Shown here: piece by piece, positions 1 through 64,000 of the stretch
How positions within the stretch are numbered: position 1 is the first letter of the stretch
Layout of the letters: every line of letters begins with the position of its first letter
Assembly: GCA_049512075.1 (NCBI GenBank)
Contig: JBEKXL010000001.1
Coordinates: 224,001-288,000, forward strand
Origin: Candidatus Bathyarchaeia archaeon
GTDB taxonomy: Archaea > Thermoproteota > Bathyarchaeia > Bathyarchaeales > Bathycorpusculaceae
DNA: 64,000 nt
Direction of reading: 5' to 3'
Position numbers and translations under genes: made by a program
The notes under the pieces: generated by a model
What the model saw: only the letters and a program-made list of their open reading frames with translations
What the model was told of the DNA's origin: nothing
Database searches by the model: none

Positions 1-816
1 CTCCAGAACTTCCAACGTACAGCACAGAGAATGGGCCACGAATTCAATTTCATTTTCAGAGAAGGCATACCTGAGATCCCAGAGTACGACGCGGTCTTCA
101 TAAGAGCCACAACCGACCCACTCTTCACGTCCTACGTGGTTTCCAAGACAGCCTGGGAGCTGGGCAAAAAAGTAATCGATGACCCAGAGTCAATACAGAT
201 TTGCGGCAACAAGATACACCTGTACGATCTCTTCGAAAAGCACGATGTGCCCCACATCCCAACCGTCTTCCTGAACAAGGAGGACTTGCACCACAAACGA
301 CTCGTAGAAGTGTTTGAAACCCTCGGAAAACCCATCGTCGTCAAAGCCCCCTACACCAGCTTCTCAAAATACGTGGAAAAGGTCGCGTGCGAAACAAGCT
401 TCCGCGAGGTAGCCAAAAGATACTTCAGGAAATCCGACATGCTCGCTGTCCAAACATTCATGCCTACAGCCTTCGACTGGAGAGTCGGCGTCCTAAACCG
501 TAAAACACTATACGTGTGCAAGTACATGATCCCAAAGGGCAGATGGAAACATGGAGCCAAACGCAGAGGCAAACCCACCTTCGTCTGGGGAAGAACCGTC
601 GCCCTCAAAACAGAAAACGCCCCCTCCAAACTGAAGGAAGTGGCGCTCAAGGCGTGCGACGTCATCGGACACGGACTCTACGGAGTCGACATAAAAGAAT
701 TCAACGGCAACTACGTTGTAGTGGAAGTCAACGACAACCCCAGCATCTACGCAGGCTACGAAGACTCCCGAAACACGGATCTCTACGGAAAAATCATAGA
801 ATACCTAGTCGATTAG
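1..816 (+). CDS. RimK-family ATP-grasp ligase (5'-partial; frame open to the window edge)
   Basis: ATP-grasp motifs: KPIVVKAP, DWRVGV, YGVDIK...VEVNDNP. Confidence 0.85.
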   Translation, partial: LQNFQRTAQRMGHEFNFIFREGIPEIPEYDAVFIRATTDPLFTSYVVSKTAWELGKKVIDDPESIQICGNKIHLYDLFEKHDVPHIPTVFLNKEDLHHKRLVEVFETLGKPIVVKAPYTSFSKYVEKVACETSFREVAKRYFRKSDMLAVQTFMPTAFDWRVGVLNRKTLYVCKYMIPKGRWKHGAKRRGKPTFVWGRTVALKTENAPSKLKEVALKACDVIGHGLYGVDIKEFNGNYVVVEVNDNPSIYAGYEDSRNTDLYGKIIEYLVD

Positions 817-948
817 ACTCAACTTGTCCAAGAAGCACCTTATGCGCCAACACGATACTGTCGACCAAAAGCACATAGGTTGACGATGAGCCATCGGCAG
901 CTGAGATCATGAGGCAAAATGAAGGATTTGATGTTCGTTGAAGCTTAG

Positions 949-1398
949 CTAAGGCCACGAGTCATGACAAAATCTGCAAAAAGTGTCCAGCAGAACTGGA
1001 ACAACTCTCTCGGCCTCGATGTAGTAGACTACTGAAGCCGATTGGAGACTCCCTCTTGTTCCCTCTCGAACAATCCCAGTCACCATTACCTCACCAAATT
1101 CATAATTGGCGCTGCTGTTCCAAGCCACTCCGATAGCCCCGTTAGAAATGAGTTCGTAATTCCATGGCGGAGCTTCTTCTGGAATGGATACTACGGGACC
1201 ACTGAAGTTGCCTTCAACCTCAACTCGCCTGTTCACCCATGCATCGGGATTGAGCAGGATTTGGTCTATCGAGACTTTTTGTTGGGCGGGATTGAAAAGG
1301 ACGAGTTCAAAAAAGGCCGCAACTGTGCTTATGGCCAAAGCGGCGCAAACAATCACCAAAACCACCGCTTTCTTTCTCATGTTCCTCACCAAGTACAT
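949..1398 (-). CDS. Membrane-anchored hypothetical protein, possible OB-fold
   Basis: N-terminal hydrophobic anchor; SIDQILLNPDAWVNRRVEVEG...VTGIV pattern of extracytoplasmic OB-folds. Confidence 0.55.
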   Translation of the reverse strand: MYLVRNMRKKAVVLVIVCAALAISTVAAFFELVLFNPAQQKVSIDQILLNPDAWVNRRVEVEGNFSGPVVSIPEEAPPWNYELISNGAIGVAWNSSANYEFGEVMVTGIVREGTRGSLQSASVVYYIEAERVVPVLLDTFCRFCHDSWP

Positions 1399-1503
1399 TC
1401 CAGATTGAACTCACATTTAAGACTTTACTTCATCAGATTTTAAGCATCCGAAAACGCATTGATTTATTAAACCCTAGACATAATTGCTTTCGGAAGTGTC
1501 ATC

Positions 1504-2442
1504 ATGGTTCACATAGCAGTTGCGGGGACTGGCCGCGTTGGTGGAGAAGTCGCCTTCAGCCTAATCTTCGAAAGGTACGTGACAGAACTCTCACTCGTCG
1601 ACAAAGCTCCAAATGTTGCTGAAATGACCAAAGAGGAATTGTGCCATGCCATCGCCAGTCACGGTTTTGACATCAAAATAAACGCATATGACGACGCCAA
1701 GCAGGTGAAAGACGCGGATCTGATAGTGATAGCAGCCGGTTTCCCAAGAACACCTGAAATGAGCAGAAGAGACCTGGCGACGAAGAACGCCGGAATAGTG
1801 AAGTCGATAGTGGAAAACACGCTTGAAAACAACCCTGAAGCCTGGTACTTCGTCATCACCAACCCCGTTGACGCCATGACCACACTAGCCAACAACGCCG
1901 CAGACTACAAAAGACAAATCATAGGAACCGGAACCTGCCTTGAAACCTCGAGATTCAGGACAATAATCAGCAGAGAACTGAACGTCCCAATAGGAACAGT
2001 CGAAGCGTACGTGGGCGGAGAACACGGAGAAGCCGCCGTTCCCCTCTGGAGCCTCGTTAAAATCAACGGCGAACCACTTGAGAACTACCTCAGAAAAACT
2101 TCGAAGACGCTGGACAAGGCCAAGTGCGAGAACTACGTGAAAGAAGTCAGCCGCGAAATAATACGCGTCCTAGGCGGAACAAGATACGGCCCAGCCGGCT
2201 CCTTCATCGAAATAATTCGCGGACTCATGCTAAACACGGGCAAAGTGATGAGCTACTCCAGACAGACCCAGTTCAAGAAGAACACTCCTGAACCCGTATA
2301 CGTCACGGTGCCCGCCAGAATCGCAAAGTCGCTCCGCCCGGACCTCTGGGACATGCTGAGCGAGCCGGAGAAAAAGGCAATCGAAGACGCCGCGGGAGCC
2401 ATCTACAAGACCTACCGTGAAGCTTTCGAGGGACAACATTGA
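1504..2442 (+). CDS. mdh: Malate/lactate dehydrogenase family
   Basis: GTGRVG Rossmann motif, AGFPRTPEMSRRDL, ITNPVD, GEHG. Confidence 0.9.
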   Translation: MVHIAVAGTGRVGGEVAFSLIFERYVTELSLVDKAPNVAEMTKEELCHAIASHGFDIKINAYDDAKQVKDADLIVIAAGFPRTPEMSRRDLATKNAGIVKSIVENTLENNPEAWYFVITNPVDAMTTLANNAADYKRQIIGTGTCLETSRFRTIISRELNVPIGTVEAYVGGEHGEAAVPLWSLVKINGEPLENYLRKTSKTLDKAKCENYVKEVSREIIRVLGGTRYGPAGSFIEIIRGLMLNTGKVMSYSRQTQFKKNTPEPVYVTVPARIAKSLRPDLWDMLSEPEKKAIEDAAGAIYKTYREAFEGQH

Positions 2443-3392
2443 TTTGGAAGAACCCAGTTGAGGACTACAGTTTCTCCGACAAAATGTCCGTGGACGAACT
2501 CGTCCTGCAGATGGAAAAAGCCTGGGGATTCACTGCTGGAAAACTGGCCGTGGGCGTGAAAATCCTCGAAGACATGATCAGAGACAAGAAGTGCGTCAAG
2601 TTTCTCTCCTTCACGGGAAACCTCGTGGCCACGGGAGCCCGAGGCGCTTTGAAGGAGTTCGTGAAACAAAAGCTCGTCGACGTTATCGTAACGACCTGTG
2701 GCACACTAGACCATGACGTTGCCCGAAGCTGGAAAGACTACTACAGGGGTTCATTCGTCATGAGCGATGCCAAACTGCACGAAAAAAACATTAACCGCTT
2801 GGGAAACGTTCTTGTTCCGAACGAAAGCTACGGCCTTATCATCGAGAAGAAAATGCAAGGATTACTGCAGAGCCTATGGGAAGAAGGCACCAGAGAGGTT
2901 TCGTCAGCCCAACTGTCCCGCGAGATTGGAAAACGCATCTGCAACGAAAGCTCCATCCTCTACTGGGCAGCTGAGAATGACGTGCCGGTCTTCGTGCCAG
3001 GCATCACCGACGGCGCAGTCGGATACCAGACCTGGCTTTTCTCGCAAGATCACGATTTCAAGCTCAACTTGCTGAAGGACTCCGGACAGCTGAGCGACAT
3101 CGTCTTCTCAGCAAAAAAGACCGGCGCCCTGCTCATAGGCGGCGGAATATCGAAGCATCACACGCTCTGGTGGAACCAGTTCAAAGACGGCCTCAACTAC
3201 GCCGTGTACATAAGCACGGCAGTGGAATGGGACGGCAGCCTTTCTGGCGCTAGGCCCCGGGAAGCAGTTTCATGGGGCAAGATAAACGAGAAAGCCGAGA
3301 AAATCATGATTGAGGGCGACGCTTCACTCATACTGCCCATAATGGTAGGCTCACTATTAGCAAGGGTTGGAAAACCTAGGGAACGTGGCTGA
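2439..3392 (+). CDS. dys: Deoxyhypusine synthase
   Basis: FLSFTGNLV, GGGISKHH, DGSLSGARPREAVSWGK with catalytic Lys. Confidence 0.92.
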   Translation: MIWKNPVEDYSFSDKMSVDELVLQMEKAWGFTAGKLAVGVKILEDMIRDKKCVKFLSFTGNLVATGARGALKEFVKQKLVDVIVTTCGTLDHDVARSWKDYYRGSFVMSDAKLHEKNINRLGNVLVPNESYGLIIEKKMQGLLQSLWEEGTREVSSAQLSREIGKRICNESSILYWAAENDVPVFVPGITDGAVGYQTWLFSQDHDFKLNLLKDSGQLSDIVFSAKKTGALLIGGGISKHHTLWWNQFKDGLNYAVYISTAVEWDGSLSGARPREAVSWGKINEKAEKIMIEGDASLILPIMVGSLLARVGKPRERG

Positions 3393-4437
3393 AGAGCCAC
3401 GAGAGATCCGGCCCTTTCCTCTTCGCCTTCACCCTCTCGTTGAGCGCGTGAGTTATCAGCGGCAAAGCGATCGTCGCGTCACAGTAGCAAACGGCTCTTT
3501 TCCCCGTTGTATCGATTTTCCCCCAGCTTATCGCCTCTTCAAGCGTGCAGCCTGACAAGCCCCCCCACTGCTGCGAATCAGTTGTTATTTGAATCGCATA
3601 ACGGTGTGGATAGTAGTACTCCTTTATCCCCTTGCGCAGGTGACCCTTCCTTCCAGGAACCCCCTCATCCATCGTTTTAGGCGAAACCGAAATGGCCAGC
3701 AGCTGAGTGAAGTCTTTAGGCACGCCGCCGCCTATGTAGATGACGCCCACCTCCTTGGTCTTCTCGCCTATGCCCACGAACTGGTCAAACTCTTTAACCG
3801 CGTCCAGCACGATAGGGTGACCCTCGTTCTTGGCCATCAAGAAAGCCTCGCCATAAGCGCTATCGGTTATTGCCGGACAGAAAACTGGTACATTGTGGGC
3901 TGCTGCCGTTGCGACTATGCTCTTCACGCCTTTCTTGTTCAGGTATTTACCGAACACGTACAGAAGCTCAGCAGAAGTGTAGGGATACGCTTTTTTCAGA
4001 GTCTTGAGACCGTTGGTCATGAGCAACTCCATCTCTCGGTAATCGGTTTCCTTCCCGTAAACGTCGTAGTACCTGTTCACGTCCGCTTTCAAAAGCTTCT
4101 CATCGTCAGCGTAATGCGTGCCCTGCCAGTAGCCGAGCCCCATGGCGTCGACGATGTCCTCCGATACGTTCGCTCCCGTCGAAACAAGAACGTCGATGAA
4201 ACGGTTCTCTATCAACCAATTAACCATTTTCCACTGACCGGCCGTGCTCATCGACCCCGAGAAACCCATGATAATGACCATATCCTTCTCCTTCACCATC
4301 GCTTCCCAAACGTCAACAGCTTCCCCGAGCTTTCTCCCCTGGTAAGCCGTTTCGCTCATTTCAGCCAACAGCTTGGATACGCTCTTCTCTTCAACGTCGA
4401 TGGCTTTTACCTTCCTCTTGAAGTATGAGCTGGACAT
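3376..4437 (-). CDS. Second deoxyhypusine/homospermidine synthase-family paralog
   Basis: STGANVSED, GGGVPKDF, GGLSGCTLEEAISWGK. Confidence 0.88.
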   Translation of the reverse strand: MSSSYFKRKVKAIDVEEKSVSKLLAEMSETAYQGRKLGEAVDVWEAMVKEKDMVIIMGFSGSMSTAGQWKMVNWLIENRFIDVLVSTGANVSEDIVDAMGLGYWQGTHYADDEKLLKADVNRYYDVYGKETDYREMELLMTNGLKTLKKAYPYTSAELLYVFGKYLNKKGVKSIVATAAAHNVPVFCPAITDSAYGEAFLMAKNEGHPIVLDAVKEFDQFVGIGEKTKEVGVIYIGGGVPKDFTQLLAISVSPKTMDEGVPGRKGHLRKGIKEYYYPHRYAIQITTDSQQWGGLSGCTLEEAISWGKIDTTGKRAVCYCDATIALPLITHALNERVKAKRKGPDLSWLFSHVP

Positions 4438-4548
4438 GCTGAAACCTCTCGTTGTAGATTAAGAGTACAGTATAAGAGATTTTTGATTCCGAGGCTCGCC
4501 CAAGAACGAATACGCTTTCAGCTGTGGCATCGAGAATCAGTACGTACA

Positions 4549-4917
4549 CTAGAGTTTGATCGCTTGCCCTTTCCGCTGTTTCTCCCTGCACTGGTCAAGT
4601 GTTTCTACCGCGCGTCGTATGTGCGGAATCGTGATTGAACCGCCCACTATCAAGGCTACGTTCAGCGCTTCAAGAAGCTCTTCGTCCGAGACTCCTTCTT
4701 GAACGCAGCGGATGACGTGATAAGTGATGCAGTCGTTGCAACGTAAGACAGTGGAAGCGACCAAACCCATCATCTCCTTTGTTTTCACGTCTAGAACGCC
4801 TTTCTCGTACGCGCGACTGTCCAAAGCAAAAAACCGCTTAATCCCAAGGTTTCCAGCAGAAAGAATACGCTCGTTCATCTTTTCACGGTAACGCCTGAAC
4901 TCTTCAAGATCGCTCAA
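4549..4917 (-). CDS. Carboxymuconolactone decarboxylase/AhpD-family protein
   Basis: LDVKTKEMMGLVASTVLRCNDCITYH (CxxC...H). Confidence 0.85.
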   Translation of the reverse strand: MSDLEEFRRYREKMNERILSAGNLGIKRFFALDSRAYEKGVLDVKTKEMMGLVASTVLRCNDCITYHVIRCVQEGVSDEELLEALNVALIVGGSITIPHIRRAVETLDQCREKQRKGQAIKL

Positions 4918-5071
4918 AACATTTCACCGATTTCTTTAGCTATGATGACTGCATAAAACACTTTGCACTCTGCCAAACAACCTCAAAATCGGCCTGCGTG
5001 CGCTATGCCTCGTCAGGGGGGGGGGCGTCGTATATGATTGGGTATTATTACCTAGTCCTGGGGTCTCGATT

Positions 5072-5384
5072 ATGAATAGAGGGAAGATTCTCGTAGTAGG
5101 CGGGGCAGGCCTTCTTGGTTCAAGGCTGGTCCGTGCATTACTCAACGGAGAACACAAGGTTAAGGTTCTCGATACAAGGTATGGAGAGCTCGAAGACGTA
5201 AAGCCCCGCGCAAACCTTGGAATTTGTGGGCATAGGAACCGATGAACTGAGCAGAGGAATGGCAGACAAGCAAATTGTCAGAGAAGCGGTTGAAGATGTC
5301 TACGTTGTCTATCATTTGGCAATTAATTGGGATGGTGCAAGCTGGAAACATGAGATTCCTGTCGTAGATTTGTCAAGCGCGCGC
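5072..5384 (+). pseudogene. NAD-dependent epimerase/dehydratase N-terminal remnant (frameshifted, truncated)
   Basis: ATG 5072 gives MNRGKILVVGGAGLLGSRLVRALL; continues in another frame to AVEDVYVVYHLA and ends at GCGCGCGC 5377-5384. Confidence 0.8.
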
Positions 5385-5390
5385 ATGTTC

Positions 5391-7355
5391 TCACATTTTT
5401 TCGGGGGCCAAGATGCCTATCAGGTTGAGGGCGTTCCGAAGCGCTATTCGAAGTGCATGTGTCAGGGCGAGTCTTGCGCTGCTTAGTCCTTGCGGTTCGG
5501 CTCTTATCACCGGAAAAGCGTTGTAGAACGTGTTGAACTTGTCTGCCAAGGAGTTTGCGAAGTCGGCGATGAGGTTTGGCTTGAGGTATTCCGCTGCTTC
5601 TATGAACGCGTCTGGGAAGCTGGCCAGTGTCAGGATTATTTCGTGTTCTAGCTTTTCGTTTAGCAGCTCGAAGGCTGGCTCTCCTGTCTTTTCAGCTGCT
5701 TTCTTCAGGATGCTGCATGCTCTGGCGTGGGTGTATTGAATGTAGGGTGCGCTGTTCTTCTCGAAGTTCAGCACTCGGTCCCAGGTGAAAACTACAGGTT
5801 TCGAAATGTCAACTTCGACGAGCGCGTAGCGGACGGCGCCCAAGCCGACAAAGTCAGCGATTTCCTGTTTCTCCTTTTCTGACAGTTGCGGTGAGCGCTT
5901 CGAAACTTCTTCGTAGGCTCGTCTTACAGCTTCGTCCATGACTTCGTCGAGGGTTATGTAACGTCCTCTTCGACTGGACATCTTGTAGCCTGGAAGAGTT
6001 ACCAGGTTGTAGGCGAAGTGAATCAGGTTGTCCGCTATCTTGCCGTAGCCCAGAGCGTGCAAGGCTATTTTCAATTGCAGTTGAGCAAGACTCTGCTCCA
6101 TGCCAATAACGTTGATGACTCTTTCAGCTCTTTCAAACTTCCACAAGGTGTAGGCCGCGTCTCTGGTGGTGTAAAGCGTTGTGCCGTCTGCACGACCCAG
6201 TGTTAAGGGTGGAACTTCGTGGCCTTCTCTTATGCCAAGCTTGGCCCAAAGCCCCTGTTGCGTGACGACCTTTTCAGCGTCGAACTCCAAAACGCCGCCT
6301 TCAGCGTAGGTGTAAGGTGACTGTTTGAGTTTCTGGAAAACCTCGTTCACGTGTCCGCTCCACACAAAGTCGCTCTCCCAGTCCCACGAGTCGAATGAAA
6401 CGTCGATTCTGCCCAGCGTCTCCCTGAACCCTTTCAGGCACATCTCGCTGACCTGTCGGATTAGCTGTTTGGCCTTCTCTTCCTTCAACTCATAAGCCTT
6501 GTTCAATATCTTTATCGATTCTTCAGGATTCTTGTCCTTAACTATTCTATCCAGCAGTTCCTCGAAGAGAGTCGGATACTTGTCTTTCACCTCCGCGGCG
6601 ATGGAAACCCAATCGTCCAGTTCCCTCGTGATTTTGGCGATTTCCTCTGCGGCCGAAACGGTTTTCGCGTTTTCAAGCTCCTTCTTCAGCCGGTTTATTT
6701 CAACGAGGCAACTCGTGATAGTGTAGATTCTGCCGATGAACTGGTCAGGCTTGCCTTCTGGTTTGGGCTTTCCCAGTTTTTCGTAGCCGTAGGCGATGAC
6801 TGAGGTCTGGCGGCCCACATCGTCAATGTAGAAGTGGCGGCTCACTGTGTGTCCTCTGTTTCTGAGCAGGCGAGAAAGGGTGTCGCCGAGCACGGGGTTT
6901 CTGGCTGTTCCGATGGTGAGAGGGTGAAGGGGGTTTGCGCTCGTGTGTTCAACGATGATTTTCAAAGGCTCGTCCGTCTTGACGAAACCGTATCCAGCGT
7001 CCAAGCTTCTGGCAGATTCAAGGGTCAAGGCTGAGAACTTGGCGAAGTCAACATGGAAATTAACGTAGCCTCCTCCTGCAGCGGCAACACTGCTTATCAG
7101 GGAAAACTCGGAAGGGTCTACGGCCTTGGCAAAGCGTTCAGCCAGCGCTAAAGGTTTCTCTCCCAGTTTCTTGGCGAGCTCAAAACACAATGATGAAGCT
7201 AGTTGTCCAAACTCGGGGTTCGGGGGTTTCTCTATCGCTAAGTTGCCGATCTGGATTTCTGGAAACAGCTTCTTGAAAGCATGGGCTAGGCTCTCCTCGC
7301 ACTCTTTTCGGAAAGCTGCGAAAGGGTTCTCTGCAACGGGTGACGCTTTTTTCAT
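5391..7355 (-). CDS. argS: Arginyl-tRNA synthetase
   Basis: EHTSANPLHPLTIG (HIGH-like), KMSSRRG, PYIQYTHARACSIL. Confidence 0.97.
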   Translation of the reverse strand: MKKASPVAENPFAAFRKECEESLAHAFKKLFPEIQIGNLAIEKPPNPEFGQLASSLCFELAKKLGEKPLALAERFAKAVDPSEFSLISSVAAAGGGYVNFHVDFAKFSALTLESARSLDAGYGFVKTDEPLKIIVEHTSANPLHPLTIGTARNPVLGDTLSRLLRNRGHTVSRHFYIDDVGRQTSVIAYGYEKLGKPKPEGKPDQFIGRIYTITSCLVEINRLKKELENAKTVSAAEEIAKITRELDDWVSIAAEVKDKYPTLFEELLDRIVKDKNPEESIKILNKAYELKEEKAKQLIRQVSEMCLKGFRETLGRIDVSFDSWDWESDFVWSGHVNEVFQKLKQSPYTYAEGGVLEFDAEKVVTQQGLWAKLGIREGHEVPPLTLGRADGTTLYTTRDAAYTLWKFERAERVINVIGMEQSLAQLQLKIALHALGYGKIADNLIHFAYNLVTLPGYKMSSRRGRYITLDEVMDEAVRRAYEEVSKRSPQLSEKEKQEIADFVGLGAVRYALVEVDISKPVVFTWDRVLNFEKNSAPYIQYTHARACSILKKAAEKTGEPAFELLNEKLEHEIILTLASFPDAFIEAAEYLKPNLIADFANSLADKFNTFYNAFPVIRAEPQGLSSARLALTHALRIALRNALNLIGILAPEKM

Positions 7356-7443
7356 TTTGTTGAAGGTTCTCCAGCAGTCTAAGAGATGAGGTTATATTTT
7401 AATCTGGAAAATATCAACCTATCTGAAAAATGGGTGCGCGGCT

Positions 7444-8286
7444 ATGAGGACGAAAATCGTGTTTTCGGAGAAGTGTCTACGCTACGGGTCCTGGCACGTT
7501 GAAGGACCTGAAAGAGTCAGGAAAGCACATGAAATCCTGAGGAGCAAGGGCTACGAGTTCTTGAAGCCAGAACCAGCGTCAGAGGACGACTTGCTCAAGG
7601 TTCACGACCACGAGTACCTGTGGGCGGTCAAGAAGGGACTGGTCGAGGACGGCGACACCCCGGCCTATGACAACATTTTCGAGTACGCAAGACTCTCGGT
7701 CGGAGGAGCCATTCTGGCCGCAAATATCAAGGGGTTCTCGCTCATGCGTCCGCCTGGCCATCACGCGGGAAGGACTGGAATAGCGTTAGGCGCCGCCACT
7801 AGAGGGTTCTGCTATTTCAACAATATAGCCATAGCTGTGAAAAGCCTAGACAAACCCACTCTGATCTTGGACATCGACGGGCATCACGGAAACGGAACCC
7901 AAGAAATCTTCCAAGGCGACAAACAGGTAACATATGTCTCTTTGCATCGGCACCCGAACTATCCTGGCACAGGCACAGCCTCTGAAGGAAACTGCCATAA
8001 CTATCCTCTGCCACGAGATTGTGGAGACACCTTCTACGTAAAGACTCTCGACAAAGCGTTAGGCACCGTTGATATCGGCAGGTTTGAAGTCGTGGGTGTT
8101 TCGGCAGGGTTTGACACGCACGACGGAGACATAGCTTCACTTGGCCTGACGGCGAAAGGTTACAGGGCGATTGGAGAGAGGATTGGATCTTTAAAGAAGC
8201 CCACTTTCTTCGTCCTAGAAGGCGGCTACGAGGGTGAGAACGTGGGGAATGACATAGATCAACTTGTCAGGGGCTTTGAAGTCTAG
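7444..8286 (+). CDS. Histone deacetylase/AcuC-family deacetylase
   Basis: RPPGHHA, GFCYFNN, DIDGHHGNGT, SAGFD, LEGGY. Confidence 0.92.
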   Translation: MRTKIVFSEKCLRYGSWHVEGPERVRKAHEILRSKGYEFLKPEPASEDDLLKVHDHEYLWAVKKGLVEDGDTPAYDNIFEYARLSVGGAILAANIKGFSLMRPPGHHAGRTGIALGAATRGFCYFNNIAIAVKSLDKPTLILDIDGHHGNGTQEIFQGDKQVTYVSLHRHPNYPGTGTASEGNCHNYPLPRDCGDTFYVKTLDKALGTVDIGRFEVVGVSAGFDTHDGDIASLGLTAKGYRAIGERIGSLKKPTFFVLEGGYEGENVGNDIDQLVRGFEV

Positions 8287-8337
8287 CCGCTGTTCATCCG
8301 AAACGGATGCAACGAGTCGAAGAAGACTTAGATGACG

Positions 8338-9141
8338 CTATTTGATGAGTCTCCTTTTCATCAGGTTTATGGCCAGAACGAAAAAGACTGGTGTCACTGC
8401 CGCTATCCACACGAGACTTGGAATAAAGGATAGCTCCCCGCTGCCGAAAATCGACCACCTAGTCAAGTTCACAGTGTGCGTCAACGGCAGAACCGCCTGT
8501 GCAAAGATCTGAAGAGGCCGAGGAAGCAGTGTTAATGGAAAGAAAGTGCTGCTGAGCAAGAACATTGGAGTTATGAAAAGATACTGCGGATAATTGAAGA
8601 AATCTATGTTCGGCGCCAGCGCCGTGAAGCAGAGCCCGATTGCCGAGAACATCAGTCCAGCGAAGAAGGCCACCGGTAGAACCAGCAGGAACAGAGGACT
8701 CGAGATCAGTCCGAAGGCGGCTACGACGCCTAAGACTATGGCGCCACCGATGAGACTTCGGGTAGCGCCCCACAGTATCTCGCCTGCAATGACCTCTTCG
8801 ATGCTTATCGGCGTCGCTATGATGGCGTCGAAGGTCCTCTGATAGTACATGCGAACGAATGATCCGTACGTGCACTCAAAGAACGAGGAGTACATGATGG
8901 TTATCGACACCAAGGCGGGCGCTAGGAACTGTATGTACGATTGGCCTTCTATTGACTGTGTGATTAGCGCTCCCAAGCCGGTGCCCATAGCGGCGAGGTA
9001 GAAGATGGGTTCGAGCAGGGGAGGGAAAAAGTTCGTTTTGAAGGTTTTCATGAAGACGTCAAAGTTTCGCCGCCAGACCTTCCACACCCTATAGGTTAGT
9101 TTGGGTAGTCCGAAACCCTCAGGTTTCTGCGGAGCCGTCAC
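8338..9141 (-). CDS. ABC-2 type exporter permease (NodJ-like)
   Basis: Multiple TM segments, TPMFLLSSTFFP, LPLTH; overlaps the ATPase gene. Confidence 0.9.
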   Translation of the reverse strand: MTAPQKPEGFGLPKLTYRVWKVWRRNFDVFMKTFKTNFFPPLLEPIFYLAAMGTGLGALITQSIEGQSYIQFLAPALVSITIMYSSFFECTYGSFVRMYYQRTFDAIIATPISIEEVIAGEILWGATRSLIGGAIVLGVVAAFGLISSPLFLLVLPVAFFAGLMFSAIGLCFTALAPNIDFFNYPQYLFITPMFLLSSTFFPLTLLPRPLQIFAQAVLPLTHTVNLTRWSIFGSGELSFIPSLVWIAAVTPVFFVLAINLMKRRLIK

Positions 9142-10082
9142 TCTCTCAGTTTCCTCCCTGTCAAGTTCAGGAAGACATCCTCCAGGTTAGCGGCGCGGAC
9201 TGCGGCACCCTTCGTTGGGAAACTCTCAAGAAAGCTCGTGAAAACCCCGTGAGGTTGACTGGTGAACACGTGAATTCTTTCACCCACGACTTCAAGTCTT
9301 GCATCGGGGAATTTTTCTTTGAGCATGTTCATCACTTTTTCGTCATAGTCGACTTCCAGAACTTCCTCTCCGGCATGTTTCTTAACTAGGTCGACGGGTG
9401 CGCCTTCTTCGATGATCTTGCCGCTGTCCATGATCAGCGTTCGGTCGCAAAGCTCAGCCGCTTCATCCATGTAATGCGTGGTCAAGATTATGGTGACGCC
9501 CTGCTTCTTCAAGCTTCTAATCTTGTCCCATATCAAATGCCTAGCCTGCGGATCAAGACCCGTAGTCGGCTCGTCCAACAGGAGAACCTGCGGCTCATTA
9601 ATCAACGCCCTCGCCAATATCAGCCGCCTTTTCATTCCGGTTGACAGTTGGTCGATGACGACGTTTCGCTTCTCTTCCAACTGAGAAAACTTGAGCAGGT
9701 TCTCCGCGCGTTCCAGAGCCTCAGACTTCGGGATGTCAAAATATCGAGCGTACACAAGAAGGTTCGTTATGGTTGTAAAGTCCGGGTCAAGGTTCTCTTC
9801 CTGAGGAGCAACGCCTATCATCTTCTTTATTTCCCTGGGCTTTTCAGAAACGCTCATACCTGCCACAGTCAGGCTGCCCGAAGTCAAGGGTAAGACACAA
9901 TGAATCATCTTGATGGTTGTCGTTTTCCCCGCGCCGTTAGGCCCGAGGAAACCACAACACTCACCCTTAAAAACCTCAAAGTCTATGCTGTCCACCGCCA
10001 GCAAATCGTCGTACTTTTTCGTCAGACCCTCTGCTCTGATGAGGACTTCAGGCATCGTTCCCATTCCAACCCATAGTACCAC
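9138..10082 (-). CDS. ABC exporter ATP-binding protein (NodI-like)
   Basis: GPNGAGKTT, LSTGMKRR, LLLDEPTTGLD, TTHYM. Confidence 0.93.
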   Translation of the reverse strand: MVLWVGMGTMPEVLIRAEGLTKKYDDLLAVDSIDFEVFKGECCGFLGPNGAGKTTTIKMIHCVLPLTSGSLTVAGMSVSEKPREIKKMIGVAPQEENLDPDFTTITNLLVYARYFDIPKSEALERAENLLKFSQLEEKRNVVIDQLSTGMKRRLILARALINEPQVLLLDEPTTGLDPQARHLIWDKIRSLKKQGVTIILTTHYMDEAAELCDRTLIMDSGKIIEEGAPVDLVKKHAGEEVLEVDYDEKVMNMLKEKFPDARLEVVGERIHVFTSQPHGVFTSFLESFPTKGAAVRAANLEDVFLNLTGRKLRE

Positions 10083-10297
10083 ATAGTTTCTTAAGAAAAT
10101 TCCTCTTCTATCCGAATTTCAGCCCGCGCCAAATTGTCAAACACGCGTGGACGAAGCTCAATACACGTAGATACATCCTCTCAGTTTATTGAAGTTAACG
10201 AAAATCCAACCTTATTTTCGTAGTATTTGAGCAGAACCGACACCTATGAGAAGCTATATTAACAACTTGATGTCAAATAGGCTCGCAAGGTGAAAAA

Positions 10298-10702
10298 ATG
10301 GCAGAAAAACCAACAGCAGCATTCGCGTTGTCTCTAATCGGAGCTATCTTCATCCTTCTGGGCGGCTTAGCCATGCTAGCTATAGGGGCTATTGCTGGCA
10401 CTACTTTTAGCCTCGCTGGCTTGGGCGACTTCGGCTTTGGCTTCTTGGCTGTAGGTGTTATTGGACTCATATGGGGAATAATAACGCTGTATGGCGCTAT
10501 CATGATGAACAGCACAGACAAATCTAGAGTCAGAACAGGCGCTATCCTAGTGCTAGTATTCTCAATAATAAGCTGGTTCGGCACTTTCGGAGGTTTCTTC
10601 ATCGGCTTCCTTCTGGGCTTGATAGGTGCTATACTCGGACTGACATGGAATCCCTCAACGACTGAAAGTACCGGAAAGCCGGCACCACCCGTGCCGCCAT
10701 AA
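10298..10702 (+). CDS. Small multi-pass membrane protein (DUF6114-like)
   Basis: Hydrophobic Gly-rich helices, GGFFIGFLLGLIGAIL. Confidence 0.7.
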   Translation: MAEKPTAAFALSLIGAIFILLGGLAMLAIGAIAGTTFSLAGLGDFGFGFLAVGVIGLIWGIITLYGAIMMNSTDKSRVRTGAILVLVFSIISWFGTFGGFFIGFLLGLIGAILGLTWNPSTTESTGKPAPPVPP

Positions 10703-10705
10703 CCC

Positions 10706-10720
10706 TTTTTTGTTTTTTTT
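10706..10720 (+). terminator. Archaeal oligo-T terminator
   Basis: T-rich run immediately after the stop codon at 10702. Confidence 0.5.
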
Positions 10721-11179
10721 ACTACGAGAAAACATGCGCACATTATTCTGTTAGTTCTGATTCTATTAAGAAAAGATACGGCTTCGCGAAGGCGCCACAT
10801 TGAAGTGGGCAAAGCACCTATCTGCTGGATTTATTCAAGTATTCATAAAGTTGGCGTGTGTAATTGTTCAGAGAGTCCAATCGTTTGATCACGTCAGCCA
10901 ACTGGACCTCTAATCGAACAACTCTTTCTCGAAGATCAGCTAAATCTCTTGCAGAGGTTTGTTCAGACAGGTTTTCCACAGCCTTCCGAGCTTTCTTAGA
11001 AGGCTATCCCCCCGAAGGACCTAAAAAGCTTTGTCATCAGTGTCTTAACCAACCTCGCCTGCCCATGCCGAATCCCACGTGTTCCCTCGCTACCTACCGT
11101 GCACGCATGAGCCTTTGCAGCATGCGTCTCTCATGAACAATTGAAAGTGCACGCAATCATTCCAGAGTCTGCGTGGTTT

Positions 11180-11309
11180 TGGCGGGCCCGCAGGGATTTG
11201 AGCCCAAACGGGGTCAAGTCCCACGACCCAGTTGCCAAAAAATGGCAAACGAGCGCGTCAAAACCCGCGCTCTTCAAAGCCGAGAGTTCGAATCTCTCCC
11301 GGGCTACCA
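11180..11309. other. Composite of two outward-facing tRNA 3' ends (att-like island boundary); not a complete tRNA
   Basis: Minus strand of 11180-11205 reads GGGCTCAAATCCCTGCGGGCCCGCCA (Lys/Arg-like). Plus strand 11282-11309 reads GAGAGTTCGAATCTCTCCCGGGCTACCA (Gln-like T-arm, acceptor strand and CCA). No D or anticodon arm found. Confidence 0.7.
11194..11221. repeat. 28-bp 11-6-11 palindrome, copy 1
   Basis: GGATTTGAGCC-CAAACG-GGGTCAAGTCC. Confidence 0.85.
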
Positions 11310-11395
11310 TCAACCCAAGTCAGGTCGACGTTCAAACTCTCGGAATCAGTGCCCGCGCTCAATTCCTTCGTTACTTTTTTCTCTATCCCTTTATC

Positions 11396-11557
11396 TTAGC
11401 GGGTGATTTCCCCGAGTTAGATAGAGTAGAACAATGCCTCCTGCGGCTGATAAGGCGGCTGCATACGTAAAGGCAATCAGGGGTGACATAAGAGCCCAGA
11501 GTGCTCCGACTACTGCGCTAGAGGCAAAGTCGCCAATGCCGTTAACCGTCTGCAGGC
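11396..11557 (-). pseudogene. MFS transporter C-terminal remnant
   Basis: Own translation LQTVNGIGDFASSAVVGALW...AAALSAAGGIVLLYLT*, no start codon. Confidence 0.55.
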
Positions 11558-12673
11558 GGAGCTTTGACTTGTCTCACCGGTGCAGTTTCATACGCCGCAT
11601 CTTTAGTGAACCCCAATATATCCAATGCAATTAGCCTCGGCTCGTCAACAATTCCAACAGCCGACATCCCGACTCTTATTGCGAACGGCGCTACCGTTGT
11701 GTGCTCTTTCACATCTTGAAGAACCTTTCTCTGTGAACCCAAAATAGCGCTCGCACGTGGCAGCGCTATTTTTTTCTATTTCTTTTAACCAACATATTTC
11801 CTAATGAATTCGTTTGGCCCTTGGTCGCTAAGGTCTTTTCTATGTTTACGGAAACAATTTAATTCAAAATTCGATGTTGGTCTCACGACAATCATCGATT
11901 AGTGTTACCGCGTAAGGTTCCTATTCGATTTTGAGTGAAATTTTAGTTTTCACACAAGCTCGAAAGAGTATGGAGACGTGTAGTTCCGAGTTCTGCAACC
12001 ACTCTCCTTCTGAAAATAATTTGGAAGGGAAATTCGCTTTTCTAAAAAAAGCGGTTAAACCCAAAGACTGTGTAAGAAAATTGAAATCTGTTTTTTATAT
12101 AGAAATGAAGGCGCGCCGCGCCCGCTTCCTATTTGAGACGTGAAGACTCGTTCTTATTTGAATTAAGGTTTTGAACCCTTTTGGGTTTAGGGACGAATGA
12201 GTTTAGACCTCTACCGGACTTGCGGGCTTGCGTCCGAGATAGACTTTCAGCATCATTTGCCAATTATTCAGACGAGTTGGAACCCAAGATAGCCCGATGG
12301 GAATTGAACTTCGCAGTGGGGACTTTGACCCCATGATTAAGACTTTGTTTCCTCATTAGAGGGTTTGTCGCGGTCTTCTCCATGGCCAATATGGGTTTTA
12401 TGCGACCCGGGTGTTATTGCCGCGAAATACGATGGATCTTTGTGCCATGGAAACATGGGTGGTCTTTTTAGTTTCCCAGGTTCTTTTTCTGCTATGAGAG
12501 TATTTCTTCCCTGCTCAAGATCTGTTGAACGCTGAATGTAGTACGATGCAAATTAGCGCGCGCGCTTTTTCACCGTTTTTTTCCCTATTTTTGTTTCGAG
12601 TCGTTAATCTTAACAATACCTGTTTTGATCCGTCAGACGAGCAAATTATTTTACTATCTAGCAAGATAAAGGC

Positions 12674-13291
12674 TTGATTAAAAGAGGGAGCGATGAAATG
12701 GGAAAGGGATCATACCTTGACATGACTCCCGAAATGCGGGATTTTGCGAAAGAATTACTTTCTGATTCTGATTTTAAAGAAGCCGATAGATTATCCTGGG
12801 ATCTTGCTCAGGGCACTAAAAAAATGCGGCTGGACGCGAGAGTTCGTCTTATGGAAATCGTTAAACCGCCACCGAAAAGACCGCTGGAATATGCCCAGCA
12901 TGAAATTCAATATCTTCCCCAGTCGACGCGAAACAGTATTCGTTATCTTGGCGATTATATAGACCTTTTAGTTAAGGCTTATGCGTTTGAGGTTACGAAA
13001 AATCCTCGTTGCAAGGAGACTTCTTTAAACGGGAATCTTCAAAGATTGAGTTCCACTAAACATGGCGTTCCCTTGCAGTTAATTGATAATTTGAGAAGAT
13101 ACAACGCTTTGTTCTATAATCCAGCCAAACATGACTTTAGCACTCCCCCGCCTGATCGCGAGCACCATTTCACTTCGATAGAGACTATTTACTTGGTTTT
13201 TCTCTCGATGAAGCTTGCAGATGATATCAAGAAAATCTCGCCTTTGGCTAATCTGGTGAGTCTTGATAAAGAATCGATTCAGGAGTTTTAG
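12674..13291 (+). CDS. Hypothetical protein, possibly HEPN-like
   Basis: 205-aa helical ORF with YNPAKH; likely start at ATG 12698. Confidence 0.55.
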   Translation: MIKRGSDEMGKGSYLDMTPEMRDFAKELLSDSDFKEADRLSWDLAQGTKKMRLDARVRLMEIVKPPPKRPLEYAQHEIQYLPQSTRNSIRYLGDYIDLLVKAYAFEVTKNPRCKETSLNGNLQRLSSTKHGVPLQLIDNLRRYNALFYNPAKHDFSTPPPDREHHFTSIETIYLVFLSMKLADDIKKISPLANLVSLDKESIQEF

Positions 13292-13485
13292 GAACTGAAT
13301 TTGTATTGTTCCATTAGCAATCTATGACGCTTTTTCCGACATAGCCAAAACTCCACTCGACTGTTCATACTTTCAATTTGTGCTTGGTAGCAAATATGCC
13401 TGCCGCGGAATTGTACCTATCCGACGGGAATGGAACCCCGTGGAGTGAATCTGACCACTCTAACACGACAAGAGATGGCCCGAGG

Positions 13486-13513
13486 GGATTTGAACCCAAA
13501 TGGGGTCAAGTCC
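13486..13513. repeat. 28-bp palindrome, copy 2
   Basis: GGATTTGAACC-CAAATG-GGGTCAAGTCC, preceded by CAAGAGATGGCCCGAGG and followed by a (GC)5 tract at 13522. Confidence 0.85.
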
Positions 13514-13664
13514 ATTCGTTTGCGCGCGCGCTTCTTGTCAAACGGCCTTGCTCGCCTTGTTAGCTCGCGCAGATTCACAGCCTATACAGTTGACTAGCGG
13601 GTAGGCGTCTGTTTCAGTTTGGTTGGCGTGCTTTGTCTTAGCGCGCGCGTTTCGGCACCGCATT

Positions 13665-14552
13665 CTAATGAAAATAGTTTTTGTCTGATATTTCGCCTTT
13701 TGTAACTTTCTCCACGAGACAATCAAGCAATTCGCCGTATGTGTGTATAAGTGAATTAAATTTAGTTTCAAGTTCTCGAAGTCTAATCCTCTTTTCTTTC
13801 TTTTCCATGACAAAAACAAGGCTCGAAGACTTATAATCGTAATAGAATTTTTCATGTGCCACACAATTCCTTATTTGATTTGCCTTGATTTCCCATTCTT
13901 CTGTATCCAGTACTCGTAGCGAAGGATAGTCACAAAGAAACCTTATCAACTCTTCATCGTTTTCTGGTCCTTTTCCAAGCTTCGCTTTGTAAATCTTGTT
14001 TAGCATTCCCTTTGTCCATTCATACCATGCCACATAGCCGTGTGCGACAATGAAGGCTTTCAACTTACGATTTCTTAGATTTCCAGCTAGACTTTGAATC
14101 TCTACATTGAATTGGATATTTCTCGTTCTGAACTGCATTCTCTCCTTTCGAGTATCATCGTAAAGTCTTTTTAACGTCTTAGGAGTCATGTCGAAAAGCT
14201 TCGTATATTCTTCTGTCCTTTTCCCTCGTGCTTCCCAAAACCACTTCATATAATTCTTGAGATATTCGCCCTTCACGTTTTGGATTGTCCTTGCCCATTC
14301 CTCTACATCATCCATTACCAGCTTGAACAGAAGCCTACCATACCAAAAGTCGTAAATATCCAGATTCTTGTTGAATGCCTCAGCACGGATTTCTCTAACT
14401 GAAAATACCTTTGTCCAATTTCCTCTGCAATTTATTTCCAGATTCTTTGAAGTTAGTATTAATTCGCCCCCGTCACAAATACACTTTTTAGCGCGTGAAT
14501 ACGCTACGCCTTTGAAAACGCCTTTTTTCACAACTTTTCCATTACGTTGCAT
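13665..14552 (-). CDS. Putative PH-like + HEPN domain protein
   Basis: N-terminal GELILTSKNL...EEWARTI (PH-like); C-terminal IRNCVAH (RNxxxH). Confidence 0.6.
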   Translation of the reverse strand: MQRNGKVVKKGVFKGVAYSRAKKCICDGGELILTSKNLEINCRGNWTKVFSVREIRAEAFNKNLDIYDFWYGRLLFKLVMDDVEEWARTIQNVKGEYLKNYMKWFWEARGKRTEEYTKLFDMTPKTLKRLYDDTRKERMQFRTRNIQFNVEIQSLAGNLRNRKLKAFIVAHGYVAWYEWTKGMLNKIYKAKLGKGPENDEELIRFLCDYPSLRVLDTEEWEIKANQIRNCVAHEKFYYDYKSSSLVFVMEKKEKRIRLRELETKFNSLIHTYGELLDCLVEKVTKGEISDKNYFH

Positions 14553-14564
14553 GATAGGTGACTC

Positions 14565-15167
14565 TCATGGTTCGAAAGTTATCAATTTTCCACCGTTAAA
14601 GACATTTCCACAGCAGGGGCATACGAACAAGACTTGGCTCATATTGAAGAAAAAATGCAGAAATTGCCCAATCTGTTTTGAGGGTATCTTGATGCCTTCT
14701 CTGTGAATTTCCAGCATGCTAAGGAACCATTCAGACTGTTCTCCAAGGATTCTCCATGCTTCCTCAATTTTACCGTTCTTAATCAAAGATTCGTCAATTC
14801 CATTTATGGTTCTCACACTTTCGACTTTTTCGTTTAGTTCCGTCTTTGCCTTATCACAATAATCTGGAAGAAGAGCATTGACTTTCTCTTTATCATCTAT
14901 CCCTTCTTTTGGTTCGAATCTAATGTGCCAATAGCTTTTCTGGTCACCTTGAACTCGGCTCGGATGAAAGAGAAAACAATACCATTTCGTGCCCTTCTGA
15001 ATCAAACCCAAAACTATCGGACGCACCTTTAGACGCAAAGTATCATAGACACTATGCAAAAAATCTGAATAAGACATTTTTGGGTTCGTTGGTATTTCAA
15101 TATAGGTTTCCCAGATGCGGTTTAAGTGTGGCTTCTCCATTTTCCTCACAGCAGAACAATGCCACAA
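14565..15167 (-). CDS. Hypothetical protein, resembles a stand-alone Lant_dehydr_C domain
   Basis: WETYIEI...VRP...WYCFLFH...HIRF...HFFFNM; likely start 15140. Confidence 0.5.
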   Translation of the reverse strand: MWHCSAVRKMEKPHLNRIWETYIEIPTNPKMSYSDFLHSVYDTLRLKVRPIVLGLIQKGTKWYCFLFHPSRVQGDQKSYWHIRFEPKEGIDDKEKVNALLPDYCDKAKTELNEKVESVRTINGIDESLIKNGKIEEAWRILGEQSEWFLSMLEIHREGIKIPSKQIGQFLHFFFNMSQVLFVCPCCGNVFNGGKLITFEP

Positions 15168-15509
15168 ATTACGTTATAACTATAGCTGTCTAGACTTGAT
15201 TAACATCCACCTCACGGAATCACCACACGCATAGCACGCGCGCTGAGTGATGGGAATTGCGAAGAAGCAGTTGTGATTTGCCCGATACACGATCAGATCA
15301 TTCCAGTGACTGCGACCTACCGTACATGGTAGTTCTATTGCTCGCCCAGAGCAAGAGATAAGAGTGAAGAGGCTTGAAAACGAACGTGGAAATAGGAGTT
15401 CTTTCATATCTTAACACTTATGGCAACACCCGAGAAAGTGACCTGATAGACTGCAGATACAGACTTGGCGAATCTTCGGAGAAAGAAAACCCCGCCAAGG
15501 AGGTAAACC

Positions 15510-15923
15510 ATGAAAAAAGGAAGGATCCAAAAAAAACGAAACCGGTGGTATGAGCAGACAGAACGCGCGCAGTCGCAGAGCACAAAGTTGTGGACTACAG
15601 GTGGTGAGACTCGCGCGCCTCAGTCAGTCTATGAAAAAGTTCAGAAGGAACTGACTGGTAAGAGTCACGATGAACTTCTTGAGAGGTTTGAGAAGCGCTG
15701 GAATTTTCTTTGGGAGAACAGGGCAAAAGTGAAGAAGACATATCCTAAATTCTCACAGGCACAAAACATGACCGATGAGGAGCTTATTGAAGCTATTGCC
15801 CAGATAGAATCCGACCTTGCAATCAACACTGACAGAGAGATCGCTATAGCTTTTCTACAGGACCAGAAGCGTTTTGAAGGCAGACAAAAAGGAAGAGTGG
15901 ATAAATCTTTCCGTGAACACTAG
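15510..15923 (+). CDS. Hypothetical protein
   Basis: GGAGGT upstream of the ATG; contains two short GC tracts, so may be mosaic. Confidence 0.45.
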   Translation: MKKGRIQKKRNRWYEQTERAQSQSTKLWTTGGETRAPQSVYEKVQKELTGKSHDELLERFEKRWNFLWENRAKVKKTYPKFSQAQNMTDEELIEAIAQIESDLAINTDREIAIAFLQDQKRFEGRQKGRVDKSFREH

Positions 15924-16160
15924 CAGGCAATCTCAAGCGCGCGCAACGTCGTTCCGGTTCAGCCTAGCCAAAATAGAACATGAACGCTCGGGCTTCTCCA
16001 TACACATCATTACATACATACCCAAGCACAGGTAAATAAGAAAATGTCAACCTCCAGAATTTAGCGAGACCCTAGCGCGCGCACTTACAAAGAGGAATTT
16101 AGGAACACGCTAGCGCGCTAGTTCGACAAACACAACATTAAGTTCGGGAAGCAACCAGAA

Positions 16161-16868
16161 CTAACCCCATTCTGCAAAAGACCTAGGCTCAAGATTCCAT
16201 ACGCAACTCTCTTTGACCCTCGCGTATCTCCAACATTGAGGCAGAAGTCTATGTTCTCTTTCAAATTGGTCAATGACCGTAATTCTAGCCTCAATTTTGA
16301 GTTCCTCGTTCAATGCCCACTTGTATTGATCCTGACTTATACTGAAACCTCCAAAAACTGTTGTGTGAGGATTCAAATTCCACTCTGTTTTTCCTGTATA
16401 GTATCCGCTTTCATCTTGGAGGTCCTTCACGTCATTGCCAATAATGACCTTGGTCTCGATTCTAATTCTTACGGGTAAAGAGTTACCCGCATGCTCTATC
16501 AACGTGGCAACAAACGGCAACGAGTCTCCAGGACGAGGATTCGCAGGTGTTGATGCGGTTGTTAAACGCAACAAAATAGGTGACACAAGGTTTCGTGTGT
16601 ATTCCTCGTACACTTGGTCTCTGCGCCTTCTTAATTCCTCAAACCTGTATTTGTTTCCCCTCTTACTCTTCGGATTGTAACGGTCAATTTTGGCGTGACA
16701 TTCATAACAAGCGGGCATTCCATTTTCTATGTTGTTGCCTCCATCGGGGTCAATGTGAGCTATCTCAATGTCTACTCCGCAAGCTTTCTTGCATAGACAA
16801 CAGTGACGGTCACTCCAAAGAAGCATTTTTATTTTGTCTTCGGGTCTAAATTCGGGTGGCCGAGGCAT
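16161..16868 (-). CDS. HNH endonuclease-domain protein
   Basis: CCLC...EIAHI...NGMPACYECH. Confidence 0.8.
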   Translation of the reverse strand: MPRPPEFRPEDKIKMLLWSDRHCCLCKKACGVDIEIAHIDPDGGNNIENGMPACYECHAKIDRYNPKSKRGNKYRFEELRRRRDQVYEEYTRNLVSPILLRLTTASTPANPRPGDSLPFVATLIEHAGNSLPVRIRIETKVIIGNDVKDLQDESGYYTGKTEWNLNPHTTVFGGFSISQDQYKWALNEELKIEARITVIDQFEREHRLLPQCWRYARVKESCVWNLEPRSFAEWG

Positions 16869-17015
16869 GTCTTTCCTCCGTGGTCTTAGCCTGTCGTATT
16901 ACTATTATCCGATTTGACTCAATGCGCATCGGCACTTAAAACGTTGTTTCTTTGATTTTTGAATAGAAATCAAGCAAGCTCTAACTACGGAAAACCAGCG
17001 CGCGCTGGCATCTGA

Positions 17016-17088
17016 AAAAAACCTCAGTAGCGATTCAATAATAAGTTTGACGAATTTTCACGGCAAGAGATGGCCCGAGGGGATTAGA
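17016..17088 (+). repeat. 73-bp repeat (copy of 49076-49148) ending in the left half of the 28-bp palindrome (copy 3, truncated)
   Basis: 6 mismatches versus 49076-49148 by eye; cut by CGCGCGCGC at 17090. Confidence 0.85.
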
Positions 17089-17098
17089 CCGCGCGCGC

Positions 17099-17461
17099 TA
17101 CACCTTAAGAAAGGACACAAGACCCGAATTAGTGCAAAGAGTCGGCATAAGAGTACGTGAGACAAACAATCTAGTTGAAAGGATGCACGGCACAGTCAAA
17201 GACAGAACAAGAGTAATGAGAGGACTCAAAAGCTTCGATTCTACAAAGTCACTTCTGGAAGGCTTCACAATTCACTACAACTATGTGAGACCACACCAAA
17301 GCCTAGGCGGAAAAACGCCAGCACAAGCAGCAAGAACACAAGCACCTTGCACGTGGAAAGGATTGATAGACGAAGCAACAAAACATGAAGCGCAACTTCT
17401 GGCCAAAACTACAAGTCCTGAGAAAACGGAGAAAAGAGAAATGGAGGCGGTAGTGAAATGA
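17099..17461 (+). pseudogene. IS6/IS240-like DDE transposase C-terminal fragment
   Basis: NNLVERMHGTVKDRTRVMRGLKS...HYNYVRPHQSLGGKTPA; begins immediately after the GC tract 17090-17098. Confidence 0.8.
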
Positions 17462-17626
17462 GAAAAGTCTTAGTTGCTCTTCCCGAAAATGTGGCCGATC
17501 TCTTGAACAGGGAGCGCGCGCGGAACGATAGGTGAGACTTGTTCAGACACCTTGCGAACAATAATAATGAGTTGGCTGTCAGAGAAAGGATATTTGACGA
17601 AAGGTGGGAAGCATGGCAAAGAATAA
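17458..17626 (+). pseudogene. Ribbon-helix-helix (CopG-like) gene frameshifted at a GC tract
   Basis: MRKVLVALPENVADLLNRE + cgcgcgc + (shifted frame) GTIGETCSDTLRTIIMSWLSEKGY. Confidence 0.65.
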
Positions 17627-17765
17627 ACCAAAACGAGAACTTACAGAAGAGGTTGACCTATTAGACGCTATGCTTTCAAGGCTTGTAGAATTGCTTGAAG
17701 AGAAAGGCATATTGACTCAAGAAGAATGGGAGAAGCATATCAAAGAAAGAGTCGTCGTGAAATAG
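17613..17765 (+). CDS. Small hypothetical protein (50 aa)
   Basis: MAKNKPKRELTEEVDLLDAMLSRLVELLEEKGILTQEEWE...; overlaps the upstream RHH stop. Confidence 0.55.
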   Translation: MAKNKPKRELTEEVDLLDAMLSRLVELLEEKGILTQEEWEKHIKERVVVK

Positions 17766-17774
17766 GTATTCTAT

Positions 17775-18233
17775 TCATTCATCATCCAATTTTCTATAGA
17801 AGCACTTAGGTAGTACAACATAATTCTGATTATTTTCAAGCATCTTAAATAGAGACGAATTCTTGAAGTAGGAGAAACTTTGTGGTGGTTTGAAATCAGG
17901 AAACACCGCAAAGGGATCTATAGGACTCTCAAACCTGAAAGCCTCATCGATTTCAAAAGCGTGAATGATTTTCGTACCGTTACAATAGTTTAGATAAGCA
18001 CGCTCGTCGATACCGCTTGCCTCTTTGCATTTCTGCCAAATTCTTTTGGGCGTTCCAGAATGAATCCTCTTTACTCTGAACTCACCAACAATGCCTCTAG
18101 TCGGGCTACTTTCATACACGAACACCATATCGGTCAAAAATTTGGGTTTCTGCTTGCGAAATTCATATTTTTTTTCGCCGGAGAAAATCTTCTTGGAGTA
18201 TACAGGTTTAACCGACAATAATACGCTCATCAC
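17775..18233 (-). CDS. ASCH (PUA-like) domain protein
   Basis: LLSVKPVYSKKIFSGEKKYEFRK, YESSP, PPQSF. Confidence 0.88.
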   Translation of the reverse strand: MMSVLLSVKPVYSKKIFSGEKKYEFRKQKPKFLTDMVFVYESSPTRGIVGEFRVKRIHSGTPKRIWQKCKEASGIDERAYLNYCNGTKIIHAFEIDEAFRFESPIDPFAVFPDFKPPQSFSYFKNSSLFKMLENNQNYVVLPKCFYRKLDDE

Positions 18234-19719
18234 TATTCGTCTCCTTGATTATTTTCTCGAATGATTCATCAGAGATTTCCTCAAATCCTCTTGGTGCTGA
18301 ACTTACGTCTTTGATAATGCCAAGCTTGATAAGTTTTTCTAAATTTATTCTTTTTGGGAAAGAATAAGTGTAGAGGAAATTCACAACGAAAGGACGGTTT
18401 TTTGGATAATAATCCCATTGTTCTTTAAGCTCTTTATCTGAGAAAACGCTTCTTTTCCTACACAAGTCAATGAATTGCCGATAATCGAAGATTGAGGTGT
18501 AAATTCCGTCGACGATTCCGAGTGTGGTAATGACGGACTTGTAGTAACCGTCAGTTCTGTAGAAAACAATGATGTCGCCGATTCTCAGATCTCGCCTAAT
18601 TGACCTTGAGACATAGACTTTCGATATAGCATTTCTGAAAGGTTCGTTTTCAACAAAATCCATAGGTGACTCAGTTCTGAGGATTGAATCAGGAAAGAGG
18701 TTGGTATGATACTGAGGATATATTGGAACGATGAACTTGCGTGCTTTTCTTGACATGAATGGGTACGTTGTTTTAGGAGAACTCAGTGATGCGTTTGGAG
18801 AAAAGTCATGAGTGAAGACCACCTCTTTTCCAGAGGCTGATTGCTTTATTCCGTGATATATGAAACCGTATTCTATCAACAGATTGATCAAGCGAGAATG
18901 TTCAACGCGTTTGGTAAACAAGGTAACATAGATTTCATCGACTGAGAGATGCAATGCATTGTCAAAGACGATTTTCAGGAATCTTTCTCCGATTTTCAAT
19001 CCATTGAGTTGAACCTTGAACGTTCCGATTTTGAGTCGTTTCTTCTTAGAGAACGGCGGTTCTATATCTGAGTAAGGTTCAGATTCATCTTCTGTTTTAA
19101 GATAAAGAAAAGCGATGATTTTATCATCTGATGAACACACGTAAGCGATCTCCTCTGCTTTACGGTTGAACCATTTGTCAAAATCAACGTAGTCTTCTCT
19201 GAAAGAGTCAAAAAACTCGTCTTTCAGGTTGATATTGCCGAAAAACTCTTTCTTTACAGAAGGCACTTTGTAATCCACGAGCTCAGGATTCTCTGCAGTA
19301 ACCTTTTCCAGAAACGAGTCAATGGAAAATACTTTTGTCTCAATTCCCAAGTCATGCGCTTTTCTATGGATTTTCGCGTCCTCGGTTATCAACAAATCTA
19401 CGCGGTCAGAAGCGACTTCATTTATTAGAGTTGTATCATTTCTGTCACTTTCTGAAGAATCGTATTTCTTTGCAACAGTTCGAACTTCATCTTTCAGTTG
19501 TGCTTGGGTTTTCAGTTGATTGTAACTCTGTATTTTCGTGAGAAATGCCTTTCTCGTCTCGGCATTCTGATGAAGAGATATTTCGTCAATTGTAACCTGA
19601 TGAACATATTTCTTGTATCCTAGTTTGTCAATCCACCAAAATAGTTTGCCGATTTCCTCTCTCGTTGGATCTTTTGCCTCGCGGTGCACTATGATATTAG
19701 TGTCCAGCAACACTCGCAA
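18208..19719 (-). CDS. PIN + GNAT + PUA/ASCH-like fusion protein
   Basis: VLLDTNI and LITED (PIN); LKIGTFKV...IGERFL (GNAT); IVPIYPQYHTNLFP...GDIIVFY (PUA-like). Confidence 0.82.
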   Translation of the reverse strand: MRVLLDTNIIVHREAKDPTREEIGKLFWWIDKLGYKKYVHQVTIDEISLHQNAETRKAFLTKIQSYNQLKTQAQLKDEVRTVAKKYDSSESDRNDTTLINEVASDRVDLLITEDAKIHRKAHDLGIETKVFSIDSFLEKVTAENPELVDYKVPSVKKEFFGNINLKDEFFDSFREDYVDFDKWFNRKAEEIAYVCSSDDKIIAFLYLKTEDESEPYSDIEPPFSKKKRLKIGTFKVQLNGLKIGERFLKIVFDNALHLSVDEIYVTLFTKRVEHSRLINLLIEYGFIYHGIKQSASGKEVVFTHDFSPNASLSSPKTTYPFMSRKARKFIVPIYPQYHTNLFPDSILRTESPMDFVENEPFRNAISKVYVSRSIRRDLRIGDIIVFYRTDGYYKSVITTLGIVDGIYTSIFDYRQFIDLCRKRSVFSDKELKEQWDYYPKNRPFVVNFLYTYSFPKRINLEKLIKLGIIKDVSSAPRGFEEISDESFEKIIKETNSDERIIVG

Positions 19720-19873
19720 CTTTCTTCCCTTTTCAGATTGTCTTGATCTCTTGAAAAGATTTGCCCCTAAAGAAGTGGAAAGCCTTCACCAACCACAAAT
19801 AACTTAACAGCGTATCGATACAAGGCAAAATTAAAAAGGGACAAAATCCACCACAAATAACGCAGCAGTATCG

Positions 19874-20845
19874 CTAAGGGCTAAGTTTTTTATAGTATTC
19901 GGGCGTTGATAACACTCGGAGTGGAATCTTTGGAACGTGCTCTCTGGCAAGCTTTGTCCCAAGAAAATTCACGACTTCCTCGATTTCCATCTTGCCTCTG
20001 TAACCCAAAGTTTGAAGAAAACCGAAGTTTCTCTCGATTGATCGATTTTCCCCATCCATCAGGGCTTGCAGAATCGCATTAACGTAGAAAGTCTCAGGGT
20101 CTGAAGCGATCTCCTTAACCATGCCATCGAAATACACGGACTTGGTGCCGATGTGTTCTGTGAGAAAAGTATAGGAAGAGTCGCGTTTTGAGAAGTGGGC
20201 TTTGGGAAAGTAGTGCTCTGCAATCGTTTCGTACAACCATCCCCTAGTTGCTTTCGCTATGACTGACGACCCAGCATGCACAGCACGAGCAGTATAACCA
20301 TAGGGTATGCCAGAATATATTGCGTCTATCGCATGTTTTTCGAGAGTTTTGATATCGTCAGGGTCATTGATCAAAATGCCTTTTTCGTTCTCGTCATATA
20401 CTTCTGATTTTGAAAGGTCGAATGAACCAGAAAGCGCCAAGTCGTTGGTCAGAATGAGCGTTGAATGAAGGTCGCGGGCGAAGAAAACTCTGCAACCAAC
20501 CTCATCCAGAAAGTCGATAAGATGAAAGGCTATTTGCGAGTATTCTCGACCTCTGTATTTTTCATCTTTTAGAGGGTCATTTGTTACGATGTTGATTTCT
20601 GCCCCAAAAACAAGTTTTACAAGCAGCATTGCATATGCAAGATTTATTGAAAATATCCCACAGTCTAACCCAAACCACGATTCATCCAAACCAAGAACAT
20701 CAGCATCGATCGTCAGTTGTACATCACTAATCCACGGGCTCAAAACATAGATTTTTGGAAATTCGCACAGTCTTTGCCGATACCCAGAAAAAATCTGGAA
20801 CATTTCAGCTCGAATCCTGTCGTTCGGAATAGTCTTGGTCGTCAT
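19874..20845 (-). CDS. PLD-fold (DpdK-like) protein with degenerate HKD motif
   Basis: LSPWISD; LHSTLILTNDLALSGSFDL in place of HxK...GSxN. Confidence 0.6.
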   Translation of the reverse strand: MTTKTIPNDRIRAEMFQIFSGYRQRLCEFPKIYVLSPWISDVQLTIDADVLGLDESWFGLDCGIFSINLAYAMLLVKLVFGAEINIVTNDPLKDEKYRGREYSQIAFHLIDFLDEVGCRVFFARDLHSTLILTNDLALSGSFDLSKSEVYDENEKGILINDPDDIKTLEKHAIDAIYSGIPYGYTARAVHAGSSVIAKATRGWLYETIAEHYFPKAHFSKRDSSYTFLTEHIGTKSVYFDGMVKEIASDPETFYVNAILQALMDGENRSIERNFGFLQTLGYRGKMEIEEVVNFLGTKLAREHVPKIPLRVLSTPEYYKKLSP

Positions 20846-21018
20846 GGCTTGTCAAATCAACTGACACCGTATGATTCCCCATTCATAAAACACTTTGCTT
20901 TCGCGGTCATTCAGAAAACCGTGCGCGCTCGCTCAATACGTTATGTTCTCTCCCGAGTCGTTCCCAATGCCTATAGGAAAACCGATGGATCTACATGGTG
21001 TTGGGTGTTAGTCTCTGG

Positions 21019-21122
21019 GGATTAGAACCCAAACGGGGTCAAGTCCCATAGCCTAGCGCGGGCCTGGTTACAAAACTCACTTTTGCAAAGCCGAGAGTTC
21101 GAATACCTCGCGAGGGCTGTCA
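21019..21122 (+). repeat. 28-bp palindrome copy 4 plus downstream T-arm motif (homolog of 11194-11309)
   Basis: GGATTAGAACC-CAAACG-GGGTCAAGTCC at 21019-21046; CAAAGCCGAGAGTTCGAAT at 21086-21104 is identical to 11275-11293. Confidence 0.85.
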
Positions 21123-21315
21123 GAGTACAAATTCTGATCCCGCTTTGTGTCGTGAGGGATAACCATGAACGACTTCGAGAATTTTCAACCTACATGGCTT
21201 CTGCAATTCAGATAATCATTATACATGAGTTCAAGACCCTGCCTTAATTGTATTTGGCATCTATTCTAGCGCAGTCACCCACATATCGCGTGACAACATA
21301 TTTGAGAGCTTCAGG

Positions 21316-21627
21316 GTGGAGGATCACAGTTATACTCCTGAAGATAGTAAGATTGATGACCTTGCCGCGCAATTTTATGATACTATAGCTTGGATGCGAG
21401 GGCTTGGTCCACGCAAATTCGTTTCCCAAGCTTATCCCTCGATCACTTTACTTATCAGAATGGTAAGAAATTGCCAAGAGCATGTTAGAAAGAAACCTGT
21501 TGATCACATTACGCATAAAAATTCCTTCGGGAATGTATACACAATATCAAGTATTATGATACTTGCTATCTATGCTTACCTGGAGATCCTACAGGTTTGG
21601 ACCTACACTTTGAATCTCAATCCCTGA
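21316..21627 (+). CDS. Hypothetical protein or C-terminal gene fragment
   Basis: 103-aa ORF with VRNCQEH (possible HEPN-like motif). Confidence 0.35.
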   Translation: MEDHSYTPEDSKIDDLAAQFYDTIAWMRGLGPRKFVSQAYPSITLLIRMVRNCQEHVRKKPVDHITHKNSFGNVYTISSIMILAIYAYLEILQVWTYTLNLNP

Positions 21628-21670
21628 TAGGGAGAGCAAATAGAAGCTACAACAAATCCAGGCGCTGGTC

Positions 21671-21995
21671 TCAAGTCCTCACTTCTTCGATCATCTTCAG
21701 TTTGCCGAAATCATCAGGATTTACGAATATCGTTGGTCGTCCTTCCATTACCGCGCGTTCTTTGAGAACCTTGTCTGAAGTCATTAGGAAGGAATTTGTA
21801 AAATGAGCGAAATCCAAGATGACTTTGTCTTCGTCTTCTGGTGTCTTGGTCTGATAGGCGAAGGGCATGTTATGAAATGTGTTGATAGTAATCGATCCTT
21901 TTTCAGCGATTTTTCTGAGGTTATCGAGTTCTTCTGAGATTGCGCTCTTTTGGCTCGATCCCTTGAATCTGTCCACTATGTCTAATAACCTAAAA
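21671..21995 (-). pseudogene. PIN-domain C-terminal fragment
   Basis: EELDNLRK...EDKVILDFA...LMTSDKVLKERA; no PIN N-terminal DTN motif; 5' boundary approximate. Confidence 0.5.
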
Positions 21996-22031
21996 CGCCG
22001 CCACGCCATTATTGTTAGTCGATGTCGCGCA

Positions 22032-23045
22032 ATGACGGAACGAAAACATAAATACAAACCAATTCCCACGAATACTGATTGGGGAATAGTACTGGGCGAG
22101 AAAACTGAAATAGATTATCTGAAAGAACTAAAAGAGAAGATTAAGCGATCAGGATTCCCCCTTGAAATTGAGGTTCTATCCATTCTAAACTCAGCCCGCC
22201 GTAACCAGAGATTAAAGGGCATGGATTTTTCAGTGGGTTCCTACTATCTGGACAAAGACAAAAACATAGGAAGAGAACTGGACATAAGCGTCAAAATTCC
22301 TGTCAAATACAGAGGGGAGTTCAAAGGCAAGAAAAGTGACTTGATAGGAATATTTCTCCATTTGTTAATACAATGCAAGAAGGTGCCAGGAAATGCCTGG
22401 GTTTTCTTCAAAACTCCTCAAGAGTTAGTTCCTGTGCCACAATGCACGAGCGTTTTAGACTCTTTGGAATGGATCCCTCGTTCGAATACTGCATTTGCGT
22501 ACCTTCCCGACCTTCACTATAGAAAGACAGTGAACGCAACTGCACGTGATGAATATGTGCTCGAAAAAAAGAGATCCAATGGATTAACGGACAACCTTTT
22601 TGATGCGATTATTACTCTGGCAAAAGCTACCAGCTACCAACTGGAAACTAATACTCAAGACCTGATGAGTACGCTGAAAAGATTCAAGAATGTTTCAACT
22701 TATGTTGTCAGCTACATTAGCGTATACTATCCAATAATAATTTTTGATGGCAAAATGTATCTCGCAGAGCCAACCAGCGAGTATGGAGAAATGGAACCAA
22801 CGCCAACTGACCACGTATGTCTCTTCTTCGATTATATCTCTGGAAGTTGCGACATAGACCTCTATGTTGACATTGTACAGAGAGAAGCATTTGGGAAATA
22901 TCTGCAGAACGTCGTTTCTGATGTTGAAACATTCCAGGATGCATTGGAAACCGAAGCAGGTGTTGAGTTTAGGCAGGAGGTAGAAAAGGCTTTGAGTTGG
23001 TACAGAAGCAGGGAAAAGGAGGCTATCAACAATAACATTAGATAG
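22032..23045 (+). CDS. PD-(D/E)xK-like nuclease
   Basis: SGFPLEIEV...YLDKD...RELDI...IQCKK; start uncertain (ORF track starts at 21879). Confidence 0.65.
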   Translation: MTERKHKYKPIPTNTDWGIVLGEKTEIDYLKELKEKIKRSGFPLEIEVLSILNSARRNQRLKGMDFSVGSYYLDKDKNIGRELDISVKIPVKYRGEFKGKKSDLIGIFLHLLIQCKKVPGNAWVFFKTPQELVPVPQCTSVLDSLEWIPRSNTAFAYLPDLHYRKTVNATARDEYVLEKKRSNGLTDNLFDAIITLAKATSYQLETNTQDLMSTLKRFKNVSTYVVSYISVYYPIIIFDGKMYLAEPTSEYGEMEPTPTDHVCLFFDYISGSCDIDLYVDIVQREAFGKYLQNVVSDVETFQDALETEAGVEFRQEVEKALSWYRSREKEAINNNIR

Positions 23046-23282
23046 TGTATCCAAAAAAATCAGGTCAACCTGCGCAAAAACTGATACAAATTAGTTGATT
23101 TAGCAACAGGCGAGCGCGAACTCTATACAAGCCGGCGGGGAACTAAGAATAACGCTAAATTGGGTTACGCTACCAAAGAAGAATTCATACCCGCGGTGCG
23201 TTTCAGGTTGACATGCCCATCAGAAGAGAAGACAAGCAGTGACCCTAAGATACAAAAGCGGAGATAAATTGAAGGGAAACAG

Positions 23283-23960
23283 ATGCCCCTAAAACGCTTG
23301 AGTCCAGCAGATAAAGCTCACATAGAAAGAAAGAGAATCTACAGTAAGATCCGAGATGGCATAACTATTCTTGATTGCACGGTAAAATCTCAAGAGAAAT
23401 GTTCAGAAGGCGAATTTCTGCAACAGTACATCAGAATTCTCAATCGCCAACTGATGGCAAGCGGAAAGTTGCCGGTCGAATGCAAACTCCGTCAGGTACG
23501 AAGCCCTACTGGAGGCATGTCAAGTCTTGACGATTGGCTGAAATATGTATACACCTACACCATTCACATATCTGCACATGGCGATCGTGATGACAAAACG
23601 CGTGAAACATACTTGTGGGCAGGAAATAGCCCATTCAGGTTGAGCAACTTAAAGGGCATTTGGTCGGAATTCAATGAGGAAGAGAGACCCTTGCTTCTCG
23701 TGTTATCAGCCTGTTCGGCAGGTCACTTGGATCTGATCAAAGCCTTTGCTGATGAGGGTTGCAGATACTGCATAGCTCCTGTGTTCGAAACAGACTGGGA
23801 AAAGGCTGCACTGTTTTCAGCGTTATTCTATACATACTTGTTTTATGGCGAACATGCCGAGCCGATGCGTCCGGTTACAGCCTTTAAGAAGGCCAAGACT
23901 CGCCTACCCGAGCTTACTGGATGGTGGAAAATGTTTGACTATGGAAAGGAATTGCCGTGA
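23283..23960 (+). CDS. Stand-alone CHAT/caspase-fold protease-like protein
   Basis: IHISAHG and LVLSACS (His-Cys dyad motifs). Confidence 0.7.
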   Translation: MPLKRLSPADKAHIERKRIYSKIRDGITILDCTVKSQEKCSEGEFLQQYIRILNRQLMASGKLPVECKLRQVRSPTGGMSSLDDWLKYVYTYTIHISAHGDRDDKTRETYLWAGNSPFRLSNLKGIWSEFNEEERPLLLVLSACSAGHLDLIKAFADEGCRYCIAPVFETDWEKAALFSALFYTYLFYGEHAEPMRPVTAFKKAKTRLPELTGWWKMFDYGKELP

Positions 23961-23966
23961 ATAAGT

Positions 23967-24158
23967 CTAAGCTTTGACGTAACCTTTGCCCTTTTTGAGT
24001 TTAAGTGAAAAGCTATGCTTTCCTTCCCTGCTGTAGTCTCTGAAGTCAGTGCCACATTCGCATGAATATGCTTGGACTCTGAATGCGCCATAATTCCATG
24101 ACTTTCTGGGCTTGATCATTTCCTTTCCGCATTTGGGGCATCTGGTCATAAGAGCCAC
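23967..24158 (-). CDS. Small Zn-ribbon protein
   Basis: CPKCG...CECG, directly downstream of hsdS. Confidence 0.65.
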   Translation of the reverse strand: MALMTRCPKCGKEMIKPRKSWNYGAFRVQAYSCECGTDFRDYSREGKHSFSLKLKKGKGYVKA

Positions 24159-24182
24159 AAGATTCTTCTTAGCTAACGATGT

Positions 24183-25385
24183 TTAAAATACTTTGGGAGC
24201 ATTGTTGCTTTGCAGAAGCTCTCCGCTGAAAGCTTTGTCCAATAGACTTGGGACCAGCCCGGCAATGTCTTTCTCAATTTCGGCCTGAATTCGCAAGAGC
24301 TTATCTACTATTTCCTGGAGAGTGTCAAGATAAGAAACGATCTTGCGCTGTTCGGCAACGGGCAATTTTGGCGTTGGGAGCTTTGCGAGGATCTTGAGAT
24401 TAATGTTTTTCTGCGCGAATTCTGGAGCAACCCTTTCAAGATACATTCGCAGATACAGAAGATAATGGTAAAGATATTCACTGTCAATGCCTTCTTTTGG
24501 CGTTATTGCTACTATACTGTCAGGTACACAGCAATCAAAATCCAAGATCCCCACGGCGCCAATAGTTGCAGCTATGCTTATCAGCAGTGTCCCCTTTGGA
24601 AATTTCCGACTTATAGCTAATCCATCATCGTTTAGAGTTTGACTATACGCTGTGATGAATTTGTTTGAGGCTTCAATTTCGCCGATTTGGATCCAAGGAT
24701 GCTTTCCACCGAAAAAGCGCTTTTCGTTGCGGGGTCGATATGAGAACTTGCCGCGCTCAAGACTTGTCAGTTCATCCAAACGAAAGTTGTCGCCCTTCTC
24801 AGCAGCCTGTCTGAACAACTTCCCCCTAGCAGCAGCAACCAGGTTTTCAACCTCCATGGTCACTTTCGTCTTCAACTCCTGCAGCTTTTCGATATCTCCA
24901 ATCAGGCTCTCGACCTTTCTGACAATACGTCTTTGTTCTTCAATGTCTGGGAGTGGAATTTCAATCGAGAGAAGCCTTCTTGGCTTGACTTCAGTCTTTA
25001 TTCCGTTCGGTAGGTGACTTATCAAGATTCGTCGGAAAATATCGCTTCGCATAAAGTACCAAAGGTAAAGCGGATCAGCTTTTTCCGAGTTCACTACATA
25101 TGAAGAAAAATGAATCGTTGCCGCTGCAGTTCTATCACCATTGTATATGGCAATTGCACCTTTTGCCGCGTTAATGCCTGAGACAACCAAGTCTCTAGGT
25201 TCAACTAGAATCATATTTGTTCTTGTTATATTTTGGTCTCTTAGTTCTATCTTGCCGCTACTAAAGCCAATTTTCGCTACGATTGGCATTTCGCCGCTAT
25301 CTATCATCCGTGGATCTGGCTTGCCTTTCCTTTCAGTGAGCACCGTCTCCAGTTTTGCCGTAGGCCAGCTAATTTGCATCTTCAA
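24183..25385 (-). CDS. hsdS: Type I R-M specificity subunit
   Basis: Two TRDs with conserved IPLPDIEEQRRIV / LPVAEQRKIV...LLDKAFSGEL repeats. Confidence 0.93.
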   Translation of the reverse strand: MKMQISWPTAKLETVLTERKGKPDPRMIDSGEMPIVAKIGFSSGKIELRDQNITRTNMILVEPRDLVVSGINAAKGAIAIYNGDRTAAATIHFSSYVVNSEKADPLYLWYFMRSDIFRRILISHLPNGIKTEVKPRRLLSIEIPLPDIEEQRRIVRKVESLIGDIEKLQELKTKVTMEVENLVAAARGKLFRQAAEKGDNFRLDELTSLERGKFSYRPRNEKRFFGGKHPWIQIGEIEASNKFITAYSQTLNDDGLAISRKFPKGTLLISIAATIGAVGILDFDCCVPDSIVAITPKEGIDSEYLYHYLLYLRMYLERVAPEFAQKNINLKILAKLPTPKLPVAEQRKIVSYLDTLQEIVDKLLRIQAEIEKDIAGLVPSLLDKAFSGELLQSNNAPKVF

Positions 25386-26853
25386 CGCCTTTCTCCAAAT
25401 GAGCCCTTATTTGCCCCAACAGCTCAAATACTCTGTTTTCCTTTTCAATAATGCTGGTGACTATCTCTTGTGGTTCTTTATGTTTCTCTGTGTCAGCCTT
25501 CCTTGGATTCTTGACATCTAAATTGCACTCATTTTCTATCAGATCTTTGACCGAGACTTTCCATGCAAACTCATTCTCAACCCTTCTGACCCACCATTCT
25601 TGTAAATCGCGGAAATCCTCGTACCGCAAAGGTTTGCTTTTTGTGTAACATGGGCTTTTCATTTTTTGTCTGCCTGGCGGCAAAGGAAGTTCATAATACC
25701 AGATCTCTTTCGTGGGACCATCCCTTTCAAAAAATAGCAGGTTTGTTTCAACACCGGTATATGGAGCAAACACGCCTTTGGGCAGTCGCACAATGGTATG
25801 AAGGTCGAAGTTTTCGAGTAGTTCCTTTTTAATTCTCTCACCTGCTCCCGAAGCGAAAAGAGTGCCGTTGGGAACAACCATGCCGCATCTTCCACCATTC
25901 TTGAGTTTCCGCATGATAAGTTGAAGGAATAGGAGAGCAGTTTCAGCCGTGCGCATAGCTTCAGGAAAGTTGGTCATTATTCCTCTTTCTTCCTCTCCTC
26001 CAAATGGAGGATTAGTCATTATGACATCGACCCGATCCTTTTCCGTGATTTCGTATAGGGGGGTTCTCAGCGAATTGTCTCTCCTTATGTTGGGCTTCTC
26101 TATGCCATGAAGCAGAAGGTTCATCATGCCCAAGAGATAGGGCATAGGCTTCTTTTCGATTCCAAAGAAGGTATGGTACTGGAGAGTTTCTCGATCTTCT
26201 GCCTTTTTCTGTTGATTTCTCATAAACTCAAAAGATTCGGTCAAAAATCCGCCTGTTCCCAATGCTGGATCAAGTATTTTCTCTCCAATCTGCGGTTCTA
26301 TCTGGTTCACGATGAAGCGAATAACAGGTCTAGGAGTATAGAATTCACCATTAGATCCTGCAGCGTCTCTCATTTCTTTGAGCATAGTTTCGTAAAGATG
26401 TGCCATGGTATGGATGTCATCGCTTGAAGTGAAGTCTATCCCATTGACTAGATTGATAATGTCTCGAAGAAGATATCCCGAACGCATACTGTTATAGATC
26501 TCGCGGAAAACTTCCGCAATCACCGTCCTCTGATCTTTCTCATCCGTGCTAACAAGACCACGCAAATATAGAATCAGCTTGTTGTTGACAAAGTCAATCA
26601 ACTCGTCCCCAGTGCGTCCTTTCTCCTCAGGTGCGGCCCAGTCACGCCAACGGTAGGGCTCTTGAATAGCTTCTCTGTAGTCCGGTTTCAGCATTGCGCG
26701 CTCTTTTTCAAGGTCGTCGAAGGTCTTGAGAAAAAGAATCCAGGAAAGCTGCGGTATGCGGTCAACATCTGTACTTAAGCCGGCGTCTTTTCTCATTATG
26801 TCTCTTGCACGTTTGATAATTGATGATAGGTCTTTTCCATCCATCCTTCTCAC
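25369..26853 (-). CDS. hsdM: Type I R-M N6-adenine methyltransferase
   Basis: GEFYTPR, LDPALGTGGFL, TNPPF. Confidence 0.95.
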   Translation of the reverse strand: MRRMDGKDLSSIIKRARDIMRKDAGLSTDVDRIPQLSWILFLKTFDDLEKERAMLKPDYREAIQEPYRWRDWAAPEEKGRTGDELIDFVNNKLILYLRGLVSTDEKDQRTVIAEVFREIYNSMRSGYLLRDIINLVNGIDFTSSDDIHTMAHLYETMLKEMRDAAGSNGEFYTPRPVIRFIVNQIEPQIGEKILDPALGTGGFLTESFEFMRNQQKKAEDRETLQYHTFFGIEKKPMPYLLGMMNLLLHGIEKPNIRRDNSLRTPLYEITEKDRVDVIMTNPPFGGEEERGIMTNFPEAMRTAETALLFLQLIMRKLKNGGRCGMVVPNGTLFASGAGERIKKELLENFDLHTIVRLPKGVFAPYTGVETNLLFFERDGPTKEIWYYELPLPPGRQKMKSPCYTKSKPLRYEDFRDLQEWWVRRVENEFAWKVSVKDLIENECNLDVKNPRKADTEKHKEPQEIVTSIIEKENRVFELLGQIRAHLEKGVEDAN

Positions 26854-29228
26854 CTAAGGTTCGGAATAGTTAATGGCTCATACAGAAATCTCTGCAAATC
26901 ACTTAAAACCTTACGAAGCTTCTCTATTCCACCAAACAGTTTTGCTATCTCAGAAGGTGAACCTTTCTGCGAAATAGGTGGAATCTGCAGAATGTTTGGG
27001 TCTGTAAGTTGAGTGACGCCGTAATCAGTATACTTCTCAAGCAGCATCATGATTATTTCCCTCGCGTTTGGACTGAACGTTTCAAAGTATCTTTTCTTCC
27101 TGTTCCTTACATAGTCAGCTCTTTCTCGGCGAGTTCTCAGCGGAGCATTGAAGGCCACATTCATTAGGAGATCGAAGGGGTCTGCATCAGGCTGCCCCGT
27201 AACATCCGCTAGTTGTTGGAGTGAGATTCCTCTCTTCTCGAGTTCTTCTATGATATGTTCCCTTTCCTCAGTTTTCGTCCATCTGGCCCTGAGCTCATTC
27301 GCCGATGGATAAAGCTCCCTAACTTTGTCTCTGGTATAATCCGTGAATTTCCAGGTCCTGAGCCTGTGGCCGTCAGGATCCAGTTGGTAAACCACTTCGT
27401 GCGCAATTTCAACTGGAACATCATCAACGTAGAGCTTGCGCGGTTCAACCTCTTCTGGCCCAGCTGCTTCAGGCTCTTCTTCAGCAGGTTCTGTATTATC
27501 TTCAATGACTTCTGGCGGCTTAGTCTGATTGCCCTGTGCATCCATTTCTTCTTGTGTCATGAATTCTGGAAAACCGTCGAAATCAGGATCAGTGAACAGC
27601 CGCGTGGCACCCGCATAATCGATTATTGTGAACCAGAGCTTATCTTTGTCCGGAAAGAGTCTCGTTCCTCTGCCTATGATCTGTTTGAACTGGACCATCG
27701 AGTTGATGGGCTTGAACAATACTACGTTTCTGCAAGTGGGCGCATCAACGCCAGTCGTAAGCATTTGAGAAGTCGTTAAGATGACCGGGGTTTTCTTCTC
27801 AGGATCCTGAAAATCGCCAAGGAATTTGCGTCCATACTTCCCTTCGTCAGAAACCACACGTGCCACATAATGAGGATACTTGACCGTTAAATCATTGTTA
27901 GCATTGTTAAGGGCGAGTCTCATGTCTTCGGCATGCTCTTGATCGACACAGAAGACCATCGTTTTCGCGAATCTGTCCGTCTTCTTTAGGTACTCAGTCA
28001 AATGCTTGGCAACTGCTTCAGTTCGCAAGAGCAGAGACACGACCCTTTCAAAATCCTTGGTCTCATACATGCCATAGGGAACTTCGCGACCGAAGCGGTC
28101 CAGTTGACCCTGATTTGGGACCCAGCCTGCAGCATCAACAGATGGGACTACTCGAATCACTCTATAAGGTGCTAAAAAGCCATCTTCAATGCCTTGTTTA
28201 AGAGAGTAGGTGTAGATGGGGTTGCCAAAGTAGCCATACGTGTCTACGTTGTCATCTCGTTTGGGCGTCGCAGTCATGCCTATTTGATAAGCGGCGTTGA
28301 AATATTCCAGTATCCTTCGCCATTTGCTGTCGTCTCTTGCACTCCCTCTGTGACACTCATCCACTACAATGAGATCGAAATAGTCTGGCGAATACTCTTT
28401 GTAGATAGCCGCACCCTGTTCATTTTCGCCTATCGCCTGGTAAAGCCCAAAGTAGATCTCCCTGCTTTTCACAGATCTCTTCTGTATCTTGTGCAGAGCA
28501 TCGCCAAAAGGAAAGAAAGTCCGATCTTTCGCTTGGTCAGCTAGGATATTCATATCCGCCAGATACAACACCTTTTTGATACGGCCAGTCTTCCACAGCT
28601 TCCAAATTATCTGAAAAGCCACGAAAGTCTTACCCGTACCTGTCGCCATACAAATCAAAATGCGCTTTTTACCTTTGACAACAGCCTCAACCGTTCTGTT
28701 GATAGCGATTTCCTGATAATACCGAGGGCTCATAGCCCCTGTGCCGCGGTAGAAAGGAAACAGAAAATCCCGAATGTCCTTTTCTTCAGTCAGTCCAATC
28801 TTCTTCTCAAGTCTAGCCCACAGTTCTTCAGGAGAAGGAAAATCATCCAGAATGTTCTGCTTGCCCGTGGTGTAATCGTGTTCGACAGCGGCATGACCAT
28901 TTGTCGAGTATGCAAACTTGAGTCCCAAGATCTCGGCATAGTCCATAGCCTGCTGCAAACCGTCTCCGGGCTTCTTGAAAGCAGCCTTTGCCTCAATCAC
29001 TGCAATCGTGAAATCCGGCCTGTATCGCAGAATATAGTCAGCCTTCTTTCCCGGCTTTCTGAAATGCTTTTCACCAGTTGTGACGATACGGCCATCAGTG
29101 AAGTATTTTTGCTCGATTATCTGTTCATCAGACCAGCCAGCACTATGTAGTTTAGGAACCACATACTTGCGACAAGTATCAGCCTCAGTCACAGATGCCC
29201 TGCCTCTTACAACTAATCGAAAGTTCAA
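26850..29228 (-). CDS. hsdR: Type I R-M restriction subunit (EcoEI/EcoAI-like)
   Basis: IEAK, ATGTGKT, DECHRG, TATP, QIIGRGTR; likely start at GTG 29192. Confidence 0.95.
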   Translation of the reverse strand: MNFRLVVRGRASVTEADTCRKYVVPKLHSAGWSDEQIIEQKYFTDGRIVTTGEKHFRKPGKKADYILRYRPDFTIAVIEAKAAFKKPGDGLQQAMDYAEILGLKFAYSTNGHAAVEHDYTTGKQNILDDFPSPEELWARLEKKIGLTEEKDIRDFLFPFYRGTGAMSPRYYQEIAINRTVEAVVKGKKRILICMATGTGKTFVAFQIIWKLWKTGRIKKVLYLADMNILADQAKDRTFFPFGDALHKIQKRSVKSREIYFGLYQAIGENEQGAAIYKEYSPDYFDLIVVDECHRGSARDDSKWRRILEYFNAAYQIGMTATPKRDDNVDTYGYFGNPIYTYSLKQGIEDGFLAPYRVIRVVPSVDAAGWVPNQGQLDRFGREVPYGMYETKDFERVVSLLLRTEAVAKHLTEYLKKTDRFAKTMVFCVDQEHAEDMRLALNNANNDLTVKYPHYVARVVSDEGKYGRKFLGDFQDPEKKTPVILTTSQMLTTGVDAPTCRNVVLFKPINSMVQFKQIIGRGTRLFPDKDKLWFTIIDYAGATRLFTDPDFDGFPEFMTQEEMDAQGNQTKPPEVIEDNTEPAEEEPEAAGPEEVEPRKLYVDDVPVEIAHEVVYQLDPDGHRLRTWKFTDYTRDKVRELYPSANELRARWTKTEEREHIIEELEKRGISLQQLADVTGQPDADPFDLLMNVAFNAPLRTRRERADYVRNRKKRYFETFSPNAREIIMMLLEKYTDYGVTQLTDPNILQIPPISQKGSPSEIAKLFGGIEKLRKVLSDLQRFLYEPLTIPNLR

Positions 29229-29525
29229 GTGTTAAATACTTTTCACATTCATGGAGCCACTGACGCGAATTTGTTACACGATAATCCCGCCGAATGTGCC
29301 TATGCCTGTTGACTGGTGTGTTTATTGTCAACAGCTATCAGAAGAGTGTCGCTTTGTCTGATCCCTATGTAGTCAACGATTTCTTTAGGAATTGTCATTC
29401 TGACAGAGTTACCCCCTCCTCAGTTTCTGTCCAAAGTGCAGAAGGGCAAGAGGTAGACATGAAACTGTTACCTGGACACTGGTGGGTCTCAAAGATTATA
29501 ATAATCCTTAGAGAGACATTATGCT

Positions 29526-30485
29526 ATGAGCTCACATTTGGTTGAGCTACTCATAACCAAAGGTTATGGGTTAGCCGACGAAGACTTTGACGAAATAATA
29601 AGAATGGATAGACTAAAGGACATCAGCCAGAATTTTGCTGAGTCTATTCATAAGATACAAGAGAGTTTTCATTGTAAGGCTAGGATTAGAGTCGTTGAGT
29701 TTGATGAGCTATCCGGAGTTGATTTTGGTTCCAATTCTTCGTACAACACAGCTATTTTCGTAGGGAGGCATATTTTCTATAATTCCATAAGCTCAAACAA
29801 GAATTGCTGCGTCGTTTTTTTCTATGCGGGTGTTGTTGAGAAACTAAAGGCTCTGTTTAAGGATCGTATATTACCTCATGAGTTCGCGCATCATTATCAA
29901 TTCGCCTATGGAGACTTTCCCTGCATGTTAGGAAAGGGAGTTCCAGAGAACCTTTTTCCACAGTTTGCAAAATCAAACCCTATAGGTCCAGAATCAGGCC
30001 AGGTATACATTGACAATTTGTTGGTAAAAGACTGCAGGCTCTCTTTGTTCAAAGACCTTACAGAAAGAATCAGTGACACTATTTGTGAAGGAATGCTACG
30101 TGAGAGGGGGTTTTGCCAAGGCATTCTCGAGCAATATCGCACTGATAGGAACATCGATCCTGGAAGGGGTCTTCCTCCAAGTCAACAGCCTGCAATTCGT
30201 TATTTTAGAAGACTGAGTCTTTGGGATGTCGCTGAATGGCATGCAATATTACGGCTTGTGTATCCAAATGACCAGGCTGTCAAAAGCATGTCATCTCAAG
30301 ATAGGAGATTTGCGATACGTTTAAACAAGGAATTTGATAGGGCCAAAAATGCCTTCAAAGCGGTCTATGATCTATGTCTGAAAACCGACTACAATACATT
30401 CAAAGAAGTAAAGAATTGCATTGATTATATGAAAGAAATCATGCGGTTTCTGAACATAGAATTACGAACAGATCAGATTTGGTAA
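29526..30485 (+). CDS. Hypothetical protein with HExxH motif
   Basis: LPHEFAHH...TE; 319-aa open frame. Confidence 0.6.
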   Translation: MSSHLVELLITKGYGLADEDFDEIIRMDRLKDISQNFAESIHKIQESFHCKARIRVVEFDELSGVDFGSNSSYNTAIFVGRHIFYNSISSNKNCCVVFFYAGVVEKLKALFKDRILPHEFAHHYQFAYGDFPCMLGKGVPENLFPQFAKSNPIGPESGQVYIDNLLVKDCRLSLFKDLTERISDTICEGMLRERGFCQGILEQYRTDRNIDPGRGLPPSQQPAIRYFRRLSLWDVAEWHAILRLVYPNDQAVKSMSSQDRRFAIRLNKEFDRAKNAFKAVYDLCLKTDYNTFKEVKNCIDYMKEIMRFLNIELRTDQIW

Positions 30486-30667
30486 AGTAGAGCCGCACTA
30501 TCCGTTTTTCTCTTCGTTGAGCCATTCGGGAACTATGACTGCGCGAATCAATTCCTGAACGGTAGAACAAGCAACTGCAAATAATGGTTAACAGTCTTGT
30601 CCGCGCGCGCTGCTTCGTTTTTTAGTTTCTTCTAATATCTGGACGGATAGTCCTTCCAAACTTGACT

Positions 30668-31213
30668 TCACCTTTTTCCCAGCGTATTTGGCAAAAAGCC
30701 CTCTCTTCTGTTCCATTCAGCTGTTGCCTGTTTGGATGACATTTTTGGCCGCGGTCTGTAATTCATTGCTTCTCCTTTCTGAACGCTGGCTCTGATTTCA
30801 TTGTAGTTTGTCCCCAGATCTTCAATGGTGGCAAATCCGACTTCATTATTCTTGCAAACGAAGGATGCCCTATTGGTAGCCATATCGCTTTTTGCAAGCA
30901 ACAGTCCAAAAGCATTTCCCACGTGACGGACTTTCCTGCAAAAATTAAGTGCTACTTTATTTCCCACAGGAAAGCGTGTATAAACATCGATTGCCATAAA
31001 CTGCTTGTCCTTCACAGGCTGCTCGAAATGTAGGAAAGCGTCAAAACTAAGCCCTTTGGCTAGCGCAAGCGATTCGTCACTTCCAAGCCTCAGAATATCC
31101 TCATCCCATTTTACCAAGCCTGATGGATAGACTTTCATGAGGGCTCCAAGCACACTATATATATAGTGTAAATGTGTCCGGAAAACCATTATTTCAGCCT
31201 TTCTATCGGACAA
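30668..31213 (-). CDS. Hypothetical protein
   Basis: 181-aa ORF bracketed by GC tracts at 30602 and 31242. Confidence 0.45.
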   Translation of the reverse strand: MSDRKAEIMVFRTHLHYIYSVLGALMKVYPSGLVKWDEDILRLGSDESLALAKGLSFDAFLHFEQPVKDKQFMAIDVYTRFPVGNKVALNFCRKVRHVGNAFGLLLAKSDMATNRASFVCKNNEVGFATIEDLGTNYNEIRASVQKGEAMNYRPRPKMSSKQATAEWNRREGFLPNTLGKR

Positions 31214-31262
31214 AATGAGACAAATCTTCTCTTATTCCTTAGCGCGCTGCCTTGTCCCTTTA

Positions 31263-31829
31263 TTATGTGTTGAAGTATGTTGGGGAGACTGCTTTGTCTG
31301 GTCTTCTGAGGTTTTCTGCTGCTTCTCTGTTCAGAACCAGGCACAGTAGGCTGTAGAGCGCGTAGGAAGCGACGTTTCTCAAGCCTCTGACCTTGTTTAT
31401 GGCTAAGCTGTACTGCGTCTTCAGGAAGCTGTAGACCGCTTCAATGTGAGGCCTCTTATGATACTCATTCTTCTGATCTTCTGGTCCATAGGTCCGAAAC
31501 TTCTTGTCTACCCTTAGAAGGCCTTTAACGTCGTGTTTCTGGTTAACGGGATAAGGAATCACTGCCTCGTCAACAGCACTTCTGAGTTTGCCGTCGCTGT
31601 ACTGGCTGTCAGCTATGACGCTTCTGAGTTTGGATCCAGACTGTCTCAGAATCAGCTTCGTCTTCTCCAGCATGTTCAGCGAGTGTTTCTTCTCGTTCTG
31701 GTTGGCAGAAGCAAAAGCGCAGGTCAACGGGAGCATGGTCTGAGAATCGATGGACAGGGCAATACTTAACCCAGACATCGTGTGCATTGTGTTCGGATCA
31801 TGTCGAACCCCCAAATCCATGAAGCACAA
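31263..31829 (-). pseudogene. IS4/IS5-superfamily DDE transposase C-terminal fragment
   Basis: ASANQNE, VIADSQY, YHKRPHIEAVYSFLK; N-terminal half missing. Confidence 0.78.
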
Positions 31830-31905
31830 AACTTATACCTTCGCCTAACCTGAAAACAAGCGAGTGCAATCAATTCAAAATTAGCCTCTCTCTAAAAGTG
31901 AACCC

Positions 31906-32124
31906 ATGAGCGAGCGTAAGAAGACAAGAGCGAGGAAAGTAGACGAGGAAGTCCCGCTCCGGGTAAGAAATATAGAAGATGAGCTACCAAAACCTATTGG
32001 CATTTATGCAGAAAACCTTTCAAATAGTGTGTTTATCAATAACACCTTTGTGGGTGTGCCAACCCCGATTTACATTAAGCGAGGTAGGAACAACGTTTTC
32101 TGGAACAATAGGGCGTATCCGTAG
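31906..32124 (+). CDS. Small beta-helix-like hypothetical protein
   Basis: GIYAENLSNSVFINNTF...NNVFWNN. Confidence 0.45.
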   Translation: MSERKKTRARKVDEEVPLRVRNIEDELPKPIGIYAENLSNSVFINNTFVGVPTPIYIKRGRNNVFWNNRAYP

Positions 32125-32140
32125 GAGATGAATTGGTAGG

Positions 32141-32377
32141 TTGATGGAAATGAGGAAATACAAAGATAAAGCGTTCAAAGGTGAAAAAGTGTTTTTGGGC
32201 CGCTCCGAATACGAGCGCTGTTCATTCGAAGACTGCGAAATGCATTTGGAATATGGGACGACGAAGGTAGCAAATTGCGAGTTTAAGAACTGCACTCTGC
32301 ATCTAAGTGGCCCCGCGTCAACTATTGCGATGGTCATAAAGCTGTTCTATCCCGATGCGTTTCCAGTAATTGAATAG
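32141..32377 (+). CDS. Small beta-helix-like hypothetical protein
   Basis: YERCSFEDC...NCEFKNC repeats. Confidence 0.5.
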   Translation: MMEMRKYKDKAFKGEKVFLGRSEYERCSFEDCEMHLEYGTTKVANCEFKNCTLHLSGPASTIAMVIKLFYPDAFPVIE

Positions 32378-32619
32378 ACTTTTATTCCGCACCTTCCATG
32401 AATGTCAATGAGCAGGAACTGATCATCGAGGGAACGTGAAAGAATGCCCAAATTACACTTGAAGTGTAAAACATGTGGGATTGTTTTTGAATCAGGTATA
32501 TCGGCGGATAGGCAGAGCTTTGAAACTCTGACCCTTGTGAATAATGTTCATCAGTGCCCAAAAGAGCACCGTAACTCCTATGACAAAAAAGACTATTTCT
32601 TCTAAGAAAGCAGGACTGC

Positions 32620-33510
32620 TCAATTCCCAGACATTCCAAAAACCACGGATCCGTCTTGAAATCCAAATGCAGTCTTTCCTCCCACCACGAAGCTCATTCC
32701 GAAGAAAGAATGATTTTTCAAGTCTGTTATTCCATAATTGCTAATATCCAGGTCTACCTTCCCCCAAGATAGACGGCCCGTTATCGTCCAGGTCGGTATG
32801 ATTTCTGGTGAACCTATACAAGAAATGAACTCATCTATTGATGCAGCGTTTGGATGCAATTCTCCTGACTTGACCAACTCTTTCAGCTTAGAGAAGCTCT
32901 GCTGCTGATATTTCCGTAGCTGACTTCTGAACTTTTCCAACGGATAGTCATCGAACCTCATAAATAGATTCGTCTTTTTGTCCTTGGACATTATTTCCAA
33001 TTCCTTCCCTCTGACCGAGCATCTCAAGTCAAAAAGGGCTTCACTTATTGCGATCCAGAAATTGTTATCCATGACCAGAATAGGATTTCCACTTTTGTCC
33101 CTTATGAAAAGATTGAGTCTGCTATAACCTTCACTATCCCGTTCAAAACCAATAACTCGCTCTTCATGAATCTCTAAGACATTCTTAACATTATATGCAA
33201 CATTTCCTACTATGCAGACAACGTCTTTTCTCAGATAGTCGTAATACTCCGACACTTTATCTGACGTTACATAGGGTTTCTCTTTCATTTGTCTGAGCTG
33301 GTCCTTAGTCCAACGTCCTCCATCCGCTAAGGACGCGTGGTTTGCACAAAGAGCAATCATACCCTCTGGATTATGGTGCTTTTTTTCGCTCCAAGGCGGG
33401 TCGAAATGATGCCATGTCAAATATGGAACCCCACATTTGGGGACAGGGCAACCGAAATTAACCTCTTTTCGTAGCTCCTCTCGGACTCTTCTGGGCGGAG
33501 TCCTATTCAA
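32620..33510 (-). CDS. HNH endonuclease-domain protein
   Basis: GCPVPKCG...HHFDPPW...HNPEGMIALCANH. Confidence 0.8.
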   Translation of the reverse strand: MNRTPPRRVREELRKEVNFGCPVPKCGVPYLTWHHFDPPWSEKKHHNPEGMIALCANHASLADGGRWTKDQLRQMKEKPYVTSDKVSEYYDYLRKDVVCIVGNVAYNVKNVLEIHEERVIGFERDSEGYSRLNLFIRDKSGNPILVMDNNFWIAISEALFDLRCSVRGKELEIMSKDKKTNLFMRFDDYPLEKFRSQLRKYQQQSFSKLKELVKSGELHPNAASIDEFISCIGSPEIIPTWTITGRLSWGKVDLDISNYGITDLKNHSFFGMSFVVGGKTAFGFQDGSVVFGMSGN

Positions 33511-33693
33511 TTATCTCACCGTTCCAGAAATGCAAGTGTGTGTAGATTGATTTAGACTTTTTCCATTCTTGTCTGATAGGGCGACAGTTGTAATTCAGAG
33601 TCTGTGGCAACGGCCTTGCGCGCATCGGTGGGAGTTTGGCGAAAGCCAAACGCATGCGCGTTTCTAAATAGGCAACAACAGCCTTCTTCTATT

Positions 33694-33999
33694 CTAACTC
33701 TTGGCAACAGAATGAATAGTTTTTGGGAACAGAACCTTTTTCACCATATCAATGGGTTTGAAATAGCCTATTTGACGGAATAGGTTCCCTTCCGCGTTTC
33801 GATAAGGGCCTATCAACGAATACAATACTGCTAGAGAAGCCATGCCATAAAGAACATTCGACAAGCATCCATCCTTAAGGTTCTCTATTTCAGCATGTTT
33901 CAAGTTATTGTAAGCATCCCACCAGTTTAGGCGTGTCTTATCGTCTTTGATGCCGTCAAATGGTAGAATCATGTTGTCTCTAAAAAGGGAGTTCAGTTA
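33694..33999 (-). pseudogene. C-terminal gene fragment (HEPN-like WWDAYNNLKH)
   Basis: Frame ends upstream at the (GC)5 tract 34000-34009. Confidence 0.55.
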
Positions 34000-34031
34000 G
34001 CGCGCGCGCTACTAGTCAAATCCAATACGTC

Positions 34032-34724
34032 CTATTGAAGTTGATTTATGTCCACAAATACGTTGGCGATATAGTTTTTCAGTTTGTGCCTTCCGATTCC
34101 CAAGCATGAATGAAGCAGTTTGATCGCGCCTTTCCATTCAAAGACTGTTGTAGGACCTTTCATCTGCAAATCGTTTATGAAATAGACAAAGACAAGGTAT
34201 GCGCATAGTCCGTTTTTCCTTAATAGGTAAAGATGAGCCAGCCTGTTCGTGTATTGGTAGAAACATTTAGACCAGTCGAAATCCGTCTTTGACTTTAGAT
34301 GGTCCTTAACTTCTCCAAGGCTCTTGAGTATTCTTTTTACCGAATCTTTATCTTTAGCCTGCAACATTGAAAACAATTCCTGAATGTGTGATTTCGCTTC
34401 GACCAGAAACAACTTTCCAGAAGCGCCTTTTCCGAGAGCGTCCCATTGAGGCCCTCCTTTAGGCCAGAATTCATCCAACGGTAACTTTTCTAACTTCACA
34501 TCAAGTAATTTCAAGAAAGCTTGATCGCGATATTCCGCGTAATCATCATTCTTCAGAGGTGAAAGCCATTGAATGCATTCTTTCTCTGAGAAATTAAGCG
34601 TGCTCCAAATCTGTGAGTTCAAAACTTCGGGCTTATCATTGACGAGTTTCTGAATCCATTTCTGGCTTCCTTTCTTTGCTTGAGTTTGAGGGAATCGAGC
34701 CATTTTTAACCCATCTTTTGACAT
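34032..34724 (-). CDS. PD-(D/E)xK-like nuclease
   Basis: PQWDALG...LVEAKSH...YQYTNRL. Confidence 0.65.
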   Translation of the reverse strand: MSKDGLKMARFPQTQAKKGSQKWIQKLVNDKPEVLNSQIWSTLNFSEKECIQWLSPLKNDDYAEYRDQAFLKLLDVKLEKLPLDEFWPKGGPQWDALGKGASGKLFLVEAKSHIQELFSMLQAKDKDSVKRILKSLGEVKDHLKSKTDFDWSKCFYQYTNRLAHLYLLRKNGLCAYLVFVYFINDLQMKGPTTVFEWKGAIKLLHSCLGIGRHKLKNYIANVFVDINQLQ

Positions 34725-34766
34725 ATGTTAGTGCGACATTATCTGCTTTTCCATGAGCGCGCGCGC

Positions 34767-35316
34767 AACTCAACGATTTCCTTCCTATATTCCTCAATCT
34801 CTGTCAGCAAAGGAGCATCAGGATTCTCTTTGAGGAGGTTGATGATCCATCCGGTCACTTCGTTAACGGCAGCGACTAGGAAGTGGCCACTACCCATTGC
34901 AGGATCGACTATCTTTAAACCCAGCAGGTCCTCTGTACACTTTTTCTTCAGCTCTGGCTCCTTTGTCTTGGAGGCTCTGAGAAGGTTCATATCAGCCAAG
35001 AAAAACTGTTCACGAGTTCTCAGATTAGCTTCTAGCCCTCTCCTTACAAGGAAAACGACAATTTCATCAGGGGTGTAGTAACTACCTGTTCCCTTTCTTC
35101 CCAAGCCTCTAACCGAGAGATACAGCTCTCCTTTCTCAATGAAACCACGAGGCTTCTGCTTTTGATCTTCAGCAAATTTCGCGTCGAGAATCTCTTCTTT
35201 GTAGATCACCAAAGACTGCTTGGCCTGTCTTACTGAATATTCGAGCAAAGCCTCATACAGAGAACCAAGATGCCGAACACCAAGGTTCTGATAGTCGATT
35301 CCCCGATTTTCAGACT
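34767..35316 (-). pseudogene. Internal fragment of a type IIG (Eco57I-like) R-M/methyltransferase gene
   Basis: IDYQNLGVRHLGSLYEALL...GSYYTP...VDPAMGSGHFL; both ends coincide with GC tracts. Confidence 0.88.
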
Positions 35317-35326
35317 CGCGCGCGCT

Positions 35327-36340
35327 TCATAAGTCATGAATTACTCCCGGTATTTTGGGAAAAACCTGTGTCTCTCCAATGTGCTTGGCTCCAACTATCC
35401 AGCTAACGAGCCTTTCTATGCCTATTCCAGCGCCAGCTGTGGACTTCAGTCTTCCCTCTTTTGCGAGTTTTAGCAACAACGCATAGTTTTCCTTTCTGAC
35501 GCCGTCTCTCTCCATTTTTCCGTTAATCTTGGCGTATTCGAACTCTCTTCTTGCACCAGACAATACCTCTCCGTATTCTGGCAAGTACAGATCGTAGTTG
35601 TCCCATCTGCCGCTCTTGCTATCCTCAAAATCGTAGAATTCTCGGGGAATGTTAGTCACCCAGACCGGATCTTCGGTTTCAGATGGAATTTGAAGTTCCC
35701 ATTCTTTTCCATACTCTTCTTCGAGTTCTACCTTATCGTGGACTCTGAAAGGGGTTCTTGGCGTTCTCAACCCATCATGTTTTCTGAGATATAGCAGCTC
35801 ATCCTTCATGTTCTTTTTCAAACTATCTATCAATCGCTGGACAACTTTTTCAACAAAGCTTCTGATATCTCGTGATGTAGCGTTCCTTGCTTCGAAGTCG
35901 AGTTGTGTGAACTCGTAGGCGTGCATTCCAGTGCTCGCTCTTTCACTTTTTTCTATCCTCACGTTCGGAGAGAGTATGAATAGCTTGGGAACGGCTAAAG
36001 AGCAGGCAACCATCTTGTGAACTATCATGCTTGTCGTCGTTCTGACTGTTTTTCCGTAGATTTCGACCTCAACGCGCTTCTCAATGGATGCACATGAGTC
36101 TGGCCACAGGGGGTCGGTTGACTGGGAAAATATGACTGGCAGCAACCATTCGAAGCCGTTGTCGGTAAACTCTTGAGTGAGGCATTTCAGAGTGCAAGTC
36201 ATTATCTTGCTGATGCAATGTTTTCTCTGGATTTCGTCTTCAGACAATTCCTCCAACGGCCTAGGCAACTCACCAATCGTCAGACTTCTCTGCGGGCTGA
36301 AACGTTTTTCACTCATCCAATCACCTTTTGATTTCAGCAT
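35327..36340 (-). CDS. asnA: Archaeal asparagine synthetase A (AsnRS catalytic-core paralog)
   Basis: STDPLWPD, SPNVRIE, HAYEFTQLDFE, EVLSGARRE, AGAGIGIERL; no anticodon-binding domain. Confidence 0.85.
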   Translation of the reverse strand: MLKSKGDWMSEKRFSPQRSLTIGELPRPLEELSEDEIQRKHCISKIMTCTLKCLTQEFTDNGFEWLLPVIFSQSTDPLWPDSCASIEKRVEVEIYGKTVRTTTSMIVHKMVACSLAVPKLFILSPNVRIEKSERASTGMHAYEFTQLDFEARNATSRDIRSFVEKVVQRLIDSLKKNMKDELLYLRKHDGLRTPRTPFRVHDKVELEEEYGKEWELQIPSETEDPVWVTNIPREFYDFEDSKSGRWDNYDLYLPEYGEVLSGARREFEYAKINGKMERDGVRKENYALLLKLAKEGRLKSTAGAGIGIERLVSWIVGAKHIGETQVFPKIPGVIHDL

Positions 36341-36480
36341 GTCTTGTGAACACTTCCAGATTGACCAATGTTAATGCGTGTAGAAGTGCACGTACTGGAA
36401 AATAAACTTTTTATAACAAAAATTGGGAATTTTTCAGAAAACGTTAGCATTTTATAGCAGAAGATGTAATAATTACAGTT

Positions 36481-36996
36481 ATGGAAGCGAAACTCGACGA
36501 GAAAGACATAGCAATCTTGGCTCTTGTACAGAGAGATTGCAAACTCACCGCAAGGGAGATTGCCAGAAAAATCGATTCGCCAATAACAACCGTTTTCGCG
36601 AAGATAAAGCGCATGGAAGAGCGGGGTGTCATAAAAGAGTATAGAGCAGTTCTTGATCCAAAGAAACTTGATTGCGGCACCACAGCTTTTATTCTGGCCT
36701 CCGTAACTTACGGGGTAAGGAACGAGGAGAAGCCTTTCTCACAGAGAGAAAGAGCGGCGGAAATTGCCAAGTTTCCAGAGGTTCAAGAGGTTCACATAAT
36801 AACGGGCGACTGGGACCTTCTGATAAAACTCAGAGCAGAAAGCGTTGACACAATAGGACAATTCGTCATTGACAAGCTACGGTTTGTAAGGGGAATCGAG
36901 AAAACTCTCACATGCATGGTCTTCGAAACCTGCAAGGAAACAACGGAAGTACCCCTCAGTGCGCGCGCTCCGTCACGCTTCAAAGAAAGGGAATAA
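36481..36996 (+). CDS. Lrp/AsnC transcriptional regulator
   Basis: LDEKDIAIL...HTH...HIITGDWDLL; divergent from asnA. Confidence 0.9.
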   Translation: MEAKLDEKDIAILALVQRDCKLTAREIARKIDSPITTVFAKIKRMEERGVIKEYRAVLDPKKLDCGTTAFILASVTYGVRNEEKPFSQRERAAEIAKFPEVQEVHIITGDWDLLIKLRAESVDTIGQFVIDKLRFVRGIEKTLTCMVFETCKETTEVPLSARAPSRFKERE

Positions 36997-37225
36997 GAGT
37001 AATTCAAGCTATTTTCGAAGAACTATTGGAAGACGGTGATGAACTACTACCTTGGGAGCACCGGGACAAGATGCTCTCGACATTAAGCAACCAAGAAAAA
37101 ACAAGAATATGCTGTGACTTTATTGCCTGCTTTGCGATTGCCAAGCTTGAATGTAGAGATGTATTTTTGATACGTAAGATGCTTATAGTCCGAATGGCAA
37201 GATATGAGCGAAAGAGGACAAGTGT

Positions 37226-37519
37226 TTGAGAAGATCAAAGCTTGAGATGTATCTTGACATCCTTCGTGTTCTGGAAGGCGGTGGTCAGTTGAAGCTGACG
37301 CACATAATGTATGAGACTAACGTTAACTGTTGCGTTCTCAAGGAGTATTTGGGCTTTCTAGTGAAGCAAGGCCTGGTTGAAACGCGGGCCGTGGGAAGGC
37401 AAAGAATGGCCTACTCAATAACTCAAAGAGGCATAACCGTGCTCAACTGTTTCAGAGAGCTCAAACAAGTTTTGCCTATCGTGGATGAAGACCGCAACCT
37501 AACGCCAGTTCCCATTTGA
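37226..37519 (+). CDS. Winged-helix regulator (archaeal HTH_45/DUF4364-like)
   Basis: RRSKLEMYLDIL...THIMYETNVN...YSITQRG. Confidence 0.82.
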   Translation: MRRSKLEMYLDILRVLEGGGQLKLTHIMYETNVNCCVLKEYLGFLVKQGLVETRAVGRQRMAYSITQRGITVLNCFRELKQVLPIVDEDRNLTPVPI

Positions 37520-37684
37520 TCTGTGGCATCAAAGCGTGCTTAATGCAGCAAGCAGTTCCAATGAAGACCTCGCAGTTAGGAATCACCAGTTACCAAGAAT
37601 GAACCATCCTTCGTTTGCACACATGTGAATCTTGAGTTTTAAGTGATATTGAAAGACGTAAGAAAAATCGCTAGCTATCTCTGC

Positions 37685-38209
37685 CTATTCCTTCTTCTCC
37701 TTCATTTGCAGTACATGGTTGGCCAGCAGTGAGAAAGTCAATGGACGAATGTGAACTTTGTCCTCTAGGCTTGTCAGGAAGCTTCGGAACCTTGACACGT
37801 CAAGGAAAGGATGTTCTTTCAACTTGTCGATGAATTCAACGTACGAGGAATAGTTCTCATGTAAGGAGACGATTACTCCTGTACTCTCCAGTCCCAATCC
37901 TCTTTCAAACATGATGATTTTCTGCGATAGCTCGCCTCTCAGGTTCTTTTCGGCTGCTGCGATTGTCTCCTTATATTCTTCGTGGCTAACTTCTTTGAGT
38001 GAACATAAAGTCAACGCCATAATCTTGTATCCAAGTTCGATGAAGTTAGGTATCATCGTGTACTCTTTGATGACGCCTTCTGCCTCAAGCCTCTTGATCA
38101 TTCTGCTAACTGTGGGCTGAGAAACCCTCAAAGCTCTGGCCAGTTCCCTGTCGCTTCTGCGGCTGTTCTTCATAAGCTCAGCAACCAGCCTCGACTCAAC
38201 GTCCTTCAA
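37685..38209 (-). CDS. Lrp/AsnC-type HTH regulator
   Basis: NSRRSDRELARALRVSQPTVSRMIKRLE. Confidence 0.85.
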   Translation of the reverse strand: MKDVESRLVAELMKNSRRSDRELARALRVSQPTVSRMIKRLEAEGVIKEYTMIPNFIELGYKIMALTLCSLKEVSHEEYKETIAAAEKNLRGELSQKIIMFERGLGLESTGVIVSLHENYSSYVEFIDKLKEHPFLDVSRFRSFLTSLEDKVHIRPLTFSLLANHVLQMKEKKE

Positions 38210-38554
38210 AACTCACCCTTCCCTTTGCGTTGTGGCTAAGTGCTACCGTGATCCTATGATAAAAAGCTTTGGAGCGACTGGAAACTGGTATTTCTCAGCC
38301 ACTTGTCTCAAATCATTTCTTTCTAATTTTCCGCGTAACTTCACAAGAGATCTTAGCTCGGTGAGAGCCTTTTGAAAAGTCGCGTGACTACCAAATCGTA
38401 ATGGCTTGAACGAGACCTCAATTTCATCCAGACTTTTCAACCTCAAAAGATTTACTGAAACAATGTAACTAAGAGGTTTTCCAAGCGCACTACCATATTC
38501 TCGTTCATCTTTCAAGGGACCAATCTTGGCAGCTTCGGCAAGCCAGTGTAACGG

Positions 38555-38860
38555 TCAGAGCTTTTCAATCTCTTTAAGGCACTTCAATAACTTTAGACCC
38601 TTCTCCGTGGGTTGGTAAACGGTTCTAATTGGCCTTGTATCCATTACGGTGCGTTTAATGAGCTCCATGTTTGACAAGCCTCTTACTACTAGGGTTACTG
38701 TCGCACGACTTTGAACGATATTGTTTTCAAGGTCGTGTTTCAGTATTTCTCCATAATGTGCAGATCCCCTTCCGCACACAAACTCCAACGTTTCGTAGAA
38801 ACCCTTTTTCGACATCTTCCTCAAGGTTTTCATGAAGTCGCTACGTTTGCTTTTCTCCAT
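38555..38860 (-). CDS. Winged-helix (HxlR-like) protein
   Basis: RPIRTVYQPTEKG wing motif. Confidence 0.7.
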   Translation of the reverse strand: MEKSKRSDFMKTLRKMSKKGFYETLEFVCGRGSAHYGEILKHDLENNIVQSRATVTLVVRGLSNMELIKRTVMDTRPIRTVYQPTEKGLKLLKCLKEIEKL

Positions 38861-39020
38861 CTAGTTCTTGCCCATATGCTGGTATCAAAGCACTCATCAT
38901 AAGTTGCGAGCATATGTTTCGGAGTCTAAGGCGTCGAAATGAAATCTAGACTCTCATTTCATAATCCTTATACCCTCATCTGTCCAAATATCACTATCCC
39001 AATTCAGGCGGAGTATTAGC

Positions 39021-40016
39021 ATGACCGAAATTGAGTTTAAAACACGAGAGTTAGAACGTCTCCTGAGCGAGGGTAGGATTACTCTTGAACAATATCTTGA
39101 TGCGAGAACGAGAATTGGAAACTCAACTGCTTCTCAGACCGTTCGTAAACACTCGCCATCGAAAGAAACTGTTGTCCATGCTGAAACCGTGCAGCCTCAC
39201 GGTAAAGGGTCAAAAAAGTTCTATTCCAAAGTCGTTCTTGGACTGATTCTCTGCTCGATAATACTCATCGGCGGGCTCTTCGCTTGGGGTTATCTGAATT
39301 CGGCGCATGCTGAAAGCTTGACGATTGAAGGTTATTCAGTGAAATTGTTTACCTCGGGGGCAGTGCTGTTTGAGTTAAAGAACAGTGGGAGCGCGGACGT
39401 TCGAATATCATGCGTAACGATGAATGGGTGCTTGAATCAGAGCTTGGAAGGCTGGAACCAGGGTTGGAACGGAACCGTGTTCCTACAGCCGGGTTCAAGA
39501 GGCACTCTCTACGTGTACGTTCCTTGTTACTTCTATGTCTTGAACTCGTCCATGCCGTCCTTGTCGCCGTCGCCAACCCAGGCAGAGTTAGAGAACCTCT
39601 ATTCGTATATGGAATCTTTCAACTGCACCTTCACGTTTGTGACGAATACACAGCACGAATACAACTGCACCGTGCCAGGATTGGCATCAGTTATCATTCC
39701 TGCAGCTTGGATGGGCTCGCTAACGTACACCTTTATGGCGACGGAACAACTGCAAATCACAAACCTAGCATTCGTCCCAGGAACTATTATGGTCACGCTG
39801 GACAACACGGGAACCACTCAGGTAACAATCGTTGAGGTGTGGGTAAACAACGTAATGCAAACAAGCACAAACCCACCGTTAGCCATCTCGGTCCCTGCCA
39901 ATTCAGCAACCCAGCTCAGCATTACAATGACCGTTATCGCAGGCTACCAATACGAAGTCAAACTCGTGTCTTCGAAGGGCAACACTTTCGTTGGTACCGG
40001 CACAGCTCCAACTTGA
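39021..40016 (+). CDS. Membrane-anchored surface protein (SHOCT-like N-terminus, two pilin/Ig-like domains)
   Basis: LLSEGRITLEQY, one TM helix, repeated LKNSG/LDNTG strands, VKLVSSKGNTF. Confidence 0.65.
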   Translation: MTEIEFKTRELERLLSEGRITLEQYLDARTRIGNSTASQTVRKHSPSKETVVHAETVQPHGKGSKKFYSKVVLGLILCSIILIGGLFAWGYLNSAHAESLTIEGYSVKLFTSGAVLFELKNSGSADVRISCVTMNGCLNQSLEGWNQGWNGTVFLQPGSRGTLYVYVPCYFYVLNSSMPSLSPSPTQAELENLYSYMESFNCTFTFVTNTQHEYNCTVPGLASVIIPAAWMGSLTYTFMATEQLQITNLAFVPGTIMVTLDNTGTTQVTIVEVWVNNVMQTSTNPPLAISVPANSATQLSITMTVIAGYQYEVKLVSSKGNTFVGTGTAPT

Positions 40017-40133
40017 TTCTACGACAGTTCACACGTCGACCCAGTGACCGAAGCCTCGGCAAACGGACTAGAGTATTGAGTCGTAAGAGTTATTAGGTCA
40101 ATTTAACATCGAACTAGCAAGGTCGAACAAGCG

Positions 40134-40634
40134 ATGGCCACCTCAGCGCACGCGCCTGCACAACCTCATGTACTTAGAAACGTTGGAGTTATGGTAATTG
40201 TCGTCGTAATTGTTCTGGGGTCGGTGTTGGTTCTGAGTTTTCGCGGTTTGGGAGGCGGTGGCGGCATCACGCAGTCCACGCATACAGTCAACATCGTTAA
40301 TGATCTGATAACGGTGAACGCCAACGACTACGAATACTATCCGTTCTACGTGCCTTCAGGAGCTACCAACGTGCAGGTCCAAGGAAGTTTCACCGCATCG
40401 GGCGGTTCGGGAAACGACATAGAAGTCCTAATCATGGGTTCAACAGACTTCATCAATTGGCAGAACGGACATCAGGCAAGCGCTTACTACGATAGCGGAC
40501 AGTTGACCACATCCAGCTTCGATGTCCCTCTTCCCTCTGGTCAAGGAACTTACTATTTGGTCTATTCCAACACATTCTCTATCATAAGTCAGAAGAACGT
40601 AAACACGCAAGCCAATCTAAGCTACACAAGCTAA
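40134..40634 (+). CDS. Membrane-anchored beta-sandwich protein
   Basis: TM helix, then VQGSFTASGGSGNDIEV...GTYYLVYSNTFS. Confidence 0.7.
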   Translation: MATSAHAPAQPHVLRNVGVMVIVVVIVLGSVLVLSFRGLGGGGGITQSTHTVNIVNDLITVNANDYEYYPFYVPSGATNVQVQGSFTASGGSGNDIEVLIMGSTDFINWQNGHQASAYYDSGQLTTSSFDVPLPSGQGTYYLVYSNTFSIISQKNVNTQANLSYTS

Positions 40635-40736
40635 GAAAACAGGACTGATGCGGCACAAAATCATCTGCCGACCTACGCGCGAAGCGCGCGCGAGAAAATG
40701 GCACACGAAGAGGTTCAATTCACTAAGAAGAGGTAA

Positions 40737-41267
40737 TTGAAAATGGATAACTGTTTCAAATGTGGAAAAAAACTGAGCTGGACTGAAAAACACGCTAAGG
40801 GTATGGTAAATCCTGTTTGGCGTGTTTGGCAATATCACCCAGAATATAAAGGAAAAAGATTCTGTCGAGAGTGTCAACAAGAGTTTTTCAAAGAGGAAAA
40901 AGCAATCTTAGCAAGGAAACCATTATGTCTAAACTGTGGTTACGGTAAAGTCATTGACCACATTGACGCTTTTGGGGATTCTGTTTATTCCTCTCAATCT
41001 CTCTCATGTCGAAAATTCAGCATGGACGTGAAGGGCAGAGGTGAAAGCGAAGCCCCAAATTGCAAGAGCTTCATACCCAAAGAGGAATATAAACAGAAAG
41101 CCCTTAAAGGAGAACTACCATCAGAGAAAGAAGCCCATTATGTAACTTGTCAATACTGCAAAACTCACTACGATGCAAATCAATACTTCAAATGCCCTCA
41201 ATGCGGTTCACCGACAACCTTAGACAGAACTGCCAAACGCACTTACCCAAGAACTGGAACCGATTAG
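40737..41267 (+). CDS. Multi-zinc-finger hypothetical protein
   Basis: Several CxxC pairs; bracketed by GC tracts at 40676-40692 and 41273. Confidence 0.65.
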   Translation: MKMDNCFKCGKKLSWTEKHAKGMVNPVWRVWQYHPEYKGKRFCRECQQEFFKEEKAILARKPLCLNCGYGKVIDHIDAFGDSVYSSQSLSCRKFSMDVKGRGESEAPNCKSFIPKEEYKQKALKGELPSEKEAHYVTCQYCKTHYDANQYFKCPQCGSPTTLDRTAKRTYPRTGTD

Positions 41268-41468
41268 TCAATGCGCGCGCGGTCTATGTAGCTATCGAGT
41301 TAAATCCATCCGTAGATGAAAAGCGCGCGCGAATTCTCGAACATTAGTTTTAGACTTCCTTGCATCTGAATTATGAAACCAAGATTCCATATAATTTGAA
41401 GCAGATTGTTGACGAGTAATTCATAAGACTGAAAAATAATGGGCGCGGATTGCCATATTGTGGACTAA

Positions 41469-42962
41469 ATGACGGCGCTCACGTTCTACGGTGGCGTTAA
41501 TGAGATCGGCGGAAACAAGGTTCTCCTAGAAGACAACGGCACTAGAGTTTTCCTGGATTTTGGAATGAGCTTCGGCACAGTTAACAACTATTTTTCGGAA
41601 TTTTTGCAGCCTAGGAAATGTAATGGTTTGGGAGATTTCATAGAGTTCGGGCTTATTCCGGATTTGAAAGGAATCTACCGACTGGACTTCTTAAAACAAA
41701 TGGGGCGACCGCAGGAAGATCTGGAATTTCAAGGATTACTTTTGTCCCATGCTCACGCAGACCATGCGTCATACGTGAACCATCTTCGCGAAGACTTGCC
41801 CATTTATTGCTCGGATGAAACATATCACATACTCAAAGCAATCAACGACACAGGCAGCGGCAGCTTTACTGACATCACGGATTTGACGAAGTGCTTTGAA
41901 ACGTACGTTAACAAGAAGGGAGAAATAAGCAGAAAGACTTCACTGACCCATCCAGATATTGTTGTTCAAAGGGAATTTCACACCTTTAAGTTCAAGGAGA
42001 AATTCAAGATAGATCATCTAGTAATAGAGCCCTTCAATGTAGACCATTCCCTATCAGGAGCTACAGGCTACATAATTCATACTTCTTCAGGCACGATCGT
42101 TTATACTGGAGATTTTCGCTTTCATGGACGCAGGGAGAAAGAAACCGTAGAGTTCATGGAAGCATGCAGGGTTGCGAAGCCGGACTTATTGATCATAGAG
42201 GGCACACGGGTTGAGGAGGAGAGTTCCAAAAAGGAAGCAGAGGTAGAAGACGAGATTTACAGTATTTCGTCAAAGGCAAAGGGTCTTTCTGTTTGTAATT
42301 GGTCTATAAGGGATACTGATAGACTGCTCTCCTTTCTGAATGCTGCTAAGAAAATGGACAGAAAGCTTGTGATATCTCTCAAACAAGCATATTTGCTGGA
42401 AGAGCTGTCAAAATGTGCCGACACTATCACTCCAAGTATAGATGATGAAAACATAGAACTCTATGCTAGCAGAAAGAGTTGGGGGCTAATAGGAAGCGAC
42501 TGTTGTGAAAAGATGCGTAACCAGGATTACGATACTTGGGAACGTTCTTATCTTGACCGGGCAATCTGCTACAAAGACCTGAGAGATAATCAAGCCAACT
42601 ATCTGATGTTCTGCAGCAACTTTGACCTTAAGGAACTCGTAGACATCAAACCAACTGCAGGTTCGGTTTACATTAAGTCAGTTTGTGAGCCATTTGATGC
42701 CGAAATGGAGATTGACTGGGAAAGGATAGAAAACTGGATAAAGCATTTTGGCATGAATATCAGCTCAACTCACGTTTCTGGACATGCCTCAGGTCTTCAA
42801 CTGAAAGATTTCGTGGGACAAGTTGGCCCAAGAACAATAATCCCTATTCACACTGAAAGTGCGAAAACCTATGAAAAATGGTCGAGTGGAGTTCATATTT
42901 TGAAGGGGGCTGGTGAAAGTTATAGCTTGGAGCGCGCGCAACGAAACGTGCTTACCAATTAG
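41469..42962 (+). CDS. Metallo-beta-lactamase/beta-CASP nuclease (RNase J-like)
   Basis: GGVNEIGGN, SHAHADH, VDHS, YTGD, HVSGH, PIHTE. Confidence 0.88.
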   Translation: MTALTFYGGVNEIGGNKVLLEDNGTRVFLDFGMSFGTVNNYFSEFLQPRKCNGLGDFIEFGLIPDLKGIYRLDFLKQMGRPQEDLEFQGLLLSHAHADHASYVNHLREDLPIYCSDETYHILKAINDTGSGSFTDITDLTKCFETYVNKKGEISRKTSLTHPDIVVQREFHTFKFKEKFKIDHLVIEPFNVDHSLSGATGYIIHTSSGTIVYTGDFRFHGRREKETVEFMEACRVAKPDLLIIEGTRVEEESSKKEAEVEDEIYSISSKAKGLSVCNWSIRDTDRLLSFLNAAKKMDRKLVISLKQAYLLEELSKCADTITPSIDDENIELYASRKSWGLIGSDCCEKMRNQDYDTWERSYLDRAICYKDLRDNQANYLMFCSNFDLKELVDIKPTAGSVYIKSVCEPFDAEMEIDWERIENWIKHFGMNISSTHVSGHASGLQLKDFVGQVGPRTIIPIHTESAKTYEKWSSGVHILKGAGESYSLERAQRNVLTN

Positions 42963-43044
42963 ATTCATGGCGATTAGCGCAAAACATGGCCGAACAAGCA
43001 GGCTCAATTTATTATATTGAAAACCCAATTAGACTTGATAACTC

Positions 43045-45093
43045 TTGCCTGTTAAAATCGAATCCAAATGCAGGAAGTGCGGGCAATCATACTCTCCCAC
43101 CGAGCATCTTGAAAATAAATTTTGCCGAAAGTGCGGAACGTTTCTTGTCCTCGAGAGAACCGCAATTGAAGAACCAAAATCACGGGACAAGTCCGCTCAA
43201 ACAACTTTTAGGGTACCAAAACCCGAATTCTCGCCCAGTCCGGTGGATAACCACCAAATCAACAAAAAAACTCAAATTGAGCAATCAGAATTCGAAGAGA
43301 AAACCTTAGATGAAGAAAAAACTGAACACAAATATTCATGCAGCTTTTCAGATCCCCATAGCATAAGAAGGCGCGTCGAAACAAAGCAATTTGCGCCCCT
43401 CAAGAATTTCCAGCTCAATCTTGAAGCGCTTGAAATAAAGAGCATGGGCAAAATTGACAAGCTAATCTCGTTAGATGCAATAAGAACCAAGTTAACCCCT
43501 TATAATTTTCAGATGCAGCTCGCCCTCCAAGTAATCAATGAAATGAACGGAAACGCCATTCTTGCCGACGAAGTAGGTCTCGGCAAAACAATAGAAGCAG
43601 GCCTCATAATGAAAGAGTTCCTCCTAAGAGAGGAAATTAGTTCGGTTCTAATTATTACACCCAAGAGCCTCCTGTCACAGTGGAAAATGGAAATGACCGA
43701 AAAATTCGGAGAAGCCTTTTCCATAGCAAATAATCCGAGAGAATTTGTAGATTTAGAAACTGACGACAGAATCATATGTTCCCATAACCTGCTCGCCAGA
43801 AAATACGAACAGCTTTCAAATAGAATTTGGGATCTTGTAATAGTTGATGAAGCCCACACTTTCAGGAACACAAAAAGCAAAGGCAGAATTTACCTGGCAA
43901 ATCTTCGAAAGAACCATTTCTTGTTACTAACTGCGACGCCTTTGTGCAATAAACTCACGGATCTATACAGTGTTGTGGATCTAATTCAGCCTGGTCTTCT
44001 GGAGAGTGAGCGTTCATTCATTTCCCGTTTTGCAGAAGACGCAAAATGTCGTGTTGTAAAGTCAGACATGGTTGATGATCTGAGAAGTGCACTTCAAGGC
44101 TTAATGTGCAGAACAAGGAGAGACCAAACTGGCATACCGTTTACCCAAAGGTACGTAGAATCGCGAACTCTTGAAGCAAATGAAAAAGAATACGAATTCA
44201 TTGAACAAGCAACCCAATACCTAAGAGACATAAGTAATAACCGCTTCAAGACAATCGAAGAACTACAAGTAGAGAACCCAATAAGAAGAACCAGTGAATC
44301 ACAGAGTAGAGCGATTTTGGTATTTCAAGCCATTGCCATGCAGCAATCTTTCTCAAGTTCACCTTCTGCATCCATTGACTCGCTGAAGAAAAGGCAGGAA
44401 AAATTTCCCTCAGAACAAGAGGCCACATCTAAATTAATTGAAATGGCACAGCAAATCAAATCCTCAAAGATGGAATTACTTAAAAACGTCTTGGGCGAAG
44501 TTCCTAATGAGCAGGCACTAATTTTTTGCCTTAGAAAAATCACGACTTATAAACTCAAAGAAATGCTGAATCAAGAATTCGGAAAAGCAGATGTCTACTT
44601 GGGCGATATGACACAATCTGAAAGAGACAACGTGATCAGTAGTTTTAAGAATGGAGAAACCAAATACCTTGTTGCAACCGACGCTGCAGCAGAAGGCCTG
44701 AACCTTCAAAACTGCAGTATTATGTTCAACTACGATCTACATTGGAATCCCATGAAAATTGAACAGCGAATCGGTCGAATCCACAGGTTCAAACAAGAGC
44801 GCGACGTAACGATCTTTAACCTAAGCATAAAGGACACCATCGATGACTACGTCCTTCACATTCTTTACCAAAAAATTGACCTATTTACCATGACAATTGG
44901 CAAAATGGAAACCGTCCTAGCGGAAATGAAAGAAGGCTCACAAGATATACAGAAAACAATTATTGAGATTTTGCTGAGAAGCAAGAATCGCCTCGACATC
45001 AAAAAAGAGCTTGAAAAACTAGCCAATGACATAAACATTTCCAAGCGAAATCAAGAATTATCTGAGAAATTCACTAAAGGGGTTCTCGGTTGA
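43045..45093 (+). CDS. SNF2-family helicase (YqhH-like) with N-terminal Zn ribbon
   Basis: LADEVGLGKT, DEAH, TATP, EGLNLQ, EQRIGRIHR. Confidence 0.92.
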   Translation: MPVKIESKCRKCGQSYSPTEHLENKFCRKCGTFLVLERTAIEEPKSRDKSAQTTFRVPKPEFSPSPVDNHQINKKTQIEQSEFEEKTLDEEKTEHKYSCSFSDPHSIRRRVETKQFAPLKNFQLNLEALEIKSMGKIDKLISLDAIRTKLTPYNFQMQLALQVINEMNGNAILADEVGLGKTIEAGLIMKEFLLREEISSVLIITPKSLLSQWKMEMTEKFGEAFSIANNPREFVDLETDDRIICSHNLLARKYEQLSNRIWDLVIVDEAHTFRNTKSKGRIYLANLRKNHFLLLTATPLCNKLTDLYSVVDLIQPGLLESERSFISRFAEDAKCRVVKSDMVDDLRSALQGLMCRTRRDQTGIPFTQRYVESRTLEANEKEYEFIEQATQYLRDISNNRFKTIEELQVENPIRRTSESQSRAILVFQAIAMQQSFSSSPSASIDSLKKRQEKFPSEQEATSKLIEMAQQIKSSKMELLKNVLGEVPNEQALIFCLRKITTYKLKEMLNQEFGKADVYLGDMTQSERDNVISSFKNGETKYLVATDAAAEGLNLQNCSIMFNYDLHWNPMKIEQRIGRIHRFKQERDVTIFNLSIKDTIDDYVLHILYQKIDLFTMTIGKMETVLAEMKEGSQDIQKTIIEILLRSKNRLDIKKELEKLANDINISKRNQELSEKFTKGVLG

Positions 45094-46823
45094 GCAGCAA
45101 ATACTCTAACACTCAAATTCACAAGTTCATAAGAGCTTTTGTTGAGTCAAAAGACGGAGAGTTAATCGATAAGTCTGATGAGATTTTCACAATTAAATAT
45201 CCCAAAACATTGAGCGCAAAAGAGTACACCTACCAACCTGTAGTTGCCAGAGAGAAAAAAATACCATTAATAACGACTGGCAGTCCAGCCTTTCAAGAAA
45301 TACTGAATGAATGCCTAGAAAATGGATTACTATGCTCAGTTCGACTGAAGTCAAAGGCAGATGATGAATCTCTCCTAAAGGATTACTTCAAAGACTCGCC
45401 TTTCGCGTGCGAAGATTGCGACAGAGTTTCCATAGAAAAGGAGGAAGTCTCGTTTTGTGTAAAATCTCCTCGCTGTTACCATCAAATAAATAACGCAAAG
45501 ATAGTGTCGATGAAAATAAATAAGAAAGAAAGAGTTAGGTTCTTCCAATTCTATTTTTCAGCCGTTTTTCAAAATAAGCTTAGACCAAGAAATGAAGAAA
45601 CAATAATGATCCTAATCGATGAAGATGGCAATATAGCAGGCACAGGAGATTTTCATGAACATGATCTCCTAAAAAACAAAGCAGTGGAGATACTAGATGC
45701 CCAAAGCAGTCTTGAAACAAAGGTCTTCGACATATTGAAAATTTTGGTAGATGAAAAGCTGGATTCCATCCTGAAAGAAAAGTTAGCTTTCTTTGATTTG
45801 CCTCTCAACAAAGACATAAAGACTAAGCTGAGAAGCTATGACAAAAGACTCAGAGAAGAACGTCGTGAAAAGCTCATTTCCAAGAACCATGAGTTTGACG
45901 AAAAGAGATGGCAAGCCAACCATGATGCACTTTTAAAAAGGGAAGAAGAATCGTACAGAACCCATATTGTAGTAAAGTTTCTCAACCTACTCATAATAAA
46001 TACGGATAAAGTCAGTTTTGAAATCAACCTAGACAATAATTCTACCATAAATTCTTCCTTTGTTCTCGGAGTGAACGCGCCTTCACAAGTCACTTGCCCA
46101 GGCTGCGGCAAAACTTTCTTTGAAGGGTACGCCACGCAAGATTCTTACTACCTCTGCAGAGACTGCATAAGGCAGTCCATTGAAACAGGCAGAATCTACT
46201 CAACAAAGCAAGACTTGGCTTTGGATTCAACGTTAAATGAATACATTGAACCAGATTTAGGCTTTGTCTGTTCTGTATGTGGGAAGAGAAGCAGCCGCCT
46301 GCTAGAATTCAAATGCAATCACGATAATTCAAGCGTGTGTATTCATGATTATGGGCTTTGCAATAATTGCGGCCGTATTTTCTCCGAGGCGAACCTTACA
46401 CTAAGCAAAGAATCTAATCGAAAACTGTGCCCTAAGCACATTATTGTCTGTGAGGGTTGTGGGTCTCCCATTGGAGTGGACGAGTATAGATTGTGTGTTG
46501 CAACTGGGAGAAGATTGTGCTCCTGCACTAGCTTCGAAAGATGTTCTTTTTGCCGGCAAGAATACTCCAGCACGTCGTTAAAAGAAAACAAATGTCCTGC
46601 ATGCAACAGCCTAAGCGAGACGGTAGATCCATTACTTGCTAACGTAGTTCTGAATCATGATAGTTCTCAGCGCAAGACGACGAAATGGCTGATAGGCAGG
46701 AATAAAATGAACGTTGTTGTAGTGGCAAAAGGAGTCTTTTCAAATACACTGTACGTGATTGAAAATGATAAGGTAGTTTTCCAAAGAAATATTTCGTTTT
46801 TGGACAAGCTTAGGGGTCATTAG
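45090..46823 (+). CDS. YqhG-like partner with Cys-rich multi-Zn-finger C-terminus
   Basis: 4-nt overlap with the SNF2 gene; LITTGSPAFQ; many CxxC pairs. Confidence 0.6.
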   Translation: MSSKYSNTQIHKFIRAFVESKDGELIDKSDEIFTIKYPKTLSAKEYTYQPVVAREKKIPLITTGSPAFQEILNECLENGLLCSVRLKSKADDESLLKDYFKDSPFACEDCDRVSIEKEEVSFCVKSPRCYHQINNAKIVSMKINKKERVRFFQFYFSAVFQNKLRPRNEETIMILIDEDGNIAGTGDFHEHDLLKNKAVEILDAQSSLETKVFDILKILVDEKLDSILKEKLAFFDLPLNKDIKTKLRSYDKRLREERREKLISKNHEFDEKRWQANHDALLKREEESYRTHIVVKFLNLLIINTDKVSFEINLDNNSTINSSFVLGVNAPSQVTCPGCGKTFFEGYATQDSYYLCRDCIRQSIETGRIYSTKQDLALDSTLNEYIEPDLGFVCSVCGKRSSRLLEFKCNHDNSSVCIHDYGLCNNCGRIFSEANLTLSKESNRKLCPKHIIVCEGCGSPIGVDEYRLCVATGRRLCSCTSFERCSFCRQEYSSTSLKENKCPACNSLSETVDPLLANVVLNHDSSQRKTTKWLIGRNKMNVVVVAKGVFSNTLYVIENDKVVFQRNISFLDKLRGH

Positions 46824-46824
46824 A

Positions 46825-47760
46825 ATGGATTATGTAAAATTCAACGGTATTCTCGAAGAGGCTCTTGAGAAATATCCAAACATTGACCTCGTGAAGTTCC
46901 TTCAGCAGAAATTGCAGATTCCAGAGTATAAAGCCAAGGAACTAACCACCAGAATAGAAAGAGATTTCAATCCTGAAATTACGAGTAGAATAAAGCAAGG
47001 CAAAGAAAAACCAATTGATGCAAAAGAACAGACTAAGGTTCAATACTCACCAAAAGTCAACATATACTCTGTCGATAGCCTCTCAGGAAAAGAATTTGAG
47101 CACTTTTTGAAATGGCTGTTTGAGGAGTTGGGATACCAAGTGCAACCTGGAAAATACGTCGCCGATTCTGGTGTTGATTTAGTAGCATCGAGAGATAAAG
47201 AGAAAATAGCGATACAAGCCAAACGATACCAAAGAAGCATGAAAGTCTCGAATTCGGTCATATTAAAAACGCATGGTGGAATGGACGTCTATGGTTGCAA
47301 GAGGTCAATCGTCATAACTACATCCTACTTCACGCAGCAAGCTATGTCAGACGCTCGAAAGTTAAACATTGAACTCTGGGACAGGGACACGTTGGCGGCA
47401 AAAATTGATGAAATATGTAACAGAAGTGTAAATCTGGAGACGAAACCTCGCTTCCCCAAATACAAGGGTTCGCTTCTTAAAAGCCTGATAAGTTTAGAAG
47501 AAACAGGCGAGTTCATTGTAGAACGCAAAGAAAACGGAAAGTATGATCTGCATCTGCCTGGGGTGAAATTTCCACTAATCTCTTTTCAAACCAATCTCAA
47601 CCATGTTACTAAATGCGTTTATAGAATTAAAAACAACGAACCAGTTGGAGAATACGACGGGTTCGCTCTAATCAAAAGCGACCGCAAGGACAGATATGGC
47701 CCTGAGGGCGAACAAGCCTACGAACTAATTGTCAAATATCTCGAGAAATTTCTGGAATAG
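46825..47760 (+). CDS. Mrr-family restriction endonuclease
   Basis: LSGKEFEHFL...DSGVDL...IQAKRY...TTSYFT...ELWD. Confidence 0.88.
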   Translation: MDYVKFNGILEEALEKYPNIDLVKFLQQKLQIPEYKAKELTTRIERDFNPEITSRIKQGKEKPIDAKEQTKVQYSPKVNIYSVDSLSGKEFEHFLKWLFEELGYQVQPGKYVADSGVDLVASRDKEKIAIQAKRYQRSMKVSNSVILKTHGGMDVYGCKRSIVITTSYFTQQAMSDARKLNIELWDRDTLAAKIDEICNRSVNLETKPRFPKYKGSLLKSLISLEETGEFIVERKENGKYDLHLPGVKFPLISFQTNLNHVTKCVYRIKNNEPVGEYDGFALIKSDRKDRYGPEGEQAYELIVKYLEKFLE

Positions 47761-47909
47761 ATTCGAACAAGGAACTTCAAGTGAAACATAATTGAATAGC
47801 AGCCGATTGCAAGAAGAGAATCGTTTCAATAAGACGATAGTGGATTTAGTGTTTTCTTTTAGAAAGCTTTTGAACAAGCTGTCCGCACCATAAGAGAGGA
47901 AGCTGAAAT

Positions 47910-48860
47910 ATGGCGTCTGCTGAAATTCGCTGTCCGGACTGCGGTTCTACATCAGTTTCAAGAGTTGCGGGCGCTTATTGTTGTGACTTCTGCGGGCGGA
48001 AATTCCAGATTATCAAAAAGATCCAAAACGAGCTGGCATTAAACATTTCTGAAAGGCAACAAATCAGATACGGCAAAATCAATTTTGATATAGAGGGTGC
48101 GACTAAACTCGGGAATTTTAGTTTAGATAAGAATGTTGACGTAACCTATTGCATGAATGATGTCTTCAAGTTTCATGGTTTTAAACAAATCAAAAGAGGA
48201 AACACTATCGTCAGAGCTGATGCTTATGGATATGTTTTTGCCAATCCTACGAATGGGACTATCAATGACGTTTCTTTTGCAGACGGCTTCTACCCAACAG
48301 CTGATGATTTCAAAAACGTGATGCTAGCCGAGTGCATTAGAATTGTCAACGATAACGCATTCGAGAACAGACCCTCTATTAAGCGCGAAGATCAAGAGTT
48401 GGACATTCCGAGTTTTGTCTCAATTGAGAAACTCAAAAAAGGAGTTTTCGAATGGTTGCTTCAAAACATTGCTGTCAAAAAGAGATATTACGTTCAAAGT
48501 GGCGCAAGACAGGTTATTCTAACTTTTAAGAAGAAAGACATCTTAGAATTTGGCTATAGTGGTTGTTATGCTGTTCCTCTTGTCAAGCTTAGTTATAATT
48601 ACCCAAATTCATCGCGAATTCTCAAAAGGGAAATACTGGGGTATTCAGGGCAGATTATTCAAGACGATTTCAAATGCTCCAAGACCAGAATGTTTGGAGG
48701 CGCGTGCAAAAACTTTCCAAACGACTTATGTTCCGTGTGTGACAATCCTATATGCGCCGATCATCAACGGCAATGTGAAAAATGCGGCACCATCCTATGC
48801 AAGGACTGTACGGTTTCAAAAGGATTAATCGCTAGACACCATTTCTGTCCCAAGTGCTGA
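47910..48860 (+). CDS. Zn-finger hypothetical protein
   Basis: N-terminal CPDC/CDFC and C-terminal Cys cluster. Confidence 0.6.
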   Translation: MASAEIRCPDCGSTSVSRVAGAYCCDFCGRKFQIIKKIQNELALNISERQQIRYGKINFDIEGATKLGNFSLDKNVDVTYCMNDVFKFHGFKQIKRGNTIVRADAYGYVFANPTNGTINDVSFADGFYPTADDFKNVMLAECIRIVNDNAFENRPSIKREDQELDIPSFVSIEKLKKGVFEWLLQNIAVKKRYYVQSGARQVILTFKKKDILEFGYSGCYAVPLVKLSYNYPNSSRILKREILGYSGQIIQDDFKCSKTRMFGGACKNFPNDLCSVCDNPICADHQRQCEKCGTILCKDCTVSKGLIARHHFCPKC

Positions 48861-49075
48861 TTCAAAAAAGAGGACGCTCTGGAACATTTTCTGGAGCCAA
48901 GAAGCTCATACCCAAAAATCCCATGCGTTTACCCAAGTTTATTTATGCAATTTGGAATATAAAGAGGCGAAGGCTCGCGGAGCTAGTGTCTCGGCATGGA
49001 TAATTCCATGATAGACTGGTTTAGAAAACTCTATCTCGAACTCAAATGGGATAAAGGGGCCGGAGCGCGCACGCT

Positions 49076-49300
49076 AAAAAACCTCAGTATCGATTCACTA
49101 GTAAGTTTAACGAATTTTCGCGGCAAGAGATGGCCTGAGGGGATTAGAACCCAAACGAGACTGTGTGAAAACTCGTCGCTTTCAGAAAATTGCTTGTTTT
49201 ATGTGCAAAAGGCTGACCTTGGGACGTGTTCTATACATGTAGAGCGCAATTTCTTGAAACAAATTTGACTTTTCACACAGTCTCAAACGGGTTCAAGTCC
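49076..49300 (+). repeat. 73-bp repeat plus 28-bp palindrome copy 5, interrupted by a MITE
   Basis: Removing the MITE and one AAAC restores GGATTAGAACC-CAAACG-GGTTCAAGTCC. Confidence 0.85.
49157..49284. mobile_element. 128-bp MITE with IS1182/IS5-like ends
   Basis: Perfect 15-bp TIR GAGACTGTGTGAAAA / TTTTCACACAGTCTC; 4-bp duplication AAAC at 49153-49156 and 49285-49288. Confidence 0.88.
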
Positions 49301-49348
49301 ATTTTTGGACTGGCATATTTCTTTTGGTCATAGACCATGGTTGGAAGT

Positions 49349-49926
49349 CTATCCGTATTTTTTTATGAATTTTTCCTTGGTTGCAGCTGATGAGCAAAAA
49401 ATACAATTTGAAACAGGCTTCATTCTGATCATTCCATTCGTAGGGATATTGATCATATCGTAGGAATAGTAGTTTTGGAGTACTTTTTTTGGGAAATAAC
49501 GTTCTTTGATCACTTCTCCAGCAACAAGAATCCCTGGAAGCACAGCTGCAAAGGGCAAAGGAAATCTCTCCCCTGTTGCCGACAAAACAAGTTCTCCGCA
49601 GTGCATCATTAGCCAGTCGCTGAAGCGCTCACCCACTAACGGAAGAGAAAATCCAAATTTTCCGCTAGACTTAGTCATTCGAATAATGCAGTCTTGAGTC
49701 AAGCAAGCATTTGTGCTTCGAAGTTCTGCAATTTCAGTTGCAGAAAGACCAATGATTCCAGAAAGAATTTCTTCTATTGGGCGCTCGACTTCCTTCGGAC
49801 TATGAGTGCAGATTAGGCATGGACTATTTCCTATGTAAACTCGACGAACGTAGAAATCAGTTAATATAACGGCGGCATCAAGTATTACTCTGGGCATATC
49901 CCATTGCATCAACCATCTCGTTCTTA
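49349..49926 (-). pseudogene. ThiF/E1-like enzyme C-terminal fragment
   Basis: TRWLMQ...ILDAA...PCLIC...PFAAVLPGILVAGE...CIFC; Rossmann N-terminus replaced by GC-rich junction 49927-49953. Confidence 0.65.
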
Positions 49927-49989
49927 GCGCTCGCAACTGCGTATCGCGCACGCTTGAAATAGAAGCATTCACGCCTAGACGATAGGCAC

Positions 49990-50561
49990 TTACCCTCGAG
50001 CAATTTTGTATTCTTCTCCACGGTTCACGAGCTGAACTCTGTCGCTTATCCTTTTGAACAAAGCCGCGTTTTCTGTGTGAACAGGATAGATCCTTTTCGG
50101 TTCTATTTCACTGATAAGGCGTCCTATCTGCTCTTTGTTCAGATGCCCAGAAGCGTGCAACTGGTGAAACTGTATTCCAAAGTGGTCAAGCCAGTTGTGC
50201 AAGACTTCGTCTTCAATATCCTCCTCGCTGAAAGGTTCGCTCATGCTGTGTATGAAGCAACTGCCCCGCTCTGGCCTTATGTCCACTAACTCTGCAAACT
50301 GGTAGAAATCCAAATCCATAATCAACCCACCTTGGTTCTTGTTAACAAACTCGTAGGTCACCATCTTGTCCATGAATTCCCTCTCCCACACAAAGTAGTC
50401 AGCATCGTCGAAAGTCCCAGACTTCTTGCGCTTGTAGTACACGAGTATTTCATCATCCTTCAAAGGGTCGGGCAGGTCAAGACGTTCGTCTTTCTATCCT
50501 GCACAAGGATCTTGTTGCCGCCGATCTCGTTGACGCCGCCATAAAAAACGAGTTTAGCCAT
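49990..50561 (-). pseudogene. MBL/beta-CASP nuclease pseudogene with a large internal deletion
   Basis: MAKLVFYGGVNEIGGNKILV joined out of frame to DLPDPLKDD...HASGH...PVHTE. Confidence 0.85.
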
Positions 50562-50883
50562 TTAATCCACAGATAGACTTTGTGCAGATGCTCCATTTCT
50601 AGTTTGGCTCTGCATCAAGCGGGACCGCGGCGCTGCGATTTTCGAGCTGAGCTCCATCGGAAATAGCGTGCGCTTGATTGTGGGTTCGGCTTTTGGTGCA
50701 CCGTCCGACCGCGCGCGCTGATTCGGAGACATCCTGCCCACACGTTGGACAGTTCTTGACACCCTCTTTCAATAATCTGTCATGCGGCAATAGCTCATTT
50801 CTTAGTGCGCATTTCACCGTAAGCATTATTTAAGATCGGCCAATATAGAAGCCATTCATAGCGCGCGCTAAAAGGTCCTTTGG

Positions 50884-52326
50884 ATGGATGATTTAATCTT
50901 CGGAGCCAGCGACTTTGGAGCTCTGGATCTAATTAGAAAGTTCAACGAGGAACATTGGAAAGGTTCTGAAACGGATCTAGGTTGGCGTTATGATCTGGAG
51001 AATGATGACCCAAAAGTCGTAGAAATTAGAGAATCTTTGCAGAAGATACAGGACAAGCTAGAGTCTCTCAGGGCATATTTTGCGGGAAAGAATGAATACA
51101 CGGGCCTAGTTTCGGCTGTTCAGAAAAAAACGAATGGCAGAACAAACAGGTACCTATCTCATCTCTGGCTGTATTTCGTGAAAGGTTTGGAGAACAAGCC
51201 GCCAAATGAACCTCAGCTTCAGATCACGATAAAGTCGCAAGGCATCTCTACTTCATTATGGTTCGAGAACAAAAAGGCTAACGAAGAATATCTTAGAGAT
51301 TTCATCGACAACTATTCTGAGCATCTGAAATCCATGGACAAAATCGCTTTCGAGGTCTACGCGCCGCAATTAGGTGGCAAACTCACAAACTCCTATTCAA
51401 AAATCGAATGGAATGAATTTGTGAAGGAAATATCAAGTCTGAACTATGACTGCAAGGTTAGCCTAAACACAGGTATTGATAAGGATGAAGTGTTGTCCTC
51501 AGGGAAAGGAATAGTCTCTCTGATTGACAAACACCTGAGCATCATAAAACCTCTGTTTGACCATGCTACAAATCCAGGTAAAAGGTTCATATTGGCTAAC
51601 ATTGAATGGAACGACTACGGTTGGACAAAGCCCCAAATACCGAGCAATCCAAGCTTCGGATACGCAATAGATGGGAATATGCCCCATGATACCCTGAATT
51701 TCAAATTTGACAAACCTGCCGATACTGGCGATAACGTTTACGGTTATTTCCAAACAGGAATAGGTGGACCAAAGGAATTCCTAAAATGCAAAGACCAAGA
51801 CAAAATCATCTTTTTCTATTCCAGGAGAAAAATCGTTGGAGCGTTTGGCGCTGCCGAATACCTTAGTAAAACCATCGAGTACGACCACAATGCGTTTGAG
51901 AATGGCAAACACTTTTTGAACATAGTTGGAAGAAGAGACCTGTCGCTAGGGTTCCTCAAAGAGGCTCAATTGGACTCAAGACCTGAATACATGAACGACA
52001 AGGTAATGGGAAGGAGCAATTTCATTTATATTAGCTGCACAAACGCAAAACGAATTCTCGAAGACGTCATTAGCAAATATCAGAAGATAATCGCGGAAAA
52101 TCCCCAAGACAATGATGCGAAAGAGCAAAAGAGAAAATTGAATAACTTGATAGAAACACTCGGACCTCTGCCGCAACTCCAAGACAAGAACGGAGAAGAC
52201 GTGTTTGATCTTCTTTCTGAGAAGAAACAGATAATTCTGTACGGGCCACCAGGGACTGGGAAAACATATAAAGCTCACAGAGTTGCCATCCAATTTCTGA
52301 GAGGTGATCAAAGTGAGCATTACTAG
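50884..52326 (+). CDS. McrB-like sensor subunit 1, ending just after Walker A
   Basis: KKQIILYGPPGTGKTY, then stop 19 aa after GKT; no Walker B. Confidence 0.8.
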   Translation: MDDLIFGASDFGALDLIRKFNEEHWKGSETDLGWRYDLENDDPKVVEIRESLQKIQDKLESLRAYFAGKNEYTGLVSAVQKKTNGRTNRYLSHLWLYFVKGLENKPPNEPQLQITIKSQGISTSLWFENKKANEEYLRDFIDNYSEHLKSMDKIAFEVYAPQLGGKLTNSYSKIEWNEFVKEISSLNYDCKVSLNTGIDKDEVLSSGKGIVSLIDKHLSIIKPLFDHATNPGKRFILANIEWNDYGWTKPQIPSNPSFGYAIDGNMPHDTLNFKFDKPADTGDNVYGYFQTGIGGPKEFLKCKDQDKIIFFYSRRKIVGAFGAAEYLSKTIEYDHNAFENGKHFLNIVGRRDLSLGFLKEAQLDSRPEYMNDKVMGRSNFIYISCTNAKRILEDVISKYQKIIAENPQDNDAKEQKRKLNNLIETLGPLPQLQDKNGEDVFDLLSEKKQIILYGPPGTGKTYKAHRVAIQFLRGDQSEHY

Positions 52327-52966
52327 CATGCCTACATCTGAAATTGCACTACTCGGCCCAACAAGTGAATACTATGTTGATGAATGCATGGAATTCATAA
52401 AAAATAGAGGCAAAATTTGCACTAGTTGGACTTATTCTCTGTCACAGGACAAAATTGTTTTGTTGAAAAAACAGATTGAATCGGAAAAGTATTTCCACTT
52501 ATACTTTCAGATCTCGAAAAGTTCTGGCGGTTCCGGTTTAGTTAATTACAGAGCAAGAGTAATAGACTTTCAATTCTCTGAAAATGAAACACCGTCACCT
52601 GACCCAGACTATTCTACAGATGAAGAGAGTGCGCAAACAGGACGTGGATGGTACACGTTTGACAGAATAGAACAATTGACACCAAGTCGTTCTTTGGAGT
52701 CTTTCGAGTCCTTCGACAATAGTGAGAACATTAGCCAAAACATGTTCTCCCGCATGCGTCAACCACACTCACCGTTCATATTAGTCAAGGATTTCAAGAT
52801 ACCTGTGAAGAGCATGCCTGAGGCTGTTGGGTTTGGGAATCTAAGGACCCTTCTAGAAGAGAAGAAGCAAATAATCTTTTACGGCCCGCCGGGTACAGGG
52901 AAAACGTGGTATGCCAAGAGGTTCGGAGAACTTTTTCTCAAGGAGCCTTCGAAGAAATCTGAATGA
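52313..52966 (+). CDS. McrB-like sensor subunit 2, ending just after Walker A
   Basis: GAGGTGA SD-like site before GTG 52313; KKQIIFYGPPGTGKTW, then stop 19 aa after GKT. Confidence 0.8.
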   Translation: MSITSMPTSEIALLGPTSEYYVDECMEFIKNRGKICTSWTYSLSQDKIVLLKKQIESEKYFHLYFQISKSSGGSGLVNYRARVIDFQFSENETPSPDPDYSTDEESAQTGRGWYTFDRIEQLTPSRSLESFESFDNSENISQNMFSRMRQPHSPFILVKDFKIPVKSMPEAVGFGNLRTLLEEKKQIIFYGPPGTGKTWYAKRFGELFLKEPSKKSE

Positions 52967-52972
52967 AAGGTT

Positions 52973-54184
52973 GTGAACTATGTGGAGAAACGCGAAAGTA
53001 GCGCTCAAGAAGCATGGAAAAACAAGAGAATAGAAAGCATCAAGTTAATCGATGCGCCGCAGGGAGTGAAAGAAGAGCTAGTTAAAGCCATAATTTCAGA
53101 AGACAAGAAAAAGTTTGCTCAAATAACGCAAAGGGAGAACCTCGGCGAGATAATTGGAAAACTACGCTGGAGTGAAGAAGGAAATCTCTCTCTTTTTGAT
53201 GCCCCTTGGTTCGCAACGTCTTGGACAAATGGCGAGAGTGCGAAAGATGCCAGCAGATTAAAATTCATTACCTTTCATCCCTCCTACAGTTATGAGGAGT
53301 TTGTTGAAGGAATTACTGTTGATACAAGTCAGGGGTCACAAGAACACAAATCAGGCGAGATACGTTACCTGAGAAAGCCAGGGATATTCAAGAGAATTTG
53401 TACTGCTGCCCTTGCCCAAGCTATAGGAGAAAAAACAGACCCTGGTGTCGATGGTGATCAATGGAGCCGAATTTATGCAAAGTATGTGGAGAAAACCAAG
53501 AACAAACAAGCCACTATGGACGCAGTTTGGAAGAGCGCAGACAGGTTCGTTTTGATCATTGATGAGATAAACAGGGGTGATGTCTCCAAAATTCTAGGAG
53601 AACTGGTGACATTGCTTGAAAGTGACAAGAGACTGGGTCAGGAAAATGAACTAACAGTCCAGTTGCCATATTCAAACGACGTGTTCGGTGTTCCGCCTAA
53701 TGTGTACATAATAGGAACAATGAACACCGCAGACAGGAGTATCGCGTTAGTAGATATTGCTTTGCGCAGGAGATTTGGTTTCGTAGAAACACCCCCAGAC
53801 TTCAAGGCAGTCAGGACAGAGCACATTGAGAAGAACAGGGAAATGCTCCAAGATAATCAAGTCTACGAGTATCTAGTAAAGTCTGTGGACGCAATTGAGA
53901 AGATCAATGGCAGAATCATAGATAGTTTAGGAAGGGACAAACAGATAGGGCATTCCTTTTTGTTCAAAGTCTTTGACCAGAAAGGTCTAATGAGAATGTG
54001 GCAATATGAGCTTCTCCCGCTCCTTGAAGAGTACTACTACTGCGATTACGAGAAGATAACAAAAACACTAGGACTGCAGGCCAAGAACATCTATGTCAAC
54101 AAGGATGAAGGAATCAAGGGCTTTAATGGTATTGCAGAACTAGACCAATTCTTGAATGCAATACTCAAGGCCGCGGGAACGTAA
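52973..54184 (+). CDS. mcrB: McrB GTPase body lacking Walker A
   Basis: FITFHPSYSYEEFVEG, IIDEINRG, GTMNTADRS, ALRRRF, QIGHSF. Confidence 0.88.
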   Translation: MNYVEKRESSAQEAWKNKRIESIKLIDAPQGVKEELVKAIISEDKKKFAQITQRENLGEIIGKLRWSEEGNLSLFDAPWFATSWTNGESAKDASRLKFITFHPSYSYEEFVEGITVDTSQGSQEHKSGEIRYLRKPGIFKRICTAALAQAIGEKTDPGVDGDQWSRIYAKYVEKTKNKQATMDAVWKSADRFVLIIDEINRGDVSKILGELVTLLESDKRLGQENELTVQLPYSNDVFGVPPNVYIIGTMNTADRSIALVDIALRRRFGFVETPPDFKAVRTEHIEKNREMLQDNQVYEYLVKSVDAIEKINGRIIDSLGRDKQIGHSFLFKVFDQKGLMRMWQYELLPLLEEYYYCDYEKITKTLGLQAKNIYVNKDEGIKGFNGIAELDQFLNAILKAAGT

Positions 54185-55502
54185 AATGAGCGAAGTATTC
54201 GACGTTGAGGAGAATTCACCTGGAAAAGAGCTGGATTTTGAACTAACCGAAGAAGATGCAGCCTATTTAAATAACGAGGTTTTCATGAGCGGTAGTAGAA
54301 AGAACATAGAGGTCTTCTATAAATCAAGAGAAGGAAGACCTCATATCAAGGTCGGTCCGTATGCTGGGATAATCCAACTTAGTAATAGACGAATTCACTT
54401 CTCCACTAAGGTGAATACTCGACTTTTCTACATGCTGAGTTATCTCAAGAATGAAGATGAGTTCCTTTACGACCCAAACACACCTATTGAAATGAAGGAA
54501 GGCATGAATTTCTTTGACATCATAGGGAAGTTCTTCCTAAACTATCTGAATGAGTTACTTGAGCGAGGTCTTCTTAAGAAATACGTCAAGAAAAGGGAAA
54601 ACCTACGTTTTTTGAAGGGGAAGCTGTCAATTGGCGACCAGATAAAACATAATTCTGTTGACAAATCCAAGTTCTTCTGTGAATACTATGATTTGACTTT
54701 TGATAATTTGGAAAACCGGATCATCCTAAGTGCTTTGAACTCTCTGATCTCCCTGATAAGATTCAACCTCAGAATAAGGAACGAGTTGAAGAGACTGGAG
54801 ACGATCCTCCAAGATTTTGTCATGTTGAGTAAAGTGAATCCTCAGGAATGCAGTCGTGTCAAGTTTAATCGAGTAAACCAGTACTATGAACCAATAATCA
54901 GACTGTCAAGGCTTATTCTAGAGGAAAGGTACCTCAGAAGTGTTTTCAAAGGGGAATCGCGAGGGTTTAATTTCATAGTCAACATGAATAGAGTCTACCA
55001 AGATTTCATAACGCAAACAATTGAGGAGATCATGACTGAGGATGAGGGATTTGAGGGGTTTGAAGTTGTAAAGGAACCTCGCTTCAAGAGTCTTGTCAAA
55101 GAAAGGGCAATAGTAACACAGCCGGATATTGTCATAAAGAGAGGTCCGAAGAAATACCCGCTGATAATCGACGCAAAGTATAAGAAAGATGACCCGAATG
55201 CAGACTACTATCAAGTAATCGCGTATAGTCTGGCGCTGAGAGAATCGAACGACGTTTGCTGTCTGATTTATCCTTCGTCTGAAGGCTCAAAAATCGACAC
55301 AGAGCCGCTTACTTTGGTGCAGAATCTTGCAGAAGAAAATTCAAGAGTTGTAAAGCTGCAAGCTAAAACAATTGACCTGTTCTTGCAGGGAGACGAGAAA
55401 ATGGAATATGCTGATTACATCAATGCAATAAAGAACCAAGCTAAGAACATACTCGTGGGTCTCATCGGCGGAGGAGAAGAATCAAACACTACGACGAACT
55501 AG
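54156..55502 (+). CDS. mcrC: McrC-family nuclease
   Basis: FIVNMNRVYQ, QPDIV, IIDAKYK, DYYQVIAY; likely start at ATG 54186. Confidence 0.9.
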   Translation: MQYSRPRERKMSEVFDVEENSPGKELDFELTEEDAAYLNNEVFMSGSRKNIEVFYKSREGRPHIKVGPYAGIIQLSNRRIHFSTKVNTRLFYMLSYLKNEDEFLYDPNTPIEMKEGMNFFDIIGKFFLNYLNELLERGLLKKYVKKRENLRFLKGKLSIGDQIKHNSVDKSKFFCEYYDLTFDNLENRIILSALNSLISLIRFNLRIRNELKRLETILQDFVMLSKVNPQECSRVKFNRVNQYYEPIIRLSRLILEERYLRSVFKGESRGFNFIVNMNRVYQDFITQTIEEIMTEDEGFEGFEVVKEPRFKSLVKERAIVTQPDIVIKRGPKKYPLIIDAKYKKDDPNADYYQVIAYSLALRESNDVCCLIYPSSEGSKIDTEPLTLVQNLAEENSRVVKLQAKTIDLFLQGDEKMEYADYINAIKNQAKNILVGLIGGGEESNTTTN

Positions 55503-55529
55503 CGCGAGCGCGAGCCAAGTTGACTATCC

Positions 55530-56507
55530 ATGATTGAGGCCAAGAGGTTCCTGAGAGGTTCGCAGATGGCTGAGGAGCTGCGAAACTCGATAGACGAGGC
55601 AGAAACAATCAAAATTGCGGTGGCTTTCCTAAAGGATGGTGGCTACCATGAAATAGACGCCAATTTGGAGCAGGCGCTTAACAATGGTAAAAGTATTGAT
55701 TTCATAGTTGGAGCCTGCCCAAGCTATCACATAACCGATCCACATGTTCTCCGTGAACTGAAACAGTTGGAAGAAAGACATCCTAATTTCAACCTAGGCT
55801 TCTTCTCCAAAGGAGATTTCCATCCAAAACTGTTCATTTTTCAAAAAACAAATACTGTCAAAGTAATTATCGGAAGTTCCAATTTGACTTCTGGAGGAAC
55901 GGGCGATAATGTTGAGGCAAACATACTCGTTGAAGGTAACGCCGGAGAGCAATTGATTAAAGAGATCATGGCTTTCTTTGATGATGAGGTTTTACCTGCA
56001 TCATACACTCTGACAGGTGAATACATCAAATATTATGAGGAGATTTTCAATACCCTTGCGAGAAGCGCAAAAAGAACTGATAGATGGCAGATGCCAAAAC
56101 TGCTACCAAAATCTGGCTCGCCACGGTACAGGCTATACCTTGAAGATATACACCCTTTGAATGAACGCCGAGCAGCTTTCGACAAGAAACACAGGATTTC
56201 GAAATATGCCCAAGGTGCTGTTTATTCTTGGAACAAGAATAATGAGATTGACGGAATTGTTGTTCTTTGGTATAAAAGCAACATAGAACAATATTTTCCG
56301 AACGAGAACCGCCCATATCTAACGGTAGGTAGATACCTAGTTGTAAATAACCTTAGACAAGGAATGGACATCTACCTAGTCGAGAACAAATATGACAGAG
56401 AATTAGGCACAAAAAGGATAGACAATCCGAAGGCTAGGGCATACGGAAAGCTTAGAGCTGTAACGCGGGTAGATGGAGATTCAGAGATCCAAATATTCCC
56501 ACACTAG
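55530..56507 (+). CDS. PLD-family (HKD) nuclease, NgoFVII-like N-terminal domain
   Basis: IAVAFL, FHPKLFIF, IIGSSNLT. Confidence 0.82.
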   Translation: MIEAKRFLRGSQMAEELRNSIDEAETIKIAVAFLKDGGYHEIDANLEQALNNGKSIDFIVGACPSYHITDPHVLRELKQLEERHPNFNLGFFSKGDFHPKLFIFQKTNTVKVIIGSSNLTSGGTGDNVEANILVEGNAGEQLIKEIMAFFDDEVLPASYTLTGEYIKYYEEIFNTLARSAKRTDRWQMPKLLPKSGSPRYRLYLEDIHPLNERRAAFDKKHRISKYAQGAVYSWNKNNEIDGIVVLWYKSNIEQYFPNENRPYLTVGRYLVVNNLRQGMDIYLVENKYDRELGTKRIDNPKARAYGKLRAVTRVDGDSEIQIFPH

Positions 56508-56588
56508 CGCACTACTGTTCACAGGGCAAAGATGGCTCTACATCCAAATGATAAGCTGACTACAGAGAGATGCGCGCGCGCTTTGACG

Positions 56589-57299
56589 CTACACAAGTGC
56601 ACGAATATGGCTCAATAATTGTCCCAGAAACTGATCTGCAGACAGGTCTTCAGACGGCTCTGAATAATTCTCAGTTTGTTCCGCACGCTGCTTGTCTGCC
56701 AGCATGAAACAAGCGGAGTTATAGTGTCGTTCCAGAACCAATTTCCTACACAGCAATTCGTATCTTCGTGCATAGGACGCTTCTTTGAATTCAGGAAAGA
56801 CTAGGAAATGAGGTTCTGAAATCTTTACAGGGGTTGTCGATTTGGAGCATTCTTCCAATAGGAAAAGATAACCGAGCCAAGGTTGAGGAGATTGCTTGAA
56901 AGCACGTTCTCTGTATGCTGTCCATATATCGACTGCGCTTCCTATAGCTTCCTCTGTCCTATTGTTGAAATTGTTTCCGAAGGAAGGACCGACTTGCGAT
57001 TTTAGCTCAACAGCAGCCAACAACTTACCTTTTGAAACAACCACTATATCCCATTCTTTCGTAGGTCTGAAGAACCCTGGGAGTTCCTTATTCTTCACAG
57101 CATAAATATCCGAGGCACTGGCTCCTGCAGCTATCATCAGATCCCTAATCTTCACAGCAAAGCTATTCATCTGCTGACCCCCAGTGACAGCAGGTCTCGA
57201 ACCCTGATCTGCTATACCTTTTTCTGCTTGCGCACCACGGATTTTCCAGAAATCCCTCACAGCAGCTGAAAAAACGTGAGGTTCAATATTAGGAATCAT
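56589..57299 (-). CDS. PaeR7I/XhoI-family type II restriction endonuclease
   Basis: AVTGGQQM, LPGFFRPTKEWD, ELKSQVGPSFGNNFNNRTEEA. Confidence 0.9.
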   Translation of the reverse strand: MIPNIEPHVFSAAVRDFWKIRGAQAEKGIADQGSRPAVTGGQQMNSFAVKIRDLMIAAGASASDIYAVKNKELPGFFRPTKEWDIVVVSKGKLLAAVELKSQVGPSFGNNFNNRTEEAIGSAVDIWTAYRERAFKQSPQPWLGYLFLLEECSKSTTPVKISEPHFLVFPEFKEASYARRYELLCRKLVLERHYNSACFMLADKQRAEQTENYSEPSEDLSADQFLGQLLSHIRALV

Positions 57300-57314
57300 A
57301 ATGTGCCTATTGTT

Positions 57315-58697
57315 TCAAGAACTATATAATCTCTCAGGGATTGGTAATTCTTTAAGCGCACTACTTTGTAGCCTTATGAAGTTGTTTGCGGCTCTTTGGG
57401 AGTTCTTTGCCAGCCAATCTCTGGCGAGATCACTCCTGAGATATTCTAGTAGGTCTCTTATTCTTGAAACATGCTTGGGAACAATATAATACACTGAGTG
57501 CCTAGGAATAAATAGTCCATCTCCATCCAGCCAAAAGTAGGGCCGAGCGGCAATGTCCTTACAGAGTATTTTAGAGCAAAGGAGATCCTTCATCGGAGGG
57601 TTTTCATGAAACGCATACCAAGGTTTCTTTCTGCAGCAAGATCTTTGTTTGAGCCTCGCAGCAATATGCGGTTGAGACAGATACTTACCAAAATCTCCGA
57701 GTTTCTCAAAAGGGATCAATTCGCCTTGTTCATCATAGGGTACAAGGATAGAGTAAAGCGAAGGCAACTTTTCGTCTTCATAACGCAATTCCCTACCAGA
57801 AATTGTAGGGTATGCGAATGCTTCAAGATATGAATCCAAGGTGTCAGTTCTTTTAATAAAGATCTCATCGGAGCCGGTTGCTACGCCACAACTAATTCTA
57901 ATGCAAATATCTTTCAGTTTATGGTTCATACAGATATTTACGCTACCATTCAACGTTGGCAGCCATCTTTCGCCATTCTTAGGCAGGGTCGCTTTCTGGG
58001 TTGTTCCATTTCGATAACTGACTTCAGTTTCTCTTAAAGGTGGTGAGTTCTCGACAATTGTAATTGTCGGGTAAGTTGTCAAGCCACTGAAAGCATTCTC
58101 TTTGAGGAACTCAATTTCTCTTACTTGCATCCCGGCCATTATTCGGCGGAGAGGTCTTGAGGTTTCTACGTAGGTGTATTTCTCAGGCGTAATGAATACA
58201 AGCCGTCCATCTTTTTTGAGAATCTTCAAAGCTTTTTCAAAGAAAAGCAAATACAAATCAAACCTGCTTCGCGCCGTTTCATACAAGGGCTTGTAAAGGC
58301 GTTTCTCCTCTTCAGAGAGTTGAAGTATGGAGACATAGGGCGGATTGCTTATAATAAACTCGTATTCTCCGTCGCAAGTCGCCAAGAAGTCGCGTTCTTC
58401 AACTCTAACTTCAGGGTATTCTCTAAATCTGTTTCTGGCAATCGACCCTAATTTAGGGTCAAGCTCCACGCCTATGATTCTCGGAAGCGGGTTTTTATGT
58501 TTTTGGCACCATAGAATAATACCTTCGATAAAATCTCCCGCGCCGCAGCCAGCATCGAGAAGTGTGTCACTAGATTTCGGCGCTCGATCCTCAAACAATT
58601 TAGCTACCATATGTTCTACTATCGTGGCAGGAGTCTGAAAGTGGCCTTTGGCAGTCAACAAAGCAGCATCCCCTAGGCAATTTTCAGCAAGTGACAT
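57315..58697 (-). CDS. Cognate N6-adenine methyltransferase (PaeR7I/TaqI-like)
   Basis: LDAGCGAGDF, SNPPY, DLYLLFFE, GVATG. Confidence 0.9.
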   Translation of the reverse strand: MSLAENCLGDAALLTAKGHFQTPATIVEHMVAKLFEDRAPKSSDTLLDAGCGAGDFIEGIILWCQKHKNPLPRIIGVELDPKLGSIARNRFREYPEVRVEERDFLATCDGEYEFIISNPPYVSILQLSEEEKRLYKPLYETARSRFDLYLLFFEKALKILKKDGRLVFITPEKYTYVETSRPLRRIMAGMQVREIEFLKENAFSGLTTYPTITIVENSPPLRETEVSYRNGTTQKATLPKNGERWLPTLNGSVNICMNHKLKDICIRISCGVATGSDEIFIKRTDTLDSYLEAFAYPTISGRELRYEDEKLPSLYSILVPYDEQGELIPFEKLGDFGKYLSQPHIAARLKQRSCCRKKPWYAFHENPPMKDLLCSKILCKDIAARPYFWLDGDGLFIPRHSVYYIVPKHVSRIRDLLEYLRSDLARDWLAKNSQRAANNFIRLQSSALKELPIPERLYSS

Positions 58698-58789
58698 TAA
58701 CAAACAAGAAAGCGATCTTGAAGCATATAAGTGCGCTTGCACTCTCAGCACGCACTTGTGTTAGAGGTTACACTTTGCGCGCGCGCGCG

Positions 58790-59128
58790 ACTTGTTAGGT
58801 GCGAATTGAGAGCTCTGTAAAGCATGCTTCCAATCGCTCGTACTTCGTCAGCCTTCTTGTTGGAGATAGTAGTTTCTTGGGGGTTACCAGAGATAATGCC
58901 GTTTAGGAAGCCTCTTTCCATAAGATCCCAGTCAGTGAAGTAAATGTACTCATCTACGATAAAGTAGGGCATTCCAACTCGCTTCTCCCTCAGTTCCTCC
59001 CAAGCCGCATCCTTACTCACTTTGAGGCGCCCTTTGTAACATGGGAATTTTGAATAATCGCGTTCAGGAGTGGACTCAAATAGATTGCTAAGATACACTC
59101 GTTTCACCTCGGTCCAACATTTTCTCAA
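58790..59128 (-). pseudogene. N-terminal fragment of a gene truncated at a 13-nt GC tract
   Basis: Overlaps the upstream gene; frame runs into RARA encoded by 58777-58789. Confidence 0.55.
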
Positions 59129-60377
59129 TCTCTTTTCGAATAAGTTTGACTCGATCGCTTTTCCTAAAGACTGTGCTGACTAGGGCATACCCAGATTCTG
59201 ATATTTTTGGGACTACCATGCCTATGATTTCCAACAAGATTAACTCAACGATCGGAGCTAATACTGAAAGAAAGGTGTTGTATGCTAAAAAGACTACGAT
59301 AGCAACGATGACTGAAGAAGCAAAAGGCACAAGCCCTTTCACGACAGAGATGTAATACTTTTCGATGATAGCGCTATTGATCAGGTCGAATAGCCCGACC
59401 TTATCAACTCTGGTATACTTGTCCGCCTCCTTGCTTCTTTTGAACTCTTGATACTGTTCGATTTCGTGTGCGGGAACCGTGTAAATACGCTTGAATCCGC
59501 AGTTGCACAATGACAAGGCAATAGTGGAAATGAACGCCACAGATGATGGCTGTCTTTGCAGTGTGACAACACTGTCTTCGGACAAAGTCAGCGATAAGCG
59601 ATAATTGTCTTTCATCTTCTCGATTTCTATGTCTGGAGTGCGTTTGGCGTCCATATAAAGAAAGAAGCTGGAAAGTCGTTGCCTGAGTTTGCGTTCCTCA
59701 ATCCCGTAGCCTTCTTTCTTGAAATAGTCAACTATTCCGAAAACAATGCGTCTGTTGCAGTGAACTGACAACGTGATGTAAGGTCTGAGCAGGAGGGCTT
59801 TGATATCTTCTGATTCGGCTGTATCCGACAGTTTCTCTATTTCTGCCTTTGTACTGTCATAAAGAGACTTGAGGGGTTCATTCAAACGAAGGGCTGCGAG
59901 ACTGTACAGCAGCTTGATCTTTGTCTGGGTACTACCAATGTTTTGAAATTGGTTCGAAGCGGTAACAGCGACTTGCGAAGCTCTCGCTCTTATGTCGCTC
60001 AGAGTGTTGTCTCCAGGTGGAGGATCAACCAAATCATAGAAGAATGCCAAACTGAAAAGATACTCGACGGCGAATGACAGGCGTTTCGTTTCGCTCTCTG
60101 CTTTGGCAAGGACACTCTCGAGTCTGACATGAACCTGTTCTCTCTGGTCATCGAACTGCTCAAAAATAGCGTAAAGACCCAGCAAGTAAGGCATAAGAAA
60201 CTGCCTGTCGCTACTCCAACGTTTTTCAACTTTGTTGACAAGATCCTCAAGATGACGAGTGTAGCCAACATCGAGTGAGCCATGCAGACAGGTTAGCACT
60301 GCAATCGCAAATAGGCTATTTACAGCCTCTTCTTCTGTCTCCCCACTCCAAGAATTCTCATCTTTCTTGACGAACAA
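59088..60377 (-). CDS. Alpha-helical protein with two C-terminal TM helices
   Basis: 429-aa ORF; hydrophobic LVPFASSVIVAIVVFLAY and VLAPIVELILLEIIGMVV. Confidence 0.7.
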   Translation of the reverse strand: MFVKKDENSWSGETEEEAVNSLFAIAVLTCLHGSLDVGYTRHLEDLVNKVEKRWSSDRQFLMPYLLGLYAIFEQFDDQREQVHVRLESVLAKAESETKRLSFAVEYLFSLAFFYDLVDPPPGDNTLSDIRARASQVAVTASNQFQNIGSTQTKIKLLYSLAALRLNEPLKSLYDSTKAEIEKLSDTAESEDIKALLLRPYITLSVHCNRRIVFGIVDYFKKEGYGIEERKLRQRLSSFFLYMDAKRTPDIEIEKMKDNYRLSLTLSEDSVVTLQRQPSSVAFISTIALSLCNCGFKRIYTVPAHEIEQYQEFKRSKEADKYTRVDKVGLFDLINSAIIEKYYISVVKGLVPFASSVIVAIVVFLAYNTFLSVLAPIVELILLEIIGMVVPKISESGYALVSTVFRKSDRVKLIRKEIEKMLDRGETSVS

Positions 60378-60593
60378 GATGCGTTCTTCAAGCTCCTGAA
60401 GGAAACTGTAAACCTCCGTGTGAAGGCAAATGTCTTCAGAAATACGGCTTCCCTGCCATAATTATTCTGGCATGATAGATTATCGTGAAACTCCTTTTAT
60501 CATTTGCGGAAGAACTGTCCTACACATACGCTCATGGGTTCCAAGAAGAAAGAGCAACTGGCGAGGTTTCTGTTGTCCGAAAACAGCGCGCAC

Positions 60594-60743
60594 CTATTTT
60601 TCGTGCCTATCCAAATATTCTTGGACAGCAGCCTCTACCTCAATGCTTGCTTTTTTTGCGGCACCGTGCTTTCTGACCACATATGTTAGAAAGCGTTTCC
60701 AGAGTTCGTCGTCTACAAGTATTGTCGTACGGCGTTTGGGCAT
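60594..60743 (-). CDS. Ribbon-helix-helix regulator (49 aa)
   Basis: MPKRRTTILVDDELWKRF...EVEAAVQEYL. Confidence 0.75.
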   Translation of the reverse strand: MPKRRTTILVDDELWKRFLTYVVRKHGAAKKASIEVEAAVQEYLDRHEK

Positions 60744-60759
60744 TTCATATAACCACACA

Positions 60760-60812
60760 GATGTATGAGCATAAAACTTATAAGCCTTGAGCATATAATC
60801 ACATAAGCACAT
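60760..60812. promoter_or_regulatory. Divergent promoter with short repeats (candidate RHH operator)
   Basis: TGAGCATA twice, CACATA repeats and an AT-rich CTTATAAG between divergent genes. Confidence 0.35.
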
Positions 60813-61074
60813 AGGTGTTGAGTAATGACGTCATGCCAGGACTCGACAGATCTTCTCAATCAGAGACTCGTTGAGATAGACACTACGCCAGATCTAAGCA
60901 AATCTAAGCCTGTTGTTACACTCAAGCAGGAGGAGATTGACAAGTTAATCAGACAGTTTGAGATGATGAAAGAGGCATGGATTGCCTTGAAATTTAATGA
61001 GACAATATGCGTAATTTGGAAAGATCTGATTTTTCTTTTTTCGACAAACCGCGAAGAAGAACTTTGATAATGGG

Positions 61075-62415
61075 ATGATCGTTGATGAACTATCATTTGC
61101 ATTTTCAGGAGAAAGGGTTGAATTGTTAAAGCCCATCCATCAATTAGACGAAGCAACTTGTCCCATATGCGGAAACAAAGTACTGCGAAATGAACTAGAA
61201 ATAGCTGAATCCAACATGAAGTTTCTTCAGGAATGCTCTGCAGAAGGCACTTTAGATGAAGCGTTCACCATTTTACGCATTATATGTGAAAAAGTTCCGG
61301 GAATCACCCTTGAAGTTTCAAACAAGTCAGCCCTTGACGAGTATTTCAAGAAAATCCAAGAAGAAATTGCTCGTGTGGTCATAAATCCAACTGCAACGTT
61401 CGTTAGCAATGCAAATCAGGTTATGGGACGATTGTCTGAGTTGATAGATAAAGTTCCATTAGGCATCAGAAACGAATTCCTAGAAATAAAGAGAGAACTC
61501 GCCGGGAAATTAGAGAGCTTGGAGAAAAACTCGACTGAAACTCCTTTGACGATTTTCAACCAGATGTTCAACCCACTAACGGAAAAACTTGGGCGGCTCA
61601 TAGAAAAGCTTCCTAAGGACATTAGAGAAGAATTTAAAGAAGTTAAGACGGATCTTCAAGAGGAACTAGTCGAAATCAAGAGCAACGCGGAAAAATCCAA
61701 CACCGCAGTTGGCAGTGAAGTCAAGGAACTTCGTGACAGCATAAACAGTTTAATCAACAAGCCTTCGGTTCTTGGTCGTGCCGGAGAAAGCGTTCTTGTA
61801 GAATCCTGGGGGGTTCAATTTGCACAAGACGTCGTAGATCAGAAAGGAGGACCAGGAGAACCTGACGCGTTGGTAATTCCATACTTGGGCATGAACGGTG
61901 GTGAATATGGGCGGAAAATCTCCTTGGAACGAAAAGCCGGAGGTCAGAAGTATTCAGGAAAACACGTTGAAGAAGTATGTCGACACGCACGGAAGTATGG
62001 AGCTTCCCAGGCAATGTTGATTTACGACAGCAGGGCAAACTTGCCAAGCGAATTTCCTCCAATAAAGGTGCTATTCAGGCCACAACAAAAACTAACTATA
62101 GCAGTAGCGTGCCTTGATGAAAGATCTTGGGTGACTGCGAGGGAGATACTGGAAGTCCTCCAAATTGTAACGCCTCCTGACGAGAAAACTGAGAATAGTA
62201 TTGACTTGACCGGGTTAGACAAGGCCATCGCGGATATACATGCTGTCAACGCAATCATCGACAAATTGAGAAAGACGAACAATGCTGCATTGAGAAACTG
62301 TGAAGGAACGCGAACATGCATAGAAGAGCTGGAAGGGTCAATATTAAGCTATCAGAATAGACTTCGAAAAATCCTCGAAAAAGAAATTGTGGAAGTGATT
62401 TCGGTTGACCGCTAA
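61075..62415 (+). CDS. Coiled-coil + PD-(D/E)xK protein (RmuC/DUF2130-like)
   Basis: CPIC, long coiled coil, GRAGE...EPDALV...LERK. Confidence 0.65.
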   Translation: MIVDELSFAFSGERVELLKPIHQLDEATCPICGNKVLRNELEIAESNMKFLQECSAEGTLDEAFTILRIICEKVPGITLEVSNKSALDEYFKKIQEEIARVVINPTATFVSNANQVMGRLSELIDKVPLGIRNEFLEIKRELAGKLESLEKNSTETPLTIFNQMFNPLTEKLGRLIEKLPKDIREEFKEVKTDLQEELVEIKSNAEKSNTAVGSEVKELRDSINSLINKPSVLGRAGESVLVESWGVQFAQDVVDQKGGPGEPDALVIPYLGMNGGEYGRKISLERKAGGQKYSGKHVEEVCRHARKYGASQAMLIYDSRANLPSEFPPIKVLFRPQQKLTIAVACLDERSWVTAREILEVLQIVTPPDEKTENSIDLTGLDKAIADIHAVNAIIDKLRKTNNAALRNCEGTRTCIEELEGSILSYQNRLRKILEKEIVEVISVDR

Positions 62416-63596
62416 ACAGAGGGGTTTACGAAGGTTTTGATGAATAGCGCGCGCATGACGCGCGCGCGGGCGACAGTAGGAGATATCATAAATATATCAA
62501 ATGTTTCTGTTCCACGCCGAAGAATTTTCAGGTCACCTTTCGATAGCAGATTTGGGCATTTAAGATGTGTATCTACGAATATGATGTTTTCTCGATTCAA
62601 TATGTTACCTCCTCATAGCAAGCAGATTCAATATTGAAACAATCATATTTGTAGATGCTTTTTCCGCTCAAGAACACGCCCGTTGTGCTTACTTGAGTTT
62701 ATTCAATTCTCAGAATTAATCGGACTAGTGCACCTGAAAAATGAGCTTGTCTAAAAGGACATGCTGCCCCTATTTCATCGTGATCCAGGCAGGGCATTTG
62801 AACAACATCTTAACTTGATCGCAAGCTAAATTTTGACAAACTAAGGTTACTATGACAATAAAGCGATTATTTCTTTCAGGACCGATTTGAGTTCAGCGAT
62901 TGCTGAGATTAAAGCCACTTTCTCTGATTCTTCAGTAGAAGGATTGGACAATGTACCTCTTGCTTCTTTTGGTTTAGGTGCTTTTTTCATTCGTTGCTAA
63001 ACTCCACTTCGTTAGCTTTATAGAGCGAACTTTGCATTCAGTTAGATTCAGGAATTTGAAACGGTTTGTGTAGGAATGGCATGACGCAATCCTATTTGTG
63101 TGTATATGTTTATATGCCTATATGAGTTATCTGCCTTATAAGTTTTACCTTAAATTGCCACTTTACTCAATTCACTTTCGAGTCCTTTACTGCCTGTTTT
63201 CTTGGCAAAAATAATGTTTGCACTAATTAGCGCCCCCAGAATCCAGAAGTGCAAATTATGTTCGCATTTGCTGGAAGCTTCATTTGTCGAGCAACTTTCT
63301 GAAGGAATATAACAATGCTACTCTTAGGCGGGACGTTAACAACTTGACTCCTAAAGAGGACTTCCATTCGGAAAAAGGTAAATAACCACCAAGTAGCGCG
63401 CATGCCTTTTCCGAAAATGGTCAAAAATGGTTTTAATTTCGTTTCTAGATTCCAGAAGCCAGTCGCCACTAAAAACATGGACCTCTGAGAAGTTCGACAA
63501 TGCTTCCAAAACCCAAAAAAGAATATAAACCATTTTTGGCCAATTTAGGAACACACATGCGCGCTATTAATTAGAATTTGATGGCTTCAAAAAAAC

Positions 63597-64000
63597 TCAA
63601 TTTGAACTAGCCGTTCTTAGCTTGGTTTCTATTTCTTCAACGCGTTTAAGCAAAGTTTCTATAACGGGCTTTAAGAGTTCAGTTCTTTGAATCTTATTTT
63701 TGAGTTCTGCCATTTCCTTGTTTTTGTCTTCAATTACTCGACTAATTTCCAAATCCCTTTGCTCCAAGCGAGCTTTTAATTCTGCAATCTCATTTTTCGC
63801 AAGGCCTGCTTCTTCTTTGCAGCCATTCATTGCCAAGAAAGGATACGCCTTTTTCATAGCTTCGACTACAGAAATGACTAGCCTATTGTGACCACCGTAC
63901 TGATGTTCAATATCTGACGTGTGGCCCATGATTGCCTCTTTTATTTTGTGGTTAACATTTGCCTCAACAAGGGAATCCTCACATCCATCCCTTAGCGAAG
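63597..64000 (-). CDS. Tyrosine recombinase/integrase, C-terminal part (5'-partial)
   Basis: Translation from the window edge: SLRDGCEDSL...EAIMGHTSDIEHQY (xLR, MGH, catalytic Tyr) plus a coiled-coil tail. Confidence 0.8.
   Translation of the reverse strand, partial: SLRDGCEDSLVEANVNHKIKEAIMGHTSDIEHQYGGHNRLVISVVEAMKKAYPFLAMNGCKEEAGLAKNEIAELKARLEQRDLEISRVIEDKNKEMAELKNKIQRTELLKPVIETLLKRVEEIETKLRTASSN

Follow-up and report, generated by a model that had tools for sequence, protein, structure and literature searches.

Why does one stretch of a peat archaeon's genome (the window, meaning all 64,000 nucleotides analyzed) carry so many short runs of strictly alternating G and C, and where do these tracts come from? 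All 24 starts listed in a first-pass annotation proved to be maximal alternating G/C runs, 8 to 13 nt long, and the palindrome TAGCGCGCGCTA is present at 50859. Fewer than one such run had been expected by chance at a G+C content of ~42%; the window is actually 44.3% G+C, and for runs of at least 8 nt that expectation holds under a first-order Markov model (200 simulations; mean 0.57, maximum 3) but not under a third-order one (200 simulations; mean 2.59, maximum 9). Eight of ten sites described as shorter or broken tracts are 6- to 7-nt runs (15237, 20923, 31242, 33618, 49065, 60586, 63396, and 63559), whereas no run of at least 6 nt occurs at 49927 or 55502. The window holds 10 additional 6- to 7-nt runs, one of which (26696) lies inside the type I restriction-modification (R-M) methylase gene.

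As proposed, the tracts lie between genes or in last codons: 20 of 24 are outside roughly called ORFs, and the other four (34757, 36961, 42932, and 58777) are each no farther than about 35 nt from where an ORF ends. As to the claim that none falls inside the intact operons, type I R-M (24183-29228) and McrBC (52973-55502) have no run of at least 8 nt, and the beta-CASP/SNF2 operon has a single one (42932), in the final codons of its first ORF. The epimerase fragment does end exactly at a tract, but the IS6 transposase fragment, said to do the same, lies between two tracts at distances of 33 and 52 nt. The gene labeled a type IIG MTase encodes a 478-aa N6 methylase and adjoins that of an XhoI-like endonuclease.

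5072..5376, plus strand: NAD-dependent epimerase pseudogene, frameshifted N-terminal fragment (PF01370, E 2e-5, residues 6-36)
5377..5384: (GC)4 tract at the truncated end of the epimerase fragment, 6 nt past the ArgRS stop
12556..12565: (GC)5 tract, intergenic
13522..13531: (GC)5 tract, intergenic
13641..13649: 9-nt tract, 15 nt past the stop of minus-strand ORF 13665-14552
15937..15944: (GC)4 tract, 13 nt past the stop of ORF 15510-15923
16075..16082: (GC)4 tract, intergenic
16998..17005: (GC)4 tract, intergenic
17090..17098: 9-nt tract; the IS6 transposase fragment lies 33 nt downstream
17132..17461, plus strand: IS6/IS240 transposase C-terminal fragment, 109 aa (PF13683, E 4e-14; PF13610 profile positions 90-134 of 139)
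17514..17522: 9-nt tract, 52 nt past the IS6 fragment
30602..30610: 9-nt tract, convergent intergenic region
31241..31829, minus strand: IS5/IS1182-like element remnant, with one terminal inverted repeat (TIR), A-GCGCGC-TGCCTTGTCCC, plus the transposase's C-terminal 188 aa (PF01609; 85% identity to the reference transposase, residues 180-348)
34000..34009: (GC)5 tract, 22 nt past the stop of minus-strand ORF 34032-34724
34757..34766: (GC)5 tract, 18 nt from a short ORF's 3′ end
35317..35325: 9-nt tract, 1 nt past the stop of a tRNA-synt_2 paralogue
36961..36968: (GC)4 tract, last codons of an Lrp/AsnC regulator gene
40684..40692: 9-nt tract; a 6-nt run precedes it by 2 nt
41273..41281: 9-nt tract, 5 nt past the stop of ORF 40737-41267
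41323..41331: 9-nt tract, 41 nt from the preceding one
42932..42939: (GC)4 tract, last codons of a beta-CASP/metallo-beta-lactamase gene
50710..50718: 9-nt tract, intergenic, spanned by an independent contig (run X6)
50861..50868: (GC)4 tract in TAGCGCGCGCTA, 15 nt before ORF 50884-52326, spanned by an X6 contig
56572..56581: (GC)5 tract between convergent PLD-nuclease and XhoI-like endonuclease genes
58777..58789: 13-nt tract, the genome's longest, inside the 3′ end of minus-strand ORF 58745-59128 with the N6 methylase start 25 nt downstream, spanned by an X6 contig
62447..62454: (GC)4 tract, 31 nt past the stop of ORF 61075-62415
62459..62468: (CG)5 tract, separated from the preceding one by ATGA
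63394..63566: intact 170-nt MITE, TA-GCGCGC-ATGCCTTTTCC ... GGAACACACAT-GCGCGC-TA

In a sister genome (G002, about 95% identity), the intergenic region of the epimerase fragment holds an unrelated 497 nt instead. Tract 35317 is one end of a 1.63-kb segment with 72% identity to C3:51586-53221 elsewhere in the same genome, and tract 36961 lies 9 nt from its other end. The MITE is repeated at high copy number in four peat metagenomes (depth 576-2852), where its loose ends fall at 63394/63396 and 63564/63566.

The abundance of tracts extends to the whole 2.73-Mb genome (G000), whose commonest octamer is GCGCGCGC: we counted 581 alternating G/C runs of at least 8 nt versus 36-78 in Markov-1 and Markov-3 simulations, an excess of about 10- to 15-fold. 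Lengths cluster at 8 nt (n = 284), 9 nt (n = 186), and 10 nt (n = 105) and then cut off abruptly, with six runs of at least 11 nt; A(GC)nT occurs 115 times with n = 4, 50 times with n = 5, and never with n = 6, and out-of-phase GC joints number 1-3 of each kind. Although ORFs make up 83% of the genome, 429 tracts (74%) lie outside them, at densities of 0.77/kb in divergent, 0.93/kb in tandem, and 1.17/kb in convergent intergenic regions. They are concentrated 0-30 nt 3′ of stop codons (33, 25, and 23 tracts in successive 10-nt bins versus about 10-15 farther away). More than 90% are solitary; short unique fragments enclosed between two tracts also occur.

The first-pass annotation overlooked the many IS5/IS1182-like insertion sequences (1.1 kb; transposase domains PF01609 and PF05598) and MITEs (130-500 nt) with (T)A-GCGCGC...GCGCGC-T(A) ends that crowd the genome, comprising about 50 TIR pairs; 25 full copies from other Bathyarchaeia all terminate in GCGCGC-TGGCTTGTCCC. 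Such elements are a simpler source of tracts than a tailing enzyme. For about six of 20 informative element ends, the sister's junction shows just a bare GC run or tract, in some cases with other DNA after it; for about 10-12 it shows no GC run, and the hexamer therefore arrives with the element. In one clean pair with both flanks conserved, a 440-nt MITE in the sister (G002 C1:16602-17042) corresponds to a bare (GC)5 with identical flanks at C14:8000.

Comparison with the sister confirmed that tracts mark junctions, lying exactly at indel, deletion, and replacement breakpoints. Among tract sites with both flanks found in the sister, 34 of 84 were exact structural (non-collinear) breakpoints, compared with 19 of 556 random intergenic positions (12-fold; Fisher p = 2e-20), 14 of 397 GCGC runs, and 14 of 260 runs of 6-7 nt. 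Seven deletions of 137-4,430 nt were resolved (C1:89124, C2:167086, C13:24739, C16:27815, and G002_C6:84038, 84546, and 204403); in each, A/AC/T plus (GC)4-5 bridges the junction, and the intact sister has no tract at either breakpoint. For two truncated genes, purM-like and XPD-like, the intact sister homologues lack tracts at both breakpoints. About 10 sites are clean 6- to 13-nt insertions, mostly without duplication.

Our tentative reading, to which we give a probability of roughly 45%, is that (GC)4-5 tracts are scars left at junctions by mobile-DNA activity, most likely fused GCGCGC termini of the IS5/IS1182-like insertion sequences and MITEs. Elements would insert into dispensable DNA, frequently accompanied by deletions and leaving no target duplications. 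A precedent is reported from Escherichia coli, in which an IS5/IS1182 insertion occupies the junction of a 62-kb deletion and lacks a target duplication (10.1101/2024.06.02.596822). The element body may later be lost by joining of its two ends, which, because GCGCGC is its own reverse complement, are also direct repeats. If the ends pair in register, overlapping by 4 or 2 nt, (GC)4 or (GC)5 would result, which would explain the lack of out-of-phase joints and the near-absence of (GC)6. A fused-end origin would also explain why T-A precedes both element ends (T at −2, 76%; A at −1, 86%) and solitary tracts (36% and 58%). Selection would purge scars that fall within genes, so that the survivors lie in intergenic DNA and in defense or accessory islands such as the window.

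The distribution of the trait bears on this origin from both sides. It is present in all five genomes of the genus and in a few related Bathyarchaeia, seven genomes in all having >150 octamers (G000, G001, G002, G003, G004, G018, and G021). Six of the seven carry the TIR pattern (57, 22, 35, 34, 4, and 7 times), compared with 0-2 times in genomes with ≤7 octamers, and high-identity transposase copies occur in the genomes that carry it; insertion sequences of tract-poor G014 and G013 have other ends and an 8-bp target duplication. Counting against fused termini, G018, G030, and G023 have tracts (227, 53, and 51 octamers) but neither the TIR pattern nor matches to the elements' transposase; PF01609 has no match in G030 or G023, and the one PF01609 element examined in G018 has ends without GC. 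In 100 kb of G018 there are 13 tracts but not one repeat; these genomes are MAGs, in which repeats frequently go unassembled. We also weighed against fused termini that tracts exceed element ends 10- to 60-fold and nearly always stand alone, that only 44 of 1160 tract flanks fall in an anchored repeat family, that target-site duplications are not enriched around solitary tracts (where left TA and right TA are mutually independent), that there is a single clean MITE pair, that 29 of 73 tract sites differ from the sister by substitutions alone, and that plain microhomology joining should favor (GC)3, whereas the main products are longer. On this reading, too, the seven deletion junctions demand at least two steps, insertion with deletion and then element loss.

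The mechanism first proposed, in which host end joining adds a self-complementary (GC)n linker at breaks and so joins any ends and captured fragments, with GCGCGC element ends being secondary, is unlikely but the best of the alternatives. It accommodates the seven bridged deletions, the clean short insertions, tracts in genomes without GC-ended elements, and unique fragments between two tracts, and G000 has a complete LigD-PrimPol/Ku/ligase-phosphoesterase operon elsewhere than in the window. That operon does not track the trait, however: Ku is present in three of the seven tract-rich genomes (G000, G002, and G004), was not found in G001, G003, G018, and G021, and is present in tract-poor G010, G020, and G040. 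Moreover, the T-A bias beside tracts parallels that of element ends, and the exact positions of a MITE and of other GC-ended segments are taken in the sister by a bare tract. We know of no enzyme that yields a strictly alternating product stopping at 10 nt, and untemplated tailing, by a primase-polymerase or terminal transferase-like activity, is not supported and leaves both properties unexplained.

We consider it improbable that the tracts are preexisting sites that persist, either as element targets or as breakage hot spots (microhomology driven, site specific, or provoked by Z-DNA), with DNA gained and lost at their edges. Several loci have the expected form: four pairs show L-a-[tract]-b-R against L-[tract]-R (C3:154941, C21:34246, C23:24227, and G002_C2:202276), two segments have a tract at each end where the sister carries a single tract (G002_C2:114087 and C33:10339), one flank of a tract common to both genomes has lost a segment (C11:10106), two different elements begin at one GC run (C4:14725), and two deletions directly join native GCGC runs (C16:38285 and C1:34485). 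Opposed to these are the approximately 10-12 element ends whose flanks adjoin no GC run in the sister, the seven deletions without a sister tract, and inconsistent implied target duplications (2 nt at C14:8000, 6 nt at C33:10339); such a model also leaves the origin of the tracts unexplained.

Slightly less probable still is a selected or repair-driven motif (resembling HIP1, the cyanobacterial highly iterated palindrome; a 3′-end/terminator signal; or intergenic Z-DNA) that coincides with breakpoints via gene borders. The tract octamer is palindromic, commonest in its genome, and lineage specific; tracts pile up just past stop codons in G018 as in G000, and the 29 substitution-only differences could include conversions toward the motif. 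Nevertheless, divergent, tandem, and convergent regions all hold tracts, at no fixed distance to starts or stops; only 21 of the 73 sites are kept as runs of at least 8 nt at about 95% identity; tracts bridge intragenic deletions (purM-like and XPD-like); breakpoint coincidence is nucleotide exact and 12-fold over intergenic controls; and no C5-methyltransferase (PF00145) match exceeds the cutoff in G000 or any genus member.

An assembly or amplification artifact can be dismissed for practical purposes: G000 was assembled as a MAG from short reads into 86 contigs, many terminating in the repeat, but all five genomes of the genus and other MAGs share the trait, 21-22 tracts are kept at orthologous G002 sites, and contigs from X6, a run from another study, cover 50278-51379 and 58324-59082, and hence three tracts, with zero differences. 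From X1, possibly the source sample, a 14,305-nt contig spans 49255-63559.

All 24 tracts (perfect alternating G/C runs of at least 8 nt) that the first-pass annotation had located in the window are maximal runs, 8 to 13 nt long. Simulations of the window (G+C, 44.3%) yielded 0.57 chance runs of at least 8 nt (maximum, 3) when dinucleotide statistics were kept and 2.59 (maximum, 9) when tetranucleotide statistics were kept. Among the 10 tracts that had been listed as shorter, 8 proved to be runs of 6 to 7 nt, and the other 2 did not. Twenty of the 24 lie outside our rough ORFs, and the remaining 4 are at most about 35 nt from an ORF 3′ end. The long operons had been described as free of tracts; this is correct for the type I R-M and McrBC systems, but the SNF2 operon has one, in the last codons of its first ORF. 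The relevant window features are as follows:

24183-29228, defence island, type I R-M (HsdS/M/R)
41469-48860, defence island, beta-CASP nuclease and SNF2 helicase operon
52973-58751, defence island, McrBC, PLD/NgoFVII-like nuclease, and XhoI-like endonuclease with N6 methylase
31241-31829, IS5/IS1182-like element remnant
63394-63566, MITE, depth 576-2852 in four peat runs

Assembly artefacts do not account for the tracts: contigs from an independent peat metagenome run of another study (X6) are identical to the window over positions 50278-51379 and 58324-59082. A 14,305-nt contig from run X1, possibly the source sample, covers 49255-63559. No excision joint was found in metagenome contigs mapped over window positions 44001-64000. 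At 63390-63566, contigs of X1, X6, and a third peat run (X7) loop the end of the MITE to its own start (“goes back 177”; depth, 220-1296), which could be due to tandem copies, circularization, or an artefact of the repeat graph.

The source genome (G000) is a metagenome-assembled genome (MAG) of 2.73 Mb in 86 contigs, as is every genome compared here a MAG. It contains 581 tracts of at least 8 nt versus 36 to 78 expected from first- and third-order Markov simulations. Runs of 4, 5, 6, and 7 nt number 8834, 2105, 669, and 195, and those of 8, 9, 10, 11, 12, and 13 nt number 284, 186, 105, 3, 2, and 1, so that the 8- to 10-nt runs form a discrete class with a sharp stop. No octamer is commoner in G000 than the palindrome GCGCGCGC, with 646 sites. 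The base just before the tract is A, and the base just after it T, in 58% of cases each, with an excess of T at −2; we found no flank conservation beyond positions −2/−1.

Based on gene calls from a rough longest-ORF heuristic (83% coding), 429 of the 581 tracts lie outside ORFs (74% intergenic), which corresponds to about 0.9 per kb of noncoding and 0.06 per kb of coding DNA. A mild pile-up occurs in the first 30 nt past stop codons. Tract density is 0.93/kb in tandem and 1.17/kb in convergent spacers; a terminator or promoter signal was rejected as the main explanation because tracts are found in every intergenic type, including divergent spacers (0.77/kb), at no fixed spacing. Anchored repeat families account for only 3.8% of tract flanks, >90% of tracts being solitary in unique DNA, and the distances between neighboring runs did not clearly point to elements with near-complete internal deletions. 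Neither bacterial nor archaeal SSU rRNA was found in the G000 MAG; the host of the window is an archaeon with deoxyhypusine synthase, and the close relatives of G000 are labelled Candidatus Bathyarchaeia from peat and soil. The window carries two deoxyhypusine synthase paralogues, tail to tail with overlapping ends, at 2439-3392 (+) and 3376-4437 (−) (PF01916; E = 5e-107 and 5e-90).

Comparison with a sister genome, G002 (93 to 97% identity over conserved DNA; 1.47 Mb, or 64%, of G002 was used), supports the claim of the first-pass annotation that tracts mark junctions. We examined 575 G000 tracts, for 84 of which both 120-nt flanks reach the G002 site. Fifty of these sites are collinear and 34 are not, compared with 19/556 noncollinear sites for random intergenic positions, 14/397 for intergenic GCGC runs, and 14/260 for 6- to 7-nt runs (Fisher P = 2e-20, 2e-18, and 1e-13, respectively). 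The 34 noncollinear sites comprise 18 with >30 extra nt in G002, 5 small indels, and 11 with nonadjacent flanks. Sites at which only one flank was found were also commoner at tracts (102/186 versus 216/772). At the 50 collinear sites, G002 retains a run of at least 8 nt in 21, and the run is broken through substitutions in 29. In the other direction, both flanks of 46 G002 tracts are present in G000: 22 of these tracts are conserved, 11 are broken by substitutions, 5 show small indels, 2 have 5 to 30 nt more in G000, and 6 show large differences. We did not adopt repeat boundaries as the main argument: 105 of the 581 tracts lie at repeat ends and 5 are spanned, but this partly reflects paralogue homology that stops at gene ends beside the tract.

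Seven deletions, of 137 to 4,430 nt, are bridged by A, AC, or T plus (GC)4-5, with both breakpoints free of tracts in the sister. Two of the seven lie within genes that G002 has in intact form: a purM-like gene (G000:C2:~167033-167317; 362 aa in G002), which is a pseudogene in G000, where 10 nt replace 604 nt in frame and the 5′ part is disrupted, and an XPD-like helicase gene, which has lost its first 776 nt in G000. In four further pairs, the sister holds the tract within extra DNA (L-a-tract-b-R versus L-tract-R). In another four, the extra segment adjoins a shared tract or is enclosed by two tracts. Two deletions directly fuse native GCGC runs. About ten sites are clean insertions of 6 to 13 nt, two of which (C15:13623 and C4:142263) show a 4- to 5-nt duplication around the tract. 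Genome-wide, we found no excess of 3- to 4-nt direct repeats around solitary tracts that would indicate target-site duplication; 5-mer direct repeats numbered 2 to 3 versus 0.6 expected. At G000:C13:35384 and G000:C7:25557, tRNA 3′-end-like fragments (GGTTCAAATCC...) of 25 to 45 nt lie between two GC runs.

G000 also harbors a family of mobile elements with GC termini. About 50 pairs of terminal inverted repeats (TIRs) of the form (T)A-GCGCGC-(A/T)(T/G)G..TGT(T/C)CC bound MITEs of 133 to 500 nt and 1.1-kb elements, and many G000 contigs terminate in this repeat. The 1.1-kb element is 1,087 to 1,114 nt long, with inverted repeats of about 17 to 20 nt, and contains a 348-aa transposase ORF that matches PF01609 (E = 5e-12) and PF05598 (E = 1e-8). 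We assign it to the IS5/IS1182 type, which its DDE_Tnp_1 domain, N-terminal DUF772, size, and TIRs fit. All 25 full copies in other Bathyarchaeia end in GCGCGC, and the run is 8 nt in 5 of the 50 ends; no consistent target duplication was found among these 25 copies. The first 763 kb of G002 yielded no clean pairs of element presence and absence. For 20 element ends, the flank is conserved in the sister, which has the same end in 2 cases, a bare GC run or tract at the corresponding junction in about 6, and no GC run in about 10 to 12; these last cases indicate that the hexamer belongs to the element. A second GC-ended repeat (CACAACATTACCACGRTTGTTAC) is restricted to the genus (4 of 41 genomes) and was not found in the relatives G018, G030, and G023. 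Another repeat family of ~285 nt (reference copy, G000:C3:152456-152738), which may be a MITE, an ncRNA, or a promoter module, contains TTGTAATGTCAGATGTAAT twice, about 95 nt apart, and is present across the genome as about 10 full-length copies and 30 partial ones; its copies are cut off at differing points, with a GC tract at the truncation.

We favor, tentatively and with a probability of roughly 45%, the explanation that tracts are scars of transposon termini. Two palindromic GCGCGC termini would be joined once the body of the element is lost, leaving a tract. If the hexamers paired in register, a 4-nt overlap would yield (GC)4 and a 2-nt overlap (GC)5, and neither out-of-phase joints nor (GC)6 would be expected unless joining were blunt. 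The A(GC)nT counts (115, 50, and 0 for n = 4, 5, and 6) and the 1 to 3 out-of-phase words are consistent with such in-register joining. The tract (GC)4-5 after T-A also equals the outermost nucleotides, GCGCGC preceded by T-A, of the resident element; T(−2) and A(−1) occur at 76% and 86% of element ends and at 36% and 58% of solitary tracts. At one site, a bare (GC)5 in G000 (C14:8000) corresponds to a 440-nt MITE with the same flanks in G002 (G002_C1:16602-17042), an unpolarised difference. To account for deletion junctions, the element would insert along with a deletion, without target duplication, and would be lost later, the loss being an inferred step. An IS5/IS1182 element landing with a deletion and without target duplication has been observed in E. 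coli C (10.1101/2024.06.02.596822).

Several observations speak against scars. The C14:8000 site is the only clean MITE-versus-tract pair that we found. More than 90% of tracts are solitary, and a target-duplication signal is absent. Microhomology joining would be expected to yield mainly (GC)3, which does not dominate. Finally, three genomes have tracts with neither the TIR pattern nor a relative of the transposase, as the distribution of both features shows. Across 41 related genomes, GCGCGCGC has 168 to 646 sites in all five genus members, 439 and 227 in two other genera of the family (G021 and G018, respectively), 14 to 53 in seven genomes, and 0 to 7 in the remaining 27. The TIR pattern occurs 57, 7, 22, 4, 35, and 34 times in G000 to G004 and G021, respectively, 5 times in G024, and 0 to 2 times elsewhere; high-identity transposase copies are found in the same genomes. 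Thus, six of the seven tract-rich genomes have the TIR pattern; tracts also occur in G018, G030, and G023, which lack it, although MAGs may miss repeats. In these three, tracts occur in the same T-A context, yet no relative of the IS5/IS1182-like transposase was found, and G030 and G023 have no PF01609 match. In 100 kb of G018, we counted 13 tracts and zero repeats. Import of a tract-dense 12-kb segment of G018 from the genus by horizontal gene transfer was ruled out, as it shares only 64 to 73% identity with G000, G002, G004, and G021; the segment is native DNA rather than a recent import. Tract-poor G014 has 11 PF01609 matches; the sole copy examined, on G014:C13 (locus L157 1014-2021), measures ~1.0 kb, has the ends TGCTGTGTTGAAT, and shows a target duplication of 8 bp (CTTGAATC).

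Because of this counter-evidence (tracts without elements, solitary tracts, and lack of duplications), there is some room for the boldest alternative, GC-linker end joining, which we nevertheless consider unlikely. Here, a repair process in peat Bathyarchaeia would heal double-strand breaks by inserting a defined, self-complementary linker, (GC)4-5, at the junction, and this palindromic adaptor would stitch together ends of any kind as well as captured fragments and mobile elements; GC-ended IS/MITEs would have evolved to ride on the process, which could be host encoded or domesticated from the IS5/IS1182-like transposase. G000 does encode a complete nonhomologous end-joining (NHEJ) operon at C16:~5124-8191 (locus L206 3625-6692), consisting of a LigD primase-polymerase, Ku, and an ATP-dependent ligase fused to a 3′-phosphoesterase (PF21686, PF02735, PF01068, PF04679, and PF13298). 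However, a search of the 41 related genomes detected Ku in just 6: 3 of the 7 tract-rich ones and 3 that are tract poor. The first-pass annotation had proposed, as one of two possible sources of the tracts, a GC-tailing end-joining enzyme; the Ku/LigD operon exists but does not co-occur with the trait and thus does not bear out that proposal. A HIP-like or 5mC motif would fit the hyperabundance of the octamer, but no PF00145 (C5 methyltransferase) match was found in G000, and genus members gave one subthreshold match. Footprints of the TA-duplicating Tc1/IS630 type were rejected because PF13358 is present in just 2 of 41 genomes and, at tracts, TA on the left is independent of TA on the right.

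No known parallel is a full match. Cut-and-paste DNA transposons can leave excision footprints or solo-terminus remnants; that of Tc1/mariner is TA plus 2 to 3 terminal nucleotides from each end. We know of no report of footprints for IS5/IS1182-type transposases, and a literature search that covered few subscription journals found none for archaeal IS. Like transposon footprints, tracts are short stretches of an element's outermost nucleotides, share the flank preference of element insertion sites, and may occur where a relative still bears the element. Unlike footprints, they lack target-site duplication, bridge deletions of up to several kilobases, outnumber elements 10- to 60-fold, and occur in three genomes with no detectable elements. 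End-joining filler and N nucleotides are known from Ku/LigD NHEJ, polymerase-theta-type templated insertions, and V(D)J N/P nucleotides. As in NHEJ filler, a few extra nucleotides absent from both parental breakpoints bridge deletions, and G000 has the Ku/LigD operon, but tract filler is always the same alternating 8 to 10 nt, and Ku does not track with the trait. REP and attC sites are imperfect palindromes of 20 to 140 nt with conserved arms. Tracts resemble REP/RAYT and integron attC sites as hundreds of extragenic palindromes that bound DNA segments in cassette-like fashion, but lack a conserved 20- to 40-nt imperfect palindrome, only T-A being conserved beside them.

The E. coli deletion junctions (10.1101/2024.06.02.596822) likewise involve a DDE_Tnp_1-type element of about 1 kb, a large deletion, and no target duplication, in line with our 25 full copies; there, in laboratory E. 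coli, the whole IS stays, whereas in these uncultured archaea only 8 to 10 nt identical to fused termini are seen. HIP1 (GCGATCGC) of cyanobacteria is also a lineage-specific palindromic octamer, many-fold overrepresented and the most conspicuous word of its genome, and has been linked to orphan methyltransferases that recognize its core, as outlined in the abstract openings of two papers (PMC4390886 and PMC5861425). For the tracts, no C5 methyltransferase was found, 74% are intergenic, and turnover is fast; they mark rearrangement breakpoints, which those abstract openings do not mention for HIP1 (PMC4390886 and PMC5861425). The same literature search, with few subscription journals covered, found no description of GCGCGCGC tracts in archaea or of Bathyarchaeia IS/MITEs with GC ends.

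A single 8- to 10-nt word flags about 40% of the rearrangement breakpoints that can be resolved between two archaeal genomes of 95% identity, and tracts provide a nucleotide-precise, sequence-readable record of accessory and defence island assembly and of gene truncation in a lineage of soil and peat that is uncultured and globally abundant. If they are transposon scars, archaeal cut-and-paste turnover would occur on a scale undescribed in the literature searched, and past transposition events could be counted from tracts. If linker-adding repair were true, it would represent a new mode of DNA end joining, a sequence-defined “linker ligation” form of illegitimate recombination, that would build defence islands such as those of the window. 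Either way, tracts are of practical use in Bathyarchaeia metagenomes as markers of mosaic junctions, of the breakpoints of pseudogenes, and of DNA that was recently mobile, and they point to an IS/MITE family that breaks short-read assemblies.

Three further loci in the window deserve mention. A 1.63-kb segment at 35322-36952, which carries a class II aaRS-like gene (PF00152), is paralogous to G000:C3:51586-53221 (72% identity), and the ends of the window copy lie 0 to 9 nt from the tracts at 35317 and 36961. A 157-aa ORF at 49990-50463 (−), whose sole domain is the C-terminal RMMBL of a beta-CASP nuclease, probably represents a fragmentary paralogue of the 3′ portion of 41469-42962. The insert with the epimerase fragment, which has the tract at 5377 at one end, shows at its opposite end a run of ten Gs (5016-5025) beside a degenerate tract (GCGTGCGC at 4996-5003).

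Follow-up and report, generated by a model that had tools for sequence, protein, structure and literature searches.

Copies of a 28-bp palindrome recur in a Bathyarchaeia genome, and the question raised by this locus is whether the palindrome is itself a recombination site or a piece of a larger integration system. Bathyarchaeia are abundant and uncultured, and to our knowledge almost nothing is known about the integration of their mobile elements. All positions refer to the window, i.e. the whole stretch of 64,000 nucleotides that was analysed. With a probability of about two in three, sequence comparisons favour the reading that the palindrome is an att arm of Bathyarchaeia mobile elements inserting into tRNA tails, and that its copies are such arms or their scars; it is probably not a free-standing recombination device.

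The palindrome consists of two 11-nt inverted arms, both T-arm-like, and a 6-nt spacer. A scan of the window yielded three exact consensus matches, all on the plus strand (11194-11221, 13486-13513 and 21019-21046); the chance expectation from 100 dinucleotide-preserving shuffles is 0. With one insert-split copy and one half copy they make five copies in a common orientation, and the repeat reported in the first-pass annotation is real. ARAGORN and Rfam (gathering threshold) detected no tRNA gene and no known RNA family in the window. The features are:

11180..11205, minus strand: displaced tRNA-Arg(GCG) 3' end, T loop to CCA; distal direct repeat (putative attR core) of the island
11194..11221, plus strand: palindrome copy 1; tRNA-Arg fragment and left arm overlap, conserved 12-nt box R forms the right arm
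11206..64000 and on to window-equivalent 71943, strand not given: island body, GC 39-47% versus 49-53% in the core flank
11282..11309, plus strand: tRNA-Gln 3' fragment from the T arm through the CCA, at a distance of 60 nt to the right of copy 1
12167..12194, strand not given: degenerate sixth palindrome, GGTTTTGAACCC TTTT GGGTTTAGGGAC
13486..13513, plus strand: palindrome copy 2
17016..17090, plus strand: half copy (17081-17090), preceded on the left by a 73-nt flank that recurs at 49076-49148
21019..21046, plus strand: palindrome copy 3; left flank is not a tRNA tail
21093..21109: degenerate tRNA-Gln-like T arm after copy 3
49141..49300, plus strand: palindrome copy 4, spacer split by a 126-bp MITE-like insert (49158-49283)
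63597..64000, minus strand: 3' part of a gene for a 457-aa tyrosine recombinase; no R-type box nearby

The insert in copy 4 has 14-nt terminal inverted repeats, and the 6-nt spacer CAAACG is present on both sides of it, following the left arm (49141-49157) and preceding the right arm (49284-49300). The half copy is cut off by a GCGCGCGC run, with a transposase fragment alongside (17132-17461). Its 73-nt left flank is 92% identical to that of copy 4 and was not found outside this genome among 120 family genomes. The motif scan of the genome and its relatives, proposed earlier, added three more diverged copies and, on contig C2, another copy split by an insert; the 28-nt pattern was found in seven of the 201 genomes of the order, and its reversed control in none.

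Copy 1 lies where the GC content drops, at about 11 kb. The intact tRNA-Arg(GCG) gene is situated just outside the window, 60.7 kb to the right of copy 1 and in the same orientation (L001:7944-8092, window-equivalent 71944-72092). Read on the minus strand, copy 1 is GGGCTCAAATCCCTGCGGGCCCGCCA, and the intact tRNA gene ends in GGGTTCAAATCCCTGCGGGCCCGCCA. The displaced fragment of 26 nt has one mismatch to the intact gene, and its last 22 nt are identical; the suggested likeness of both arms to a T arm is borne out, and in copy 1 the left arm and flank copy the tRNA-Arg(GCG) 3' end at 22/22 nt to the CCA. The native downstream flank of the tRNA gene is found to the left of the displaced fragment. 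Two genomes of the same genus, G002 and G004, carry the empty site, in which an ABC-transporter gene is followed after approximately 30-70 nt by an intact tRNA-Arg(GCG), and the flank at 11168-11205 matches the tRNA downstream flank at these sites with 92% and 97% identity, respectively. From the direct repeat and the empty sites it follows that the region from 11.2 to 71.9 kb is an island in a tRNA tail. Judged from these comparisons, copy 1, which falls exactly on a synteny break, represents the attR of this island; the island measures 60.7 kb and has tRNA-Arg(GCG) as its anchor. The cargo comprises a type I R-M system, SNF2 helicase, Mrr, McrBC, a PLD nuclease, XhoI R-M, PIN/ASCH genes and IS fragments; much of the defence gene set of the genome thus came in at a single tRNA. 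The tRNA-Gln fragment has the same sequence as the tRNA gene 3' ends at C4:138403 and C11:14461 and is carried by the element, since there is no tRNA-Gln gene at the locus.

The 19-nt sequence of spacer and right arm was found at 78 loci in the genome contigs searched, 72 of them archaeal and nearly all from Bathyarchaeia. Conservation begins at the antisense CCA and ends with the final C of the right arm. The CCA occupies the exact tRNA position in 18 of the 72 loci and lies within 1 nt of it in three more, compared with 0/6 among bacterial chance matches. The left arm at these loci is a T-arm mimic followed by the tail of one among many different tRNAs, with recurrent tails of the Gly, Val, Ala, Arg and Pro types; the anticipated use of many tRNAs by the recombinase system is thereby supported. 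Only 6 of the 72 loci have a canonical loop (TTCAAAT or TTCGAAT) in this arm, which assigns the left arm to the element rather than to the tRNA. In G000, L177, L176 and L148, copies are arrayed in a common orientation behind an anchoring tRNA whose tail is found in the outermost copy. The left side is linked to tRNA tails, and copy 1 lies at a proven island border; the earlier view that the sites are related to recombination is upheld.

Elements with both ends indicate where strand exchange falls. In G204 (locus L148, another genus) both ends of one 14.3-kb element are available: the attL end contains tRNA-Gly, box R and the integrase, and the far end, 14.3 kb off, reads CATCATGAACCC GTTT GGG TATTAGT CCCGGCGACCGCACCA, with a 16-nt tail identical to that of tRNA-Gly and a different loop. 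In this element and in that of G000 the match to the tRNA sets in 3' of the loop, and no counterpart of the spacer exists in the tRNA; strand exchange with the tRNA is therefore not in the spacer. At L136, an inverted T-arm pair, the core, box R and the integrase are contiguous without a tRNA body.

We propose the following model for the att arm. In the tRNA sense, it consists of an inverted 12-nt box R' (GGACTTGAACCC), four nucleotides (RTTT) and a T-arm-mimicking box R* (GGG, a 7-nt loop and CC) that runs directly into a core of 13-22 nt, which is identical to the T-stem 3' strand, acceptor strand and CCA of the target tRNA. After integration, the R'-R*-core block lies at the far end of the element (attR) against the old chromosomal flank. 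At the near end (attL), the intact tRNA and a gap of 4-7 nt precede another box R (GGGTTCAAGTCC), the third, and beyond it come a TATA-like box and the gene for the integrase. The other window copies would be arms or scars of elements inside the island; an IS has interrupted one of them and a MITE another. The boxes could be docking sites for a tyrosine integrase, an equivalent of R* being supplied by the real T arm of any tRNA, and the acceptor-stem core could set the choice of tRNA and hold the strand exchange.

As in archaeal non-partitioning elements of the pNOB8 type and in bacterial genomic islands, insertion is at the tRNA 3' end, the gene is restored at one end, the displaced 3' fragment forms a direct repeat, and the integrase gene adjoins the tRNA. 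What sets the present elements apart from both groups is the element arm at the core, a pair of inverted T-arm-like boxes, together with a third box beyond the core. The arm-type (P/P') sites of heterobivalent integrases such as lambda Int are likewise short repeated boxes that flank the core and differ between attP and attB, and the persistence of arm scars at island seams is also lambda Int-like; however, the boxes described here copy the T arm of the target and abut the core at 4 nt and 4-7 nt.

The cognate enzyme is predicted to be a divergent pNOB8-type integrase encoded beside the tRNA. The tyrosine recombinase gene P0002 starts 31 nt past the CCA of tRNA-Arg(GCG), and its product has the invariant residues R159...Y275xxR278...R312-Y313; the same R...YxxR...RY pattern is given for pNOB8-type integrases in the available part of a review (PMC8371274), which also states that related integrases use many different tRNAs. 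The closest solved relative is Pyrococcus XerA (4a8e, E = 6e-4). P0002-type integrases occur in 70 of 301 genomes. An ARAGORN-predicted tRNA is located directly upstream and co-oriented at 20 of 30 such loci, and a tRNA 3' end at seven more. Members of the closer subfamily have TTT(T) and then GGGTTCAAGTCC or a variant behind the tRNA end, at a distance of exactly 32 nt from the T arm. This 12-nt box after intact tRNAs is the box of the palindrome, with the divergent pNOB8-type integrase downstream. The integrase at 63597, nominated earlier as the candidate enzyme, has no such box nearby and gives way to this different integrase outside the window. None of the four recombinases reached the cut-off of the XerA model; with the integron-integrase models P0001/P0003 scored 50.9 bits against a cut-off of 265, and P0002 had no match.

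Several results count against the att-arm reading. P0002 scores 19.5 bits with the Pfam Phage_integrase model, under the curated cut-off of 27.1. Downstream of P0002-type integrases (4-20 kb each), neither the palindrome nor a matching direct repeat was found in 19 of 20 cases; the search for direct repeats with 17-nt tails at 20 integrase loci found none, four of these loci having been anchored on the wrong box and three having yielded no T arm. In five genomes rich in palindromes, P0002 has no relative at E <= 1e-20, and three that were searched again gave distant relatives only. No integrase is present within 20 kb of the L176 and L177 arrays, and the predicted contiguous attP had no match to a strict pattern in 401 genomes. 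Apart from these results, a tblastn search with P0002 detected no remnant adjoining the window copies, and an apparent similarity between the right flank of copy 1 and the integrase start was not confirmed. Relatives of P0002 were absent from viral contigs in searches with a single query and with an 8-sequence profile.

Two further observations that weigh against the att arm favour the palindrome as a recombination site in its own right, dif/pdif- or attC-like, at which a tyrosine recombinase would exchange strands in the 6-bp spacer and stack integrase-less modules behind a tRNA. The tails of inner copies do not match the anchor tRNA (contig C5 has a tRNA matching copies 2 and 4 as well as the half copy, and there is none for copy 3), as also in L177 and L148; such heterogeneity is predicted by stacking and not by simple repeated integration into one tRNA. 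The same right flank is also paired with different left arms and cores among loci. The 11-6-11 geometry is that of Xer/dif and pdif sites, including archaeal dif as described in the accessible text of the review (PMC8371274), and the arrays in one orientation have integrase-less intervals of 2.3-3.9 kb here and 1.5-2.8 kb in L176/L177. A MITE-like insert within the spacer, with the spacer on both sides, recurs in 2/2 cases in this genome, 4/11 family loci and L136. On the other side, the distal loop in G000 and G204 differs from that of the tRNA, so that integration into the tRNA proceeded without a crossover in the spacer, and with tRNA exchange outside the 6-bp spacer the dif/pdif analogy fails on its key feature. 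Known pdif modules are bounded by oppositely oriented sites, whereas all copies here have one orientation, and the analogy drawn in the first-pass annotation does not hold. Unlike integron attC arrays, these arrays are headed by a tRNA gene. The only traced module, 13671-15150 (88.7% identical in G053, another genus, at a locus without a palindrome), stops 157 nt away from copy 2, and 1.9 kb separate its other end from the next copy; the proposed role of the sites as module boundaries is borne out by copy 1 and its synteny break but not by this module. Likewise, of the 1.5-kb surroundings of copy 3, other family genomes keep the palindrome unit (21018-21112) and nothing else. We consider exchange in the spacer fairly unlikely.

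It is also doubtful that the palindrome doubles as a portable site, with the integrase or short-homology recombination able to join any two copies via their conserved arms or the spacer. If this were true, a tRNA gene would have defence modules of 1.5-4 kb without integrases, and even a MITE, slotted serially downstream of it in a Bathyarchaeia cassette system resembling integron or pdif arrays and built from T-arm mimics; arrays built by palindrome-palindrome recombination would be a new way to collect gene cassettes.

Very improbable is the view that the palindromes represent int(N)/att remnants left by SSV-type "suicidal" integrases, in which att lies inside the integrase frame. SSV/pTN3-like integrases are common in the genome (at least 15 tblastn matches, several beside tRNAs); the P0001 and P0003 frames hold the antisense 5' half of the same tRNA-Arg, as in pTN3-like/SSV-type systems, and P0001 reads antisense through the whole gene. 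These lie on the other side of the tRNA-Arg and form a separate second system in which the palindrome is not involved. In contrast to the att of SSV-type partitioned integrases, none of the window copies adjoins P0001/P0003-like or other integrase-like coding sequence, and conservation ends at the right arm. Open frames through the motif, of 11-119 codons in 12 loci and at most 28 codons in six of them, are not conserved; the translation "GPRGFEP" of copy 2, once read as an integrase overlap, is therefore no sign of an integrase N-terminus. From the earlier alternative of serial integration remnants the att part is retained as the closer reading, and the int(N) part is dropped.

That the palindrome is an independent dispersed repeat (REP/MITE-like) or a structured small RNA with no role in integration, as a short, dispersed palindrome with a possible 12-bp hairpin might suggest, is scarcely credible given that variation in the left arm is not compensated in the right arm, that Rfam gave no match for five loci at E <= 5, and that the left side is tied to tRNA tails and copy 1 to the island border. 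A transposon- or casposon-like reading with terminal inverted repeats and a target duplication was dropped because of unmatched linkers of 6 and 14 nt between repeat and boxes.

We found no description of the box arrangement; the terms "T-arm", "T-loop" and "Bathyarchaeota" do not occur in the available part of the review (PMC8371274), and among the matches listed for papers containing GGGTTCAAGTCC, in the portions provided, none concerns archaeal mobile elements. The signature of a tRNA tail, 4 nt and GGGTTCAAGTCC offers a cheap finder of Bathyarchaeia island borders and old seams. The data suggest that one integrase family may change tRNA targets by keeping T-arm-like docking boxes and swapping a short acceptor-stem core.

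Positions 9000-25000 were compared with assembled contigs of four public runs. No excision joint appeared in any of the four, contigs being unable to reveal rare circles. The source-like run covers the region with overlapping contigs; what the remaining contigs have in common with it is limited to the palindrome and the tRNA-Gln fragment. An opposite-strand joint, 12151/13480, is present in contigs of four public runs.

The 28-base palindrome, an inverted pair of T-arm-like 11-nt arms around a 6-nt spacer, occurs in the window in a single orientation common to all copies:

11194, plus strand: copy 1, an exact match to the consensus of the first-pass annotation
13486, plus strand: copy 2, an exact match to this consensus
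21019, plus strand: copy 3, an exact match to this consensus
49141: copy 4, left arm and CAAACG, a 126-bp insert, CAAACG again and the right arm
17081: half copy, first 10 nt only
12167-12194: degenerate sixth copy

Three exact copies against none expected in 100 shuffles confirm that the palindrome noted in the first-pass annotation is real and non-random. The insert in copy 4 is bounded by 14-nt terminal inverted repeats. The half copy is truncated by a GCGCGCGC run (17091-17098, GCGCGC type) adjoining a transposase fragment, and its left flank (73 nt) is repeated at copy 4, being the sole internal repeat of the region. Scans of the window with ARAGORN and Rfam gave no tRNA gene and no known RNA. 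The preferred reading is that the palindrome forms the element-side arm of an attachment site at a tRNA tail, with boxes that mimic the T-arm, and that the copies in the window are the border and inner seams of a defence island at tRNA-Arg. A review of archaeal integrases describes tRNA 3' ends as favoured targets and related enzymes as switching between tRNAs (PMC8371274); Bathyarchaeota and T arms do not occur in that text.

Read on the minus strand, copy 1 with its left flank is GGGCTCAAATCCCTGCGGGCCCGCCA, and the 3' end of tRNA-Arg(GCG), on the minus strand 8 kb past the right end of the window (L001:7944-8092), is GGGTTCAAATCCCTGCGGGCCCGCCA. Two genomes from the same genus, G002 and G004, have an intact tRNA-Arg(GCG) directly after the ABC-transporter gene (the one that ends at window position 10116), and the downstream flank of this tRNA matches the sequence left of copy 1. 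The first 10 kb of the window have a GC content of 49-53%, the sequence thereafter one of 39-47%. The core genes (arginyl-tRNA synthetase, deoxyhypusine synthase, malate dehydrogenase, ABC transporter) end at 10.8 kb. The cargo past this point includes type I and XhoI restriction-modification systems, a SNF2 helicase, Mrr, McrBC, a PLD nuclease, PIN/ASCH genes and IS fragments. Because of the tail match, the arrangement in the two related genomes, the GC drop and the stop of core genes, the region 11.2-71.9 kb is identified as an island in the 3' end of tRNA-Arg, with copy 1 as its distal junction.

The ABC-transporter gene is separated from the displaced tRNA tail by a stretch of about 1 kb (10117-11167) with two small ORFs, which is missing in G002 and G004 and has 70% identity in G003. 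The tRNA-Arg(GCG) of the source genome (L001:7944-8095, window-equivalent 71944-72095) and that of G003 carry a 66-nt D-loop insertion, and those of G002 and G004 lack it. An SSV/pTN3-like integrase ORF (P0001) runs antisense through the tRNA gene, where the insertion is in frame (22 codons). A second such integrase gene (P0003), 2.3 kb away, contains the intron-less first 36 nt of the same tRNA (L001:10346-10381).

Beyond the window, a search of 201 genomes of the order gave seven with the 28-nt pattern, and no genome contained the reversed control. The 19-nt sequence CCCAAAYGGGKTCAAGTCC gave 78 loci in the genome_contigs collection; sorted by their titles, 72 are archaeal, nearly all from Bathyarchaeia, and six bacterial. 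In the archaeal loci the conserved stretch opens with an antisense CCA, which lies 21-23 nt to the left of the pattern, and closes with the final C of the right arm; the positions directly to the right are already at background level. Read in the tRNA sense, the left side consists of GGG, a 7-nt loop, a T-stem strand, a 7-nt acceptor strand and a discriminator. The CCA is exactly placed in 18 of the 72 archaeal loci and within 1 nt in three more (0/6 bacterial), and several tRNA types are represented among the tails. Only six of the 72 have a canonical loop (TTCAAAT or TTCGAAT); TTCTAAT, TATGAGT, TCCAAAT and TATTAGT are more frequent. Since the loop is mostly non-canonical, unlike the loops of the tRNA genes of the source genome, the left arm mimics a T arm and is part of the element; agreement with the target tRNA starts past the loop. 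No conserved reading frame runs through the motif, and it has no Rfam match at E <= 5.

Of 66 archaeal loci, 14 have a run of the GCGCGC type within 40 nt on the right-hand side of the right arm, compared with 2/66 in a control window and 3/66 on the left; examples are 17091-17098, 13525-13534 and the external loci L027-L104. Fragments of the tRNA-Gln 3' end, from T arm to CCA, occur 30-60 nt to the right of copies 1 and 3 (11282-11309, 21093-21109), and at the same distance from the palindrome in 7/72 external loci. Matches to this end with at most four mismatches occupy nine sites across the source genome, two of them the tRNA-Gln genes themselves; fragments lie on contigs C1, C6, C29 and C32. 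Several of these fragments are alike past the CCA and are therefore element-borne, not local junctions.

Both ends of one element could be compared in G204, from another genus. The near end consists of tRNA-Gly(TCC), R (the 12-nt right-arm box) and an integrase related to P0002, the pNOB8-type integrase beside tRNA-Arg(GCG). The far end, 14.3 kb on, reads CATCATGAACCC GTTT GGG TATTAGT CCCGGCGACCGCACCA; its final 16 nt are the tRNA-Gly tail, and its loop differs at four of seven positions. Likewise, copy 1 has the loop CTCAAAT, as against TTCAAAT in tRNA-Arg. The palindrome spacer has no counterpart in the tRNA. As the loops differ while the tails match, exchange with the tRNA is not in the palindrome spacer and would take place in the T-stem/acceptor core. 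At L136 the inverted T-arm pair (split by a MITE), core, R and integrase are contiguous with no tRNA body, a layout expected for an unrecombined attP or a tandem junction.

The crossover position bears on the alternative that the palindrome is itself a dif/pdif-like recombination site. Archaeal dif has the same 11-6-11 geometry (PMC8371274), but the exchange with the tRNA falls outside the spacer and all copies point one way. The analogy with dif/pdif drawn in the first-pass annotation fails on both counts, and we regard such a site as unlikely, though it may apply to the inner copies. Same-orientation arrays anchored at a tRNA, with the anchor's tail in the outermost copy, were found in the source genome and at L177, L176 and L148, for example:

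L177: tRNA-Gly, three copies within 4.4 kb
L176: tRNA-Ala, two copies, 2.7 kb apart

The tails of inner copies differ from the anchor tRNA. For the half copy and for copies 2 and 4 the match is with a tRNA 3' end on contig C5; no tRNA tail is present in copy 3 or in one class of external loci. These varied tails are a misfit, because repeated integration into one tRNA is expected to leave identical ones. Left arms and cores can differ between loci that share a right flank, which could reflect a swap of the integrase/core module between elements at the conserved palindrome or palindrome-by-palindrome recombination.

A two-gene block (13671-15150; 295 and 200 aa) has 88.7% DNA identity in G053, from a different genus, which suggests a recent horizontal transfer. 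Neither border coincides with a palindrome, the offsets being 157 nt and 1.9 kb, and the G053 locus has no palindrome. Around copy 3, a search of 121 genomes, including the source genome, gave 15 with matches; only 21018-21112 (palindrome and tRNA-Gln-like fragment) recurs in the family, the sole match elsewhere being 25 nt long. The proposal that the palindromes are module boundaries is partly supported: copy 1, at the island junction, sits on a synteny break, and the block 13671-15150 does not end at palindromes.

Returning to the tRNA-tail attachment site, the integrase end has the intact tRNA-Arg followed by CACTTTT, R (GGGTCAAGTCCC), TTATAT and the 436-aa P0002. This protein is a highly divergent tyrosine recombinase. 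It scores below the Pfam cut-off, no NCBIfam model matches, and a profile of eight homologues matches Pyrococcus XerA (E = 6e-4). The family invariants R159, Y275xxR278 and R312-Y313 fit the pNOB8-type pattern, which PMC8371274 gives as R...YXXR...Y. Of 301 genomes of the order, 70 contain relatives of P0002. A co-oriented tRNA of many different kinds is called directly upstream in 20 of the best 30 loci; the other ten have a tRNA 3' end (seven), a contig end (two) or neither (one). In the closer subfamily TTT(T) and then GGGTTCAAGTCC, or a variant of it, come after the tRNA end, at a constant distance of 32 nt past the start of the T arm; a 40%-identity subgroup has a different sequence at this position. 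Literature containing GGGTTCAAGTCC was unrelated among the matches listed.

We infer that a P0002-type integrase is the cognate enzyme, and go no further because of the tail mismatch, the different left arms, missing palindromes and absent integrases. In a search downstream of P0002-type integrases, 19 of the 20 stretches gave no palindrome. Close relatives of P0002 are missing from five palindrome-rich genomes, and the small arrays at L176 and L177 have no integrase nearby. Four further tRNA genes of the source genome (C3:65193, C14:13599, C15:43126 and C32:9620) are followed at 5-40 nt by TTT and a GGGTT... box or a palindrome. They lack an intact P0002-type integrase and probably represent old attL ends.

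The 126-bp MITE-like insert, with ends AGACTGTGTGAAAA..., has only two copies in the source genome (49158-49283 and C2:161169-161295), both in palindrome spacers, with the spacer duplicated. Across the family, where it is also seen at L111 and L116, palindrome spacers contain it in 4 of 11 loci examined, and at L136 the inverted T-arm pair is interrupted by a related insert. The insert shows a target preference.

What the first reader, a model, noticed from the sequence alone, without database searches (positions are those of the whole stretch)
50884..55502. Split McrB GTPase with two alternative P-loop-donating sensor subunits
Seen: two consecutive, otherwise unrelated proteins each end with KKQII(L/F)YGPPGTGKT plus exactly 19 residues. 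The third protein has the rest of the McrB AAA+ domain (TFHPSY, Walker B DEINRG, MNTAD, RRRF) but no Walker A; mcrC follows. The second gene has its own SD-like site. Established: canonical McrB carries specificity domain and complete GTPase in one chain, and the segment after the Walker A helix tolerates insertions. Inference: the GTPase is reconstituted in trans, so interchangeable sensors plug into one motor/McrC nuclease, giving a modular type IV restriction system. Caveat: genes 2 and 3 are in frame and separated by a single TGA (52964-52966), so a nonsense mutation or readthrough is possible. That would not explain the matching end of gene 1.
Basis: partly seen in the sequence, partly recalled or inferred. 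Interest (0 to 1): 0.8.

Follow-up and report, generated by a model that had tools for sequence, protein, structure and literature searches.

The report
Split McrB motor with interchangeable sensors
This anti-virus DNA-cutting system encodes its motor protein in pieces: two different DNA-sensor proteins each carry the motor's nucleotide-binding loop and probably plug into one shared motor body, a layout that recurs in many other microbes and seems not to have been described.

Summary
Gene 1 (50884-52326) and gene 2 (52313/52328-52966) resemble each other only in a C-terminal KKQII(L/F)YGPPGTGKT plus 19 residues. Gene 3 (52973-54184) is a McrB body with Walker B, NTAD and RRRF motifs but no Walker A. 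mcrC follows.

The TGA between genes 2 and 3 appears without differences in contigs of three sequencing runs, two of them not flagged as a possible source.

The layout recurs. Of 160 related loci fetched, 16 (14 distinct systems) have a Walker-A-less body preceded by ORFs that stop 12-22 residues after GKT, or about 130-150 in three systems. Counting the window, 8 of 15 systems have two such donors, alike only in the tail.

Gene 1 has four full-length homologs (46-50% identity) that end at the same point. A stand-alone donor also carries the gene-2 domain. The donor and body reading frames match in 5 of 15 systems, as chance predicts, so readthrough does not explain it.

A co-fold places gene 1's beta1 strand between beta4 and beta5 of the body (score 0.82, controls 0.00), possibly by likeness to solved McrB structures.

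Verdict: a naturally split McrBC with alternative P-loop-donating sensors, a new variant of a known kind. It is untested at the bench. Two loci where a donor precedes a complete McrB remain unexplained. The scan had not noted this layout before.

The parts
50884..52326 (+). Gene 1, sensor/P-loop donor A (480 aa). Domain A is residues 1-230 (DUF1054/YktB-like fold). Domain B is about residues 232-400 (YTH/EVE-like fold, modest support). A helical linker follows, then alpha0-beta1-Walker A-alpha1 (residues about 437-473), then the stop.
   Evidence: ORF and sequence. AF2 model, pLDDT 81.5. 2a8e Z 17.2, rmsd 2.9, 198 aligned; YTH/EVE rows Z 6-7.5. Full-length homologs with the same end.
52210..52323 (+). 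Tail of gene 1 (residues 443-480): LLSEKKQIILYGPPGTGKT + 19 aa. This is the beta1 strand, P-loop and helix alpha1 of the AAA+ fold.
   Evidence: Co-fold contacts: residues 449-453 with body 243-246 and 265-268; residues 464-468 with body 190-192.
52301..52308 (+). GAGGTGAT Shine-Dalgarno-like site inside the end of gene 1. It lies 4 nt before GTG 52313 and 19 nt before ATG 52328.
   Evidence: Public gene calls start gene 2 at either codon: P0142/P0147 217 aa, P0149 212 aa.
52313..52966 (+). Gene 2, sensor/P-loop donor B (217 or 212 aa). It has one N-terminal domain with a weak YTH-like fold match, homologous to the domain that directly precedes Walker A in fused McrBs P0003-P0007 and P0009. 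Then come beta1-Walker A-alpha1 + 19 aa and TGA.
   Evidence: 36-50% identity to those fused proteins. Model pLDDT 75.5. Foldseek YTH rows E about 1e-3, TM 0.3-0.46. Stand-alone donor P0150.
52964..52966 (+). TGA stop of gene 2, in frame with gene 3.
   Evidence: No differences in contigs of X1, X5 and X6.
52973..54184 (+). Gene 3, McrB motor body without Walker A (403 aa; alternative GTG start at 52982 gives 400 aa = P0002). It has an extension of about 90 aa with no recognised relatives, then beta2 (LKFITFHPSY), Walker B DEINRGD, the NxxD signature MNTAD, RRRF and the lid.
   Evidence: catalytic columns invariant in 38 Walker-A-less bodies. Comparison of the extension (the 99 aa from the codon after the TGA) with P0019 is not significant, E 0.23.
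54186..55502 (+). mcrC (438 aa): DUF2357/McrBC family with a C-terminal PD...DAK nuclease motif. It starts 1 nt after the stop of gene 3.
   Evidence: PF10117 2.3e-50. Motif QPDIVI...IIDAKYK read.
55530..56507 (+). PLD-family (NgoFVII-like) nuclease gene 27 nt after mcrC. It may be an accessory or an independent restriction gene. Listed as context, not shown to belong to the system.
   Evidence: PF13091 1.3e-9 and PF09565 3.6e-9.

Best explanation
This is a McrBC-type (Type IV, GTP-dependent) restriction system whose McrB subunit is naturally split in the loop between helix alpha1 and strand beta2 of the AAA+ GTPase domain.

Two different sensor proteins are encoded. Gene 1 has a DUF1054-like domain plus a YTH/EVE-like domain. 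Gene 2 has one YTH-like domain. Each ends with alpha0-beta1-Walker A-alpha1. Gene 3 encodes the rest of the GTPase: beta2-beta5, Walker B, the NxxD signature, arginine fingers and the lid. It cannot bind GTP alone.

Inferred mechanism: each body protomer folds around the tail of one donor, with beta1 inserted between beta4 and beta5. This rebuilds a complete nucleotide site and tethers that donor's DNA-reading domain to the motor. The complemented protomers form the usual ring, which recruits McrC to cut. Because both donors fit the same body, one motor and nuclease serves two specificities, probably in mixed rings.

What is shown: the gene structure, its recurrence elsewhere, the conservation of donors and bodies, and purifying selection on both donors of one related two-donor system (L090/L091). 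What is inferred: binding in trans, GTPase activity, mixed rings, and the DNA marks that are read.
For: (1) Recurrence. Among the 80 genome loci, 7 have a body ORF with no Walker A, and 6 of these have upstream ORF(s) ending in Walker A plus a short or long tail. Among the 80 metagenome loci, 15 lack Walker A in the body ORF, and 10 have such donors. With the window this makes 15 distinct systems, from Methanoperedens, Methanococcoides, Woesearchaeota, Planctomycetia, Leuconostoc, a deltaproteobacterium and unnamed metagenome contigs.

(2) Two donors occur in 8 of the 15 systems: the window, L002, L005, L014, L083, L089-91, L094 and L095. In all 8 the two donors are similar only in a 25-41-aa tail (66-81% identity).

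(3) Tight operons. L002, for example, reads 4543-5322 / 5324-5962 / 5965-6924 / 6926-8212.

(4) The break sits at one structural point. The 22 short-tailed donor ORFs listed stop 12-22 aa after GKT. Many bodies start about 17 aa before (I/L)EFITFHP.

(5) Frames. The proximal donor and the body are in frame in 5 of 15 systems, as chance predicts.

(6) Donors are conserved proteins. P0123-P0126 are 46-50% identical to gene 1 over 98-100% of its length and have the same end. P0150 is a donor with the gene-2 domain. P0131 and P0132 are orthologous distal donors with swapped N-domains, DUF2461 versus MrcB_N.

(7) Selection. Between L090 and L091, dN/dS is 0.27 for the distal donor (25 synonymous, 27 nonsynonymous changes; Fisher p 5e-6) and 0.42 for the proximal donor (p 8e-5), with no indels.

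(8) Thirty-eight Walker-A-less bodies keep Walker B, NxxD and RRRF invariant.

(9) In the window, the 15 identical-residue codons around Walker A differ at 9 synonymous sites and the longest identical DNA run is 8 nt. So this is neither a recent duplication nor a substrate for recombination.

(10) Co-fold of the body with gene 1 residues 425-480: ipSAE 0.82 in 3 of 3 runs, best of 3 controls 0.00. That mark was reached by 58 of 80 solved complexes and 2 of 110 mismatched pairs. Runs agree in at least 79% of contacts and partner pLDDT is 65-67. beta1 lies between beta4 and beta5.

(11) The alpha1 helices of the two donors of a locus are more alike (mean 5.6 of 12) than those from different loci (3.6 of 12; permutation p 0.00035).
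Against: There is no experimental or expression evidence.

The co-fold may pass simply because the pair resembles solved single-chain McrB structures. Only gene 1's tail was folded; gene 2's was not.

In the window, genes 2 and 3 are in frame across one TGA. Stand-alone donors with the gene-2 domain are rare: only P0150 among the 136 hits, and none among proteins of 116-371 aa. Its domain is otherwise seen in fused McrBs (P0003-P0007, P0009).

L088 and L092 have a Walker-A-terminal donor upstream of a McrB that has its own Walker A. Simple complementation does not explain this, and it fits a relic or regulatory role for distal donors.

The ortholog of the L030 body on an Enterococcus faecium plasmid is a single fused 1146-aa gene, so some splits may be recent breaks.

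L049 and L129 lack both a Walker A and a detectable donor.

The within-locus similarity of alpha1 helices could reflect shared ancestry rather than co-adaptation. In the window the value is only 4 of 12.

Some of the 39 'Walker-A-less' database proteins may be N-terminally truncated gene calls.
Confidence: 0.62

Rival explanations
1. Distal donors such as gene 1 do not complement the motor. They are leftovers of N-terminal module replacement, or regulators or competitors that cap the body or titrate it. Only the proximal donor (gene 2) works with the body.
For: L088 and L092 carry a donor-type ORF upstream of a McrB with its own Walker A, where complementation seems unnecessary. The alpha1 helix of gene 1 matches that of gene 2 at only 4 of 12 positions.
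Against: Gene 1 has four full-length homologs at 46-50% identity with the same end. The distal donor of L090/L091 has dN/dS 0.27 and no indels. The distal donors P0131 and P0132 stay intact while swapping N-domains. The tail of gene 1 co-folds in the canonical beta1 position. A relic would not end precisely after alpha1 in all 22 short-tailed donor ORFs listed (12-22 aa).
Confidence: 0.15
2. In this window, genes 2 and 3 are one fused mcrB gene recently broken by a nonsense mutation (TGA 52964-52966), so the locus is dead or dying.
For: The two genes are in frame with a single stop. The closest proteins that carry the gene-2 domain are mostly fused: P0003-P0007 and P0009.
Against: Fused relatives have only about 36 aa from the start of the Walker A motif to FHPSY. 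The read-through here would have about 130, including roughly 90 aa absent from them. A start codon with an AGG(T) site follows the stop. The TGA is identical in contigs of 3 runs. All catalytic motifs of the body and of McrC are intact. P0150 stops at the same point. The same break recurs in 14 other systems, with frames distributed as chance predicts.
Confidence: 0.1
3. Translational recoding (stop-codon readthrough, frameshifting or ribosome hopping) joins the proximal donor to the body into one chain, so the split is only apparent.
For: The window, L033, L085, L094 and L096 are in frame. Gaps between genes are short.
Against: Ten of 15 systems need a +1 or -1 shift, with no common slippery context examined or evident. 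In-frame cases occur at the chance rate of 5 in 15. Bodies have their own start codons. Distal donors would need a bypass of 640-1200 nt. Low-level TGA readthrough in the window cannot be excluded.
Confidence: 0.05

Closest known systems
Canonical McrBC (E. coli K-12 McrBC; Thermococcus gammatolerans YTH-McrB/McrC, PDB names as cited in earlier scan notes and recalled)
   Same: An AAA+ GTPase with Walker B, the NxxD signature and arginine fingers. A McrC partner with DUF2357 plus a PD-(D/E)xK nuclease lies directly downstream. The DNA-reading domains are N-terminal to the P-loop, and a YTH-like reader is plausible, as in T. gammatolerans.
   Different: Here the reader domains and the beta1-Walker A-alpha1 segment lie on separate polypeptides from the rest of the GTPase, and there are two alternative such polypeptides.
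McrB homologs with a domain inserted after the Walker A helix. The McrBC census in PMC11090510 notes insertions (passages seen). Earlier scan notes e1-1144681, e1-088831 and e1-2714168 describe the same.
   Same: The same position in the fold, the alpha1/beta2 loop, is the permissive site. Walker A to Walker B distances run from 59 to 361 aa in the fused loci.
   Different: Those proteins are single chains. Here the chain is cut at that site. In L035, L085 and L089-91 the cut lies after the insertion instead.
Tandem complete mcrB paralogs before one mcrC (L037, L054)
   Same: Two different N-terminal sensor modules serve one McrC.
   Different: Each paralog has its own complete GTPase. The split system shares one body.
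Type I restriction-modification systems with alternative or shuffled HsdS specificity subunits (recalled, not tested here)
   Same: It works alike: interchangeable specificity subunits plug into a common motor and nuclease.
   Different: HsdS is a separately folded subunit that docks on a surface. Here the specificity subunit would contribute a core beta-strand and the nucleotide-binding loop of the motor's own fold.
E. coli McrB-S, the short product from an internal start (recalled, not tested here)
   Same: More than one McrB-derived polypeptide from one locus modulates assembly.
   Different: McrB-S keeps a complete GTPase and lacks the DNA-binding domain. Here it is the GTPase fold itself that is divided.

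Membership tests
McrB GTPase (McrBC Type IV restriction) | Walker A P-loop GxxGxGK[ST] | tested here: met
   GPPGTGKT is present in gene 1 and gene 2 but absent from the body, gene 3. The feature is met only across polypeptides.
McrB GTPase (McrBC Type IV restriction) | Walker B (DExx), McrB signature NxxD, arginine-finger region RRRF | tested here: met
   DEINRGD, MNTAD and RRRF are in gene 3. These columns are invariant in 38 Walker-A-less bodies. The motif names are recalled; NxxD is also named in PMC11090510.
McrB GTPase (McrBC Type IV restriction) | Profile match to the AAA_5 / McrB-type AAA+ domain | tested here: met
   PF07728 at 3.1e-9, above its cut-off, but covering only model positions 65-139 of 139.
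McrB GTPase (McrBC Type IV restriction) | DNA-binding domain and complete GTPase in one chain | tested here: not met
   Stop codons at 52324-26 and 52964-66 separate the sensors plus P-loop from the body. The TGA was verified in contigs of three runs.
McrB GTPase (McrBC Type IV restriction) | Adjacent McrC with DUF2357 and a PD-(D/E)xK nuclease | tested here: met
   PF10117 at 2.3e-50. The PD...DAK motif is read in the sequence.
McrB GTPase (McrBC Type IV restriction) | GTP hydrolysis, ring assembly, modification-dependent cleavage | not testable with these tools
   Only a co-fold model is available: ipSAE 0.82 versus 0.00 for the controls.
Split intein (protein trans-splicing) | Hint-domain blocks, a nucleophile (C/S/T) after the junction, a conserved terminal Asn | tested here: not met
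   No Hint or intein family appears in the Pfam scans of 24 donors and one body (gene 3) at E up to 0.01. P0019, another body, was scanned only at E up to 0.001. Donor ends are variable (...SEHY...KKSE...GEVD...LLKV...DVCR) and continue helix alpha1 of the extein.
DUF1054 / YktB fold (gene 1, domain A) | Fold similarity over the whole domain | tested here: met
   2a8e at Z 17.2, rmsd 2.9, 198 of 210 aligned; 3mqz at Z 12.7. No Pfam sequence hit. Related donors carry DUF2461 or MrcB_N in that position.
YTH/EVE (PUA-like) modified-base readers (gene 1 domain B, gene 2 domain) | PUA-like barrel fold with an aromatic cage | tested here: inconclusive
   Gene 1: YTH/EVE rows at Z 5.7-7.5, in the range the tool calls common. 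Gene 2: Foldseek YTH rows at E about 1e-3, TM 0.3-0.46. Cage residues were not examined.

The most novel reading that the evidence does not exclude
The P-loop segment has become a universal plug. Any sensor protein that ends in beta1-Walker A-alpha1 can complete the shared McrB body. One ring would then carry a mixture of sensors and would cut only, or best, DNA that bears two different marks, or it would cover two kinds of modified phage DNA with one motor. Donors upstream of complete McrBs (L088, L092) would mean that the plug can even displace a covalently attached P-loop segment, or pair with internally initiated bodies. That would be a general mechanism for exchanging subunits inside a P-loop NTPase fold.
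Probability: 0.3. Interest if true: 0.9.

Novelty: new variant of a known kind. Interest (0 to 1): 0.8.

Why it matters
McrBC is the textbook GTP-dependent restriction system, and its motor is treated as a single chain. If the nucleotide-binding loop really is supplied in trans by interchangeable sensor proteins, three things follow.

First, it would be a natural case of a P-loop NTPase core divided between polypeptides at a defined point.

Second, it would explain how defence systems swap specificities without rebuilding the motor.

Third, it would give a ready design for retargeting a translocase-nuclease by exchanging a small plug-bearing subunit.

It also matters for annotation. About a third of the 120 nearest homologs of this body lack Walker A. 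Pipelines call them McrB family proteins and give most donors no name, or call them generic AAA ATPases.

Tried and rejected
**Split intein.** Rejected. See the membership test.

**Recombinational switching between the two Walker A coding segments.** Rejected. The longest identical run is 8 nt and there are 9 synonymous differences.

**Homology of gene 3's roughly 90-aa N-terminal extension to the conserved N-region of the roughly 475-aa bodies (P0019 type).** MAFFT placed them together, but BLASTP gives E 0.23. The claim is dropped and the extension stays unexplained.

**BsuMI/LlaI as a known functional three-gene split McrB.** This was a recalled lead. The search for ydiR/ydiS/ydjA found nothing useful.

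**Relatives' genomes.** The body was not found in the 60 relatives searched. Gene 1 relatives turned up in only 1 of 400 genomes of the phylum besides the window's own: G083, the same locus type as L083. No orthologous locus was available to compare the TGA across strains.

**RNA evidence.** No RNA holder was listed, so nothing can be said on expression.

**dN/dS of the body between L090 and L091.** The ungapped comparison is unreliable (65% nucleotide identity) and was discarded.

**Rfam.** No match anywhere in the window.

**Literature.** Five full-text searches and passages of PMC11090510, PMC7641849 and PMC12707154 gave no description of a split McrB. The word 'split' occurs 0 times in the main text of PMC11090510. 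Supplements were closed, and Supplementary file 1 of that census could list such architectures.

**** failed on a frame slip in my coordinates and was corrected.

**Not done.** Gene 2's tail was not co-folded, because the cap was one job.
Full report
**1. What is in the window**

Four co-directional, tightly spaced genes lie at 50884-55502.
- Gene 1 (50884-52326, 480 aa) ends EKKQIILYGPPGTGKT plus 19 residues, then TAG.
- Gene 2 starts at GTG 52313 or at ATG 52328. GTG 52313 lies 4 nt after a GAGGTGAT site at 52301-52308. Gene 2 ends EKKQIIFYGPPGTGKT plus 19 residues, then TGA at 52964-52966.
- Gene 3 (GTG 52973 or 52982 to 54184) has FITFHPSYSYEEF, DEINRGD, MNTAD and RRRF but no P-loop. Pfam AAA_5 matches only the last 75 of its 139 model positions.
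- mcrC starts 1 nt after gene 3 and matches PF10117 at 2.3e-50.

Genes 1 and 2 are alike only at 443-473 versus 180-210 (68% identity). Genes 2 and 3 are in frame across the TGA.

The TGA stands in contigs of three runs with no differences. One run may be the source of the assembly, and two are from other studies.

In the 15 codons that encode identical residues around Walker A, the two genes differ at 9 synonymous sites, and no identical DNA run exceeds 8 nt. The shared tail is therefore kept by selection on the protein. It is not a recent duplication and gives no substrate for homologous recombination.

The locus sits in a defence island. A PLD nuclease gene lies 27 nt downstream, and an XhoI-type endonuclease with an Eco57I/TaqI_C-type methyltransferase lies on the other strand. 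The body was not found in the 60 relatives' genomes searched, which fits horizontal acquisition.

**2. The split is a recurrent architecture**

Of the 120 best database homologs of the read-through gene 2-3 protein, 41 had no G..G.GK[TS] before Walker B. Two of those carry GPPGTSKT, which leaves 39 of 120. The window's own protein is among them, and some may be truncated gene calls.

I fetched DNA around relatives from two collections.
- **80 genome loci.** In 7 the body ORF lacks Walker A. In 6 of those, upstream ORFs on the same strand end with Walker A: L002, L005, L014, L030, L033 and L035. L049 has none within 2.5 kb. The other 73 are fused.
- **80 metagenome loci.** In 15 the body ORF lacks Walker A, and 10 of those have donors: L082, L083, L085, L089-91, L093-96. 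In 4 the contig ends too close to the body. L129 has 1.6 kb upstream and no donor. One locus gave no body, and 64 are fused.

Counting L089-91 as one system and adding the window gives 15 distinct split systems.

Their operons are tight. L002, for example, runs donor 4543-5322, donor 5324-5962, body 5965-6924, mcrC 6926-8212.

All 22 short-tailed donor ORFs listed stop 12-22 residues after GKT. In three systems the cut instead lies after an inserted domain, at +130 to +152. Many bodies begin about 17 residues before (I/L)EFITFHP. The cut therefore falls in the alpha1/beta2 loop. This is the same loop that carries insertions in single-chain McrBs, where Walker A to Walker B distances run from 59 to 361 aa. 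The McrBC census notes such insertions (PMC11090510, passages).

The proximal donor and the body share a frame in 5 of 15 systems, which is the chance rate. That argues against readthrough as the general explanation.

**3. Two donors are common**

Eight of the 15 systems have two donors: the window, L002 (Methanoperedens), L005 (Planctomycetia), L014 (Woesearchaeota), L083, L089-91, L094 and L095. In all eight, BLASTP finds similarity between the two donors only in a 25-41-residue tail, at 66-81% identity. Two single-donor systems (L093, L096) are cut by a contig end, so they could hold more.

The helix after GKT is more alike between the two donors of one locus (mean 5.6 of 12) than between loci (3.6 of 12; permutation p 0.00035). 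This fits tails matched to a shared body. Shared ancestry could give the same result, and the window's own value is only 4 of 12.

**4. Donors and bodies are under selection**

Gene 1 has four full-length homologs, P0123-P0126 (474-478 aa, 46-50% identity, 98-100% coverage). All stop 13-19 residues after GKT. Other stand-alone donors carry only its first domain, its second domain with other partners, or a different sensor array (P0128-P0134 and P0138/139); all except P0127 end the same way.

P0131 and P0132 are orthologous distal donors, 71% identical over residues 172-435. One begins with DUF2461 and the other with MrcB_N, the E. coli McrB DNA-binding domain family (1.2e-33).

Between L090 and L091, the distal donor has dN/dS 0.27 (25 synonymous and 27 nonsynonymous changes; Fisher p 5e-6). 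The proximal donor has 0.42 (p 8e-5). Neither has indels.

An alignment of 38 Walker-A-less bodies keeps Walker B, NxxD and RRRF invariant. That is hard to reconcile with dead genes.

An exhaustive HMMER search with gene 2 found P0150 (E 7e-41). This 470-aa protein has the three-domain sensor array of the fused proteins P0004-P0007 but stops 19 residues after GKT. The search also found further short-tailed donors of other kinds: P0220, P0239, P0250 and P0257.

**5. Structure**

Gene 1 was modelled with AF2 (pLDDT 81.5). Residues 1-230 match YktB/DUF1054 (2a8e: Z 17.2, rmsd 2.9, 198 aligned). Residues about 232-400 give YTH/EVE rows at Z 5.7-7.5, which is only suggestive.

The gene 2 model (pLDDT 75.5) gives YTH rows at Foldseek E about 1e-3 and TM 0.3-0.46, also only suggestive.

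The body was co-folded with gene 1 residues 425-480.
- It scored ipSAE 0.82 in all three runs, against 0.00 for the best of three controls.
- In the tool's calibration, 58 of 80 solved complexes and 2 of 110 mismatched pairs reached the mark.
- Runs agree in at least 79% of contacts, and partner pLDDT is 65-67.
- The contacts put beta1 (449-453) between body residues 243-246 and 265-268, and alpha1 against 190-192. This is the canonical 5-1-4-3-2 sheet order (the order is recalled).

This pass may come from likeness to solved single-chain McrB structures. It shows that the pieces fit the known fold, not that they bind.

**6. How it most likely works**

Each body protomer is completed by the tail of one donor. 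This rebuilds the GTP site and attaches that donor's DNA-reading domains. The completed protomers form the ring that McrC binds. Two donors give one motor two specificities, probably in mixed rings. I put this at 0.62.

Rival explanations:
- The distal donor is a relic or a regulator (0.15).
- The window's genes 2 and 3 are a freshly broken fusion (0.10).
- Translational recoding joins the pieces (0.05).

Findings against my reading, or left open:
- L088 and L092 have a donor upstream of a McrB with its own P-loop. In L088 that McrB (P0028) has a Met exactly at the usual split point, so an internally started body is conceivable. L092 has none.
- The ortholog of the L030 body on an Enterococcus plasmid is a single 1146-aa gene.
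- Stand-alone donors with the gene-2 domain are rare.
- No expression data exist.
- The roughly 90-aa N-terminal extension of gene 3 has no recognised relative, and the model does not place it at the interface.

**7. Comparison with what is known, and novelty**

The system is a McrBC by every sequence feature tested except the single-chain layout. I found no description of a split McrB in five full-text searches or in passages of three relevant papers. Supplements were closed, and subscription journals are not covered.

Earlier notes of this scan describe the insertion site (e1-1144681, e1-088831, e1-2714168) but not the split.

I rate it a new variant of a known kind, with interest 0.8.

Noticed in passing
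window 50711-50718, 50861-50868, 56572-56581, 58777-58788 and 24 other sites: The palindromic octamer GCGCGCGC occurs 31 times in the window against 0.36 expected (0 of 100 shuffles reach it). The four sites checked against ORF coordinates lie between genes, including just upstream of gene 1 and between the PLD and XhoI genes. It may be a genome-wide regulatory, terminator or repeat element.
   Followed up: no
L088:1-588 and 623-1771; L092:4717-5976 and 5978-7945: A donor-type ORF ending in Walker A + 14 aa lies directly upstream of a McrB that has its own Walker A. In L088 that McrB is a 382-aa sensor-less protein with a Met exactly at the usual split point. In L092 it is a 655-aa multi-domain protein. 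Simple complementation does not explain these loci.
   Followed up: partly
L037:565-2322 and 2398-4101; L054:4894-6816 and 6868-8823: Two complete fused mcrB genes lie in tandem. This is another way to give one system two sensors.
   Followed up: no
window 55530-56507: A PLD-family (NgoFVII-like) nuclease gene lies 27 nt after mcrC on the same strand. Its C-terminal half (about residues 160-325) has no Pfam match. It could be a fifth member of the operon or a separate restriction enzyme.
   Followed up: no
window 56589-57299 (-) and 57315-58751 (-): An XhoI-family restriction endonuclease (8e-88) and an Eco57I/TaqI_C-type N6-adenine methyltransferase form a Type II R-M pair that converges on the McrBC operon. 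A methyltransferase beside a modification-dependent system raises a self-compatibility question.
   Followed up: no
L014:5287-6933; L082:6410-7960: Some Walker-A-less bodies carry their own N-terminal sensor-like domain, equivalent to the insertion domain of fused McrBs. A complemented protomer would then have sensors from both chains.
   Followed up: no
L030:4372-5340 and 5337-5672: In Leuconostoc aquikimchii the donor is only 111 aa and overlaps a preceding 322-aa gene of unknown family by 4 nt. The sensor part may itself be split from the P-loop donor, or the locus may be a degraded copy of the fused 1146-aa gene seen on an Enterococcus faecium plasmid.
   Followed up: partly
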